Assembly: GCA_030390025.1 (NCBI GenBank)
Contig: CM059445.1
Location: 16,740,001-16,804,000, forward strand
Length of the DNA: 64,000 nucleotides
Direction: 5' to 3'
Source of the DNA: Squalus acanthias
Taxonomy: Eukaryota
Part shown: piece after piece, positions 1 through 64,000 of the stretch
How positions within the stretch are numbered: the first letter of the stretch is position 1
How the letters are laid out: each line of letters opens with the position of its first letter
Notes under the pieces: model-generated
Databases searched by the model: none
Seen by the model: the letters and a program-made list of their open reading frames with translations, nothing else
What the model was told of the DNA's origin: nothing
Position numbers and translations under genes: made by a program

Positions 1-1256
1 ATAACAAGGGGCCATAGTTTCAAGGTAAGGGGCAGGAGGTTTAGAGGGGATTTGAGGAAAAACTTTTTCACCCAGAGGGTGGTTGGAATCTGGAACTCAC
101 TGCCTGAAAGGGTGGTAGAGGCAGGAACCCTCACAACATTCAAGCAGCATTTAGATGAGCACTTGAAACGCCATAGCATACAAGGCTACGGACCAAGTGC
201 TGGAAAATGGGATTAGAATTAGACAGGGCTTGATGGCCGGCGCGGACACGATGGGCCGAAGGGCCTCTTTCTGTGCTGTATGACTCTATGGGCTGGATTT
301 TGAATGACCCATGGAGTCGGGTTTGGAGGCGTGTGGGGGGTTAAATTTGCGGGGTCGGGGTTTCCGACTCCATCCCGCCTCCACGCAATTTTGACAAAAT
401 CAGTCGCGGGGTTCCCGACTCCGTCCCGCCTCCAAGAGGCGGGAGAGGCCATTAAAGCCCTTAACAAGCCCTAAATTGGGTCTGTAATGCTATTTTGAAA
501 CGTTGTAGCTAGTTTAACCCTTTTCTGACGTGAAGCACGCCTGGTGTGAAACACTCCAGTGAAACCTGGCGGGAGCGCAAATGGATAGCTGACTATCAGC
601 TGGAAGTGCACTATTACAACGGAGGTGTGAAAGTCGCCTCTGATACTGCTACATTCAATGTCATGGTATTTGGTGTAAGAGGACTTGGATGCAAAAAATT
701 CATCTCACTCTCACTCATTTGCATCCAGGTCCACTCACATCAGAAGCAATGCAGACAGGTCCTCTCTCACCAGTAGCCAGACAATCTCTGAAAGCAGGCA
801 GGCAGCAATGATGACATCATCAGAGGCGGGTTTCAGACTGAAGCCACTAATTAGTTCATGGGTTCCCACATGCTGCAACTCAATTGCTCAATTAAGTGAA
901 AATAGCATCAGGCATCCACATTAATCTGGAGTCAGGGGGGGGGAACACGAAATGCGGATTACACGACCCCAACCCGACCCCAAGACAAAAATAAGTTCGA
1001 TGCAATTTTTGGGGAGACTCTCAAGTTGTTGTTGAGATCCAGTCTTCGAACCTGTTCAAGAAAGAAAATAAGTTCACTCGTTGACTGCTGGCAGGTTCGA
1101 TAGGTGCCGGAATTCTTTCCCTTGGTGTTACTTTAAGCAAAACCTTCGGGGCCCCTTTTTAAGGAATCGCAGTCTGGCGCCTGATGAGAGTTAAAGGTCG
1201 AACGATTTGGAAACGGAATGTGCTCACTGTGCATCTTTCCCTTTGTGTCTTCTCAG

Positions 1257-1310
1257 GGCCCTACCGGCCTCACAGGAGGTGTTGGATCCCCGGGGTCAGT
1301 GGGTGAAAAG
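1257..1310 (+). CDS. COL5A3: collagen helix exon, 54 bp: [18 protein letters not shown]
   Basis: tctcag|GGC...AAG|gtgagt. Confidence 0.95.
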
Positions 1311-4300
1311 GTGAGTGTTTTTTTTTGTTTCTATCTGAGCGCCGGTCCCTGGTATGTTACAAAGGAACTGCTCGATCCACTTGCTGTGGTGTTTGGTCAT
1401 TCTAGAGGTGGAGGCGGGGGCGGCGATAGCAGGACGCAATGCACAGCAGAAGATTTCGGCAGAGCGGAGATTGGATCAGTAGGGTGGAGGAGACGGTGCT
1501 CCCGTGTGTGGGGGGGTGGGGGATGGAAAACCTTGGGTTTGAACTCGTGGCTTTAAAATGAAACCCTGGAGGAAATCCTCGGAAGTACAAGAGGGGAGGG
1601 AGGCTTTGAGTTCCACGGAAAACTTGTCTACCTTGCTACATATATTTCGGCGTTCGTCGCATGCCATGGCTTTGGGTAGGAGGAGGGCAAGGCTTGGGGG
1701 GGGGTGGGGGGAGGAGGCCTAGGCTTGCGGGGGGTGGGGAGGGGGGAGGAGGCCATGGCTTGTGGGAGGAGGTCAAGGCTTGCGCCAGTCCCTGAGAGTC
1801 GCCTCACGTTCTGGGATTTATTTGCGTCAGTTCTGTAACTAAGGGCTAGAATTTCGGTATGTTAGCGCCTGGCAGGGGCGCTAAGGGGTTAGCGCCCGAG
1901 TGCAGCGAATGCAGCAACGCCTGCGAGCTTCAGTGCCGGTTTAGCGCTGGCGCTAAGGCCTGGGCCTCTAGCGCCTCGCAGATCGTGACGTCATAAAGTG
2001 CGCAGCGCCCCGTTATCACCCCGGACGGAAAATTGACTTTCGCCCCCCTGCTTTATCGCCTCGCGCCGACAACGCCAGCAAGAGGAGGCGTTGTGAACTC
2101 AGCTGGCCGCTTCGGGAGCGGTAATTAAAGGGAATGCTTTTCAGCTCGCGCAACCTTTATTATTTGCGCCAGTCTGGTGCCTGCACAAAGTTTTAAATGT
2201 TTCATTGGTGCGAGGTGTCCAAGCCCTCCACTTTGTAATGGCAGTCGCCCAGGTCGCCTTGCAAAACAGAACCGACGACAACTCGCTTGTGCAGCATCAC
2301 TGGCCCTCCCCTTTCAGCGAGGGAAGCAGCCTCTGCGATGAAAGAGCGCCGTTCACAATGCGCTCGAAATTGTTTAGCGTTCGGACTTTAGTGCCCTACG
2401 AAAAGTGGTTAGCGCTTGATTTAGCGCTTCACTTCCCTCTTGGAGCGCTAAAGCTGAATTTCGCAGGGAGGCGAGAATGATTAGCGCCCGGCGCTAATTT
2501 TTCAACTTTTTAAAGTTTTAGCGCCCCAAGCGGGGCTGCACCGAACTTCTCCCCCTAACTGGTTACGTCAGATGCGGTTTCGGTTGAGAGGGGCTCGGCT
2601 CCGGGTAACCGTTGTGTTTGACCTTCTTGACAGGGCGAGAGGGGGGAAGCTGGAGACCCGGGATCACCTGGCGAGTCAGGCGTCACTGTGAGTATCCTAC
2701 GTTACAGCAAAGACCCAGAACAAGGCCAATGCAATTACCTTCATTACTGTCGGTGTATATAAGAGGAAATCTCATTACAGGCCAAAACGATCCACGCCAT
2801 CGATAGCAATTTTGTAAAAAAAAAAAAAAATTGCCTGGTTCAAGCGTTTAGCTGTAGCACCGTTGAAGATGCGAGTGTTTGTATCCACAATCTCCCTCAT
2901 TCCTGAATAGCCCATCTCAGCCACGCTACCGAATTGGCCAGCGTCTAATGATTTGGGGCAGTGTTGGTCATTCCCTGAAGGAGCAAGTCCACAAAACTGT
3001 GGACAAAACTTGCACGAAAGTAGTCATCTCACCCCATGTGCCACCCAAAGCTCTGCGCAGAAGAATGAAATGCCACACTGATGCAGCAGAGGACATTCTT
3101 CTGGTCCTGGTCCTGGAGTGAAGGTTTGTTGCCAGGATAGAGTAGAAGGACCTTCACTCTGCATCTGATCAGCACTGGAGGTGCCCTGGCAGAGCTTGAT
3201 GCTGGCATGAGAACAAATCAAAGGCCATTCAGCCCATCAAGGCAGAGACCTGGTTCAGAGGCCTCTAGCAGGGCTGCTGTGGAATCTTCTTCTAGGCCCG
3301 CTGGTGTGGCAGTGCCAATGTGCTTGGATATTAAATACAAGGCGTCAAGGGGTATGGGGAGAGAGCGGGAATATGGTATTGAGGTAGAGGATCAGCCATG
3401 ATCTCATTGAATGGCAGAGCAGTCTCGAAGGGCCGAATGGTCTACTCCTGCTCCTATTTTTCTTTTTTTTTTCTGTTTCTATTTCCCCCCCCCTCCCCCC
3501 CCCACTGGCACCCAGTTTTGGAGCCATGAGGAGTGTGATCCTGGCGAGGTTCTTGCTCAAAAGGCTTCGGTTCTTGGGGAGTAGAAGTGACATTTCAAAA
3601 AATGAGAACGCGGGTCTGGAAATTTACGCTGATTTTGACACCAATTTTTTTTTGTTCAAAAAAATCTTCCCTTAACTCTCAGGGTCCTAAAGGCGAACTG
3701 GGTGAGAAAGGTGATTCGGGTCCTCCGGGAGCAGCGGGACCTGCGGGGGTCAAAGGTCCTCCAGGTGAAGATGGATCCAAAGGCAACGTGGTAAGTTGAT
3801 CAGCCGCTGATTGTATCGGAGGGAATTCCAGAGCTCGGGGCCCAGACGGCTGAAGGCACGGCCGCCAACGGTGGAGCGATGGAAATCGGAGGACGAGCAA
3901 GAGGCCAGAATTGGAGGAGCGCAGAGATCTCGGAGGGTTGTAGGGCTGGAGGCGGTTACGGAGACGGGAAGGGGGCGAGTCTATGGAGGGATTGGAACAC
4001 GAGGATCAGTATTTTAAAATTGAGGCGTTGCCGGACTGGGAGCCAGTGTAGGTCAACGAGCACAGGGGTGATGGGTGAACGGGACTTGATGCGAGTTAGG
4101 TGCGACAACGGAAGGGTTTACTGAGAATTAATAGACTTTTATGTTAAAAATAGCACTCCTGCAAGTACAGTGTAATAGTATGCGATTTTATACAGATACA
4201 ACTACCCTGGGTGTAAAATGTAATAGTACATCCTTGTTTTATGTAGGAAAGGTAATATTTCTAGCTCTGTATTCCAAGTATCACAGCTGGGCTTATTTCT

Positions 4301-7300
4301 TGCCTTTAAGGTATTATGATCCAGCACTTCACTCGCTGTAATCCTCCATCTCTTTTTTGCCCCGCAGGGTCCTGCTGGTTTTCCAGGTGATCCCGGTCCT
4401 TCAGGCGAGCCAGGAGTTCCTGTAAGTGAAAGTCTTTGAAGCTAAACCTCAGTGTGGCCTCCCGGCACTTAATTGCAAGTCAGTGGTCCAGCTAATACGC
4501 CGTACGCACAACTGACTGAATTGCGGGCTGGTGTAGTCATTCACCTTTTCTCCCAATCTGTCTTTATTTTTATTTTTTTTACACACTGAGAAACCATGGT
4601 GAAAGCACCATATTGTCCGGGACAGCAACAATAGGTAGGGATACCAACTCCGGACATATCCCTGGAGGTTTAATACAATACCTCTTGCCTCCAACCGCCC
4701 CATCCAGTCAAACCACCTTTCTTCCCCATCTCTGATCCTTTTATAACTAATAAGTAAACGTGTTCAAAGAAACTGGGGAAAAAATAACCCTATGATTTTC
4801 CTCCTGGTTTGCTCACAGCAATGCCCTGGAGATTAAGCTTCAATTCCCGGAGACTCCAGGCCAATCCTGGAGGGCTGGCAACAATAGGAGAGAAAAGTCG
4901 ATAAATTCAGAACATAAGAAACAGGAGCAGGAGTAGGCCAGTCGGCCCCTCGAGCCTGCTCCGCCATTCAATAAGATCATGGCTGATCCAATCTTGGCCT
5001 CAACTCCACTTCCCCGCTCTCTCCCCATACCCCTTGACTCCCTTGTAGTTCAAATGTCTGTCAATCTCCGCTTTGAATATATTCAATGACTCCACCTCCA
5101 CAGCTCTCTGGGATAGAGAATTCTAAAGATTCACGACCCTCTGAGAGAAGAAATTCCTCCTCATCTCCGTCTTAAATGGGCGACCCCTTATTCTGAAACT
5201 ATGCCCCTAGTTCTAGATTCCCCCACGAGGGGAAACATCCTCTCAGCATCTATCCTGTCAATCCCCCTCAGAATCTTATATGTTTCAATAAGATCACCTC
5301 TCATTCTTCTAAACTCCAATGAGTATAGGCCCAACCTGCTCAACCTTTCCTCATAAGACAAGCCTTCCATCCCAGGAATCAACCTAGTGAATCTTCTCTG
5401 AACTGCCTCCAATGCAAGTATTTCCTTCCTTAAATATGGAGACCAAAACTGTACGCAGTACTCCAGGTGCGGTCTCACCAGCGCCCTGTAAAGTTGCATC
5501 AAAACTTCCCTACTTTTATACTCCATACCCCTTGCAATAAAGGCCAACATTCCATTGGCCTTCCTAATTACTTGCTGGAAGCCATTCTAAAGGTCGGTAG
5601 ATAGTAGGAAGGAGGGATGGGGTTCCACAGTATGAGTTCCTGGAAAAGTCTGACTGTTCGGTGAGGGACGAACGTTTCTCGGGGTCCCGTCAAACAACGG
5701 GGGCGCAAGAGAGCAGCAAAGAAACTGGGTCCTGGGCCCCGTTGGGTGGAACAGTGGACAAACACACTGTGCTTCCGCCACTAGGATTTAAGTTTCAATC
5801 CAACTCGGGCTGATTGGATGAAAGTCATGCTCGTTCATAGAATGATACAGCACAGAAGGAGGCCATTCGGCCCATCGCGTTTGCGCCGGCTCTTTCGAAG
5901 AGCGATCCAGTCAGTCCCTCTCCCCCGCTCTTTCCCCATATCCCTGCAATTTTTTCTCCTTCAAGTATTTAACCAATTCCCTTTTTGAAGGCTACTATTG
6001 AATCTGTATCCACCGCCCTATCAGGCAGCGCATTCCAAATCCTAACCACTCGTTGCGTAAAAAAGTTTTTCCTCATGTCACCTCTGGTTCTTTTGCCAAT
6101 CACCTTAAATCTGTGTCCTCTGGTTATCAACCCTTCAGCCACTGGAAACAGTTTCCCTTTATTTACTCTATCTAAAACCTTCATAGTTCTAAGTGAAATA
6201 AGCCTGGGTCTGTCTCAATATAGTTTGCAGTGGGCATGAATGAACAGCACAAAATTGCCCATAATTTGGCAAGTTGTCAGTCTCGATCAAAGGGGCTACA
6301 AGGATGGCCTGTCACTCTGGGTACAGTAGGGGACATCCTTCTGAAGGTCAGGTCAAAGTGGATTGTCAGAGAAGAGGAGTTTGTGACCAAGGCATCTGCT
6401 CTAGGCTAGAAAGTCATGCACTAGGAAGAGACAAAAACCAGACGGGATGAAAGAAGTGTTGATAATTGACAGTACTTTATGCCAATGTTACATTGTCCAG
6501 CTCCTACCCCCTCCAATAACACCTTTCCTTTGAGATTGTGGGTAAGGTTGGCATTCATTCTTCTCTATTTCCTGCCCCACTAAAAATAACTACTTAGAAT
6601 CATAGAATGATACAGCACAGAAGGAGGCCATTCGGCCCATCGTGCCTGTGCCGGCTCTTTGAAAGAGCTCTCCAAATAGTCCCACTCCCCCCCTGCTCTT
6701 TCCCCACAGCCCTGCAGATTTTTCCTCTTCAAGTATTTCTCCAATTCCCTTTCAAAAGTTATTATTGAATCTGCTTCCACCGCCCTTTCAGGCAGCGCGT
6801 TGCAGATCACAACAACTCGATGCGTAAAAAACAAAACCTCCTCATCTCCCCCTCTGGTTGTTTTATCCAAGTACCTTAACTTATCTGTGACAACCAATGC
6901 ATTTTCTGATTTTATCTTAGGGTGTGGATGGTGGAGTTGGTGAGAAGGGCAGCCTTGGAGACCCTGGATTACCGGTAGGTTCTTCACAGTCAAAGCAAAA
7001 CTATGCATTCATCAAAAACTGCTTATATTGTCTTAAAAGTATTTTTTTTTTTGGTTTAAACTCCTTCCCCCACCTCCCCACACCCATCTCCCACAAATCG
7101 CTGGGGTGCTATGCCTACAACTAGCTGACAGCATGGACTAAACAGACGCAGTTCCAATGGGTTTCTTCCTCCTGTGCGCAAGGTGCAGTCGCCCTGCAGC
7201 ACTGTCAGGGAAATGTAAAAAATGAGAAGTCGCACAACACCAGGTTATAGTCCAACAGATTTATTTAATTTTACAAGCTTTCGAAGCAGTTCGCTCCTTC

Positions 7301-10300
7301 GTCAGGTAAGTTAGCAATGAGAGAATCTCCCAGAATTCACAATTTAAACCCAGACAAAATCTATTCACATTATTCCTTACAACAAAGAGCACAGCCAAGA
7401 CAATGAGATGTGTCCCAGGGGGTCCAACGTGTCAAACCACCTGCTGGCTGCATATCCTGTCAATTTGTGTTCTTGTGTTTAAAAAAAAACACACCTGGGA
7501 AGACCGGCCATGATGTCAAGTCACGTTCTGTATCGTGACATGAACCCGATATCGCGATTGAGGCCATCCTCATGAGTGCGGAACTTGGCTATCAGTTTCT
7601 GCTCTATGATTTTGCGCTGTCGTGTATCTCGAAGGCCGCCTTGGAGAACGCTTACCCGCAGATCCGAGGCTGAATGCCCCTGGCTGCTGAAGTGTTCCCC
7701 GACTGGGAGGCAACCCTCCTGCCTGGCGATTGTTGCGCGGTGTCCGTTCATACGTTGTCTCAGTGTCTGCATGGTCTCGCCGATGTACCATGCTCTGGAG
7801 CATCCTTTACTGCAACGTATCAGGTAGACAACGTTGGCCGAGTCACATGAGTATGTACCGTGTACCTGGTGGGTAGTGTCCTCACGTGTAATGATGGTAT
7901 CTGTGTCCATGATTTGGCATGTCTTGCAGAGGTTGCCGTGGCAGGGTTGTGTGGTGTCTTGGTTGCTGTTCTCCTGAAAGATGGGTAATCTGCTGCGAAC
8001 GATGGTACTTTTGAGGTTAGGCGGCTGCTTGAAGCCGCCTAACCTCAAAAGTACCATCGTTCGCAGCAGATTACCCATCTTTCAGGAGAACAGCAACCAA
8101 GACACCACACAACCCTGCCACGGCAACCTCTGCAAGACATGCCAAATCATGAACACAGATACCATCATTACACGTGAGGACACTACCCACCAGGTACACG
8201 GTACATACTCATGTGACTCGGCCAACGTTGTCTACCTGATACGTTGCAGTAAAGGATGCTCCAGAGCATGGTACATCGGCGAGACCATGCAGACACTGAG
8301 ACAACGTATGAACGGACACCGCGCAACAATCGCCAGGCAGGAGGGTTGCCTCCCAGTCGGGGAACACTTCAGCAGCCAGGGGCATTCAGCCTCGGATCTG
8401 CGGGTAAGCGTTCTCCAAGGCGGCCTTCGAGATACACGACAGCGCAAAATCATAGAGCAGAAACTGATAGCCAAGTTCCGCACTCATGAGGATGGCCTCA
8501 ATCGCGATATCGGGTTCATGTCACGATACAGAACGTGACTTGACATCATGGCCGGTCTTCCCAGGTGTGTTTTTTTTTAAACACAAGAACACAAATTGAC
8601 AGGATATGCAGCCAGCAGGTGGTTTGACACGTTGGACCCCCTGGGACACATCTCATTGTCTTGGCTGTGCTCTTTGTTGTAAGGAATAATGTGAATAGAT
8701 TTTGTCTGGGTTTAAATTGTGAATTCTGGGAGATTCTCTCATTGCTAACTTACCTGACGAAGGAGCGAACTGCTTCGAAAGCTTGTAAAATTAAATAAAT
8801 CTGTTGGACTATAACCTGGTGTTGTGTGACTTCTCATTTTTGTCCACCCCAGTCCAACGCCGGCATCTCCACATCAGGGAAATGTAATGCAGCAGAGTTT
8901 AGAGGGTGTGAGCTGTTGCTGGATTTGTTAGTTACTTATGAAACTTTTTCTTGCTCCAAACTGTGATGTAAACAGAGAGGGACAGAGAAATGTCCAGGCC
9001 CAGAATGGCCCTTTTCTAGTTGGTCAAAATGTACATGAAAAGTCTTGGGGGTGGGGGGGGTGAATTCGGTTGCTTTGCGCCTCCCGCTAGCGCCCCAAGA
9101 GAGCACTAACGGGGCGCAAAGCAACTCGCGTCCGGGCACGGTGCCGCCAACGCCTCCCGTGAAATTCAGCAGGAGGTTAGCAGCGGCGCTAACCGTTAGC
9201 GCCCCGCGGCCCTGTGCCGCCGGCGATGATGTCATCGCCGTGCGCAGCGCCCCGCTTGCGCCCCGGCCGCGATCTTTAGTAGCGCCCCCTGACTTACCGC
9301 CGGACGCTATTTAAAGGCGAGGTGCCGGGCGGCCATTTTTGTTGCCAGCACCTGCCCCCGTTGCCATCCCTGGCCTCCTTACCCAACCCCCCGCGGAGTG
9401 CCGGCTGCGCGCCTTGAGCCCAGCACTTCTCTTGAGTGCCGGGCTCTTTTGCCGGTACTTCCGATCTGGGCCCCGGGTCACGCTGCGCAAGGCCGCGATA
9501 TTCCCTTGCAGCGCCCCAGTAGCGCCCCGCTTCCCTCTTGGGGCGCTTTGTAACTTCCTGCTCCCATCTACACAACATCCTAATTATCTGCAAATCTGGA
9601 TATTCCTTCATCCAAATCATTAATGTATGTGGTTAAAGAGAGACTTGCATTTATATAGCGTTCTTCACGATCTCAGGACGTCCCAAAACGCTTTACAGCC
9701 AATGGAGTACTATAGAAGTGTAGTTACCGTTGTACTGTAGTGAAAGCTGAGACCTTGGTACAGATCTGAGTAGATCATGCCAATCGGAGGCCTTTATCCC
9801 TATAACTTCCAATCAATTAGCAGTTGCTTGTTCAACACTTCCAGTAACGACTGAATGGAAATCACAGCAACACTTCAACCAGCTTTTTTGCTCCAGCCAG
9901 CCAATTGCTTGTTCTCGAAGCTGCTGAAGAGGCTGAATCCATGTAACGTCTCTTTGTTGGGTTTGCAGGGTCCAATTGGTGCATCTGGCGAACCAGGTCC
10001 TCCTGGGTCTCCTGGAAAGAGAGTAAGTATTGCATACAAGACAGAAGAGCTTGCACTTATATAGCGCCTTTCACGACCTCCGGACGACCCAAAGTGCTTT
10101 ACAACCAATGAGCTACTTTGAAGTGTTGTAATGTAGGAAACGCGGCAGCCAATTTGCGCACAGCAAGCTCCCACAAACAGCACTCTGATAATGACCAGAT
10201 CATCTGTTTTAGGTGTTGGTTGAGGGATAAATATTGAGCAGAACACCGAGGAGAATTCCCCTGCTCTCTTCGAAATGGTGACCATGGGATCTTTACGCCC

Positions 10301-13300
10301 AGCTAAGAGGGCAGACGGGGCCTCGGTTTAACGTCTCATCTGAAAGACAGCACCTCAGACTGTGCGGCGCTCCCTCAGCACTGCACTGGGAGTGTCGGCC
10401 TGGATTTTGTGCTCAAGTCTCTGGAGTGTCTTCCCTGAATGGGAGCAGTTTTGTTTGCGCTCTCAAAGTAGATCCCTTTTTAGAAACCGATTTTTTTCTC
10501 GTGCTGAATGTGCCTCATTTCGACCGTGGGGTGGACTTGGCAGCGACAGACAATTGTATAGACAAGATTTGCTGGCAGGAAGTTGCTCTGAACTTGCAAG
10601 CGTAACTTTAAAGCAGCTGTGTATGTGCAGATCTTGCACAATTCATGCAAATTCATGTTCGCAAGCTTAAGAACCTGCCTGGGGGGTCATTCCTGATGCC
10701 AGGAGAGGCTAGGGTTGGTGAAAGCATATTGCTGACCTGCGCAGAAAGACTAAGGGGTCAGATAACAAGGGTGGATCCAACAGGTCCTGCTGAGGGTAGC
10801 CAACGATCAGAGGGAACCTGAGGAAGACCCTTCCTATGAGCGTTTGGTACCCCTGGTGACATTGGCATCAGTTCGATTTGCTTTTCATGTGTCAGAAACC
10901 CTCCTGTAAAGTTAAACAGGGTGCGTGCCTGTTGTACGCATTCATTTCTGCTGGGCACAACACCCAGCCTCACTGCCTATAGTGCGTGTTGCTTATGCCT
11001 CTCTTCATATCCTGACCAATGCTTCTCTCTCAACCATCGCCAATAAAATTAACAGATGGCTCATCTCATTGCCATTTGTTTCATTTTTAAATTTTAATTA
11101 ACATTTAATTTTGAGATAACCTGCCTTTTTATCTCATTGATATGTCGCCCTTCACATCTCCAGGACCTTCTGAAAGTGCCTCACTGGCAATGAATCACTT
11201 TGGAAGTGCGGTCATTTGATGTGCAGCCAAATAGTGGCAGCGTGGTGCAGAATGGCAGTCACGTCTTCCCCGCTGAACAGTCGCCCCACAAGCGATTCAC
11301 TGTGTAAGACACTTGGGGATGATTTGCTGGCACTTCCAAGGCTTCATCCAGCTTTGAACGTAACTTAACGTTTGGTCACAATAGTCAAGGTCACGGAAAA
11401 GTGAATCGAAATTATGGAATACAATCCCTAACGCTCCCAAAAATTAGCGGAAAAGGAATGTGATTTATTCATAACCCAGTGGCCCCCCCCAACCGTATTC
11501 CTCAGAGTCGCTTGACATCTTTTTCCCTCTGGGAGTAATTATATGGTTTGTCGTTTGTCACTTTAGAAGGCTAGCATCCAAGAGCACGGGTGCCACGTAA
11601 AAGAAAGACCTTCATGATCGAGTGTTTAGTTTTCAATGCAATTCACAGGATCTGTGTTGGGAGGGAGGGCACTCTGCAAATGGAAGCATTGTTTGAAAGG
11701 GATTTGGATGGTGCTTTAACGCCGATGCATCACCGTGACAACCTATTCTGCAAGGTTCCTGCCCTTTGAGTGTGGGACTGGTGCAACCCTGGAATCTATT
11801 TTGTGCCATGTAATTGTACTCTGGTCACGTGCGGCGAATGCTGGAGCCCGAGGCAGCAATAATGTCACGCCGTGCGACCGCAAGCCCTGCACTCTGACTC
11901 GCATCGTTGCTGCCGGATTTTTTTAAATGATTTTTATAAGCTCGCTGGTTTCTAACGCAACTGCTCTCTTTCAGGGGCCTCATGGGCCTGCGGGGTCAGA
12001 GGGGCGAGAGGGCCTGAAGGGCTCGAAGGTATGGCTTTTTAATAAGCTTCACTAAATCGTGATTGTTAAATTTACTGGAGGGTTTTCTGCCTTTATCTCC
12101 AGACGACACGGACTCCGGTTCCATGAGTGCCGGCAGGCCTGTGCGGCCTCACCTGTTTGCCAGCTCTGCTAGTGAGCGTTGGCGGGCTATTTGACTTGGA
12201 GGGCATCACTGATGAAGGCAGTCTGTCCTCAGCTTCAGGCCATCCGCTCTCATTTTCCACCAATGGTCGCTGGTATGTCTGTCGGAACAGGGACCACGTC
12301 TGGATGTTTCCCTCAGCAACTAATCTTGACCCTGCGCTGCTGACCCTGGGTCCGAGGGCACGGCCCAAGCAGAACTTTCCCGTCCGTTTTGCTCTCCCAA
12401 CGGGGAGATGTTGCAGCATCCCAGTAACTCCCATCAAACTTAAATTGGGATACGGAGCAACGCAGGAATTGGATCTACTTTTTGTTTCTTGCCCCAAGCA
12501 ATAGTGTTCCAACATATCGTGATCCTTTGGAATTCTGTCCAGGGGGATATATGGGAAGGGGTTTGGCACACTGGAATTCTGTCCAGTGGGATATATGGGA
12601 AGGGGTTTGGCACACTGGAATTTTGTCCAGCAGGATATATGGGAAGGGCTTTAGCAAACTGGAATTCTGTCCAGTGGGATATATGGGAAGGGGTTTGGCA
12701 CACTGGAATTCTGTCCAGTGGGATATTTGGGAAGGGGTTTGGCACACTGGAATTCTGTCCAGTGGGATATTTGGGAAGGGGTTTGGCACACTGGAATTCT
12801 GTCCAGCGGGATATATGGGAAGGGGTTTGGTACACTGGAATTCTGTCCAGCAGGATATATGGGAAGGGGTTTGGTACACTGGAATTCTGTCCAGGGGGAT
12901 ATATGGGAAGGGGTTTGGCACACTGGAATTCTGTCCAGGGGGATATATGGGAAGGGGTTTGGCACACTGGAATTCTGTCCAGGGGGATATATGGGAAGGG
13001 GTTTGGCACACTGGAATTCTGTCCAGGGGGATATATGGGAAGGGGTTTGGCACACTGGAATTCTGTCCAGGGGGATATATGGGAAGGGGTTTGGCACACT
13101 GGAATTTTGTCCAGCAGGATATATGGGAAGGGGTTTAGCACACTGGAATTCTGTCCAGTGGGATATATGGGAAGGGGTTTGGCACACTGGAATTCTGTCC
13201 AGTGAGATATATGGGAAGGGGTTTGGCACACTGGAATTTTGTCCAGGGGGATATATGGGAAGGGGTTTGATACACTGGAATTCTGTCCAGCGGGATATAT

Positions 13301-16300
13301 GGGAAGGGGTTTGATACACTGGAATTCTATCCAGTGGGATGATTGGAAAGGGTTTGATACACTGGAATTCTATCCAGCGGGATGATTGGAAAGGGTTTGA
13401 TATATCTCAATTGCATGCAATGAAAAATTCCGTTTAATTGGGAATCTCCCTATAATTGCCCTGCCACAACTCGCCTCTAGTCTCGACCTTAGCGGAAATT
13501 ATCTTTAAAAATGTTCATGACTTACATGGGAAGCACAAGACGCAGCGAGCTGTGTTAAAATTTCCTGCGTGCATCCTGAGCACTAAATGTAAAACTAATG
13601 TGGCTCGCGGGTGAATCGCAAGCACTGACAAAAGCCGATGAAACCAATTTAGGATTTTCCACTTGGCTGAGTCTCTGAGGGTGGGGGTGGATGTAACAGA
13701 TTGTCCATAATTCTGCATTTCAAACCTCATTTATTTTATCGGACTTTTTCACAATGCTCGGCACTTACACTTTTTCTACAATTCATTCTCTGGATGTGGG
13801 CGTCACTGGCAAGGCCAGCATTTATTGCCCATCCCTAGTTGCCCCTCGAGAAAGTGGTGCTGAGCCGCCGCCTTGAACCGCTGCAGTCCATGTGGTGAAG
13901 GTACTCCCACAGTGCTGTTAGGGAGGGAGTTCCAGGATTTTGACCCAGCGACGATGAAGGAACGGCTGATATATTTCCAAGTCGGGATGGTGTGTGACTT
14001 GGAGGGGAACTTGGAGGTGGTGGTGTTCCCATGCGCCTGCTGCCCTTGTCCTTCTAGATGGTGGAGGACGTGGGTTTGGGAGGTGCTGTCCCTTTGATTA
14101 AAAATAAGGTTCTTAACTGAATCACGTGGTGTTAGATATTTGTATTTTTAGATAAACTCCTTACAAGCACAACATCCTATATATTTACAGAATAACATCA
14201 TGTGGCCGTGTTATTTTTCATGTAGGGTTCGCCCGGACGAGAAGGCCCAACAGGTAGGACTGGGCCTGTGGGGCCACAGGGCTCACCAGGCAATCATGGG
14301 CCTGAAGGACTCCGAGGGATACCTGGCCCCGCAGTAAGTAAACGATACAAAGAGACTGTTATCATTATTATTTCATCATAAACTGTATCAACTGCTGGAC
14401 ATATTATCAATGGATAACCACTCGCAATGTCTTTTCTTTTCAAACAGGGAGAACAAGGCCTTCCTGGACCTCCCGGTCAGTCTGGTCCACCTGGCCCGAT
14501 GGTAAGATAGGAACAGGAGGAGGCCATTCAGCCCCTCGAGCCTGTTCCGCCATTCAATGAGATCATGGGTGATCTGTATCCTAACTCCATCCACCCGCCC
14601 TGGCTCCAGATCCTTATGTACCCTTGTCTAGCAAAAATCTATCGATCTCCGATTTAAAATTATTAATTGAGCTAGCATCTATTGCTTTTTTGTGGGAGAG
14701 AGTTCCACACTTCTACCACCCTTTGCGTGTAGAAGTGTTTCCTAACTTCTCTCCTGAATGGCCTGGCTCTGATTTTAAGGTTATGTCCCCCTTGTCCTAG
14801 ACTCCCCTATCCTCGATGTTCCCCCTAATTAGTTTTTGAGTGCGTGGCCCCTTTAAGGGGCTGTGCGGGCCATTCACAGTTTTGCGCATGCGCGGAATTT
14901 AGCATTGGAAAAGCTGGTCGTGAGGGACCGGCAAACAGCCGAGCAGCTTAGTGGGAACATTGCCCACCAGTGCAAAATGTTTCTCTCTACCTACCTTATC
15001 AATTCCTTTCAAAATCCTAAAAACCTCAATCCAATCCTCCCTTAACCGTTTACATTCCAGGGAATACAAGCCTAGTTGATGTAATCGCTCCTCATATAGT
15101 TTAACCCTTGGAGCCCTGGTAACATTCTGGTGAATCTGTGCTGCGCTCCTTCCAAGGTCAATAGATCCTTTCTAAGGTGCGGAGCCCAGAACTGCTCTCA
15201 GTACTCCAGATGTGGTCTAAGCAGGGCTTTGTACAGCTGTAGCTAAACCTCCTCCCATTTATATTCTAGCCCTCTAGCTACAAAGGCTAACATTCCATTA
15301 GTCTTTTTGATTTTATTTTTTGCGCCAGACTGCTACAGCTTAATGATGGAGTAGATTTAATCTGAGACTGATGATTCGGCCCTCTGCTTACAGAATGATT
15401 TTGAGAAACGGCTACCCTCCTGGGCAAACCAGTTTTATTTATTTTCAGTTCGTGCACTGTGACACTGAACTAAACTGCAATATTAAATAAAAACACAAGA
15501 CATAGGGGGCGGGAGTAGGCCATTCGGCCCCTCGAGCCTGCTCCGCCATTCAGTAAGATCACGGCTGATCTTTGACCTCACCTCCACCTTCCTGCCCGAT
15601 CCCCAAATCCCTTGATTCCCTTAATATCCAAAAATCTATCGCTCAGCCTTGAATATACTCATCGACTGAGAATCCACAGCCCTCTGGGGTAGAGAATTCC
15701 AACGATTCACCACCCTACACAATATTACTGTTTAAAAAAAAAAAATAACCTTCTCAAACTTCAAGAATATCTTAACTCCTGCAATATTAACTCCATGCCA
15801 GCAAATTAAATCCCTCAAATAATTTCATGCTAAAAATAATTTAACCTGTACTCGCCCAGCTATAATTTTTTCCTCTCCCAATTCTCTATTCTCTTACAAT
15901 CCTAGAATCCTACAGCACAGAAGAGGCCATCCAATTAGTCCCACTCCCCCTGCTCTTTCCCCATCGCCCTGCAAATTTCTCCTCTTGGAATATTTATCCC
16001 ATTCCCTTTTTGATAGTTACGATTGAATCTGCTTCCACTGTTCCGCACCCATGAGGACGGCCTCAACAGGGATCTTGGGTTCATGTCACGCTACATGTAA
16101 CCCCACCTGACGTAGAGTCATCCAGACTCGAGTCGTCGTTGGCTTGTTCTCTCTACACAGATGCGGCCAGACCTGCTGTGATTTCCAGCAAAAAAAGTTT
16201 TTTGTTTTCCATACAGACCCCAGCATCTGCCACATTTGACACCCTGTGAGCCCACCTCATTGTCTTTGATGTAAAGTTTTCCTGACTGACCTGTTTGGAC

Positions 16301-19300
16301 ACCATCCACACCTTTGATTGCCGTGATTATCTCTCTGCCGAGGTGTGATAAAGGGCAGTTAGAAAGATTAACTGTAGTCATCTGGCAGTGTTCTCTGACT
16401 ATATATGCTGTGCCTATATGCATCTCTTCACTTCACCTGACGAAGGAGCAGTGCTCCGAAAGCTTGTGATTTCAAATAAAACTGTTGGACTATAACCTGG
16501 TGTTGTGCGACTTCTCACACTGCCCTACCAGTCAGCGTGCTTTCCAGCATTTCCTTTAACTATGATTTTACTCTTTTTCTACCTATTTTAACCCTTTATA
16601 TTTTTTTTTTAAGTTTAAAGTGTTTCATTTCTTGTTCTCCTGCCTCCCTCTCCCACCAGCGATTTTGAAGGCCCAACGCCTTAAAATGAGAGTGTGCATT
16701 CCATATCGGGCAAACAGAACCTGCCCGAGTGGACTTTACAGCAGCTTGGTGTGGAGATCCTTAAATATGGGGATGGGACGCCGCACGTGTCTAGCTGACC
16801 GGAACATAGTGCCTCTCTTTCTTGATCTCCCTCCCTGCCTGTAATGATTTGCAAACATTCTCTGTTGCTTGTAGGAAAGGAGGAGGCTTACTATGGGGAG
16901 CAAGCTAACCCACCGTTCACAGCCATTGCGGAGGGCAATAGGTTCGGAATCAAAGTGAAATCCAACCTCTCTCGCTCTCACTCTCCAAAGAGAGATGGTG
17001 AGCGTAGTGTGACGAAATACTGGGATTGGGAGATGGCAATCCTGGGAGGAGGGCGAGAGGTTGTCAACATCTGTGGGACGCTCCTGCCTTTATATTAGGG
17101 GGACCTCGTTAAATCTCATCTGCTTGTCTTTTAATGTGTGTAACTGTCTGTTTTCTTACACTGTTTAGGGCCCTCCCGGTATGCCTGGTCTGAAGGGGGA
17201 TGAAGGATTAAAAGGTGACAAGGTAGGCAATCTCCTCAGATCCGTTGAAGAGATGGTGTGTTCGTGATGGCCTTGTTCTAATCACTTCTATAGATCCACT
17301 GGCACCCAGAGCCACATTCCTATTTAATACCCAACCTCATTTCATCCCAACACCGTTGAATTATCTACAGTAGTGATATATTAAATGTTATTACACTTAA
17401 TATGTCTCTCTTGCACACTCTGGGGGACGGTAGCATAGTGGTTATGGTACTGGCCTAGTAATCCCGAGGCCTTGACTAATAATCTGGAGACGTGAGTTCA
17501 AATCCCACCACAGCAGCTGGGGAATTTAAATTCAGTGAATTAAATAAATCTGGAATAAAAAGCTAGTGTCAGTAATGGTGACCATGAAACTACCGTAAAA
17601 ACCCAACTGGTTCACTAATGTCCTTTAGGGAAGGAAATCTGCTGCCCTTACCCGGTCTGGCCTATGTGGTTGACTCTTAACTGCCCCTCTGAAATGGCCC
17701 AGCAAGCCACTCAGTTGTAACAAATCACGACGACAAAGTCAGCACTGTGGGAGTACCTTCACCACACGGACTGCAGCGGTTCAAGAAGGCGGCTCACCAC
17801 CACCTTCTCGAGGGCAATTAGGGATGGGCAATAACTGCTGGCCTTGCCAGCGACACCCAGATCTCATGAACGAATAAAAAATAAATAAAACACTCTCACT
17901 CTCTCACATTCACAGATTTAATACTAAAGAGTTTGAAAATATGTAAATAACTGACATAACTTATGAATTTTCTTTTGTTCATTCATGGGATGTGGGCGTC
18001 GCTGGCAGGGCCAGCATTTATTGCCCGTCCCTAATTGCCCTGTGAGTACAGAGGCCATCCGAGTTCTGATGAGAGGTCATCCACCTGAAAAGTTAACTCT
18101 GTTTCTCTCTCCACAATTAAACCTGGCAGCAAGTTAGCAACATGTGTGCTCTGCCTCCTATTGGTCTAAGGGGCATTTTTCTTTGGGGTTTTTACTCCAG
18201 ATGTTCCCATGGGTTTAGCCTCATTGGCCCTTCCACAAGAAGAACTCTCATCTCCTATGAACCAGTGTGTGCTTTTACCTGCTCACTATCTGGGTAAAAG
18301 ACACGAGACCCAGGGTTTGAACAGTGAGCCCAATCACTGTACTCTGGTTTACTGGAATATATTGCATACTCCCCGGTGGTGATCTCATCTTCTGCAGGCA
18401 AATGAATTTCAGACTGAGGGAGGGGTCAGACTCTAATCCACTAGATACATATATTGAACATTAAACCGGTAAATAGACAGTGCTCAGTACAAATGGTATA
18501 TTTACAGTAAATAGACACTTTACCAATCTCAAAATGTCAGTAAGAACATTAAACTAATGCTTGATGCACCGTTCCTTCACTTCATTAGTGGTTCCTGAAA
18601 GGGGACTCGCCCTTTGCTTTGATGGCTTTGGAGTGACTGCTGCCTTTGTGCAATGCTACCCAAGATAGAATTCCAAATGTCTTTGACAATAGCTCAGAGT
18701 AAAAGGAAATAAAAGCTGTACTAGATTAGCCATTCAGAGGATTGAATGGAATCACTTGACTCCTTCCTGGGAAACCCATTGATTTAGTTCCAAACACGTT
18801 GGATCTGATCCAAGGGCGATGGCAGCATTCTAATTCTCCTGTCGTTTTTCCCTGTTTGTCTTTTCTAGGGGCATGCTGGTTTGATTGGCTTGATTGGACC
18901 TCCTGGTGAGATGGGCGAGAAGGGAGATCGAGGCCTTCCAGGAAACCAAGGAACACAAGGCCCCAAGGGAGAAATTGTGAGTACTGAGGCCATCCAATTG
19001 TTTACAAGCTACGATTCTGACCTACATTTTTGGCGGCAGACTTCACTGATATTGTGGGGAGGGGGGGAGGAGAGAGACGATAAGGAGGTCCTCAAGGGCC
19101 AACAAAGGGTCCAGCAACAATCCGCACTGTGTGATGTTTGCTGTCTCTGGTATCTTGCCTCTGGTGAGGTGAATATAAACGAGGCGTGATTTGGCTGCCA
19201 ATCCGCTTGAGGCATTCGTGCCACATGTACATGCCAGTTTTCCTCATCCCCCAATTCTCACTGCCATGACGGCCTGGTGCAGCACGCCTTATCTGCTCGT

Positions 19301-22300
19301 TGAGGGAGCTCCATGATTTATGAGAATGTGGCCTCAATGTGTTCTAGTGACCCAAAGCATCCACTAAAACAGTTTGATTGCATGAGGGAGCTGAGCAGTT
19401 CAACCCGGAAGGCTGAGCTCACCCTCTGCAGAGAGCCGGCACGAACTCGATGGGCCGAATGGCCTCCTTCTGTGCCTCTATGACTCAACAAATAATATAA
19501 AGTGCAATAACTTTCCAAAATGTGCATTTGCTCCACTATCAACTACAACAACTTGCATTTCTATAGCGCATTTAACGTTGTGCAACATCCCAAGGTGCTT
19601 CACGGGAGCGATTATCAGACAAAATTTGACACCGAGCCACATGAGATATTGGGGCAGGTGACCAAAAGCTTGGTCAAAGAGGTCGGTTTTAAGGAGCCTC
19701 TTAAAGGAGGAGAGAGAGGCGGAGAGGTTTAGGGAGGGAATTCCAGAGCTTGGGGCCCAGGCAGCTGAAGGCACGGCCGCCAATGGTGGAGCTCTGTGAT
19801 TTATCTTTATAAATATGCAAACTGTGAGCAATGCCACAGAACATCTGTTAGTATCTCATCTTTTTATGATTCATAACTTAATCTTTTTTTCTCCCTATTT
19901 TAGGGTCTTCCAGGTTTCGGTGGTCCTTTAGGCCCACCTGGGTCTCTTGGTTTACCAGTAAGTCGATATTTTTTTCTTAGGGTGGGGAAGGCTCCATTTC
20001 GCTCTTGGTAGCCGATCTGTTGCCAATTCATTATTTGTGTCTGTAAAATAATAGTTAATTGGCTCAATAGTTTAGTGGGCATCACAATCTATAGGTTGAC
20101 AGTTCTTGTGCTTGTAGCAAGCTTTTCCAAAGGGCACATGTTCAAACTGGCAAACTCCAAATCTTGGATTGACATCAGGAAATTCTCCACACAAAAGCCT
20201 GATCGAGACATGACATGGACTTCTGGAGAGGGTAATGGAGGCGAAAAACCTGGAACTGTTTAAAGAACAACTGGATGGGGTTGGCAAGACTGCAGGTTCT
20301 ATCCATCTAATGGATGAGCAAGGTTGGGCTGAATGGCCATCCTTAGCCATTCTTGTCTTGCGATGCGACAGATCGCTACCTCGTAAGCATTTGGTTTGCT
20401 AATGTGCAGTGAGCTGCAGGAACTGTCGAATCCTCAATCCATCCAGTACGTTCCAGTTCTGCTTTTAGTTACGATCTCATGGAGCAAGATGGCTGCTCAT
20501 TAAGTACAACTACAAGTATACTCTGTACAGTCAAACCTCCTTCTGCGGCGAGTGTCTCACCTCCTGACTCCCCAAAGCCTTTCCACCATCTACAAGGCAC
20601 AAGTCAGGAGTGTGATGGAATACTCTCCACTTACCTGGATGAGTGCAGCTCCAACAACACTCAAGAAGTTCGACATCATCCAGGACAAAGCAGCCCGCTT
20701 GATTGGCGCCCCATCCACCACCTTAAACATTCACTCCCTCCACCACCGGCGCACCGTGGCTGCAGTGTGTACCGTCTACAAGATGCACTGCAGCAACTCG
20801 CCAAGGCTTCTTCGGCAGCACCTCCCAAACCCGCGACCTCTTCCACCTAGAAGCACAAGGGCAGCAGGTGCATGGGAACACCACCACCTCCAAGTTCCCC
20901 TCCAAGTCACACACCATCCTGACTTAGAAGTATATCGGCGATCCTTCATCGTCGCTGGGTCAAAATCCTGGAACTCCCTCCCTAACAGCACTGTGGGAGC
21001 ACCTTCACCACACGGACTGCAGCCGGTCAAGAAGGCGGCTCACCACCACCTTCTCAAGGGGCAATTAGGGATGGGCAATAAATGCTGGCCTTGCCAGCGA
21101 CGCCCACATCCCATAAACAAATTAAAAAAAAAACTTAGCAGTGCCCTCAATGTATTCACTATTAGATTGTGTCTCCAAAATGTAGCAATGAGAATCCATT
21201 AATTACCCACAAGGAGCTCATATTTAAATAATGAATTTCATTATTGAATGGGGGAGATTCTTGATGAAGTCCATTGTAAAGATAAATTCAGAGGAAGAAG
21301 TTTCAGCAACAGAAAAAGTCAACCAAGGTCGGTCAAGGAAGGCCAAGTCTTTGCAAAATTGGGGCATTGTGGTTTGAAAGGTGCCTTTATTTTTGAAGTT
21401 AAAGAGCATAGGTTGGAGTCCTTGTACTTAGTTGAAATCTGGATGAGGAGAGAGGCACACAGATTACTTGCAGAATTTGTGACTGCTGCCTGGGTTCAGA
21501 ACTTGCGTTGGTGAAGGGCAAGACTTTGGAAGAATTAAGTCAAACTTTGAGGTTGTCTTCCAGAAAATGTTCCCAGACTCTCACTCACAAAACTCTGCTA
21601 GTTCTAATCAAGTACCGAGCCAGTTTAAGTTTTCGAGAAGGGGCTGACTGAACCTTTCTTCCAAGGTTTCAGCCAGGGTCAAATTTTCACTGAGGCAGAC
21701 ATGGCCGCCCTGCCTGCAACAGACATGGCCGCCCTGCCTGCAACAGACATGGCCGCCCTGCCTGCAACAGACATGGCCGCCCTGCCTGCAACAGACATGG
21801 CCGCCCTGCCTGCAACAGACATGGCCGCCCTGCCTGCAACAGACATGGCCGCCCTGCCTGCAACAGACATGGCCGCCCTGCCTGCAACAGACATGGCCGC
21901 CCTGCCTGCAACAGACATGGCCGCCCTGCCTGCAACAGACATGGCCGCCCTGCCTGCAACAGACATGGCAGCCCACTGTATTTTACTGTTAGATTCCACA
22001 TTTCAGCAAGTTGCTTTTATACTTCCTATCTTTATTGTACATGTGTAATAAAGTTTTTCATTCAATCTTTCTATTGTACACTTGCTAGCCGTCTGCTTTC
22101 CCATGAAACTCATTACAGAAACAAATAACCAATGAGTTGTTTGAGTTGTCTTGATGGCGCCTACAACTCTGCACCGGACTGTTCTAGAATCCTGAAATTC
22201 CTGATTATTGGTTGGCTAAAATCTGTCACGTTTTCCCCTTTCTTTTGTTTTAGGGTCAACAAGGTCAGAAAGGTTCTAAAGGTTCCGATGTAAGTAGCTT

Positions 22301-25300
22301 CAATTATTGTTTTGTTGGTCTTTACAACGGATGAAGCTGTGCAGCGTCATTCCATGGTCCTTGAACTGAACATTGTGTGATCTCTTCCTTGCAGGGACCC
22401 TTTGGCCTGAGAGGTGACAATGGGCCACCCGGTCCTCCTGGTCCACCTGTAAGCTTTCATTCATTTATTAATTTCTTGTTGAGGGGAGGGCTATGGGAAG
22501 TAACTGCATTTTCCCCGTGTTAGAGTGGATGAAGCTTTGGTCGTCACCCAAACTGTTCACTTGTGGCCGTCGGCAATATCCCTTCAAGGTTAGACCTTTA
22601 CGGCTGGTGCTGGAAATCTAAACGTTTTTCAGGTTAGTGTATCTTGTCCAGTTGGACATGAAGAGATGTTCAAATAAGAACAACAGGAGCAGGAGTCGGC
22701 CATTCAGCCCTTCGAGCCTGCTCCGCCATTCAATATGATCATGGCTGATCTTCTACCTCATCTCCACCTTCCCGCCATATCCCTTGATTCCTTTGGTATC
22801 CAAAAATCTACCGATCTCTGTCTTGAATATACTCAACGACTGAGCATCCACAGCCCTCTGGGGTAGAGAATTCCAAAGATTCACAATTCTTTGAGTGAAA
22901 ACATTTCTCCTCATCTCAGTCCTAAATGGCCAACCCCTTATTCTGAGACTGTGACCCCTGGTTCTAGACTCCCCAGCCAGGGGAAACATCTGCCCTGTCA
23001 AGCCCTTTTAAGAATATTATATTTTAAATGTAGATGCAATTTATTTTTCAGTAATTAACTAAATATTTCCTTGTAACTCAACGAAGGATAAAAATGATTC
23101 TCACTGCCATTGGGGAAATGGAGCTTCAACGATCCCTCCTCTTGTTTGTAGTAGTCCCACAATTTCCCCCCTCGCCTTCTCCTAGGGTTAACTCACAATT
23201 CTGTAGACAAGTGCCCAGCTTGGTAACCTGATCCGAGGCTTATTCCAAACCTTGTTAACATTTCAGGCCGATGACCTTTCATCAGAACATCATCGACCTG
23301 AAACGTTAACTCTGTTTCTCTCGCCACAGATGCTGCCCCGAGTGTTTGCAGCATTTTCTGGTTTTGTTTCAGATTTCCAGCATCCGCAGTCTTGCTTTTG
23401 TTTTCTATTTCAAGCTGTTTTGTTAAACCAGCCCCAGAGGGTGCCATTGTGAATCACCTCGTAGTTTATCCTTTCATCGACGAGGAAGCACTTGGCCACT
23501 TCCTTGCACCTTCCCCTGCTGGTACATCTTAATATTAGGGACTCAGCACGGGACATTGAAATCCCTCTTTTAATGACAACAGGCGATTTTTTTTTAACGT
23601 AATTAACAGCCTAACAAAATCACACTCTCATAACTCGCGCGATTCAAAGCTGTGCTCGTTATTAAGTGGAGAAAGCGAGCATTAAACTAGTTACTGTTAA
23701 AATGCCATTTAATAGCAATTTTTTTTTTGTTCGTTCCTGGGATGTGGGCGTCGCTGGCAAGGCCGGCATTTATTGCCCATCCCTAATTGCCCTTGAGAAG
23801 GTGGTGGTGGGCCGCCTTCTATAACTGATTGGCTTGCTCTTCCATTTCAGAGGGCAGTTGAGAGTCAACCACGGCTAATTAACTTAGTGAACCAGATGAC
23901 ATTAGTGTACGGCAATCCGGTAGTTTCATGGTCACCGTTACTGACACTAGCTTTTTATTCCAGATTTATTTAATTAACTGAATTTAAATTCCCCCAACTG
24001 CCGTGGTGGGATTTGAACTCGTGTCTCCTGGATTACTAGTCCAGGCCTTTGGATCACTAGTCCAGCAACATAACCACTATGCTACCGTACCCCATATTTA
24101 TGCCCCATTGTGGTTTAATCCTTAAAAGTGCAGACGTAACCTCCCACCCTGTAGTACTGAACCGCCATGTTGCCCTTATGTTATCCCCAGGACTCACTGT
24201 ACATGGAGTCTCTGCCACTGTGAGTAATTTATAATAGACACTCAAGAGACTTGAGAGGGTCTTGGACAAAGTGTACATGTTTTATTAGTTATAAAAGATG
24301 TTACAATACAAGAAATAAAGAGTTAAAATACTTGTAGCGTAGTAAAATAAGAGATACAACCTGGTAACATCTTCATGGTTTCGAGGCGATCGATCTCGAA
24401 TGTGGTAACACAAGAGGGGTCCCGTCTCACTCCAATAACGTTCTAATATTCTATGCTTCATATCTGCCTTGTCTACAATAAATCACTCATTATATTACGG
24501 GAACTTGAGCCTGCTTTTTGTGCTTGTATGTCAATAGATTTCAATGCTCCTGCCCCCGCAGGGTAAGCAGCCTCCCGCACAGTTCCCATGCTATCAACCC
24601 ATAAACATAAGAAACCCACAGTAGACAAAGTGCCTTCTGACAGAGGTGTGCAAGGCCAGCCACACAAACTGCTGAATTCTACTGAATAGTCATTTTCTCA
24701 CACCCACATTCAAGTTATAGAAGGTAAATTTGTGGTTAGCTACGATGAATGATAGGCTGTTGCAGTCTCCTGGACTCTTAATGTCCTTGGCGGGCGTAGA
24801 GGGAGGGGTGATAGGGGAGAGGGAGAGGGTGGGTTCCCTGAGGTTCTCCTAACATGCCCACAGGTTATTTCTGTGGGTTGAGGGGCTGGGCAAAAGGTCC
24901 ACGCGGTCGCTGGATGAGGCGCGTTTGGTCCGTTGTGTATGTCGGTGCACCATCCTGATATGAACGGGCTCCTGTCTCTGTCCCGACCAGGGCCCACCAG
25001 CTGAGACCATACAGCCACTACCGATGTACAGAAAGAAGACTAGGAGGCATGCTGAGACCGAACAGGCCGATGATGACGGGGGGGGTTACTCCGACTACGC
25101 CGATGGCATGGAGGAGATCTTCGGGGCTCTGTCTTCACTGAAAGACGAGGTAGAACAGATGAGACGTCCAGTGGGGACGCAGAGCAACCCCGGGCGTACC
25201 TGCAAGGAGCTTCAGCTCTGTCACCCACACTTCAAGGATGGTAAGTTAGAAAACTCATTTAGCAGCCTGCTCCCTTCTCGGGTCTGCTCCATGCTTTGTG

Positions 25301-28300
25301 TGACAACAAGCCAGGCTCCCGATGGAAACCATTTCTCCCCACCGCGCCTCGCCCCCGCATCCTTTCCAGCCCCTTTCCTAAAGGGGGTTGGCTCATGCTG
25401 GGATACTGTCCCGTGGGCATCTGCCACCCTCTGGTATCTCACCCAAGTGGCCGTTCTTTCTGGGCTGAGCCTAGACAGTGAATGCCAGCGGGTCGTGTGG
25501 TACGATCCCAGCCGACAACCGGCTAACTTGCCACAGATCAAACCACATGGTGAATTAACCAGCTGAACAGGGAGCCTGGAAACCATTCATAAATTCTGTT
25601 TTTTTTTTAAATGGATGCGTTATTAAAACTTCCTGCAACACACACACAGGCTCGCTGTCACAGAATCATAGAATAGTACAGCACAGAAGGGGGCCATTCG
25701 GCCCATCGAGTCTGCGCCGGCTCTTTCGAAGAGCAATCCAGTCAGTCCCACTCCCCGCTCTTTCCCTATATCCCTACAATTTTTCTCCTTCAAGTATTTA
25801 TCCAATTCCCTTTTGAAGGCTACTATTGAATCTGTGTCCACCGCCCTATCAGGCAGCGCATTCCAACTCCTAACCACTTGTTGCGTAAAAGTTTATCCTC
25901 ATGTCGCCTCTGGTTCTTTTGCCAATCACCTTAAATCTGTGCCCTCTGGTTATCGACCCTTCGGTGCAAATATTTTTGTTTGTCCAAGGCTGTAAAGGCA
26001 TCATGAGCAAAGAACAGCCACGAAAGAGGATTCCGGACCAACTAGTTCTTCATGGTGTGTAATTCGTGTCTGGTATAGTTACACTATTGCTGTTGATACT
26101 TGCAATTCTCAAAGGAGATCCCAACACAGCTTGAATCTCAAGTTAGCAGCAAAACCGAGTCTAAAGTATTTCCAGTCCGACCGAGACTTGGGGCTGGATT
26201 TTCAATGACCCGTGGAGTCGGGTTTGGAGGCGGGGTTAAAGTTGCAGATTTGGGGGTCCCGACCCCATCCTGCCTCCATGCCAGTTTCGCTGGCGGTGGG
26301 TACCCGACCTGTGCTGAGACCCGCCTCCCCGAGGCGGGAAGGGATTAGTGACAATTAACTGCCTGTTAACAGGTAGTTAACAGGCAGTTTTTTGGATAAT
26401 CCCTATTTTAAAGGGTGAAATGTGGGCTTCCCGACAGGTGGCAACCACGCCAAGTTATCGGGGCGGACCGTGGGTCTGCAGGGGTTGGAGGGGTCGATAT
26501 GTCCGGTGGGCAGGTGAGTGATGGGTGCATGTGTGCAGAGGTAAGTGTGTAAGGTAAGTGCTAAGTGTGGGAAAAAGTTTTACTTACCTTAACTTCCTCC
26601 TGCAGGTGTCAGCCCTTCAGTTCTCGGGAGTTAGAAATCTCACCGGCACAGAAAGCAGGAAAGCCGTGGTCCTGTCAAAAACTGCAGCCTTCTGTTTTCT
26701 GTGGTGGAATGATTTCTTACTCAGCCTGAGAGGAAGGACTCAAGTTAGAAATCATATTGTCAGTGTTTGACAGCTTCACAGAGCTGTCAAACGCTGATAT
26801 TTCATCTGTCAAAAGCGCTTGACAGATGTAATGTCAATCTGTGACGTCACCTGTTGCCGGGTGGCCCTTAATTGGCCTGCTGAGCCCACTGGGCGGGCTC
26901 AACAAGGTCAATCAAGGGAAAATACAGTGGGTTGGCCACATCTCGATGGAGGCGGGTTTACAAGCCAGAATATGTGATTCACGACACCAACCCGACCTGA
27001 GTATCAAAATCCAGTCCTTGGAGTCTATGTCAGTGCTTCCCCCGAGGATCAGGAGCATTTGCCGGGCTGTTATATGTCGCACTACGAAGGCTCTTCATTC
27101 ATTGGGACTCCTTGGCACGTTTTACTATGTGACAGGTGCTGTAGAAATACAACTTGTTGTTGAAGGTGTGACTTTTCTTTCACTTTTCTGGCCGTCTGTG
27201 GTCTCCTTCACATACGGACTGTGGCTCGGAAGGCGAGAGCTGTTTCCAGGCCTTCGCGCCTCACCTGTGACCCCTTTGTGTTTGATAGTGTTGGACTCGC
27301 GCTGCTCTCTGGAGCTGGAGAATGTTTGCATCATACAAGAACATAAGAATTAGGAGCAGGAGTCGGCCATTTGGCCCTTCGAGCCTGCTCCGCCATTCAA
27401 TAAGATCATGGCTGATCTTCTACCTCATCTCCACTTTCCTGCACTATCCCCATATCCCTTGATTCCCTTAATATTCAAAAATCTACCGATCTCTGTCTTG
27501 AATATACTCATCGACTGAGCATCCACAGCCCTCTGGGGTAGAGAATTCCAAAGATTCACACCCCTCTGAATGAAGAAATTTCTCCTCATCTCAGTCCTAA
27601 ATGGCTGACCCCTTATCCTGAGACAGTGACCCCTGGTTCTAGACTCCCCAGCCAGGGGAAACATCCTCCCTGCATCTACCCTGTCAAGCCCTGTAAGAAT
27701 TTTGTATGTTTCAATGACAAGCTGTAGCCTCTGTACTGTGTTGGAAAGGTTGGGCCAAATTTAAAAAAAAAAAATTCAAAAGGCAAAGCACGATCATTTG
27801 AAATCACAAACAAGGCTGATTTACTCCCTTCGATTTTTACGCTGTACTATTTAATGAGTGGTTTAATAATTGCTGTTAAAATGCCATTTAATAGCGCAGT
27901 GCACAGGAAGTGTGGGGGGGGCGCTTGATTGCAAGATGCCGGTTGTGAGGGGAATAGCTTTCCACATAGCATATCTAATTCAAAAACATGATTGGAAGAA
28001 AGACTGGTATTTGTACAGCCAGAAACAGCCCAAAGCGCTTCACATACAATGAATTTCTGAAATGCAGACACTGTTATCTAGGGAAATGCAGCACAGCAGT
28101 AAGAAAGATTACACAGGATATACAGCATAGAAACAGGCCATTCGGCCCAACCAGTCCATGCCGGCGTTTGTGCTCCACTCGAGCCTCCTCCCGTCTTTCC
28201 TCATCTAACCCTATCAGCATAACCCTCGATTCCCTTCTCCCTCATGTGCTTGTCTAGCCTCCCCTTAAATGCATCCAGACTATTCGCTTCAACCTCTCCC

Positions 28301-31300
28301 TGCGGTAGCGAGTTCCACATTCTTACGGTAAAGAAGTTTCTTCTGAATTCCCTATTTGATTTCTTGGTGACTATCTTATATTGATGGCCTCTAGTTTTGC
28401 TCTTCCCAAGACTTGCATTTATATAGCGCCTTTCACAACCACCAGACGTCCCAAAACGTGTTACAGCCAATGAAGTACTTTTTTGAAGTGTAGTCACTGT
28501 TGTAATGTAGGAAACGTGGCAGCCAATTTGCGCACAGCAAGCTCCCAGAAACAGCAATGCGATAATGACCAGATAATCTGTTTTAGTGATGTTGGTTGAG
28601 GGATAAATATTGGCCAGGACACCAGGGAGAACTCCCCTGCTCTTCTTCGAAATAGTGCTGTGGGTTTTTTTTTTACATCCACCTGAGAGGGCAAACAGGG
28701 CCTCGGTTTAATGTCTCATCCGAAAGACGGCACCTCCGACAGTACAGCGCTCCCTCAGCACTGCCCCTCCGACAGTGCGGCGCTCCCTCAGTACTGCCCC
28801 TCCGACAGTGCGGCGCTCCCTCAGTACTGCCCCTCTGACAGTGCGGCGCTCCCTCAGCACTGCCCCTCCGACAGTGCGGCGCTCCCTCAGCACTGCCCCT
28901 CCGACAGTGCGGTGCTCCCTCAGCACTGCCCCTCCGACAGTACGGCGCTCCCTCAGCACTGCCCCTCCGACAGTGCGGCGCTCCCTCAGCACTGCCCCTT
29001 CGACAGTGCGGCGCTCCCTCAGTACTGCACTGGGAGTGTCAGCCTAGCTTTATGTGCTCAAGTCTCTGGAGTGGGACTTGAACCCACAACCTTCTAGACT
29101 CAGAGGCTAGTGTGCTATCCACTGAGCCACTGGCTGACACGGAATGACCAGTGAATCTGTTTCTGGTGTTGTTGCTTGATCATTTCCACACGTTATATTG
29201 TTCCTCTTCAAACAGCACTGTGGTCACTTTAAAATCCACCTGAACACCAGACAAGGCCTCCGTTTAATATTTCCTCTGAAAGACGGTACCTCCGACACTG
29301 CAGCACCCCCTCAGTAAAGGATGACACACATCTAAATCAATAGCAAAAATTAGTTAGCTTGTTAAAATAGAGGTCAAAATGTCCAATTAAGTTAAAATTG
29401 AAAATATAAGACAGAGAGTAAAGGCCAGAAAGAAAGCCACTGGGGAGTGATTTTAACCCTACTCGCTCAGCAGAAACCTGGCCGGCGGGCAGTTAAAATC
29501 GCCCCTGGCTCTTACCCATCCGAAAGCCGCCAGGATCGCAACATCTGCGATTTTAACGTGCTCTCTTGAGCAGGCAGCAAGGACACCCGCCCGGAGCCAA
29601 CGGGGTCCTTCTTTACACCCGCACGTCGCGGCCCGATGACATCACTGAGACCCGACTGTAATTTTAACTCAGGCCCGAGCGGGGAATCCACCTGGAGTTG
29701 AAACCGGGGTCACTGAGTTTGTGAGCACTGGTAAAGTGTAAAATTATGTTCTGGCAGATTAGCAACAACAGCGTGCATTTATATAGCATCTTTAACATAG
29801 AAAAACATTGAAGGCCCCTCACAGAAGCGTGATTAGCTGGGCAATGAGCTATGGGGGGCGCGGGGGGTGACTAAAAGCTTGGTCAAAGAGGATTAGGATT
29901 AATGGGCCGAAAATTGATCCCGGGACGCGAGAGTACGCACTGCATACTCTCGCGTATTCCCACTCCAATTGCCGGTTTTCTGCATGCCCTGCGCATGCGC
30001 TGAAAACCGGCAATTGCTCTTCCGAAAAGGGGGCGGGGCCGGAGTGCATCGCGTGCGCGCTACAGGCTGCGCGCACGCTGTGCACTTCATGCTTTGGACG
30101 CGCAGGTAAGTACTGAAGATTTTGGAAATGTAAAAAGGAGGAGTAAGACCCGCTTTTAAGAAGGTAAGTAGTGAATTAAGTATTTTTTTGAATTTTTTTT
30201 TACAGGTATATCTTTTTTATAGACTTTAAAGACAGGTAAGTTTATTTTTATAACTTTTTAAAAGATTTTAAATTTTTTCAAAAATTTAATTTTTTATTTA
30301 AAATGGTTAATTTAATTAACTATACTTATTTTATTAATGTGATGGGGTTTTTTTTAAATTTAATTGAGGTTTAGCTGTTATTTTGGGGGGGTGTAAGATT
30401 CATAAGTCTCTCAGCCATGCTGTGAGACTTATGAATGGAAGATGGTGTGCTGCCATTGGCTCTAACTGAGTCACGTGATCCCACAGCTCGCACGAATTAA
30501 CTACGCCGCTGGGATACGCAAGCCCAGCACAGCTGATGTCTGGAACATCAATTTCGTGCGAGCTGGATCAGAAAAAGCATAAGCGAGGTGAGACATCGCG
30601 GGAAAGGCTTACCCCCGCGGGAACAGAGCGAGATCAATTTCTGGGCCAATATCTTGGAGTAGTGTTGGGGGTGGTGGGGAGCCGGGTGGCTCGAGTTTGA
30701 TTCCTGGGCCTTTGTAACTGGACATTTTTAGCCGCTGCCCGAATCTTGTTTCTGCGTCAGCCGTGGCTCAGTGGGCAGCACACTCGCCTCTGAGTCAGAA
30801 GGTTGTGGGTTCAAATCCCACTCCAGGAACTTGAGCACAAAAAGCTAGGCTGACACTCCAGTGCAGTGCTGAGGGAGCGCTGCACTGTCGGAGGGGCAGT
30901 ACTGAGGGAGTGCTGCACTGTCGGAGGTGCCGTCTTTCGGATGAGACGTTAAACTGAGGCCCCGTCTGCTCTCTCAGGTGGGCGTAAAAGATCCCATGGC
31001 ACTATTTCGAAGAAGAGCAGGGGAGTTCTCCCCGGTTTCCTGGCCAATATTTATCCCTAAACCAACATCAATAAAAACATATTATCTGGTCATTATCACA
31101 TTGCTGTTTGTGGGAGCTTGCTGTGCGCAAATTGTTGATGTTGAGTACTGAGGCTGTTGCAGCGATGCCGTCATCGTGGGGGATACTGGTGTAGAGTGCC
31201 GATACGTCCATCGTGGCAAGGAGTGTTCCTGGTTCAACTGGTCCGTGGGTGCTGAGTTTCTGTAAGAAGTCTGTAGTGTCGCGACAGAAGCTGGGGGTTC

Positions 31301-34300
31301 CCTGTACGATGGGTTTCAGAATGCCCTCGACGTATCCAGAGAGGTTCTCACACAGGGTTCCATTGCCTGATACGATAGGACGTCCGGGTGTGTTGGCTTT
31401 GTGTATCTTTGGGAGGCAGTAGAAGTCTCCCACGCGGGGAGTACGTGGGATGAGAGCGCGTAGGATGTTTTGAAGGTCTGGATCGAAGGTCTTGATCAGT
31501 CTATTGAGTTGGCGGGTGTGTTCTTTGGTCGGATCTGCGGGTAGCTGTCTGTAGTGTTCCTGGTTGTCCAGTTATCGGTATGCTTCTTTACAATAGTCCG
31601 TTCTGTTCTGTATGACGATGGCTCCTCCTTTGTCCGCTGGTTTGATGACAATGTTGCGGTTGGTCTTGAGAGCGTGGATGGCGTTGCGTTGTGCTCGGGT
31701 GACATTCTGGACTGTCTTGTGAGTGTGGCTGATGAATCTGGCGTTGATGCATCTCCTGACAGCTTGAGCATACATGTCAAGCTTGGGGCAGCGACCCTCC
31801 GGAGGGGTCCAGTTTGACTCTTTTTTCTTTGGTTGCTGCACTGCGAGTCCCTCTGTCTGCTGTTCTGGATCATTGATTGTCTCATTGGGTTTGTTGCTGA
31901 CATCTTGGGATTTGTGGAAGTATTCCCGGAGCCTCATTCTCCTGATGAATTCCTCCGTGTCTGCCGCGAGACCGATGGGGTCCATTTTGGTGGTTGGGCA
32001 GAACTTGAGCCCTAGGGCGAGAACTTCGATTTCGTCTGGTTGAAGGGTATGGTCGGACAAGTTGATGATGGACTTCCCTGTGGTTGCAGCCATGGTACCG
32101 GGGGAGGCTTGGTTGCTGCTGGTGGTGATGCCGAGTTTCTCAAGCTTCCTGTTCTTGATGCGCATGTAGGCAGCGTAGTTCCGTTGCCTCGTCTGTTTGG
32201 TGGTGTCTCGTAACTGGTCTGCTGTGTCCTGAGCACAGGCTGAGAGCATGGACTCTATCTTGGTTTCGAGGTTGTGGCGTTTGCTGTAGAGCTGATGTAC
32301 GAGATGGTTGAGGAGTGTGCGAGAGAATGCTTTGGCGATTCTGTATCTAATTTACTTCACCTGAGGAAGGGGCAATCGATAGCTCCGAAAGCTTGTGATT
32401 TCAAATAAAACTGTTGGACTATAACCTGGTGTTGTGCGACCTCTCAATTTATGTATAAAGCCAGGGTGGTTTTATTTTTTTATCAGCCTTCTCAATTTTT
32501 CCTGCCACCTTCGCTTATTGGTGTATGTGAACCCCCAGGTCTCTCTGTTCATGCACCTCCTTTAAAAATTGTACCATTTAGTTTATTTAAAATTGTACCA
32601 CTGACATGTTAAAAGAAACCGTGTCTTCTCTCTAGGTGATTACTGGATTGACCCCAATCAGGGTTGCGCCAAGGATTCCTTCAAGGTATTCTGCAACTTC
32701 ACCGCTGGTGGAGAGACCTGCATCTTCCCCGACAAGAAAACTGAGGGAGTAAGTCAGCAGTTCGAATTACATGGTAGAGCGAGATCGGAATGGATCTTTT
32801 AATGGTGCACTGCGCACAATTTAATATGAACCGCAATGTTTACAGGCTCTCATTATTCACTCACTCGCTCAGCTAATACGAGTCAGGTCCTCTACTTTGT
32901 TTTTTACCCCCCCGCCAGTGTTCCTCGCCGTCCTGTCTTTGGTCATTGCCACACGTTAGACAAAGGAATGCTCAGATTTACGTGACACTTTATCTTATCT
33001 CGAAGCGCTGTACCCAACGCTTATTACTATTATTTTTTGAAGAGCTGTGACTGTTATATAGGCAACCACATTCAGCGAGGCCTGTTAGTGTTTCCAGCAC
33101 AGAAACAGGCCATTCGGCCCAACTGGTCCGTGCCGGTGTTTCTGCTCCACACCAGCCTCCTCCCACCCCTACTTCATCTCACCCCATCAGCATAACCTTC
33201 TATTCCTTTCTCCCTCATGTGTTTATCTAGCTTCCCCTTAAATGCATCGATGCTCTTCACCTCAACCACTCCCTTGTGGTAGCGGGTTCCACATTCTCAC
33301 CACTCTCTGGGTAAAGAAATTGCTCCTGAATTCCTTATTGGATTTATTAGTGACTATCTCATATTGTTGGCCCCTAGTTTTGGATTCCCCCACAAGTGGA
33401 AACATCTTTTCTACGTCTAACCTATTGAACCCCTTCATAATTTTAAAGCCCTCGATCAGGTCACCCCTCGGCCTCAGTTGAGTGCATGGTTCCTCAGGTA
33501 CTCCAGACAATAAGGGTACCCGGCGAGAAAAATGGAAGGATTCTCACAGGTGGAGTAGGAGTGTTCTCCAGAGGTTTTTGCATTGGAGCACAGCGATGGG
33601 GCAGATTAGAGGGAGTAGGGCTTCCTCTGCCTCTACACCATACCTGCCCTGAGAGTGCTTGTTGCCAACACTGAGCAGCGACAGTTTCAACGTGTCCCTT
33701 TCTCAAGCACTGACATCCCTCCTCTCAACTTCAGCAGCTCTAACTTAATGTTTTTTTTTTAAATATAATTGGTTCTCGCGATGTGGTCAGTGATAGCAGA
33801 CCTGTGTTTATTGGCCATCCCAAGTTTCACTGTGTGCGACTCGCTCTATGATATTTCTTGTAAGGCTGTGCTGGGGCTGACTGGGTGTAATACTTATTGA
33901 ATTTTTTGAAGAGGTAACAGAGAGAGTAGACAATGGCAATGCAGTAGATGTAATTTATCTGGATTTTCAAAAGGCCTTCGATAAGGTACCCCATAATAGA
34001 CTGATGAACAAGGTCAGGGAATGCGGAGTCAGGGGACAAGTAGCAGAATGGATAGCTAGCTGGCTTCAAGACAGAAAGCAGAGAGTAGGAGTAAAGGGTA
34101 GCTATTCAGAGTGGCAGAAGGTGGGAAGTGGTGTTCCACAACGATCAGTGCTGGGACCACTGTTGTTCACAATTTATATTAACGATTTAGACTTTGGAAT
34201 CAAAAACACTATTTCTAAATTTGCGGATGACACCAAATTTGGGGGGGGGGGGATAGTCACTGCTGAGGAGGACTGCAACAAATTACAGGAGGACATTAAT

Positions 34301-37300
34301 AAAATTGCAGAATGGGCAAATAATTGGCAAATGAAGTTCAACACAGATAAATGTGAGGTATTACATTTTGGTAGGAAGAATAGGGAGGTCACTTATTACT
34401 TGGAGGGTGCGAGTCTGGGTGGGGTAGAGGAACAAAGGGATCTCGGAGTACAAATACACAAATCACTAAAAGTTGGAACACAGGTTAGCAAGGCCATAAA
34501 AAAAGCAAACCAAGCACTAGGGTTTATTTCTAGAGGTATAGAATTGAAAAGTAGGGAAGTTATGCTAAACCTGCATCGAACCTTGGTTAGACAACACTTA
34601 GAGCACTGTGTACAGTTCTGGTCGCCATATTATAGAAACATAGAAACATAGAATCTAGGAGCAGGAGTAGGCCATTCGGCCCGTCGAGCCTGCTCCGCCA
34701 TTCAATACGATCATGGCTGATCATCCAACTCCAGTACCCTGTTCCTGCTTTAATCCCCACAGTACACATATCCCACCCTACCCCCGTAACCCAAGGATAT
34801 AGAGGCACTGGAGAGAGTGCAGAGAAGATTTACAAGGATGATACCAGAAATCTGGGGTATACATATCGGGAAAGGATGAACAGGCTGGGTCTCTTTTCTC
34901 CAAGGAAAAAAGAAGGCTGAGGGGTGACCTAATAGAGGTCTTTAAAGTTATGAAAGGTTTTGATAGAGTGGATACAGAGAGAGTGTTTCCACTTGTGGGG
35001 AAGAGCATAACTAGAGGCCATCAATATAAGATAGTCACCAAGAAATCAAATAGTGAATTCAGAAGAAACTTCTTTACCCAGAGAGTGGTGAGAATGTGGA
35101 ACTCGCTACCACAGGGAGTGGTTGAAGCGAATAGCACAGATGCATTTAAGGGGAGACTAGATAAGCATATGAGGAGAAGGAATCGAGGGTTGCGCTGATA
35201 GAGTTAGATGAGGAAAGACGGGAGGAGGCTCGAGTGGAGCATAAACGCCTGGCATGGACTGGTTGGGCCGAATGGCCTGTTTCTGTGCTGTATATCCGAT
35301 GTAATCTATGTACTGTATCTTAACGTCCCTGCTTTCTGACTTTTCCAGGTTAAAGTTTCTTCTTGGCAAAGGGACAAACCGGGATCTTGGTACAGCAAAT
35401 TCAAGCGAGGCAAACAGGTAAGCCCTCCTGAACAAAGCAATGCCTTTAATTAAAGGTTCTGTATATCGCGCATGCCATATAGAGGGAAAGGGGGATAAAG
35501 AATTGGAGTGGGAAATGGCAGGAGAGACCGTTACACACCATTACTCCACAAGCAGTACCACAAAAGATCTAATTAATATCTTATTGAGTATAGTGCTCCT
35601 ATCAGTATAAACATAGCGTAATGGGGGGGAATTTTAACCTCAAAAATTGGTTGGGGTCGGGTGGGAGGTTAAAGAGTTAAAAAAAAAAACCTGAATCCCG
35701 ACCCCAACCCGCCCACGTCAGGTTGTAACGGAGGCGGGATGAGGGGCGGGCAGCCAACCCGCTCCCAGGAGGCGGGTCGTCCATTTAAATATTATAATGA
35801 GGCTGGCGTGCCTCACGGCGATCCACCATTTTAAACTGAACTCTGGCTGGCCGGGTTTCCCGGGCCTTGGGGAACCCGCCAGCTAAAGGAAGGCGAGGAC
35901 CGCTGCATCCAGCAGTAGGCCCAAGGAGGTAGTGGTGAAGACCCAGAATGCCCCAGTTCTCTGATCGCCTTCCCAACTGGTCCGTGCTCCACACGAGCCT
36001 CCTCCCATCCCGCTTCAGGGCTGGACAGACTGGATGCAGCGAGGATGTTTCCCCTGGCTGGGGGGGGTCGAGAACGAGGGGTCACAGTCTCAGGATACGG
36101 GGTCGGACACTTAGGACTGAGATGAGGAGAAATTTCTTCACTCAGAGGGTGGTGAACCTGTGGAATTCTCTACCACAGAAGGCTGTGGAGGCCAAGTCAC
36201 TGAATATATTTAAGAAGGAGATAGATAGATTTCTAGACACAAAAGGCATCAAGGGGTATGGGGAGAGAGCGGGAATATGGTATTGAGATAGAAGATCAGC
36301 CATGATCATATTGAATGGCGGAGCAGGCTCGAAGGGCCGAATGGCCTACTCCTGCTCCTATTTTTCCATGTTTCTATGTTTCATCTCAGGCTATCAGCAT
36401 AACCTTCTATTCCTTTCTCTCGCATGCACTTATCTAGCTTTCCCCTTGACTATGCACTGGCTGATCCCATTCCAGTCCTGTACTGGCCCAAAGTAGATAT
36501 CGTTGCTTCGCCACCTTGTTCTCGCACATTCTGCCATCCGTGTTCACCTTGTCTTTCTGTTCCTGCTCCCGCAGCTTTTATACGCCGACTCGGATGGAAA
36601 TCCTGTCCATGTGGTTCAGATGACCTTCCTGCGCCTTCTGAGCGCCACAGCCCGGCAAAGATTCATTTACAACTGCCAGCAGTCCATCGCCTGGTACGAC
36701 ACTGCCACAAGAAGCTACAAGAAGGCCGTGCGCTTCCTAGGAGCCAATGGCGAGGAGCTGTCCTACACCAAAACACCGTACATCAGTGCCATCTATGATG
36801 GTTGCAAAGTAAAGAATTAATCTTTTGATTGGGGTTACAGGGAGCACGTGTGGGGCTAAAGTGTCTATAGTGCCCATGAACAGCATTTAACACACACGCT
36901 GCTTTCTTGCGACTCTTAATATCGCTTTAGGCTGACGCTCCCAGTGCAGTGCTGAGGGAGTGCTGCACTGTCGGAGGTGCCGTCTTTCGGATGTGACGTT
37001 AAACCCAGGCCCCATCTGTCCTCTCAGGTGGATGTAAAGGATCGCACAGCACTTTTGGAAGAAGAGCAGGGGAGTTCTAGGAACATAGGAACAGGAGTTG
37101 GCAATGATCCCCTTGAGCCTGTTCCGCCATTCAATGAGATCATGACTGATCTGCAACCTATCTCCATATACCCGACTTTGCCCCGTATCCCTTAATGACT
37201 TTGGTTAACAAAAAGCTATCAATCTCAGATTTAAAATTAATATTTAATACAGCATCAATTGCCATTTGTGGAAGAGTTCCAAACTTCTACCACCCTTTGT

Positions 37301-39435
37301 GTGTAGAAGTGTTTCCTAATTTCACTCCTGAAAGGTCTGGCTCTAATTTTTAATGATGCCTGAGGAAGGAGCAATCGATAGCTCCGAAAGCTTGTGATTT
37401 CAAATAAAACTGTTGGACTATAACTTGGTGTTGTGCGACCTCTCTAATTTTTAAGACTATGCCCCCCTAGTCCTAGAATCCCCAACCAGCGGAAATAGTT
37501 ACTCTCTATCTACCCTATCTGTTCCCCTAAATATTGTGAAGACTTAGATCAGATCACCCCTTAACCTTCTAAATTCCAGGGAATACAACCCTAATTTGTG
37601 TAATCTCTCCTTGAACTTAACCCTTGAAGTCCAGTGTTTTGACCAATATTTATCCCTCAACCAGCATCACTAAAACAGTTTATTTGGCCATTATCACATT
37701 GCTGTTTGTGGGAGCTTGCTGTGCGTAAATTGGCTGCCGCGTTTCCTACATTACAACAGTGACTCCACTTCAAAACTATTTCATTGGCTGTAAAGCGCTT
37801 TGGGACGTCCTGAGGTCGTGAAAGGCGCTGTAGAAATGCAAGTCTATATCTTTTTTATCGTGGAACCTCATTTATGGAAGAGCGGATAATGAAAATTGGT
37901 GCAACAGTATCCTAGGCATGGGAATGAAGATAATGCAAATAACAAATTGCATTGAATTTTCCTTGTGCTGTGAGGTTACTTTATATCGGACACTATGAGA
38001 TGGGTATGAGTGAGTTGTGCAATTAGGCAACAGCTCACACAAGATGTATCCTTGTAAAAATTCTGGCAGATATTGAAGGCAATAAATGGAGCCGTGATAA
38101 TTCGAGGTTGGATAAAGGAGGCTCCACTTCAGTGTTCAAGTAATGGATAATGGGGAATGTCTCCACATGAGTTCGAGCAAGAAGATTGCCTTTCATATAT
38201 TATCACAGGGTTTCCGTTGATCAAGAAGTTGTGGGAGTTTAGAGGATCATGGGATCTGAAGAGTTCTAGCTAACTCCATTTTGGTCACGGGAAACACACA
38301 ATTCAGCTCCTTGCTTGTTCTCCTCGTACAAAGCAAACTGTTTCTATAAAGATGGGCCAGTGCCAGTGGAGATACCCAAGGACTAGGCTGAATAGAAAGG
38401 GAGCTTTTATGCCCTAATCTTTAATCAACTTGCCCATTTGGAGACCTTGGCGTTCCCTGGAAAGTCTTCAGCCTTATGACCACAACATGTCAAAAACGGG
38501 CGTAATTTTATAACTGGATTCATCGCCCCTGATGGTTGGATCCTATTGGCTGAACCAGGTGTAATCAGAATGGAAGGTAGACTAGTGGTACTAAAGAATA
38601 TTAAAGGCAAGAGCAATCGGGAAAGAAGAGAGAAAGTCTCAGGAGAATTGAAGGGATTATTTGAAACTTGAGTCAATTCTTCACACTTAACCTGTGGGGG
38701 TTAACTGGTCATGAGTACAGTGACAACTGACTTAACTGAAGCATTGATACGGGGTAGGACATTCAGGACTGAGATGAGAAGAAATTTCTTCACTCAGAGG
38801 GTGGTGAACCTGTGGAATTCTCTACCCCAGAGGCTGTGGAGGCCAAGTCACTGAATATATTTAAGAAGGAGATAGATAGATTTCTAGACACAAAAGGCAT
38901 CAAGGGGTATGAGGAGAGAGCGGGAATATGGTATTGAGATAGAGGATCAGCCATGATCTCATTGAATGGCGGAGCAGGCTCGAAGGGCCGAATGGCCGAC
39001 TCCTGCTCCTATTTTTCTATGTTTCTATGTTTCAAAAGAAAGTAGTTTGTTGATGCAGAAGAGATTAGCGGGGAGAAAGGAGATAAATAAAATATGAGTC
39101 TAGGTCCTGATTGGCCCCTTCTCCATCTCGCACTCCTGTGTCCAAAGGAGGACTATGCAGGTCCACTCAATCTCAGCAAGGAAATGTGGGTGTTGCTTTG
39201 CCAGAGCGAGGGAGAAAAGAGCATGAGAAACTGGCTGGATCAGTGGATATTTTGCTTTATCTGAATTCTCTTTCCCTTCCACTTCCAGCTAAGGAAAGGT
39301 TCCGAGAGGACTGTGCTGGAGATTGACTCACCGCGAGTTGTCGACCTACCCATCAAAGACGTAGCCGTGACGGATTTCGGCGAGCATCAGCAGAAGTTTG
39401 GGTTTGAGGTTGGCCCTGTCTGTTTCAGCAGCTAA
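1257..39435 (+). CDS. COL5A3: 3' part of a clade B fibrillar procollagen gene (collagen V alpha-3-like), 19 coding exons; 5' part lies upstream of the window
   Basis: The spliced exons give an uninterrupted Gly-X-Y run, then [19 protein letters not shown] and a full COLFI domain ending EVGPVCFSS*. All introns are [37 protein letters not shown] and the terminal CFSS resemble COL5A3 more than COL5A1/COL11A1/COL11A2 (recalled sequences). Collagen V/XI call is near certain; the paralog is less so. Confidence 0.75.
1843..2555. mobile_element. non-autonomous PIF/Harbinger-like DNA element; related fragment at about 9055-9550
   Basis: TIRs GGGCTAGAATTTCGGT / GGGGGAGAAGTTCGGT; TSD TAA (1840-1842, 2556-2558); rich in TAGCGC/GCGCTA. 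Confidence 0.7.
2634..2687 (+). CDS. COL5A3: collagen helix exon, 54 bp: [18 protein letters not shown]
   Basis: tgacag|GGC...ACT|gtgagt. Confidence 0.95.
3683..3790 (+). CDS. COL5A3: collagen helix exon, 108 bp: [36 protein letters not shown]
   Basis: tctcag|GGT...GTG|gtaagt. Confidence 0.95.
4368..4421 (+). CDS. COL5A3: collagen helix exon, 54 bp: [18 protein letters not shown]
   Basis: ccgcag|GGT...CCT|gtaagt. Confidence 0.95.
4910..5580 (-). mobile_element. CR1 3' fragment, representative. Further CR1 tails at about 1-290, 3325-3460, 5837-6185, 6597-6865, 14507-15345, 15500-15715, 22675-23020, 25662-25960, 27340-27718, 28110-28408, 33095-33475, 36020-36385, 37078-37635, 38750-39035, 41130-41410, 45785-46400, 47170-47680, 51985-52695, 61450-61805, 62965-63465
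   Basis: [20 protein letters not shown]...RTRG; shared 3' motif GGGCCGAATGGCCT. Confidence 0.88.
6921..6974 (+). CDS. COL5A3: collagen helix exon, 54 bp: [18 protein letters not shown]
   Basis: tcttag|GGT...CCG|gtaggt. Confidence 0.95.
7271..7309 (-). ncRNA. minimal hammerhead ribozyme (mirror copy in the left arm)
   Basis: reverse complement of 8750-8788. Confidence 0.8.
8750..8788 (+). ncRNA. minimal type I hammerhead ribozyme (PLE family A)
   Basis: TTAC-CTGACGA-A-GGAGC(GAACT)GCTTC-GAAA-GCTT-GTAA; helix I TTAC/GTAA; palindromic AAGCTT in place of helix III. Confidence 0.8.
9969..10022 (+). CDS. COL5A3: collagen helix exon, 54 bp: [18 protein letters not shown]
   Basis: ttgcag|GGT...AGA|gtaagt. 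Confidence 0.95.
11975..12028 (+). CDS. COL5A3: collagen helix exon, 54 bp: [18 protein letters not shown]
   Basis: tttcag|GGG...AAG|gtatgg. Confidence 0.95.
12528..13402. repeat. G-rich minisatellite, 44 bp unit, about 20 copies
   Basis: Unit TGGAATTCTGTCCAGGGGGATATATGGGAAGGGGTTTGGCACAC; no unique spacers. Confidence 0.95.
14226..14333 (+). CDS. COL5A3: collagen helix exon, 108 bp: [36 protein letters not shown]
   Basis: atgtag|GGT...GCA|gtaagt. Confidence 0.95.
14448..14501 (+). CDS. COL5A3: collagen helix exon, 54 bp: [18 protein letters not shown]
   Basis: aaacag|GGA...ATG|gtaaga. Confidence 0.95.
16041..16517 (+). mobile_element. PLE 3' fragment inserted into a CR1 tail
   Basis: Starts with [19 protein letters not shown] (same C-terminus as the 8 kb element). 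Ends with the hammerhead plus AAACTGTTGGACTATAACCTGGTGTTGTGCGACTTCTCA. CACTG is repeated at both junctions. Confidence 0.8.
16433..16469 (+). ncRNA. minimal hammerhead ribozyme (family A)
   Basis: TCAC-CTGACGA-A-GGAGC(AGT)GCTCC-GAAA-GCTT-GTGA. Confidence 0.8.
17169..17222 (+). CDS. COL5A3: collagen helix exon, 54 bp: [18 protein letters not shown]
   Basis: gtttag|GGC...AAG|gtaggc. Confidence 0.95.
17424..17890 (+). mobile_element. second tRNA-headed SINE with a LINE-derived tail; other copies at about 23725-24092(-) and 58228-58590(+)
   Basis: TAGCATAGTGG and GTTCAAATCCC boxes; the 3' ~140 bp matches the 3' end of the LINE at 20552-21130. Confidence 0.75.
18061..18115 (+). ncRNA. hammerhead-bearing short repeat (family B), degenerate
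   Basis: GAGTT-CTGATGA-GAGGTCATCCACCT-GAAA-AGTT-AACTC followed by TGTTTCTCTCTCCACA. Confidence 0.65.
18869..18976 (+). CDS. COL5A3: collagen helix exon, 108 bp: [36 protein letters not shown]
   Basis: ttctag|GGG...ATT|gtgagt; [11 protein letters not shown] is a clade B signature; with the previous exon it forms the K-G-H helical cross-link motif. Confidence 0.95.
19904..19957 (+). CDS. COL5A3: collagen helix exon, 54 bp: [18 protein letters not shown]
   Basis: ttttag|GGT...CCA|gtaagt. Confidence 0.95.
20553..21132 (+). mobile_element. LINE 3' fragment (CR1/L2 group); related pieces at 13780-14090(-) and 55395-55645(-)
   Basis: [20 protein letters not shown]...SWNSLP, then a 3' tail with poly-A. 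Confidence 0.8.
21696..21969. repeat. perfect minisatellite, 24 bp unit, 11 copies plus a partial
   Basis: Unit CAGACATGGCCGCCCTGCCTGCAA. Confidence 0.95.
22254..22289 (+). CDS. COL5A3: collagen helix exon, 36 bp: [12 protein letters not shown]
   Basis: ttttag|GGT...GAT|gtaagt; a 36 bp exon at this position is typical of collagen V/XI genes. Confidence 0.95.
22395..22448 (+). CDS. COL5A3: collagen helix exon, 54 bp: [18 protein letters not shown]
   Basis: ttgcag|GGA...CCT|gtaagc. Confidence 0.95.
23254..23400. mobile_element. family B hammerhead element with an inverted 5' segment
   Basis: 23254-23288 on the minus strand reads GTT-CTGATGA-AAGGTCATCGGCCT-GAAA-TGTT-AAC; it abuts a + strand copy ATCGACCTGAAACGTTAACTCTGTTTCTC...CAGCATCCGCAG. 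Confidence 0.75.
24219..24702 (-). mobile_element. probable solo LTR, 484 bp
   Basis: TGTGAG...CTCACA termini; flanks GCCAC/CCCAC (4 of 5 match); AATAAA on the minus strand near 24282. Confidence 0.5.
24991..25240 (+). CDS. COL5A3: junction exon: end of helix, C-telopeptide, basic convertase-type site (RKKTRR), start of C-propeptide ([20 protein letters not shown]...[16 protein letters not shown])
   Basis: gaccag|GGC...GATG|gtaagt, 250 bp, phase-1 end. Confidence 0.95.
26191..27017. mobile_element. non-autonomous PIF/Harbinger-like DNA element; related copies at about 290-985 and 57620-57890
   Basis: TIRs GGGCTGGATTTT / GGACTGGATTTT; TSD TTG. Confidence 0.7.
28410..29140 (-). mobile_element. 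full-length Deu-domain tRNA SINE (SacSINE1-like) with an internal 33 bp unit expanded about 9 times (28733-29028)
   Basis: tRNA-like head at about 29070-29140, Deu core, AAATGCAAGTC tail; unit CTCCGACAGTGCGGCGCTCCCTCAGCACTGCCC. Confidence 0.85.
29904..30647. mobile_element. non-autonomous PIF/Harbinger-like DNA element (GC-rich ends, AT-rich core); similar architecture at about 50638-51365
   Basis: TIRs GGGCCGAAAATTGATC / GGCCCAGAAATTGATC; TSD AAT. Confidence 0.7.
31134..32448. mobile_element. PLE: ~1.2 kb minus-strand ORF fragment (N-terminal region and start of the RT) joined to a plus-strand hammerhead-bearing 3' end
   Basis: [11 protein letters not shown] and [16 protein letters not shown]...[13 protein letters not shown] are PLE RT motifs. 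ORFs 31572-32249 and 31068-31433 share a frame, separated by one TAA. The + strand 32341-32448 matches the PLE 3' end. Confidence 0.9.
32357..32398 (+). ncRNA. minimal hammerhead ribozyme (family A)
   Basis: TCAC-CTGAGGA-A-GGGGC(AATCGATA)GCTCC-GAAA-GCTT-GTGA. Confidence 0.75.
32636..32748 (+). CDS. COL5A3: C-propeptide exon, 113 bp: (G)[37 protein letters not shown]
   Basis: ctctag|GTGAT...GGA|gtaagt; YWIDPNQGC motif. Confidence 0.97.
33890..35310 (+). mobile_element. CR1 LINE RT-to-3' fragment with a nested inverted CR1 tail (about 34635-34790)
   Basis: [33 protein letters not shown]; [14 protein letters not shown]. Confidence 0.9.
35349..35417 (+). CDS. COL5A3: C-propeptide exon, 69 bp: [23 protein letters not shown]
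   Basis: ttccag|GTT...CAG|gtaagc. Confidence 0.95.
36575..36808 (+). CDS. COL5A3: C-propeptide exon, 234 bp: [36 protein letters not shown]...YDGCK
   Basis: ccgcag|CTT...AAA|gtaaag; [10 protein letters not shown] motif. Confidence 0.96.
37354..37441 (+). mobile_element. 88 bp PLE mini-insertion, essentially a hammerhead plus tail
   Basis: CTGAGGA 37360-37366, GAAAGCTT 37386-37393; TSD CTCTAATTTTTAA at 37341-37353 and 37442-37454. Confidence 0.85.
39289..39435 (+). CDS. COL5A3: last coding exon: [48 protein letters not shown]
   Basis: ttccag|CTA...AGC TAA; [15 protein letters not shown] motif. Confidence 0.97.
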
Positions 39436-42400
39436 ACCTCAGAAAAACAGAACTCCGTGTCCAACTATTCTCTCTTTTTTAATGCAAAATGCACATTTTT
39501 TTTTTGTCTTTCATTTTGTCTCTATTAATCATGCTGCAGATGGTTTTTTTTTTATTGTGTATGAATAACAATAAATAATTGCTGCCCTTGTAGGGCCGAA
39601 GTCGTATGACCTTTTGAAGAGGCCAAGTCACTGGTGGTTGTGTCTGGGCCTTTCCAAATTCCCCATGATTGTTCTACTGTAGCCAGAGAGTCTTCTCCCA
39701 GCATCTCTTCGTATCTGTAGAGGGCTTGTACACCAAACAGTCTCCCTTCACAAAGTGTCCTTCCTCCCGTCGGAGCCAGCATTTGACCTGGTGCTATATG
39801 TAATCTCTTAACACGTGGACATTTTTCATTTGAAGTGTTAAGCCAGGAGTTGACGTTTGGATTTAGAGCCAGTCCCTTGACACTGATGGGCTCACACAGC
39901 TGCCTTGGTATTGAAAGCAAAATATAAAACTATATAGGTATATATTTTGTACAGGCTCCACCCCAGAGTTTACAGTTGCTCGTATCTTGTGAGGCATCGA
40001 GGAACGCTTATTTAAAGCCTTGGTAGACTGGCCCGCTGTCGGCCACTTGACAAAACAAAACCTGAAACTACTTTTTGACCACAATAAAACTGACTACCCC
40101 CTCCCCTCAACTATTCAGGGTCTACAGTACAATATTTAGCCCCATTCCCACACATAGCAGTGTATTGGAACTGCCTGCCAGGGAGCACGGGACTCAGGCC
40201 TGATGCGCGACGTCCCTGGACATTGTTGGCACTTCAGATGCTGTTGGGCCTGTTGTTTTGTTTGCAGTGGGCATCCCTTTTCAAAGAACGACACAGAGTC
40301 TACAGCACAGAAACTGGCCATTCGACCCAACTGGTCCAAGCCGGCCTTTATGCTCCACACGAGCCTCCTCCAAACCCCCCCCCCCCATCATACAAACCTA
40401 GTCTTTCTTTTTATTAAAGTTCTGTTGTACCGTCGCACTTTCCTTCAAGTAAATGTGAGGCGGTAGAGGGTAATTGTGCTGGCGATGAGGTGGGGTGGAA
40501 TATTCAGTTCCAATCTGGCCCGAGTCAATCCAGAGCTTACCGCATTTGAACTTTTCCCACATTTTTTTCCATTCTGGTATATTTTTGGACTTTTGGGAGC
40601 CCCCTGTGGTTATTCTAGCCAATCCCAGCTACAGGTCTTGCCAACAACACCACCTCGCTTCACTGAGGAAGCTGTTCCGTTTCAGAATTGGACAGCCACA
40701 ATTTGGAGTTCAGGATCTGAAGTTTGGATTTAGATACCCTCCAGTACTTCTGGACCCACCAAATATCCCATAAAATGGGAGCATTCCCTGCAACATTCCA
40801 TTTTCTTCAGACTGCGCTGCAAATTGAGAGGCACCACACTTTGTGTCTTGCGATATTCAGCTGACTGTGTTTAGCAGAATTGAACCGCAGGGTCAGTGTA
40901 CAGTTGGCCACCTTTCAGTGACCAAAGGTCAATACCGAACAACGAAGAGAGAGTCATTCTTTGTAAGATTCCAGATCGTCCAACTCGCCCTCTTAAATTT
41001 TTTTTTCTTTAGGTCAATTGTTGAAGAGTTTGTGATGATCCAAAACATCTCTGAATCCCAACAAGTTTGGCTACACTTTCTGCCTTCAGCACCTGTCTCA
41101 GATTTCCCCCTCATGCATTGTCCCTCAGATTAAGGTATTTGAGGAAAGAACCAGAGGCGAGATGAGGACAGTTTTTTTTAATTGCAGCGACGTATTATGA
41201 TCTGGAACGCGCTGCCTGAAAGGGCGGTGGAAGCAGATGCAACAGTAACTTTCAAAAGAAAATTGGATAAATACTTGAGGGGGAGAAAATGTTCAGGGCT
41301 GTGGGGAAAGAGGGTGGGGGGGGGGGGGAAGTGGGACTAATTGGAGAGCTCTTTCAAAGAGCCGGCACAGGCACGATGGGCCGAATGGCCTCCTTCTGAG
41401 CTGTTTCATTCAATGAGGTTGGAAGGAGAGGACAAATGGCGCACACCCCCAGGGCAAAGAGTGCTCCCTCTCCTGTACAGAGCGCCCGTGTAACACGGGT
41501 ACGACAGACAACCAGTGCCAGCTTTCACTCACCTCATACAGTAAAAGTCAGGAGCCTCCCAGGTCAAAGCAATTGGCAAAAGGCTGAATAGTGACCATCC
41601 GATATTTGAAATTAGTAAATTTAAATAAACAAGCAAATGAAACTCTTTTTTTTGTATATTGGTTGTTCATTGTTTGTGGATTGCCTCAGATTTGGACAAT
41701 CATAGCCCAGTTCCTCTTTGAAACAACCCAACAGCGCGCACTTGCCCCGTATTGGCAGAAGATTGACCATTTCACTCAGATAGCCGCTGGCACCAAGGGA
41801 CCGATATCAAATGACTTTTGGGCGATCGCTACCCAGTTGCTAGTGGCCGTAAGTGTAAATGGCGCGCACAAAACCGGCCTTTATTCAGTACGAATTGGCA
41901 CCCTTGAGAGAGATCAGAGGGTGGTTGATGTGGGAAGCGGAAAAATGATCTCGGAGGTTGGAGCTGTGACCTGTCGGACGGGAAGAGTTTGTTTAGACGG
42001 GCGAGTTCATACGATTTTGCCCAGTGAGCGGGTGGCAATTTTCCTCCAATGTTGGGGGGGGGGGGGCGGGTGGCAGAGTAGAGGGAACGTTATTCTGCCT
42101 CTTAACACTACAGTACCTGACCTGGCAGGGTTAGACGCTGAGATTGGGTGCCTGAAATAGGAAGCGTTCCATCCTTCAGCACCAACACCTTAAATGAGAG
42201 CAACAACAGCAAAAAAATCGTCAATGTGTAGCCGATAAATAGACCGGAGCAAATGACAATGTTGGTGTTCAAACCGTTGACGGCCTTCTTAAAGGGGCAC
42301 ATGTTACCTTTCCAATAGGTGTAGCTCCTTGTCTCTCCATCAGAGGAATCAGACTTTTACAAATCTAATATATATCGAGGTAAAAAATGGGGTAAATCAA

Positions 42401-45365
42401 TTTTTACAAAATTGCGACGGACCATTTTAGTTTTTTTTGTGGGGAGGGGGGGGAAAGCAGGTCGGCACGAACCAACTATCTTGATCTTTTCTCCAATTCC
42501 TCTTAGTCTTACTGTGACGGATATGACTTCTTCTCAAACCAAACTTGGAGCAGTTTCAAATGGTGCTAATCTCAAATATACCAAAACTGTATTAAACTGT
42601 GTTGCTTGACTTTTTTTTTTGTGTTGCAATAATAATTTATGGAGTTGTGTTATTTTGTAGTTGCTTCTTGATTTGAGAGTTGGCATAATTTATTTTGGTT
42701 TAAGATGCCTTTGTGTACATAAATATTTTTTTTTAAATAGGGGGGGTGGGGGGGGAAATGGATTAGATCTATCAAGCCGTAGGCAGGAGCTAGAAATTCG
42801 CATTAACGTTAAGGGTCAGTAGCCTCAGGCTACCAAAATATTGGGCACTTGGAAGCCATTTTTTTAGTAGGTCTTGTTGACGACTTTTTCTCGATTGCCC
42901 CCCAAACCTGGTTAAGTTCACTGCTTCGTGTGGTACTGAGGTACAAGGCTAGGCCGATCCCGAGATTGATTGCTCATCTGTGCTCAACTGAGGTGCCAAT
43001 AGAAGTCCTCCCGTTGGTCTCGGCAACCCCCCCCCCCGGGCTAGGGAGAGGAAAATCAGCTCGGGTGCCCTCAACCCGATCGTTATCCAGTGACTTCCGC
43101 TGGCACGAGTCGGCCTGTGCGGGCATTGGATGAGTAGGACAGGATCGGGGCTCACCAACAAGAGCGTGGCGCACTTGGTTGAGGGCTTCTGCCATCTTGT
43201 GGAGCCATGTGCCAGCAAGAGTTTGCCATCTTGGAGGGGACAATAAGAAATGCCATGAGCAACACCACAGCGTCTGGTTGTAACTCTCGGTTTTTCAGAA
43301 AGCAGGGAATTAAAAATGATGTCGAATGTCTGGTCGGTAACCATTGGAGTTCTCCATCACGCCGATGAACCTCGGGTCCCCACTCGGTTAAATAGGGTGA
43401 AACCGATGTCACGTTTTCACCATGGTTGGCCTGGGAAGGAGTGGGGTGGTGGAGGGCGGTGGGGGAGAAGGGGAACTCACAATTACATAAGTTTTGTCAC
43501 CTCCAGACTCGACTATTCCAGTGCTCTCCTGGCCGACCTCCCACCCCCCTAAACTTCAGCTCATCCAAAACATTGCCCCCCGTATCGTAGCCCATCCCAC
43601 CCCTGTCCTTGCTGACCGACACTGGCTCCCGCTTTCCCCCATGGCCTCAAAATGTCAAATTCCATCTCTTGTGCTTAAATCCCTTCATGACCTCGCCCCC
43701 TCCTTATCTCCGTAATCTCCTCCAGCCCTACAACCGCTTCCAAACTTCCGTTCCGCTGACTCTGGCCTCTCGTGCATCCCCCCCTCTCCCTTTACCCCGC
43801 CTTTGGCGGCCATGCCTTCAGCCGCCTGGGCCCTAAGCTCTGGAATTCCCTCCGCCTCTCTCATCCTTTACGACTCTCCGTAAAACCCACCTCCTTTGAA
43901 CAAGCCCCCCTCCAAATATCTCCCCGCTTTGGCTTGGCGTTTATATTTTCCGTACGCCTCTATGAAGTGCCGCGGGGCCTCTCTTTTCCCTGTTAAAAGT
44001 TGCCGCGTGAATGCAAGTTGCCGTTGCGTAGGCTTGAGTTTTTAAATTGTGGGGCTACTGATCTTTAGGGTTCAAGAGCCTAGATGAAATGGAATTTCTA
44101 CCTCTGTCTAAATGCTACTGTATATGTACTGCCACTATATGCTAAACCACTGTGTCACCTGCTGCACTCTGAGAGACACGTACTGTATTGTGCCTAGTCC
44201 ACATGCTTTGGGTATTATATAGGGGAGGGAAAGCCTAAGCAGGAATGCCTCTGGATATTTCTCATACTGTCTAATTTATAGTTATCTCACTTATAGGGCG
44301 TCTCCATATTTTTTTTCTGTAATAATAAGCCTAAGAGTATTCATATATTGTTTCTGCTGAGCTAGGTCATAAGCATCCAGCTAGACTCTCGTCTTGCAAC
44401 CTTTTCAAGGGCCGAGCGAAAACTAACAAAAACAGGTTGATTTGCTGTACATGCACTGGAGCTAGGAATGCACAGGCGTTGTGGGGGGAGGGGGTCTGAT
44501 TTAAAGGGTCTACGTTCGTCTGTAATTTGAGGTGTGCAACTAAAATTAAGGGGGGATAAACGGATGTCAGCTGGAGATGAAAGTGCTGAACGGCTATTCA
44601 ATACTGTCATTTTTTTTTCCCCTGATGTATTGGAGGTTCAGTACTAAGCCATTCGGGTCACAGGGCCTGTGCCGTGTTGACCAAACGTTCCCCAATTGGC
44701 CTCAGCACCCGTGGGCTAAGGGGGGGGGGTGGGGGGGGGGCGCGGGGGGCAAAAAACCATCAGCGGGCTCCCGCTCCCGATAGCTAGCCGGCAACTCTTG
44801 TTGGACTTTGCGCGTGAGCAGACTTTGGGTTAAGGACAAGTTCAACCTTGGCGACGGCGCCCTTCACAGTTCAATAGCCCGCCGCCACTCTTCAGCTCAG
44901 ATGGGAGGCACTGGAGGGTGCCACCGCCCCCTGTGGAACCATAACCCCCCACACCACCCCCCCCCCACCCCTCCCCACCCCTTCGAGCGTTGGCAGCTTC
45001 ATGAGAGAACGAGAAAATAAGAAAGGAAGGAAAAAGATTGACTGATGTAAAATTTGTGGCGACATTTTTTAAAGAATTTATGTTAATATTACGAATTCCC
45101 AGTGATGCCACCCATCGCTACCCTGACCCCGACCTTCAGCTCTTCCTTGCAATGACCTGGTGCTAAATTCATGTGGTGCTTTTATGGGTTGGCCCCTCTG
45201 TATTATGACATGTGATATAGGTTTTGTACATTGAATCGTCAAGCACTGAACAAATACAGGTTGTTTTGTTATAAGGTCTGTAGCATATTAATGCAGTAAA
45301 AATTGATATTCAGGAAAAAATATGTAAATTTAGTTAAAAAAATTAAAAAAAAATGCAACTAACTT
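39436..45365 (+). promoter_or_regulatory. probable long 3'UTR with proximal AATAAA (39570-39575, 40083-40088) and distal ATTAAA (45342-45347)
   Basis: Relatively repeat-poor with AT-rich tracts. miR-29 8mer sites TGGTGCTA at 39789, 42561 and 45158, 7mer at 45174. A T-rich tract follows the distal signal. The end point is inferred. Confidence 0.55.
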
Positions 45366-45635
45366 TGTCTCCGAATTCTGCTTTTTTTTTATCCCCCCCT
45401 TCCTTATCTGAAGATATTACAAAGTTACAAATATTTACAGCACCGAAACAGGCCATTCGCCCAAGCGTTTGGGTCATCGGTCCTAATACCTCCTCATGGG
45501 GCTCGGTGTTAAATTTTTATCTGATTACGCTCCTGTGAAGCACCTCGGGATGCCTTACTATGTCAAAGGGGGCTATGTAAATGCACATTGTTGTTGTTGT
45601 TGTGGGCTGAAGGTGGCCAACACCAGTCCTTCTGA

Positions 45636-46621
45636 TACAATCGCAAAATACTGCGGATGCTGGAAATCAGAAATAACAACAGAAAATGCTGGAAACACTT
45701 GGCAGGTCAGGCAGCATCTGTGGCGAGAGAGAGAGAAACAGAGTTAACGTTTCAGGTCTGTGACCCTTCGTCAGAAGTGGAAAACATACAGATTAGGAGC
45801 AGGAGTAGGCCACTCGGCCCCTCGAGCCTACTCCGCCATTCAATAAGATCATGGTTGATCCGATTACTCTACATTCCCGCCTACCCCCGATAACCTTTCA
45901 CCCCCCCTTGCTCACCAAGAATCTATCTACCTCTGCCTTAAAAATATTCAAAGAATCTGCTTCCACCGTATTCTGAGGAAGAGAATTCCAAAGACTCACG
46001 ATCCTCTGAGAAAAGATTTCTCCTCATCTCTGTCTTAAATGGGCGACCCCTTATTTTTAAACAGTGACCCTTAGTTCTAGATTCTCCCACAAGAGGAAAC
46101 ATCCTCTCCACATCCACCCTGTCCAGACCCCTCAGGATCTTATATGTTTCAATCAAGTTACCTCTTACTCTTCTAAACTCCAGCGGATACAAGCCTAGCC
46201 TGTCCAACCTTTCCTCATAAGACAACCCGCCCATTCCAGGTATTAGTCTAGTAAACCTTCTCTGAACTGTTTCCAATGCATTTACATCCTTCCTTAAATA
46301 AGGAGACCAATACTGTACACAGTACTCCAGATGTGGTCTCACCAATGCCCTGTATAACTGAAGCATAACCTCCCTACTTTTGTATTCAATTGCCCTCGCA
46401 CTAAAAGGTTGGAGAAGTAACAGATTTTTAAGCAAGTGTGGGGCAAGGAAAGGGAGGAGGGGAGGAAAGGGCAAAGGGAAGGTCTGTGATAGGCTGGAAG
46501 GCAGGTCTTTAATCTCTCCTGCCTTCCATCCACAGCTTCTTCGACCTGAAACGTTGACTCTGTTTCTCTCTCCACGATGCTGCCTGACCTGCTGAGTGTT
46601 TCCAGCATTTTCTGTCGTCAT
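45636..46621. mobile_element. inverted pair of family B hammerhead elements, interrupted by a CR1 (about 45785-46400)
   Basis: Minus copy 45641-45780 (HHR 45741-45778); plus copy about 46541-46615 lacks the CTGA core; TSD ACCAGTCCTTCTGA at 45622-45635 and 46622-46635. Confidence 0.8.
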
Positions 46622-48074
46622 ACCAGTCCTTCTGAACCTGTTCCAAGACCATGGCCCAACACAGGTCCGACAGTTAACTGTCCTACAAAGTCAAATTTAG
46701 CTTTTGCTTCTTGGACAGTCTCTGCTTCCCTTCAGCAGGAACTGCTACTCAAATCTCATTTATCAGGTTTAACTCACAGCATTACACGAAGGGAGAGAAT
46801 CTGTCCCCTAAGGGCCTATTCTGCAAAATCTTGACTTTTTTGCAAGACCATATATCTTGACTTGCAGGGGTAATACGAAACCTGTCACAGGTTGATGTGC
46901 GAGAATGTCATGCTTTGTTAATGTGATTCAATGAGATTAGCTCTATAGTATTTAAGAAATACAGCCGCCTGCTGCATCGATGAATGGAGTAACGATTTCA
47001 CTTTAAAAACCTTACAGAAAAAGATTAGAGCAGAGTGTTAGGGCCCCAGAGGATATCTCTGTCTTCGCCTATATAATTCTACGTCTCCCTCGTTCGCTCT
47101 GACTTTTTATGGCTCTCTATGCCTGTCTCTGTCCTGCTGTCTCTATGGCTTTGGTTACAGCAGAGTGGCTGAGGTAGGAGTCCATACTTGCCTTGAAGGC
47201 AGTGCAACGAAGGTTCACTAGATTGATTCCTGGGATGAGGATTGTCCTATGAGGAGAGATTGAGTAGATTGGGCCTATGTTGTCTGGAGTTTAGAAGAAT
47301 GATCTCATTGAAATGTATAAAATTCTGAGGGGGATTGACAGGGTAGATGCTGAGAGGTTGTTTCCTCTGGCTGGAGAGTCTAGAACCAGGGGTCATAGTC
47401 TCAGGATAAGGGGTCGGCCATTTAAGACTGAGATGAGGAGAAATTTCTTAACTCAGAGGGTGGTGAATCTTTGGAATTCTCTACCCCAAAGGGCTGTGGA
47501 TGCTGAGTATATTCAAGACAGAGATGGATAGATTTTTGGACTCTAGGGGAATCAAGGGATATGGGGATCGGGCAGGAAAGTGGAGTTGAGGTCGATGATC
47601 AGCCATGATCTTATTGAATGGCAGACAGGCTCGAGGGGCCGAATGGCCTCCTCCTGCTCCTAAGTCTTATGTTCTTATTATTAATTGACCAGCGATACGA
47701 GTCCAGACTGGTATTGCGACTGACATTTGTAGGGACAGCAGGTGCCAAGTGTGGTTCTATTATTTAATTTGGGCAAATGCCTTTTTATCTCCACGCGGTT
47801 TAATTTTATATTTAATGAAATGGGCTCTTTATCCTAAAGAAACTTCAGGCTTTGTAAAGAAAACAATCCTTTATTACATGCTAGATAATCGACATCAGAA
47901 TTAAACAACATCTTCGGTTCAGGCACGATTTAGAATTGCTTTAACAATAATAAAAACATAGCAACTTCTGGCTCTCTAAAATGCAAACCCTTTGTGGAAA
48001 ACAATAGTCTCTCTCAGACTAACCCCTTAACAAAAGCTTATACACTCATGGTTTTGCTTAGGCCCTCTGAATAT

Positions 48075-48523
48075 TTTATACAGTAGCAAAATACTGCGGA
48101 TGCTGGAAATCTGAAATAACAACAGAAAATGCTGGAAACACTCAGCAGGTCAGGCAGCATCCGTGGAGAGAGAATCAGAGTCAACGTTTCAGATCTGGGA
48201 CCCTTCATCAGAACTGGAAAAGGCTAGAGATGTAATAGATTTTAAGCAATTGTTGAATTCAGTGTTGTGTTCAACAACTTCAGACTATAACCCCTGCCCC
48301 CATTTTTCAGGCTGTTGATGATTCTGCCATCCCCATTTGCAACATTTAATCCTGCCTCCTACCCTAGCACAGACTATTCCTTCAGTTCCTTCCTCCCCCT
48401 CCCCCCCCCTTTCCCTGTCTCTGCACCTGCTTAAAACCTGTTACATCTCTAACTTTTCCAGTTCTGATGAAAGGTCCCAGACCTGACACGTTGACTCTGT
48501 TTCTCTCTCCACGGATGCTGCCT
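48075..48523. mobile_element. inverted pair of family B hammerhead elements
   Basis: Minus copy about 48085-48250 (HHR 48178-48216); plus copy about 48428-48523 (CTGATGA 48464-48470, GAAA mutated to GACA); TSD GGCCCTCTGAATAT at 48061-48074 and 48524-48537. Confidence 0.8.
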
Positions 48524-48587
48524 GGCCCTCTGAATATCTTGATGGACGCGAATTGTGTTGCGGCTCATGATTTTCTCTTGTGGTTAG

Positions 48588-48851
48588 TCGGGTCGCCAAC
48601 CCTCCAGGATTTCCCTGGAGTCTCCAGGAATTGAAGGTTAATCTCCAGGACACTGGGGCGAGCAACACCCAGGAGAAAAATCAGCGGGGCGTTAAATAAA
48701 TTATTTATTTTCCAATTTCTTTGAACACTTTCATATTAGTTATAAAAGTATTAGAGATGGGGGGGGTAAAGGCTGAGCTGGGCAGTTGGATGGGGGGGAG
48801 GTGATGTGATGAAATCTCCTGGAGTAGATCCAACCAGAGTTGGGAACCCTA
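48588..48851. mobile_element. hAT-Tip100-like MITE; an inverted copy at about 4636-4880
   Basis: Ends resemble TAGGGTTGCCAAC; imperfect 8 bp TSD GTGGTTAG/GTAGTCAG; shared internal CCCTGGAGTCTCCAGGAATTGAAG. Confidence 0.6.
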
Positions 48852-49614
48852 GTAGTCAGCTTGGCCATTCCAGAAGCAATCTGTAAGCTCGCATCCAGGC
48901 AGAAAGCGGTGCCTTAGAGCAAAGCAGTGATGAAGCGAACACTTCCTTTACATGGTTGGGTTCTTTTCTAGTAATAGTCCTTTTAATCCCACATTCCACC
49001 CTACGTAAACTTGAGGCCATCCAAAACTCGGCTGCCCGTGTCCTAACTCGCACCAAGCCCCGTTCACCCATCACCCCCTGTGCTCGCTGACCTACATTGG
49101 CTCCGGTTAAGCAACGCCTCGATTTCAAAATTCTCATCCTTGTTTTCCAATCCCTCCATGGGCCTCGCCCCTCCCTATCTCTGTAATCTCCTCCAGCCCC
49201 ACAACCCCCCGAGATATCTGCGCTCCTCTAATTCTGCCCTCTTGAGCATCCCTGATTATAATCGCTCAACCATTGGCGGCTGTGCCTTGAGCTGTCTAGG
49301 CCCTAAGCTTTGGAATTCCCTCCCTAAACCTCTCCGCCTCTCCACCTCCTTCTCCTTCTATAAGAAGCTCCTTAAAACCCACCTCTTTAGCCCCTCTGAA
49401 TATCTCGTTCTTTAGCTTACACCTTCTATGAAGCGTCTTGGGATGTTTTTCTATGTTAAAGGCCCTATATAAATGCAAGTTGTTCTATCACATGAAGAAT
49501 AATGAATATTTGGGATGAACTTATAAGGTTGTAATTCAGTCAATGTGCTCTGGTGACTAGACCTTAAGAGTTAAACGTAATGTCCTCTGAAACCTAAGAT
49601 GGGGTTATAACAAT

Positions 49615-50285
49615 CTGTATTCATCTTTCCACCTCCATAACATCGCCCGTCTCCGCCCTTGCCTCAGCTCATCCGCTACTGAAACCCTCATCCATGCCTT
49701 TGTTACCTCTAGACTTGACTATTCCAACGCACTCCTGGCTGGCCTCCCACATTCCACCCTACGTAAACTTGAGGTCATCCAAAACTCGGCTGCCCGTGTC
49801 CTAACTCGCACCAAGTCCCGTTCGCCCATCACCCCTGTGCTCGCTGACCTACATTGGCACCCGGTTAAGCAACGCCTCAATTTCAAAATTCTCATCCTTG
49901 TTTTCAAATCCCTCCATGGCCTCGCCCCCTCCCCATCTCTGTAACCTCCTCCAGCCCCACAACCCCCCGAGATATCTGCGCCCCTCAAATTCTGCCCTCT
50001 TGAGCATCCCTGATTATAATCGCTCAACTATTGGTGGCCGTGCCTTCAGCTGCCTGGACCCTAAGCTCTGGAATTCCCTCCCTAAACCTCTCCGCCTCGC
50101 TACCTCTCTCTCCTCCTTTAAGACGCTCCTTAAAACCGACCTCTTTGACCCAGCTTTTGGCCACCTGTCCTAATATATCCTTATGTGGCTCGGTGTCAAA
50201 TTTTTTGTCTTAAAATACTCCCGTGAAGTGCCTTGGGCCGTTTTACTACGTTAAAGGCGCTGTATAAATACAAGGTGTTGTTGTA
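49615..50285 (+). mobile_element. L2-type LINE 3' fragment; others at about 3818-4105(-), 19545-19790(-), 43490-44020(+), 48988-49485(+), 63470-63830(+)
   Basis: Encodes LIHAFVTSRLDYSNALLAGL...PITPVLADLHW; tail GGCGCTATATAAATACAAGTTGTTG. Confidence 0.85.
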
Positions 50286-53200
50286 ATCGTGAACCACAAC
50301 TCTGAGGCGATTGCTGGCCAACAATAGGACTTCTTCAGGTCCAACTCCAGGATTGACTGACCCTCCGTTTGTTTGCTACTCTTTTGGACAGACCCATCAA
50401 GGGGACAGCAGGTCACCAATGTTCAGTCTAAGCTGAGCTCGTGCACGCCCGCACAGCGCTCTGGAAGGTTCGGCCCATTGAAGTAAACGGGTCGCGCACA
50501 ACGAAGGACATTTAGAGGGAACGTTGCCGGTCACCCCAGTCTCATCGAAGAAAATAATCGAACAAAAATTCCCCCTTTTTAAAGGGGGCAACAACGAAAA
50601 ACACCCCACCTCATTAACAAGCAAAGGAAACTTAATCGGCCCGGGTTTCCCAGGGCGTGTGACCGCGACACGCGGTGCTCTACGCGGCCGTAAGCGCCTA
50701 CGGCTTTACCCAGCGGTCTGTCAAGAATCTGCTCGACAGATCCTCCGCATCGCCGGGAAACGGGCCTCCACGGGCGGAGAGTCGGGGCCGTTTGCCCAGC
50801 GAATGCCCGTGAAACTCTCACGCCCGGTGAAAGCAGGCATGGGGCGTTCTTTTACCAAACGTAAAAGGTGAAAACAAATATAAAAATAAAAAATTTTCAA
50901 ATCATTTTAACATCAAAAACCTGTAAAATAAGTTGGTGTTATTTTTTGGCCCCCTGAAAATGTTTAATTTTTTTTAAAAATTGCATTTTTTGTTTTAAAT
51001 GTTTAATTAAATTGTATTTTAATTTATTTTAAACATGTAATGACTTTTTTTTAAATTTCAGTGCTGTTAAAATGTGTTTTTTGGGTGATTCCTATTAAGC
51101 TCACGGGGAGTCCGTACATAAATGGAATCCTCATAAGCATAATAGGGATCCCCCTTTCTCATTGGTTGGACCGGCCCACGTGATCTCAAGGGACGCTCGC
51201 GAACCGCCTGCGCCCCTGGGATACGTGGGCCTTTACGCAGGCCTACGCGTAGCGGCCCAGGAGCGTGAGTCGCCGTGGATCCGGGACCATTGGGTAGGTG
51301 CGTTAGATTTATTGCGGTTCGGAAGCGTCCGTCCCCGGGAAGTCTCCGACCGCAAATTCCGGCCCACCAAATTAAACGAGAGTATTATTTACACCATCTA
51401 CCAGGCGCTCCAGTCCCTACGGTGCCTCCATTTGGGTTTTATTTTAAATTCCAGTGTCTTTCATGTGGCCAAGTTAAATAAATCTGCTCCGATCTGGAGA
51501 GCCAGGTTCTGCAGGTTGCTATGGTGATCTGTTCCCTCCGTGTGTAACGAGATGTAATTTAACAACCTTTTTTTTGGTTTTAGCCGGCTTGGAGCCGATT
51601 TTATTCTTTCAAAATAACTTCGGTTGATCAGATGTATTTTAACTGCACATTGTGGAATGGGGAAAGGGCAGAATCTGTGAATGGACGATCGGCCATTTAG
51701 AATACAAATAATGCGATAACTTAACTTACATTTACAGTCAAAGTTAGGGTTCATTTTGACTTTGGGCGCTAGTGTAAAATGGGCGATATCAATTCAGCCG
51801 CCGTTATACACTTCTCCCGATTTGGGAAATTAGCCCCCCCCCCCCCCACCGCCCCCGGTGCCCTGTCGTCCCTTCATTGCACAGATAATAAAAAGCATAC
51901 AATTTATTTTGAATGGCTTATATTTGGAACTGCATCTTCCATGTCACCGCTTCCAAATTGGTATGAAATGACTCTTAAACGATCTCATAGAGTCATAACG
52001 GCACAGAAGGAGGCCATTCGGCCCATCGAGTCGGTGCCGGCTCTCTGTAGAGCAATCCAGTCAGTCCCATTCCCCCCGTTCTATCCCCGTAGCCCTGCAA
52101 GTTTATTTCCCTCAAGTGCCTATCCAGTCTCCCCTTGAAAACATTGAGTGTCGCCGCTTCCACCACTGTCCTGTTGTTGTTGTTGGCGGCTGGTGTTCAG
52201 TGAGGTAATTTGAGCCCGGGTTAGATAGGATTACATCGGATATACGGCACAGAAACAGGCCATTCGGCCCAACCAGTCCATGCCGGCATTTATGCTCCAC
52301 TTGAGCCTCCTCCCGTCTTTCCTCATCTAACTCTTATCAGCGTAACCCTCTATTCCCCTCTCCCTCATGTATTTATCTAGTCTCCCCTTAAATGCATCTG
52401 TGCTATTCGCCTCAACCACTCCCTGTGGTAGCGAGTTCCACAATCTCACCACTCTCTGGGTAAAGAAGTTTCTTCTGAATTCCTTATTGGATTTCTCGGT
52501 GACTATCTTATATTGATGGCCTCTAGTTTTGCTCTTCCCCACAAGTGGAAACACTCTCTCTGTATCCACTCTATCAAAACCTTTCATAATTTTAAAGGCC
52601 TTTATTAGGTCACCCCTCAGCCTTCTCTTTTCCAGAGAAAAGAGACCCAGCCTGTTCATCCCTTCCTGATATGTATACCTTCGTAGTTCTGGTAAATGTG
52701 GTGTCATGGCGACAGTGTCTCTTTTCCGAATGGGCGAGCCAGGACTAAGATTTAGTCCGATGGGGAAACTGTTTTGGTGGCTGGATCTCCATTTGTTGGA
52801 GAATAGGCTCGGTAGTTCTTTGTAGAATGTGATTAGTGAATGAAAAAAACAATCTTGGCAGAATGTCTTTGGTCATTTTATGGAATGTCATCGGTGAGAA
52901 AACCAATTAGAAAGCAGAAAAAACAACTGGCTGGAAAGTGGAACCACAGAAAAAAGAAAATAGCAGACAACATTACACGCGCGCACACAAAAAACTATTC
53001 TGTTACAATCGATAACGTTTCTTTATTTTTCATTTCACTAAATAATATAGTAATCAGGTTAATTAGATTTTTCTGTATGTGTTTTGGTTTGGCTTGGCTT
53101 GGCTCGTTGGTAGCAATCTCACCTCTGAGACTAGAACATTGTGGGTTCAAACCCCACTCCTGGATTTGAGCCCGTCATCTAGCCTGGCACTCCAGTGCGG

Positions 53201-53721
53201 TGCTGCGGGAGTGCTGCGTTGTCGGAGGTGTGCCGTCTTTCGGATACGGTCGTGGCGCAGTGGGCAGCACTCTGGCCTCTGAGTCAGAAGGTTGTGGGTT
53301 CGAGTTCCCACTCCAGGCACGAGCACAAGGTTGACACTCCCAGTGCAATACTGAGGGAGTGCTGCACTGTCGGAGACGCTGCCTTTTGGATACAATGCTA
53401 ATTCGAAGCCCAGTCTAGACATTGAGTCATATTCAACCGTTGAAGGTGTCACAGCTGAGCCTAATGCTCAACCAGTGTCCAAACATAACTTTTAAGTAGG
53501 GGGTCACTCGATGCCACTCTGACTGCTTTCCTCCCTCCCTACCTTCAGAGCGTGGAGTCAAACTATAACCCCTCTACTTTAGATCAACTATCTCAGTACA
53601 AAACCAGAGATAAAACCTGGGACTTCCTTGTCTGTCAGGCTCGATAGCACACTAGCAAATCCTTAACCTACAGAGGAATATATGATCCATTGAGTGCACA
53701 CACAGCCAGTTTTCATTGGGT

Positions 53722-54172
53722 GTCAGCCATGGCTCAGTGGGTAGCACTCTCGCCTCTGATGTAGATGGTCGAGGGTTCAAGTCCCACTCCAGAGACTTAA
53801 GCACATAATCTAGGCTGATACCCCCCATGCACTACTGAAGGAGCGCTGCACTGTTGGAGGTGCCATCTTTTGGATGAGATGTTAAACTGAGATCCCGTCT
53901 GCTCTCTCAGGTCCCATGGCACTATTTCGAAGAAGAGCAGGGGAGTTCTCCCCGGTGTCCTGGCCAATATTTATCCCTTCAACCAAAACAGATTATCTGG
54001 TCATTATCTCATTGCTGTGTGTGGGAGCTTGCTGTGCGCAAATTGGCTGCCACGTTTCCTACATTACAACAGTGACTACACTTCAAAAGTACTTCGTAGG
54101 ATGTACGTAGGCTCTTTGAGACGTCCTGAGGTCGTGAAAGACGCTATAGAAATGCAAGTTCTTTCTTTCTTT
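53722..54172 (+). mobile_element. full-length Deu-domain tRNA SINE; other copies at about 9640-9740(-), 10048-10426(-), 30757-31133(+), 36925-37845(+, split), 53100-53400(+), 57145-57295(+), 59280-60795(+, split), 62330-62780(-)
   Basis: A box TGGCTCAGTGG, B box GGTTCAAGTCC, core GAAGAAGAGCAGGGGAGTTCTCCCCGGTGTCCTGGCCAATATTTATCCC...GCTGTGCGCAAATTGGCTGCC. Confidence 0.85.
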
Positions 54173-55160
54173 TGTCAAGCCTGATTACCCAGTGCAAAGT
54201 TTTGATTTTATAGAAGCATTACAAGACTGACAATTTCTAAATTATAAAGCAGGCATGTCAGAAGGCCAGATAAGTGCGTTGCACAAGGAGATATTCAGTA
54301 ACTTTGCCGCTCAACTCGTTATTCCAACTAAAGTCACTTTCCCCTTTAAGTGCCTTCATTTCTCACCTTGAATCTCCCTGCCTCCACTCTGATATTTCCT
54401 AATCATTCCAGCGCTGTGTTTAGAAGTATTCATAACAGTGAGACTCCATATTACGTGCTTGGGGCAGCATGAAATTGTTTGGAAGAGTCATATTACGGTG
54501 AATGCCCCATCATCCACAATCTATATTTGTTAAGGAACAATTCCGAGATGATTCATTGTCCTTATTGGTACCAGGCTCTCTGATACTTTCACGGCCAAGT
54601 TAGTTGTCCCTGTAATCTACTTCATCAATGTCTGTCCATGCAAAGCTCAGCTCATTATAAGCTTCTCTCACTTCGTACATATTTGCAGCCTAGTCTCATT
54701 TTCCGAATGTTATCCCTTCCTATCCTGACTCTTGATGCAGCAGACACGATGGGCCGAATGGCCTCCTTCTGCGCTGTAATTATCTATGATTCTATGAACA
54801 TCAGTTACCTCACTCAAATGGCCACTCTCCCCGTGTTAGCCAAGACAATGAGTGTTGGCAGGCTATTCTATTACTACCTTTGAGGCGTCGCTATGCACGC
54901 ACCTTCTATCGGGGCCCACTGAGTATCCATCAGGAACGTGTACCCGAGCTGACCTTTTCCTCCTCCCTACCCTAGGAGCGGTAAAGACCTGCATCAGCCC
55001 TTATATCAGCTCATCCTGGATGGCCCAGAGATCAACCTTCCGATCTGTACAAGTCTCTTCAAAAGTATATTTTAGATTAGAAGAAAGAAATTCTCCAATA
55101 AGAATTGAAGACTAAATACAGGTGAGTACAGATTAAAGGCAGAGTAACGTATTAAAATAT

Positions 55161-55260
55161 GTTCTGACGAAGGGTCATCGACCTGAAACGGTAACTCTGT
55201 TTCTCTCTCCACAGATGCTGCCTGACCTGCTGAGTACTTCCAGCATTTTCTGTTTTTATT
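55161..55260 (+). mobile_element. family B hammerhead element
   Basis: GTT-CTGACGA-AGGGTCATCGACCT-GAAA-CGGT-AAC plus the family tail; possible decayed TSD ACGTATTAAAATATG / ATGCATTAAAACATG. Confidence 0.7.
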
Positions 55261-55824
55261 ATGCATTAAAACATGGTTGGGGGAGAGAAATAAGTTTCGA
55301 AAATATTTTGATTCAATGTTATATATTTAATCCACCTGATTCCGTGACGTTAGTCATTGATATCCATTTTGAAAATTAGTCACTTTATTTTTTTTTTATT
55401 TCATTCACGGGATATGGGCGTCGCTGGCAAGGCCAGCATTTATTGCCCATCCCTAGTTGCCCTTGAGAAGGTGGTGGTGAGCCGCCTTCTTGAACCGCTG
55501 CAGTCCTTGCGGTGAAGGTGCTCCCACAGTGCTGTTAGGGAGGGAGTTCCAGGATTTTGACCCAGCGACGATGAGGAAACGGCCGATATATTTCCAAGTC
55601 AGGATGGTGTGTGACTCGGAGGGGAACTCGGAGGTGGTGGTGTTCTATCTCGCAAGATAGAAAACAGATGGAGTTCTGCCCATTAAACCCTCGCTGCTCA
55701 ATTGGCAATGAATCAGGCCAGGTTTGAAGTGATGCTCTGTTCAATGCACTTGGAGCAGCATTGTTGGTGTAAGCTTCACTTAGCGGCGTTACTATAGAGA
55801 TCCAGCTGTCGATTCTCCGGTCTG

Positions 55825-56570
55825 TCTATGCCCTCCTGAAGTCTGTAATGTTACTATCCTCCTCACTGTTTACTACATTTTCCAAGTTTTCTGCCTTCTG
55901 CAAACTTTGAAATTGTCCCCCCTTTTCCCAAGTCCAAGTCATTAATATATTATCAAAAGGAGCAGTGGGCCTAATACCAACCCCTGGGGGACACCACTCT
56001 ATACTTCCATCCAGTCTGAAAAACAACCGTTCACCACCACTACCCTCTTCTTTCTGTCTCTTAGCCTATTTTGTATCCACGCTGCCACTGTTACTTTAAT
56101 CTCATAGGCTTCAATTCTACAAACAAGCCTAATATTTGGCACTTTATCAAACGCTTTTTTGGAAGTCCATATACACAGAATTACTACCTTCGTCAAACCT
56201 CTCCATTATTTAATCGACAACTCAAAGAGTTTGCCAGACAAATTTTGCCTTTAAAAATCCGTGTTGGCTGTCATTTATTAACCCCTGTTTCTCCAAGTGG
56301 AAATTAATTTTGTCCCTGATTATGATCTCTAGAAGTTTCCCCACCGCCGACGTTAGGCTGACTGGCCTGTAGCTTATCCCTTTCCCCTTTTTTTAAACAG
56401 GGGTGTAACCTTTACAATCCTCCAGTCCTCTGGCACCACTCCCATATCCCATAGGAGGATTGAAAGATTGTGGTCAGAGCCTCTGCAATTTTCACCCGTA
56501 CTTCCCTCAGCGGCCTAGGATGCATCCCATCCGGACCGGGTGACTCTTTCTACTTTGAGCGCTGCCACCC
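55825..56570 (-). mobile_element. degenerate CR1 RT fragment
   Basis: KAFDKVP, WIQNRLRDRKKRVVV with frameshifts. Confidence 0.8.
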
Positions 56571-59357
56571 CTTTTTAGTATAAATATATTTCACATGAAG
56601 TCATTACAGAGAACCAAGCATCAGTTAAAAAGAAACATTATTTCTGAAATAGATACTGTAGGCAGGGACTGTGGGTATTTGCGTTATTAGCTGTTATATC
56701 TCGGCGGAGAAGCTGATTATTGTGTGCTACAGCAGCTTAATAAGATGTATTTCTTCACTTAATAGTCATCAGAGTTGTCTCAGTGCAGTAACAATATAAA
56801 TGATAATTTACCGCTGCGAGTTTATGCCTGGCACATAATACAGAGCCTGCCTTGCAATAGAATCCTGCCAGTATCCATCTGGAGAGGGCCAATAGGGCAT
56901 CCGTTGATTCTTACAGAGCCCAGACCTTAAACAACAGTCTGTGCAAAACAATTGGCATCAGTCTGTAGCCTGAAGCAACTTCACTCCAATTATTAATAAT
57001 TGCAACAATTAGTTATGATTTCCAAACCTCGCTGTTCAACACGGTGAAAGTTCATACCTTTGAACGTGGTCTCCAGAACTCTCAAACAGTAAACTGGATA
57101 TGAGAGGATAGCGATTCTGATTGGTGAACCCTCATATATTTAGGTGTCAGCCGTGGCTCAGTGGACAGCACCCTCGCCTCTGAGTCACAAGATTTGTGGG
57201 TTCAAGTCCCACTCCAGAGACTTGAGCACAAAATCCAGGCCGACACTCCCAGTGCCAGTACCGAGGGAGTGCTACACTGTCGGAGATGCCGTTCTTCGCT
57301 TATAATGTATTCCCTTTACACTCAGTGCATTCTCTGTTGTTTGATGAGTTCTTGAATTCAAGACCTCATCAAACCTCTTTTGTAAGCAGAAATTAGATGG
57401 TTGTTGCATCGGAGAATGCAGCGGCCATCTGTCATCTCTGCCGCGGAGGTGCGAGACTCTCCGCATCCCCAACTGTTGAAGCCTGCAGGAAGAAACAAAG
57501 GAAAGTAAACATTTTCTATCACTTTTCACTCACCTCACATACATACCTCTCCACACTTGCACCCATCACTCACCTCCACAGAGCACTTTTGCACCCCTCC
57601 GACCCCCGCAGACCCACTACTCACCTCGCTGACCCTGGCGGGGTTTCCCGACGTTGGGAAGCCCGCGCCTCTGCTGGAAAAATGGGGATAATCCTCTTAA
57701 CTGCCTGTTAACTACCTGTTAACAGGCAGTTAAGTGGCTGTAATCCCCTTCCCGCTTCCAGGAGATGGGACCCGGCGCGGGTCGGCTACCCACCTCCTGG
57801 GAAGATGGCACCCGCCCCCAGATTCTGCACATTTTCCCGGCAGTCCCACCTCCAAACCCGCCTCCCCAGGGCTGGCAAGATCGCGCCCATTGTTGCACTT
57901 ACTCACACTCTGCACCACTCACACTTACGATTTCACTCACTCACAGTGCAGGTTATCTCATACTCAGTCTATTGACACTCCACCAGTTTAGGATTGGAGC
58001 AAGGCTGAAAGCACCTTGCAGTACCGTTAAGCTTGGGGTGTAAATCGCTCGTGAAGGCCCAAACTGACTCCGAAGTGAAGAGGAATGGCGCGCTTTCCTC
58101 CAGGGGGGGTCACTCTGCTCGATTCCGGTGACAAGTCAAAACTGAGGATGGACAGGCAGACAGGCATATTAACACAACGAGAAAAATAGGTGGGGGATGA
58201 AATATAGCAATATTTAAAAGACAGACTGGAACGGTAGCACAGTGGTTATGTTACTGGACTAGCAATCCAGAGACCTGGACTAATGATCCGGAGACATGAA
58301 TTCACATCTCCACCAGGGCAGTAATGGGGAAATTAAGTTAAATTAATTCAATAAATCTGGAATAAAAAGCTAGTATCAGTAATGGTGACCGTGAAACTAC
58401 TGGATCGTTGTAAAAACCCACTTGGTTCACTAATGTCCTTTAGGGAAGGAAATCTGCCGTCCTTACCCGGTCTGGCCTATATGTGACTCCAGACCCACAG
58501 CGATGTGGTTGACTCTTAACTGCCTTCTGAAAATGGCCTAGCAAGACACTCAGTTGTAAAAAACCACTGCGAATCCCGTGAATAAATTTTTAAAAAGGCC
58601 ACCCAGAGAGGAACCAATAATGGAATGATATAATGGATCTTCTCAGTCAAGTAATGGACAAACACACTAAGATATTCAAGTGAGAGGGTGGGTAACTGGT
58701 TAATGGAAGGGAGGAACTGGGGAAATGTGAGAAGGGTGAGATGGATTAAAGTGTGAAATTAAAAGAGATTTGAAAATAAGGATAGAGTTAAATTCTGATT
58801 TTACTGAAATCACAATCAAATGGACAACCAGGTTCCTGACACTCTCACAATGCATTTCTTTTGTGGTAATTGTAGGGACCACCTTATCTATAAGGATTTG
58901 GTAAGTAATCAGCTAGCTTTGACTTCCTAATGCTTCTTGAGGTGTTTAATTGGCTCCTATTTGCAGTTTAGAGATGGTTTAGAGGATTGAGTGCTGCTGC
59001 CTTCTCCTGGCTGGACTGGTAGAGCGTTCCCACAGACTAAACCCATCAGTATTACATCAAATTACAAAGTATTTACAACACAGAAACAGGCCATTCGGCC
59101 CAACTGGTCCGTGCCGGTGTTTATGCTCCACACGAGCCTCCTCCCACCCCTCTTCATCTCACCCTATCAGCATATCCTTCTATTCCTTTCTCTCTCTCTC
59201 ATGTTTATCTAGCTTCCCATTGTGTGCAAACCAGGAGTAAATTCAGCCAGAAACCTTTAGTAACACTGAGTTTCCCCATGATTATCTGGTCATTATCACA
59301 CTGCTGTTTGTGGGAGCTTGCTGTGCGCAAATTGGCTGCCACGTTTCCTACATTCCA

Positions 59358-60694
59358 ACAAAATTAGCAGTCACTTGGATAAGTGTGGATTAATTAAGGA
59401 AAGCCAGCTCGGATTTGTTAAAGGCAAATCGTGCTTAACCAACTTGATCGAGTTTTTTGATGAGGTAACAGAGAGGGTTGATGCGGGCAATGTGGTTGAC
59501 GTAGTGTACATGGATTTCCAAAAGGCGTTCGACAAAGTGCCACATAACAGGCTTGCCAGCAAAATTGAAGCCCATGGAATAAAAGGGACAGTGGCAGCAT
59601 GGTTACGAAATTGGCTAAGTGACAGGAAACAGAGAGTAGTGGTGAATGGTTGTTTTTCAGACTGGAGGAAGGTATACAGTGGTGTTCCCCAGGGGTCGGT
59701 TCTAGGACCACTGCTTTTCTTGATATATATTAATGATTTGGATGTGGGTGTACAGAGCACAATTTCAAAATTTGCAGATGACACAAAACTTGGAAGTATA
59801 GTGAACAGTGAAGAGGATAGTGATAGACTTCAAGAGGACATAGACAGACTAGTGGTATGGGCGGATACGTGGCCGATGAAATTTAACGCAGAAAAGTGTA
59901 AAGTGATACATTTTGGTAGAAAGAATGAGGAGAGGGAATATAAACTAAATGGTACAATCCTAAATGGGGTGCATGAACAGAGAGACCTGGGGGTATATGT
60001 GCACAAATCGTTGAGGGTGGCAGGGCAGGTTGAGAAAGCAGTTAAAAAACCTACGGGATCCTGGGCTTCATGAATAGAGGCATAGAGTACAAAAGCGTGG
60101 AAATATGATGAACCTGTATAAACCACTGGTTCGGCCTCAACTGGAGTATTGTGTCCAATTCTGGGCACCGTACTTTAGGAAGGATGCGAAGGCCTTAGAG
60201 AGGGTGCAGAAAAGATTTACGAGAATGATTCCAGGGATGAGGGACTTCAGTTACGTGGATAGACTGGAGAAGCGGTTGTTCTCCTTAGAGCACAGAAGAG
60301 TGAGAGGAGATTTGATAGAGGTGTTCAAAATCATGAGGGGTCTGGACAGAGTAGACAGAGAGAAACTGTTCCCGTTGGCAGAAGGGTCGAGAACCAGAGG
60401 ACACTGACTTAAAGTGATTGGCAGAAGATCCAAAGGCGACATAAGAAAAAACTGTTTTACACAGCGAGTGGTGAGGATCTGGAACGCACTGCCTGAGAGG
60501 GTGGTGGAGGCAGACTCAATCACGGCTTTCAAAAGGGAATTGGATAAGTACCTGAAGGAAAATAATATGCAGGGCTACGGGGAAAGGGCGGGGGAGTGGG
60601 ACTAGCTGAAGAGCTCTTGTCAGAGAGCTGGCACGGACTCAAGGGGCAGAATGGCCTCCTTCCGTGCTGTAACCATTCAATGATTCTATGATTC
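59358..60694 (+). mobile_element. CR1 LINE RT-to-3' fragment inserted into a Deu SINE
   Basis: [30 protein letters not shown]; ATTCTATG-type tail; CAACA on both sides. Confidence 0.9.
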
Positions 60695-63222
60695 AACAGT
60701 GACTACACTTCAAAAAAGTACTTCATTGGCTATAAAGCGCTTTGGGACGTCTGGTGGTCGTGAAAGGCGCTATAGAAATGCAAGTCTTTCTTTTCTTCTC
60801 ATGAATGGGGAGCATCAAGGGCAATGTCTATGCTTTTATATCTTAAGCAGTCATTTCACCATCTCACTGGACTGGAGGGTTCAGATACTTTGCCGCTTGC
60901 GTTCTTTCTGTGCCCAAAGTGTTCTCTCTAACAGGTTCTTTTCTAACTTGTATCGCCATGGCTACAGTGGCAATTCAAAGGTTTTCTAAGTTCCCTCGTC
61001 ACGCCATGCAAGCCAACCCATTCCTCGTCTCTTTGCATCAGGAACCTACAAAGAGATGAGGCTGATCAAAGAGAAAGCTTATCTCCCCAATGCCAGGTGA
61101 GCCAGTTCTGCTATCTCAGTCTGGTGTCACTGGATCCGAAGGCCCCAGTTTTAGTTGGTGATCTCTTTGTGTTTCTTCCGGCCTTTCTTCCTTCAACATC
61201 CCTTTTTAAAAAGGAAAACAGATCCTAGTATTTACTCCCTCTATCCCTCCCCTCTGCTCTCTATGCTGCATACCATTCCCAGTTGTCCTGCCCATGCTGC
61301 TACTGAGCTAGGTGCTGGGAGGAAATCTCTTTTCCTATGGTGAATTGGTGGACCTCTCTCTCGGTGCTACGACCTTACATGCCAAGACTTGGGATTTTTA
61401 AACACCATTTTCTCTCTCAATGGTTGTACCAGGCTACTCAGAAATTTACATATAAAATTCTTCGAGGGCTTGACAGGGTAGATGCTGAGAGATTGCTTCC
61501 CCTGGCTGGAGAGTCTAGAACTAGGGGTCGTAGTCTCAGGATAAGGGGTCGGCCATTTAGACTGAGCTGAGGAGAAATTTCTTCATCCCATTTGGAATGC
61601 TCTACCCCAGATGGCAGTCGATGCTGAATCGTTGAGTATATTCAAGACAGAGATCGTTAGATTCTTGGGCACCAAGGGAATCAAGGGATATGGGGATCGG
61701 GCGAGAAGGTGGAGTTGATGCAGAAGTTCAGCCATGATCTGATTGAATGGCGGAGCAGGCTCGAGGGGCCGTATGGTCCACTCCTGCTCCTAATTCTTGT
61801 GTTATTGTGTACCATACCCCTTGTGATCAGATGATGTGTGTCTTAGTTGGTATAGTCTAATAACGACCCTAGTTATAAGTTACACGTATGCGTGGGTTTG
61901 TGTAGTATTCTCACTACAGCTCCTGCCTGTGTCCCAGAAAATATCAGACTTGAGATCTGACTGGTACAGGCTGAAGCGACTAATCAATATTTATTCACAC
62001 CTAAACAACCTACAGAAGCTGCAATTTTAGGCAAATGCGCTACATCACAATAGCAGAATAAAAGATATAGAAACAGACCACAGGGGGATTCATTTAGCCT
62101 TTTTTAGATTTCAGACTTTCTCTAGGTAAGTATAAACAGTCCAGAAAAATTTCTTCCGGTTATTCTTAATTGTTTGGACTAGAACAGATTCATGGGTTGA
62201 TACAAACGGACCTTCTGCTGCCTGTTGTTAAAAAGAACTTGCGCTCAAGATGGATAGTTCTGGTCGAGGTGTTACATGTAACTGCATGAGCCCTGAGTGT
62301 GCAGCTCTACGCATTTGAGATGGATAAAGAAAGACTTTCATCTCTACAGTGCCTTTCATGACCTCAGGACGTCCCAAAGCGCTTCACAGCTAATGAAGTA
62401 CTTTGGAAGCGTCGTCACCGTTGTAATGTAGGAAACGTGGCCAGCCAATTTGCGCACAGCAAGATCCCACCAACAGCAAAGTGGTAATGACCCGATAATC
62501 TGTTTTTTATTTAGTGATGTTCATAAATATTGGCCCAGGACAACTCGCCTGCTCTTCTTCGAAATAGTGGCCGTGGGATCTTGTACGTCCACCTGAGAGG
62601 GCAGGCGGGGCCTCGGTTTAACGTCTCATCCGAAAGACGGCACCTCCGACAGTGCAGCGCTCCCTCAGTACTTGCACTGGAGTGCCAGCCTAGATTTTGT
62701 GCTCAAGTCTCTGGAGTGGGACTATGAACCCACAACTTTCTGACTCAGAGGTGAGGAGTGCTACCCACTGAGCCACGGACTGATACTACAGGATATCAGT
62801 CACTAGGCCTAAACTAATGAAATCCTCGGGTTTATAGCCTTAATTCTTTTGAAGGCAGGACTGGCAATTAATTGTGATCTGGAGAACATAGATTTTAATA
62901 CTACTGAATCACAATATCGGGAAAATGCAATAAAAAGCCAATGAAAAGGTAAATATGATTTCTGGTGGAGATGTTCAAAATTATGAAGGGTTTTAATAAG
63001 AAAAATATGTTAAAAAAAAACTATTTCTACTGGTTGGTAAATCAGTAACTAGAGGGCATAAATTTTAAGATCACCAAGATAATGAAAGGAGAGATTAGGA
63101 GATTCTTCTTTTTAATGTGGAGACATGGAAGGCCATGCCAGAAACTGTGATAGAAACAGAATGTATCATAGCATTTAAAAGGGGAGGGGACTTACACTTA
63201 AATTTTTTTTAAAGGGTATAGG

Positions 63223-63370
63223 CAATGTTCCCTTTAAGCTGCAGTGCACTGCAGCTCCCACGCAGTCGGCTTTTAAATAGGAAAAACGGTGCATGCGCAG
63301 TATTTTGACTGGGCCACGCAGCCCCTTAAAGGGGCCGCGCACCCAAAAATAAAAATTAAAGGGAACATTG
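63223..63370. mobile_element. 148 bp hAT-type MITE; an older inverted copy at 14814-14962
   Basis: Perfect 15 bp TIR CAATGTTCCCTTTAA; 8 bp TSD GGTATAGG. Confidence 0.85.
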
Positions 63371-64000
63371 GGTATAGGGAGAGGCCAGGGGAATGGTGAT
63401 AAGTGGGTGGCTTTTTCAGAGAGCTGACACAGCTGTGATGGGCCGACTGGCCCCTTTCTTTACTGTGATCCCTATCGCTGTAATCTCCTCCAGCCCCACA
63501 ACCCCCCAGATATCTGCGCTCCTCTAATTCTGCCCTCTTGAGCATCCCCTGATTTTAATCGCTCCAGCATTGGCGGCCGTGCCTTCAGCTGCCTGGGCCC
63601 TGAGCTCTGGAATTCCCTGCCTAAACCTCTCCGCCTCGCTACCTCTCTCTCCTCCTTTAAGACGCTCCTTAAAACCGACCTCTTTTGACCAAGCTTTTGG
63701 TCACCTGCCCTAATTTCTCCTTATGTGGCTCGGTGTCAAATTTTTCGTCTTATAACACTCCTGTGAAGAGCCTTGGGACATTTTACTACGTTAAAGGCGC
63801 TATATAAATACAAGTTGTTGGTGTTGTTGAAGTTCTGCGATTCCGCCCTTTTCCTGGGTACTTGGACAAATCCTCTTCCATATTCCTTGGCTGCTTTCAT
63901 GTGTATTGGGACATCCTTGATTGACACTAAAGTAATATTTATGTCCTGCCAAAAATCCATTAACTAAAGTCCTGTAAAATATTTCTGAATGAGAGGGATG

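What the first reader, a model, noticed from the sequence alone, without database searches (positions are those of the whole stretch)
7205..48537. Recurrent architecture: inverted hammerhead elements with 13-14 bp TSDs
Seen: five PLE-derived insertions consist of a minus-strand segment followed by a plus-strand segment (7218-8873, 23254-23400, 31134-32448, 45636-46621, 48075-48523). Exact TSDs are 14 bp TCAGGGAAATGTAA, 14 bp ACCAGTCCTTCTGA and 14 bp GGCCCTCTGAATAT, plus 13 bp CTCTAATTTTTAA for the 88 bp non-inverted insert. Inference: both HHR families use a similar integration mechanism with a fairly fixed stagger, and inversion is a routine outcome rather than an accident. The products mimic TIR elements and would probably be misannotated as MITEs or as two separate insertions.
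Basis: partly seen in the sequence, partly recalled or inferred. Interest (0 to 1): 0.7.

Follow-up and report, generated by a model that had tools for sequence, protein, structure and literature searches.

The report
Head-to-head Penelope retroelement insertions
Several dead pieces of Penelope-like jumping genes sit in the introns of a fish collagen gene as back-to-back mirror copies made in one jump; the layout is already described for this class, so the finding is mostly ordinary, though the junctions give small clues to how the mirror forms.

Summary
The window holds 10 Penelope-like (PLE) insertion loci of two hammerhead-bearing families. The four exact 13-14 bp TSDs are confirmed. Two have empty-site support: a paralogous LINE, and contigs of two other samples. 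Against a fixed stagger: two of the five inverted loci show no exact TSD and one solo copy has only 5 bp. The genome-wide test could not be run. [quoted passage not shown] is the published PLE layout. The scan's own unchecked notes report it on other DNA of this and another genome. The best mechanism is one event: a staggered cut, both target 3' ends used, and cDNA fold-back. The possibly new detail is that the 6-15 nt junction loop follows the inverted partner, not the main arm (firm in 2, moderate in 1, weak in 1). That is opposite to simple snap-back and hints at hairpin opening. The "non-inverted" 88-bp insert may carry a 5-nt inverted arm. These are not MITEs.

The parts
7205..7218 (.). 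E1 left TSD copy (14 bp)
7219..8034 (-). E1 inverted, tail-less arm of family A (GIY-YIG C-terminal part, 3' UTR, minimal hammerhead). It includes the 6-nt loop 8027-8032 and a 2-nt overlap with the right arm
   Evidence: the native sequence beyond 8034 from loose ends in 3 of 4 runs shows that the loop belongs to this arm
8033..8841 (+). E1 right arm, 809 bp, 2 transitions from the left arm; GIY-YIG frame 8035-8538, hammerhead core from 8754
8842..8873 (+). E1 32-nt tail, present on this arm only; the native element continues 3 more letters that match the TSD start
   Evidence: 137 and 112 contigs end at 8876 in runs X1 and X5
8874..8887 (.). E1 right TSD copy
   Evidence: 624-nt contigs in X1 and X5 fit from 8874 on and carry 405 upstream letters that do not fit the tail, read as the empty allele
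16040..16517 (+). E7, solo 5'-truncated family A-type copy ending at the tail-less site; only a 5-bp direct repeat at its ends; holds a diverged family B-like end at about 16102-16249
18060..18115 (+). E9, short old solo family B copy, no TSD found
23254..23289 (-). E2 inverted piece, 36 nt: 21-nt stem plus 15-nt loop that is antisense to the hammerhead core
23290..23400 (+). E2 main arm, family B, with tail; TSD doubtful (9 of 14)
31135..32324 (-). E3 internal ORF piece (N-terminal domain to mid-RT, one in-frame stop), 57% identical to residues 61-458 of P0002; left end lost
32325..32446 (+). E3 inverted tail-less terminal repeat with hammerhead; no TSD, no significant junction hairpin
37341..37353 (.). 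E4 left TSD copy (13 bp)
   Evidence: a paralogous LINE at 14745-14810 has one copy
37354..37358 (-). E4 five extra letters equal to the antisense of the family A tail end: candidate 5-nt inverted arm
   Evidence: chance 0.001-0.005
37359..37441 (+). E4 main arm: hammerhead to tail-less end
37442..37454 (.). E4 right TSD copy
45622..45635 (.). E5 left TSD copy (14 bp)
45636..46505 (-). E5 main arm, family B with 37-nt tail, split by a nested LINE 3' piece (45783-46403)
46506..46542 (+). E5 12-nt loop and short inverted stem (11 bp exact; about 25 nt with small gaps)
   Evidence: loop orientation only weakly supported (P 0.16)
46543..46621 (+). E5 short tail-less arm, 79 nt
46622..46635 (.). 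E5 right TSD copy
48061..48074 (.). E6 left TSD copy (14 bp)
48075..48249 (-). E6 short arm, family B, with tail
48250..48269 (-). E6 8-bp stem plus 12-nt loop, read as antisense of the last codons of the endonuclease
48270..48523 (+). E6 main arm; it stops 77 nt short of the other arm's end, at a site where the target matches the replaced element sequence in 9 of 14 letters
48524..48537 (.). E6 right TSD copy
55162..55260 (+). E8, solo family B copy ending at the tail-less site, decayed TSD (55147-55161/55261-55275, 12 of 15)
   Evidence: 11 of 14 or better in 5 of 1500 random pairs

Best explanation
These are 5'-truncated insertions of two endonuclease-bearing Penelope-like families, each made in one event. 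SHOWN in the sequence: PLE identity of family A; minimal hammerhead motifs; head-to-head arms with element 3' ends at both target junctions; a 32-37 nt tail on one arm; exact 13-14 bp TSDs at 4 loci; short hairpin loops (6-15 nt) at 4 of 5 inversion junctions; E1 arms copied from one template. INFERRED: (1) the RT-GIY-YIG protein nicks the two target strands about 13-14 nt apart; (2) both target 3' ends are used, priming mostly at the two RNA sites that bound the tail, sometimes at a nearby site with chance complementarity; (3) a cDNA 3' end folds back on 1-2 matching bases and primes its own second strand; (4) the hairpin is resolved so that the loop ends up on the strand joined to the other target end. 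That happens either by capture of its 3' end on the tail-primed cDNA (fits E1) or by a nick on the first-strand side and ligation (fits E2, E5, E6); (5) fill-in fixes the TSD. They are dead remnants with no sign of a host function.
For: TSDs and their null. Empty site for E4 in a paralog and for E1 in two samples of two studies. Adjacency null 5 of 200,000. E1 arms differ at 2 of 809 sites, while 40 rows of other letters are listed for other family copies over this arm, with 26 more not shown, so the arms share one template. One 881-aa RT-plus-endonuclease protein matches both E1 (62%) and E3 (57%). Hammerhead stems pair in 44 of 45 cells with one compensatory pair. 137 and 112 contigs end at the tail end. 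In vitro, the anole Poseidon protein cuts and extends both target strands and starts RT at two sites that bound the tail (PMC11167929, main text read).
Against: n is small, and no genome-wide census was possible. E2, E3, E7 and E9 lack a 13-14 bp TSD. Only 1 of the 9 joints listed changes strand, and it is not a tight hairpin (8234 to 8355). No run showed E1's own palindrome centre. Exact stems of 6 bp or more occur in 30%, and of 8 bp or more in 5%, of random 50-nt windows, so the E2 and E6 hairpins rest partly on their position and loop identity. The E5 loop orientation is weak. Target-to-RNA complementarity is significant at E6 but not at E5 right or E1 left, and PMC11167929 reports priming without homology. 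Family B has only about 7 codons of protein evidence. The hammerhead covariation is not above shuffles (173 of 500).
Confidence: 0.72

Rival explanations
1. Pure twin priming as in L1: two cDNAs, one from each target end, are joined at their 3' ends by microhomology, with no fold-back. The hairpins are chance or come from RT stopping at the same place.
For: E3 and E4 show no junction hairpin. E5's arms differ at a few sites where each arm matches other copies, a weak hint of two RNAs. L1 5'-inverted insertions keep discrete 12-18 bp TSDs (PMC11702581, passages).
Against: In E1 the two 810-nt copies end within 8 nt of each other and overlap on 2 bases. Tight hairpins sit at 4 of 5 junctions. 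The L1 segments described are adjacent parts of one RNA, not two copies of the same 3' end.
Confidence: 0.1
2. Every inverted locus began as a long perfect palindrome like E1 (second-primed cDNA folds back), and E5 and E6 lost most of one arm's inner part by later deletion; no hairpin nicking is needed.
For: E1 fits directly. Long palindromes are known to be unstable (own knowledge). E5 and E6 are older (arms about 90% alike), and E5 has small gaps near the loop.
Against: Both deletions would have to start 8-25 nt from the loop, in the loop-bearing arm, and spare the loop. E2 would need priming at a site that is neither tail end.
Confidence: 0.25
3. Self-priming on an antisense RNA template makes the head-to-head palindrome before integration (proposal in PMC3846280, Discussion).
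For: It explains palindromes at inverted junctions; proposed in print for rotifer Penelope elements.
Against: The cDNA is itself antisense, so fold-back needs no antisense RNA. The sense RNA is the template in vitro (PMC11167929). It does not explain both ends falling at the two tail-bounding sites.
Confidence: 0.08
4. Each pair is two independent insertions, or a TIR DNA transposon (MITE), or, for E1, an assembly artefact.
For: PLEs can insert in their own terminal repeat (PMC11167929). No run showed E1's centre.
Against: One TSD brackets each pair. The adjacency null is 5 of 200,000. The inverted repeats are offset by the tail and hold retroelement coding sequence. An artefact would not give a TSD, a one-sided tail and two transitions between the arms.
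Confidence: 0.04

Closest known systems
Canonical endonuclease-bearing PLE insertion units (Penelope/Poseidon; Craig et al. 2021 PMC8557442, passages and one Discussion section read; Arkhipova et al. 2013 PMC3846280, passages and Discussion read)
   Same: 5'-truncated copies, an inverted truncated copy at the 5' end, a 30-40 bp tail on one side, short TSD, palindromes at the inverted junction, assembly and annotation trouble.
   Different: TSDs here are 13-14 bp against 8, 9 and 10 bp in the rotifer examples. The passages read do not say which arm the junction loop belongs to.
Poseidon of Anolis carolinensis, PAc (Frangieh et al. 2024 PMC11167929, main text read, supplements not read)
   Same: RT then GIY-YIG; hammerhead in the terminal repeat; both target strands cut and extended; two RT start sites that bound the tail.
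   Different: PAc primes without homology and prefers AT-rich ATT sites; here two TSDs are 50% GC and one junction shows 9-of-14 complementarity. The paper leaves second-strand synthesis and inversion unexplained.
Minimal PLE hammerheads (Cervera and de la Pena 2014 PMC4209133, Results and Discussion read)
   Same: Type I core with palindromic stub in place of helix III; pairs on opposite strands 100-700 bp apart are reported.
   Different: No difference found; cleavage not tested here.
L1 twin priming (PMC11702581 and PMC10191854, passages; the 2001 original seen only as a reference)
   Same: Both target ends prime; discrete TSD of similar length (12-18 bp); microhomology at junctions.
   Different: L1 uses a poly(A) end plus an internal site, giving adjacent non-overlapping segments. 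Here both arms copy the same 3' end and there is no poly(A).
R2 cDNA snap-back 5' junctions (PMC11371274, passages)
   Same: The cDNA 3' end primes synthesis on itself, giving antisense sequence at the 5' junction.
   Different: By geometry (my inference) plain snap-back leaves the loop in the orientation of the main arm; here it follows the inverted partner in E1, E2 and E6, and leans that way in E5.

Membership tests
EN+ Penelope-like element, family A (E1, E3, E4, E7) | Single ORF with RT followed by C-terminal GIY-YIG endonuclease | tested here: met
   P0002 (881 aa, RVT_1 hit) matches E3 residues 61-458 at 57% and E1 residues 715-880 at 61-62%; three other long hits carry GIY-YIG matches, one above cut-off; Atlas GIY-YIG lead at 0.96. 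No complete ORF in the window; the window pieces alone gave no significant Pfam hit.
EN+ Penelope-like element, family A (E1, E3, E4, E7) | Minimal type I hammerhead motif in the terminal repeat | tested here: met
   Core letters present; stems I and II pair in 44 of 45 cells, slid controls 24-54%. Rfam found no hammerhead match. Cleavage not testable.
EN+ Penelope-like element, both families | 30-40 nt tail on one side of the insertion | tested here: met
   32 nt in E1, 37 nt in E5; many copies end at the E1 tail end.
EN+ Penelope-like element, both families | Inverted 5'-truncated copy next to the 5' end; short TSD | tested here: met
   5 of 10 loci inverted; 4 of 10 with exact 13-14 bp TSD.
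EN+ Penelope-like element, family B (E2, E5, E6, E8, E9) | Link to a PLE ORF | tested here: inconclusive
   Only the last 7 or so codons remain in E6; they fit the endonuclease C-terminal pattern N-x-D/E (71 of 97 motifs), but no protein among 150 hits matched them.
Penelope/Poseidon clade (versus Neptune, Nematis) | RT phylogeny; no extra zinc finger in the linker | not tested
   No tree built; the linker of P0002 shows no extra cysteine cluster by eye.
MITE / TIR DNA transposon | Inverted repeats at both termini | tested here: not met
   In E1, E5 and E6 one repeat ends 32, 37 and 77 nt short of the other's end.
MITE / TIR DNA transposon | No retroelement sequence; superfamily-typical TSD of 2-10 bp (recalled) | tested here: not met
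   GIY-YIG and RT coding sequence, hammerheads, 13-14 bp TSD.
L1-type twin-primed inversion | Poly(A)-primed 3' segment plus adjacent, non-overlapping inverted internal segment | tested here: not met
   No poly(A); arms overlap in E1, E2, E5, E6. E3 alone looks non-overlapping but has lost its left end.
R2-type plain snap-back | Loop in the orientation of the main cDNA (inferred geometry) | tested here: not met
   Opposite in E1 relative to the tail-bearing arm, E2 (scores 32-34 against 9-12) and E6; E5 inconclusive.

The most novel reading that the evidence does not exclude
PLE integration runs through a DNA hairpin that is opened by a nick. The main cDNA folds back and primes its second strand, the hairpin is cut on the first-strand side a few to a few dozen bases from the tip, and the freed 5' end is ligated to the other target end. 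This leaves a palindromic cap like the P nucleotides of V(D)J joints. Together with a dimer that cuts 13-14 nt apart and primes at both tail-bounding sites (the 5-nt arm of E4), it would give one mechanism for the inverted repeat, the one-sided tail and the junction palindromes, with a rule that any shark genome can test: the loop follows the inverted partner.
Probability: 0.25. Interest if true: 0.6.

Novelty: new member of a known kind. Interest (0 to 1): 0.28.

Why it matters
How PLEs form their inverted repeats and one-sided tail is still described as unresolved (PMC8557442, PMC11167929). The architecture itself is known, so the finding adds little as a discovery. Its value is as raw material. 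These families are young and abundant (12,718 and 11,751 contigs laid on one arm in two runs), and at least E1 is absent from two related samples. Three junction features (TSD length, loop orientation, tiny tail-primed arms) could therefore be counted in thousands of copies and would separate the competing mechanisms.

Tried and rejected
Genome-wide census: no genome is held. Pattern scans found 0 copies in viral contigs and 0 in metagenome contigs. One 23-nt match in a bacterial genome had unrelated flanks and was rejected as chance. Rfam gave no hammerhead hit at E up to 1. Pfam gave no significant hit on the window's own PLE pieces. Folding four single hammerheads and one tail region gave z-scores from -2.0 to +1.6, which is uninformative. 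My first rule, 'the loop always belongs to the tail-less arm', failed: E6's loop reads better as antisense on the strand of the tail-bearing arm, so it holds in at most 3 of 4. A general rule of homology-driven priming was rejected. It is significant at E6 right (9 of 14, P 0.002) and borderline at E8 (7 of 14, P 0.04), but not at E5 right (5 of 14) or E1 left (4 of 14); E4 reaches 10 of 11 only after allowing a 2-base slip and a subfamily letter. Priming at the ribozyme cut in E2 was not adopted: the arm starts about 3 nt beyond the predicted cut, n = 1. The depth drop from bin 8799-8835 to 8836-8872 is not a copy count and was not used. All four solo copies lie on the + strand, which is not significant. 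Literature searches found no paper joining Penelope with twin priming as a mechanism, none giving shark PLE TSD lengths, and none stating loop orientation. [quoted passage not shown]
Full report
Setting. The window is repeat-rich vertebrate DNA around a fibrillar collagen gene (COLFI hit, E 4.5e-13). I read the repeats as those of a cartilaginous fish from recall; earlier scan notes on this genome say the same (unchecked).

Observation. The four TSD strings each occur exactly twice, at the stated junctions. Junction-anchored matches of 13 bp or more arose in 4 of 3000 random pairs. Profile searches found 5 terminal-repeat ends of family A and 9 of family B, plus one internal ORF piece, forming 10 loci. 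Five loci are head-to-head: E1 7219-8873, E2 23254-23400, E3 31135-32446, E5 45636-46621 and E6 48075-48523. Random placement gave 5 or more such pairs in 5 of 200,000 trials. 'Minus then plus' reads the same on both strands; it means that element 3' ends face outward.

TSDs in full. Exact 14, 13, 14 and 14 bp at E1, E4, E5 and E6. A decayed 12-of-15 match at E8 (11 of 14 or better in 5 of 1500 random pairs). 9 of 14 at E2 (about 6% by chance). 5 bp at E7. None at E3 or E9; the nested copy in E7 was not tested by script. E3 lies between a cut SINE and a cut LINE, so its left end and TSD were lost. For E4, a paralogous LINE at 14745-14810 holds one copy of the target. For E1, runs X1 and X5 (two samples, two studies, one organism label) each have a 624-nt contig that fits from 8874 onward and carries 405 upstream letters that do not fit the tail. 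The letters were not printed; I infer the empty allele. These contigs differ from the window at 5 of 197 letters, so the samples may be another population or a close species. A 13-14 bp preference is therefore plausible for both families but rests on five loci, with one 5-bp counter-example and a detection bias toward long exact repeats.

Identity. A search of 1.84 billion representatives with the E1 reading frame gave 3837 hits at E up to 0.001, of which the best 150 were returned. One of them, P0002 (881 aa, RVT_1 hit), matches E1's frame at its C-terminus (62%) and E3's frame at residues 61-458 (57%). Three other long hits carry GIY-YIG matches, one above Pfam's cut-off. Family A is thus an RT-then-GIY-YIG PLE. 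Its terminal repeat has a minimal type I hammerhead whose two stems pair in 44 of 45 cells, against 24-54% when slid; covariation is not above shuffles. Family B has the same kind of motif and, in E6, only the last few codons of an endonuclease, so its link to an ORF is weaker.

Tail. E1's right arm runs 32 nt beyond the left; E5's left arm runs 37 nt beyond the right. In (X1; X5) contigs leave the element at 8876, three letters into E1's TSD, into mixed flanks. This is the family's usual outer end, and E1 has a 3-base overlap with its target there. E3, E4, E7 and E8 end at or near the inner, tail-less site. This is the layout published for PLEs: an inverted 5'-truncated copy, a 30-40 bp tail on one side, short TSDs (8-10 bp in rotifer examples) and palindromes at the inverted junction (PMC8557442; PMC3846280; PMC8969392 passages). 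Opposite-strand hammerhead pairs 100-700 bp apart are also reported (PMC4209133). In vitro, the anole Poseidon protein cuts and extends both target strands and starts RT at two sites that bound the tail (PMC11167929; its supplementary figures, not read, may bear on junction homology).

Junctions. E1's arms differ at 2 of 809 sites, while other family copies differ from them at dozens of sites, so both arms come from one template. Loose ends in 3 of the 4 runs give the native sequence past 8034. They show that the 6-nt loop and two more bases continue the left, tail-less arm, and that those two bases pair with the arm: a fold-back on 2 bp. Exact hairpins also sit at E2 (stem 6, loop 15), E5 (11, 12) and E6 (8, 12), but not significantly at E3 or E4. 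Stems of 6, 8 and 11 bp or more occur in 30%, 5% and 0.3% of 1500 random 50-nt windows. E2's loop is antisense to the hammerhead core (scores 32-34 against 9-12). E6's loop read as antisense gives N-x-E, the pattern near the end of related endonucleases (D or E two residues after N in 71 of 97 motifs, V in 0; the 97 come from 102 of 150 proteins with the motif, 5 too short); read as sense it lacks both. E5's loop leans to the short inverted piece, but only weakly (P 0.16 against 0.65). So the loop follows the inverted partner, firmly in two cases, moderately in one and weakly in one. Plain snap-back of the main cDNA, as described for R2 (PMC11371274), would by my geometry leave it in the other orientation. 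My first version of this rule (the loop belongs to the tail-less arm) failed at E6.

Two further details. The 'non-inverted' E4 starts with five letters that are neither target nor the native upstream sequence and equal the antisense of the tail end (chance 0.001 per offset, 0.005 over five offsets; noticed after the fact). It may be a twin-primed insertion with a 5-nt arm. E6's main arm stops 77 nt early, where the target matches the replaced element sequence in 9 of 14 letters (P 0.002 alone; E8 gave P 0.04, and E5 right and E1 left were not significant).

Mechanism. Most likely one event: two nicks 13-14 nt apart, both target 3' ends used, priming mostly at the tail-bounding sites, and cDNA fold-back for the second strand. 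Resolution puts the loop on the strand joined to the other target end. E1 fits capture of the folded-back strand by a tail-primed cDNA. E2, E5 and E6 fit a nick on the first-strand side of the hairpin without extra events, but later deletions in long palindromes explain E5 and E6 nearly as well. These steps are inferred, not shown. Against them: n is 4-5, only 1 of 9 joints listed changes strand and it is not a tight hairpin, and no run showed E1's own centre.

Novelty. The architecture is known, and the scan's own unchecked notes report it in two other pieces of this genome and in another genome. These are new members of a known kind. My nine literature searches did not find shark PLE TSD lengths or a statement on loop orientation, but older key papers were not available to me. 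The MITE reading fails: the repeats are not terminal on both sides and carry retroelement coding sequence. Whether software would misannotate them was not tested. Interest 0.28.

Noticed in passing
window 16102-16249 inside 16040-16517: A diverged family B-like end with a damaged hammerhead core lies right after the stop codon of a family A-type copy. The same junction appears in one contig of another organism (run X10), so it is either an old orthologous insertion or a chimeric subfamily with two hammerhead-like motifs.
   Followed up: partly
window 45783-46403: A LINE 3' piece (79% like 4923-5541; CR1-type by recall) is nested in the E5 main arm just upstream of the hammerhead, at a short A run.
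   Followed up: partly
window 45636-45782 versus 46543-46621: The two E5 arms differ at a few sites where each matches a different other copy; a weak hint that two RNAs were used. E6's arms, by contrast, share their diagnostic letters.
   Followed up: partly
window 31134 and 32447-32586: E3 joins a cut SINE on the left to a cut LINE on the right, so host DNA and most of the element were deleted, at or after insertion.
   Followed up: partly
window 17811-18041: A 230-bp imperfect palindrome made of two head-to-head ends of a different dispersed repeat (73% self-complementary), right beside E9; possibly a fold-back of another retroelement or a true MITE.
   Followed up: no
window about 9060-9560: GC-rich stretch with apparently inverted ends, no other copy in the window; candidate non-autonomous DNA transposon.
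   Followed up: no
window 12396-13487, 21624-22022, 28694-29061: Tandem arrays with 44, 24 and 33 bp units; the 33-bp unit resembles part of a neighbouring SINE.
   Followed up: no
window 25108-25242 and about 32627-32748: Exons of the C-propeptide of a fibrillar collagen on the + strand; E2 lies just upstream of the first and E3 between the two.
   Followed up: partly

What the first reader, a model, noticed from the sequence alone, without database searches (positions are those of the whole stretch)
7205..8887. 1.6 kb near-perfect palindrome made by one fold-back Penelope-like insertion in a collagen intron
Seen: 7218-8026 is the reverse complement of 8033-8841 (809 bp arms), with a 6 nt loop GCTTGA. 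I found only two mismatches, near 7232/8827 and at the Asp/Asn codon. The whole unit is flanked by one 14 bp TSD, TCAGGGAAATGTAA. The loop bases continue the native ORF (FKQPPNLK) on the minus arm, so there is effectively no foreign spacer. Known: PLEs can leave inverted partial copies, and long, almost spacer-less palindromes are unstable and rare in genomes. Inference: this is a young single event in which cDNA folded back or switched template onto itself. The pre-mRNA would form an ~800 bp dsRNA stem (ADAR/Dicer substrate) and the DNA could extrude a cruciform.
Basis: partly seen in the sequence, partly recalled or inferred. Interest (0 to 1): 0.85.

Follow-up and report, generated by a model that had tools for sequence, protein, structure and literature searches.

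The report
Shark retroelement inserted as long palindrome
A Penelope-type jumping gene landed in a shark collagen intron as two back-to-back mirror copies, a layout already known for these elements, and is unusual here only for being so long and nearly perfect.

Summary
The palindrome is real: arms 7218-8026 and 8033-8841, 807 of 809 positions complementary, 6-nt loop, 14-bp duplication at 7205/8874, inside a fibrillar-collagen intron. Each arm is the 3' end of a Neptune-like Penelope element (PLE): GIY-YIG endonuclease 88% identical to a Heptranchias RT-EN protein, CX4CxxC linker, minimal hammerhead ribozyme. Head-to-head inversion, one-sided tail, TSD and junction palindromes are the published PLE layout (PMC3846280, PMC8557442), and 5 of 9 PLE-type loci in this window are head-to-head. 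The loop continues the tail-less arm, so one cDNA folding back cannot supply the tail. Most likely both target strands primed reverse transcription at the two known start sites (PMC11167929) and one cDNA snapped back. 'Young' is only relative; ADAR/Dicer processing and cruciforms are untested. Verdict: a known kind, extreme in arm length and spacer. Interest 0.3.

The parts
6921..6974 (+). Upstream 54-nt Gly-X-Y collagen exon
6975..9968 (+). Host intron, 2994 nt (1325 nt without the 1669-nt net insertion)
7205..7218 (+). Left copy of target-site duplication; base 7218 shared with the arm
7218..8026 (-). Left arm: 5'-truncated PLE 3' end (EN, 3' UTR, pLTR), tail-less. Ends within a few nt of where three other copies in the window end
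7271..7309 (-). Minimal hammerhead ribozyme motif, left arm
   Evidence: mirror of 8750-8788
7521..8033 (-). Open 170-codon C-terminal ORF fragment FKQPPNLK...SRYRT* (linker plus GIY-YIG endonuclease), running through the loop
8027..8032 (.). 6-nt loop; native continuation of the left (tail-less) arm, with 1-2 nt of inferred microhomology at 8033-8034
8033..8841 (+). Right arm, same orientation as the collagen gene; carries the derived allele at both mismatches (8152; 8827, a CpG transition)
8035..8538 (+). Open 167-codon EN fragment; CX4CxxC linker at 8116-8142, VYL...YIG core with two Cys at 8230-8280
8250..8403 (+). Candidate cryptic exon (CAG| ... |GTAAGC, 154 nt, frame-shifting); matching edges appear in some shark gene models
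   Evidence: inference
8750..8788 (+). Minimal hammerhead motif: stem I TTAC/GTAA, CTGACGA core, 5-bp stem II, GAAA-GC-TT
8842..8873 (+). 32-nt PLE 'tail', right arm only; its translation [10 protein letters not shown] also follows the pLTR in a Scyliorhinus torazame RefSeq model (P0016)
8874..8887 (+). Right copy of target-site duplication
9969..10022 (+). Downstream 54-nt Gly-X-Y collagen exon

Best explanation
One insertion of a Neptune-like, endonuclease-bearing Penelope element. (1, inferred from the TSD) The enzyme cut both strands about 13-14 nt apart, leaving two 3' ends. (2, inferred; shown in vitro for the anole element) Each end primed reverse transcription inside the RNA: the top strand at the tail-less start site (7218), the bottom strand at the tail end (8873). 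(3, shown by sequence) Both copies are 5'-truncated and meet head to head; the top-strand cDNA ran at least 6 nt further. (4, inferred) That 3' end snapped back on 1-2 nt of microhomology, leaving a 6-nt loop, and was extended along itself into the complementary second cDNA, which gives equal arms whatever the second cDNA's length. (5) Fill-in made the TSD. The product has no RT gene, cannot move by itself and is most likely a tolerated passenger. Because the left arm is transcribed first, the hairpin should sequester the sense arm's cryptic splice sites and ribozyme (inferred).
For: Anatomy. Both outer ends are element 3' ends; the tail-less end recurs in the 3 other family copies aligned; the tail is element-derived. 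The anole PLE protein nicks and extends both strands from two adjacent RT start sites that bound the tail (PMC11167929). TSDs of 13-14 bp occur at three more PLE-type loci here: 37341/37442, 45622/46622, 48062/48525. Short palindromes sit at the junction in 2 of the 4 other head-to-head loci: 11 bp at 46495-46528 and 8 bp at 48250-48277, against background rates of 0.3% and 2.8% in 3000 random 61-nt windows. 'Palindromes at the inverted junction' are reported for rotifer PLEs.
Against: The junction centres were chosen by eye after seeing the sequence, and the other 2 of 4 junctions (23k, 32k) are at background level. The native base upstream of the loop is unknown; the residue is Ala in 26 of 40 motif-bearing homologues, so microhomology is only 1-2 nt and the starting hairpin is weak. 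Loop orientation can flip later by arm-to-arm recombination (recalled, not tested), which weakens the strand argument. The main text of PMC11167929 does not report inverted products. That the unit is one real PLE insertion is about 0.9 likely; the full mechanism is less sure.
Confidence: 0.58

Rival explanations
1. Double priming without fold-back: two cDNAs, from two RNAs or from an RT dimer moving along one RNA, stopped within about 8 nt of each other and were joined by 1-2 nt of microhomology.
For: Explains tail, TSD and loop equally well. The PAc protein is predicted to be a dimer and extends both strands. The spacer belongs to the arm with the shorter 3' end in 3 of 4 informative loci (focal, 23k, 48k), as a leading/trailing pair of RTs would give.
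Against: Independent stops within 8 of about 815 nt are unlikely; other spacers here are 15, 179 and >100 nt. At the 45.6-46.6k locus the spacer comes from the longer-ended arm.
Confidence: 0.2
2. One self-primed or folded-back hairpin intermediate, with the tail removed from one arm by endonuclease resolution (as PMC8557442 suggests for tails) and possibly a later flip of the loop.
For: Near-identical arms, tiny loop; proposals in print.
Against: A fold-back from the tailed end would put the loop in the opposite orientation. In vitro the tail marks two RT start sites rather than a trimming site.
Confidence: 0.12
3. An ordinary unequal-armed inverted insertion later lost its spacer or had its arms homogenised by gene conversion, so it is older than it looks.
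For: Unequal-armed versions are the norm in this window. The arms share many differences from the best homologue (88% amino-acid identity).
Against: The ORF fragment is open, 35-36 CpGs per arm survive, and the hammerhead stems stay paired in 35 of 36 cells with one double change, which points to a distinct active subfamily rather than decay. Short spacers make palindromes less stable, not more.
Confidence: 0.05
4. Fold-back read or assembly artefact.
For: Such structures are hard to assemble (PMC8557442). No reads were available.
Against: Unique flanks on both sides with collagen exons in order, a TSD, a one-sided tail, and two transition mismatches, one at a CpG kept in the left arm and all 3 other copies. 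A mirrored read would copy the flank and would not create a TSD.
Confidence: 0.05

Closest known systems
Endonuclease-positive Penelope-like elements, Neptune/Nematis type (motifs as given in PMC8557442)
   Same: C-terminal GIY-YIG EN with two Cys inside the core, upstream CX2-5CxxC linker, hammerhead in the pLTR, 5' truncation, inverted 5'-truncated copy, 30-40 nt tail at one end.
   Different: Here both copies are truncated to the same length, so the whole insert is a 1.6-kb palindrome. No RT in this insert. Clade not placed by phylogeny.
Adineta vaga Pen2/Pen2a/Pen3a insertions (PMC3846280)
   Same: Head-to-head inverted pLTRs, 31-bp tail on one of them, 8-10 bp TSD, palindromes at the inverted junction.
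   Different: Palindromes given in the passages read are 18-38 bp (figure not seen); here 809-bp arms and a 14-bp TSD.
Anolis Poseidon PAc in vitro mechanism (PMC11167929)
   Same: Two adjacent RT start sites bounding the tail, and both strands nicked and extended, match the two outer ends here.
   Different: Different clade (no CX2-5CxxC linker in Penelope/Poseidon); the main text describes no inverted products.
Shark PLE ORFs in RefSeq (Heptranchias perlo P0001, Scyliorhinus torazame P0002, Mustelus asterias P0003-P0005)
   Same: 75-88% identity over 99% of the 170-aa fragment; P0001 carries an RVT_1 domain.
   Different: No identical protein among the hits; genomic layout of those loci not available.
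L1 twin priming (recalled, from no call)
   Same: Both target strands prime, producing an inversion under one TSD.
   Different: L1 twin priming copies non-overlapping parts of one RNA and gives no long palindrome; here the same segment is present twice.

Membership tests
EN+ Penelope-like element | C-terminal GIY-YIG endonuclease | tested here: met
   ESM Atlas GIY-YIG clusters score 0.96 (PF01541 on 23-31% of members); VYL...YIG core. Pfam and PDB sequence searches of the fragment gave no hit.
EN+ Penelope-like element | CCHH motif, two Cys between GIY and YIG | tested here: met
   [17 protein letters not shown], with His downstream in GEHF and SQGH; definition from PMC8557442.
EN+ Penelope-like element | RT and EN in a single ORF | tested here: inconclusive
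   RT is absent from this truncated insert. The best homologue P0001 has RVT_1 plus this EN; a second locus, 31131-31775, is 93% identical to P0001's RT region.
EN+ Penelope-like element | Minimal hammerhead in the pLTR | tested here: met
   Descriptor hit in both arms; 0 hits in 50 random 64-kb Markov sequences. 97% of cells paired against 25-53% when slid, but 249 of 500 shuffles match, so covariation is not significant with 4 rows. Rfam found no hammerhead. Cleavage not tested.
EN+ Penelope-like element | 30-40 nt tail at one end | tested here: met
   32 nt at 8842-8873, one arm only; same translation in P0016.
EN+ Penelope-like element | 5'-truncated inverted copy and variable TSD | tested here: met
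Neptune (versus Penelope/Poseidon) | CX2-5CxxC linker upstream of EN | tested here: met
   CHGNLCKTC; shared with Nematis and Naiad.
Neptune (versus Nematis) | Placement in an RT phylogeny with reference elements | not tested
   No named reference PLE set was available from the tools.
miRNA precursor / structured ncRNA | Rfam gathering score | tested here: not met
   Best hits mir-153 48 < 54 bits and MIR475 47.8 < 70; generic hairpin matches.
Cruciform-forming fragile palindrome (PATRR-like) | >90% AT near-perfect palindrome with shown breakage | tested here: not met
   Arm GC 48%, centre 63%; PATRR description in PMC7999016. Breakage itself is not testable here.

The most novel reading that the evidence does not exclude
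Shark genomes hold many kilobase-scale, almost spacer-less PLE palindromes made by priming on both strands plus cDNA snap-back, and keep them for 10^5-10^6 generations. They would then be a fossil record that settles how PLEs make their second strand and inverted ends, and a natural test of how a vertebrate germ line tolerates palindromes of a kind that stalls replication and breaks chromosomes in yeast and mammalian cells.
Probability: 0.3. Interest if true: 0.55.

Novelty: new member of a known kind. Interest (0 to 1): 0.3.

Why it matters
As one locus it matters little: it is a non-autonomous retroelement fragment in an intron. Its use is as a clean footprint. The tail on one arm, the loop belonging to the other arm and the 14-bp TSD tie the in vitro result (two RT start sites, both strands extended) to the long-known but unexplained inverted PLE ends; the authors of PMC11167929 and PMC8557442 describe these later steps as not yet validated. 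A genome-wide count of such loci would test that link cheaply and would show whether long tight palindromes persist in slowly mutating sharks.

Tried and rejected
Pfam and PDB sequence search of the EN fragment: no hits; the family call rests on homologues, motifs and the Atlas. Rfam: only sub-threshold miRNA-hairpin matches, rejected. MFE folding of the hammerhead regions gave weak z-scores (-0.7 to -1.5), as expected for a motif thought to need a dimer, so it was not used as support. Looking for other head-to-head junctions through antisense-translated pieces in 87 homologous proteins gave weak minus-frame hits in 4 unnamed proteins (P0024, P0043, P0055, P0076; E 0.002-0.024); these may be spliced or chimeric predictions and none shows a near-zero spacer, so inconclusive. 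The idea that the spacer always comes from the tail-less arm failed at 1 of 4 informative loci (45.6-46.6k). Naming the collagen paralogue failed: 6 hits, none with a gene name; 'type V/XI-like' is recalled from the [10 protein letters not shown] motif, not tested. One 25-bp hit at 60577-60601 (E 0.004) was dropped before counting 9 PLE-type loci. Passages of PMC12910113 and PMC9004415 held nothing on PLE palindromes; those of bioRxiv 10.64898/2026.07.22.740005 only report hammerhead retrozymes in one chondrichthyan and Neptune/Poseidon as widespread.
Full report
Observation. Extending outward from the centre gives 809-bp arms, 7218-8026 and 8033-8841, with two mismatches (7232/8827 and 7907/8152), no gaps and a 6-nt spacer. 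The next-best perfect stem with a spacer up to 50 nt anywhere in the window is 17 bp. The 14-mer TCAGGGAAATGTAA occurs only at 7205 and 8874; 0.08% of 20,000 random positions share a 14-mer at that spacing. The unit sits in a 2994-nt intron between 54-nt Gly-X-Y exons of a fibrillar collagen gene on the + strand. The paralogue was not identified; type V/XI-like is recalled from a motif.

What the arms are. Each arm is the 3' end of a Penelope-like retroelement (PLE). The minus strand of the left arm gives an open 170-codon frame, 88% identical to an RT-plus-endonuclease protein from the shark Heptranchias perlo and 75-83% to ones from Scyliorhinus and Mustelus, so the host is most likely a cartilaginous fish (inference). 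The fragment has a CX4CxxC linker and a VYL...YIG core with two internal cysteines, the Neptune/Nematis-type signature described in PMC8557442 (passages), and its nearest named Atlas clusters are GIY-YIG (0.96). Pfam and PDB sequence searches were blank. A minimal hammerhead of the kind described for PLEs in PMC4209133 (parts 1-2 of 4 read) lies in each arm (8750-8788 and its mirror); the same descriptor had no hit in 50 random 64-kb sequences. Across four family copies 35 of 36 stem cells pair, with one double change, though this is not significant against shuffles.

The insert is asymmetric. Thirty-two bases (8842-8873) follow the right arm only. They are element sequence: the same reading, [10 protein letters not shown], follows the pLTR translation in a Scyliorhinus gene model (P0016). 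The left arm stops without them, within a few bases of where three other copies in the window stop. This is the PLE 'tail'. The loop, read on the minus strand, continues the left, tail-less arm (FKQPP); the next residue upstream is Gly here but Ala in 26 of 40 motif-bearing homologues, so native sequence ends 1-2 nt past the loop.

How common the layout is. PMC3846280 (passages and sections 7 and 11) calls inverted pLTRs with a one-sided 31-bp tail and a TSD the typical Penelope structure and notes an abundance of head-to-head inverted repeats with palindromes at the junction. PMC8557442 (passages) and PMC8969392 (passages) also list inverted truncated copies and one-sided 3' extensions. In this window I count 9 PLE-type loci (one 25-bp hit dropped): four of this family (7.2k, 16.0k, 31.1-32.4k, 37.4k) and five of a second hammerhead-bearing family whose PLE status rests on the ribozyme and layout (18.1k, 23.3k, 45.6-46.6k, 48.1k, 55.2k). 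Five of the 9 are head-to-head; TSDs of 13-14 bp occur at four (focal, 37k, 46k, 48k). Measurable spacers at the others are 15, 179 and over 100 nt, with paired arms of about 20-110 bp. So the orientation is routine here, and the focal locus stands out for arm length, identity and spacer.

Mechanism. Both outer ends are element 3' ends, one with and one without the tail. PMC11167929 (parts 1-2 of 4, covering the main text) showed that an anole PLE protein nicks and extends both target strands and starts at two adjacent RNA sites that bound the tail. Applied here (inference): the top-strand end at 7218 primed from the tail-less site and the bottom-strand end at 8874 from the tail end. A lone fold-back does not work, because the strand that reads natively through the loop starts at the tail-less end and has no template for the tail. 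For the centre I favour snap-back of the longer cDNA onto 1-2 nt of microhomology, extended into the complementary second cDNA. Support: short palindromes lie at the end of the longer arm in 2 of the 4 other head-to-head junctions (11 bp and 8 bp; background 0.3% and 2.8%). Against: those junction centres were picked by eye, the other two junctions are at background, and a loop can invert later by recombination between arms (recalled). Two cDNAs stopping almost together, or a hairpin intermediate trimmed by the endonuclease, remain possible. The spacer belongs to the shorter-ended arm in 3 of 4 informative loci, not all.

Age and reality. Both differences are transitions with the derived state on the right arm: 8827 is a CpG kept in the left arm and all 3 other copies, and the Asp at 8152 is kept in the left arm and 9 of 10 aligned homologues. 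If both arose after insertion, 2/809 at 7e-10 per site per generation (epaulette shark, PMC10587355 passages) gives about 1.8 million generations, Poisson range 0.2-6.4 million; the rate's own interval (1.4-14.1e-10) widens this. If they are RT or template differences the age could be nil; gene conversion would hide greater age. An artefact is unlikely given unique flanks, ordered exons, TSD, tail and a CpG-type mismatch, but no reads were available.

Consequences. The + strand RNA folds into an 808-pair stem in silico. Editing, dicing and cruciform extrusion are untested. Short spacers raise risk (PMC7999016 passages), but the centre is 63% GC. The right arm is sense to collagen and has an acceptor before 8250 and a donor at 8404; the aligned PLE pieces in 14 named shark gene models, picked as host-gene chimeras, end at the matching residues (123-125) in 5 and begin at the matching residue (73) in 3 (these are predictions). 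Inclusion of the 154 nt would shift the collagen frame, so masking by the hairpin may help the insert be tolerated. That is a hypothesis.

Novelty. Eight full-text searches (six on PLEs) turned up the general layout but no report of kilobase near-perfect PLE palindromes in sharks, nor an explicit link between double priming and head-to-head inserts in the parts I read. That is a weak negative: Arkhipova 2006, Evgen'ev and Arkhipova 2005, Pyatkov 2004 and Repbase/Dfam entries were not read, and figures and supplements were not opened. Verdict: a real, extreme example of a known insertion type; interest 0.3 rather than 0.85.

Noticed in passing
window 31125-32450: Second locus of the same PLE family: about 400 codons of N-terminal/RT ORF on the minus strand (93% identical to P0001 over 215 aa, one in-frame stop) joined head-to-head to a short plus-strand pLTR; the left end is cut off by another repeat.
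   Followed up: partly
window 45622-46635: Head-to-head hammerhead-bearing insert with a 14-bp TSD, interrupted by a ~610-bp unrelated repeat (45795-46405); 11-bp palindrome at the junction.
   Followed up: partly
window 48062-48537: Head-to-head insert of the second hammerhead family, 13-bp TSD, 179-nt spacer, one arm about 67 nt longer at its 3' end, 8-bp junction palindrome.
   Followed up: partly
window 23254-23400: Small head-to-head hammerhead fragment with 21-bp arms and a 15-nt spacer; TSD uncertain (7 bp).
   Followed up: partly
window 37341-37454 and 16036-16522: Single-orientation copies of the focal family: an 88-nt pLTR stub with a 13-bp TSD, and a ~480-nt copy inside another repeat with a possible 5-bp TSD and a second, degenerate hammerhead-like stretch near 16104-16190.
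   Followed up: partly
window 7981-8538 (+) and 8078-7521 (-): The palindrome creates an ATG-started 185-codon frame on each strand whose first 15 codons are antisense element sequence. Probably incidental.
   Followed up: partly
proteins P0007, P0016, P0019, P0023, P0033, P0035, P0036, P0037, P0070, P0077, P0087: RefSeq models of several shark host genes (a cytochrome P450, septin 5a, XRCC5, PPP1R12A-like, IQCK, FSTL5 and others) include pieces of this PLE endonuclease, often with shared edges: recurrent exonisation or recurrent annotation error.
   Followed up: partly
window 12528-13400, 21696-21975, 28727-29030: Tandem arrays with 44-, 24- and 33-nt units in collagen introns.
   Followed up: no
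window 22254-22289: A 36-nt Gly-X-Y exon among otherwise 54- and 108-nt exons near the end of the triple-helix region.
   Followed up: no
window 17811-18041: 74-bp inverted pair, 86% complementary, 83 nt apart, from another repeat family.
   Followed up: no
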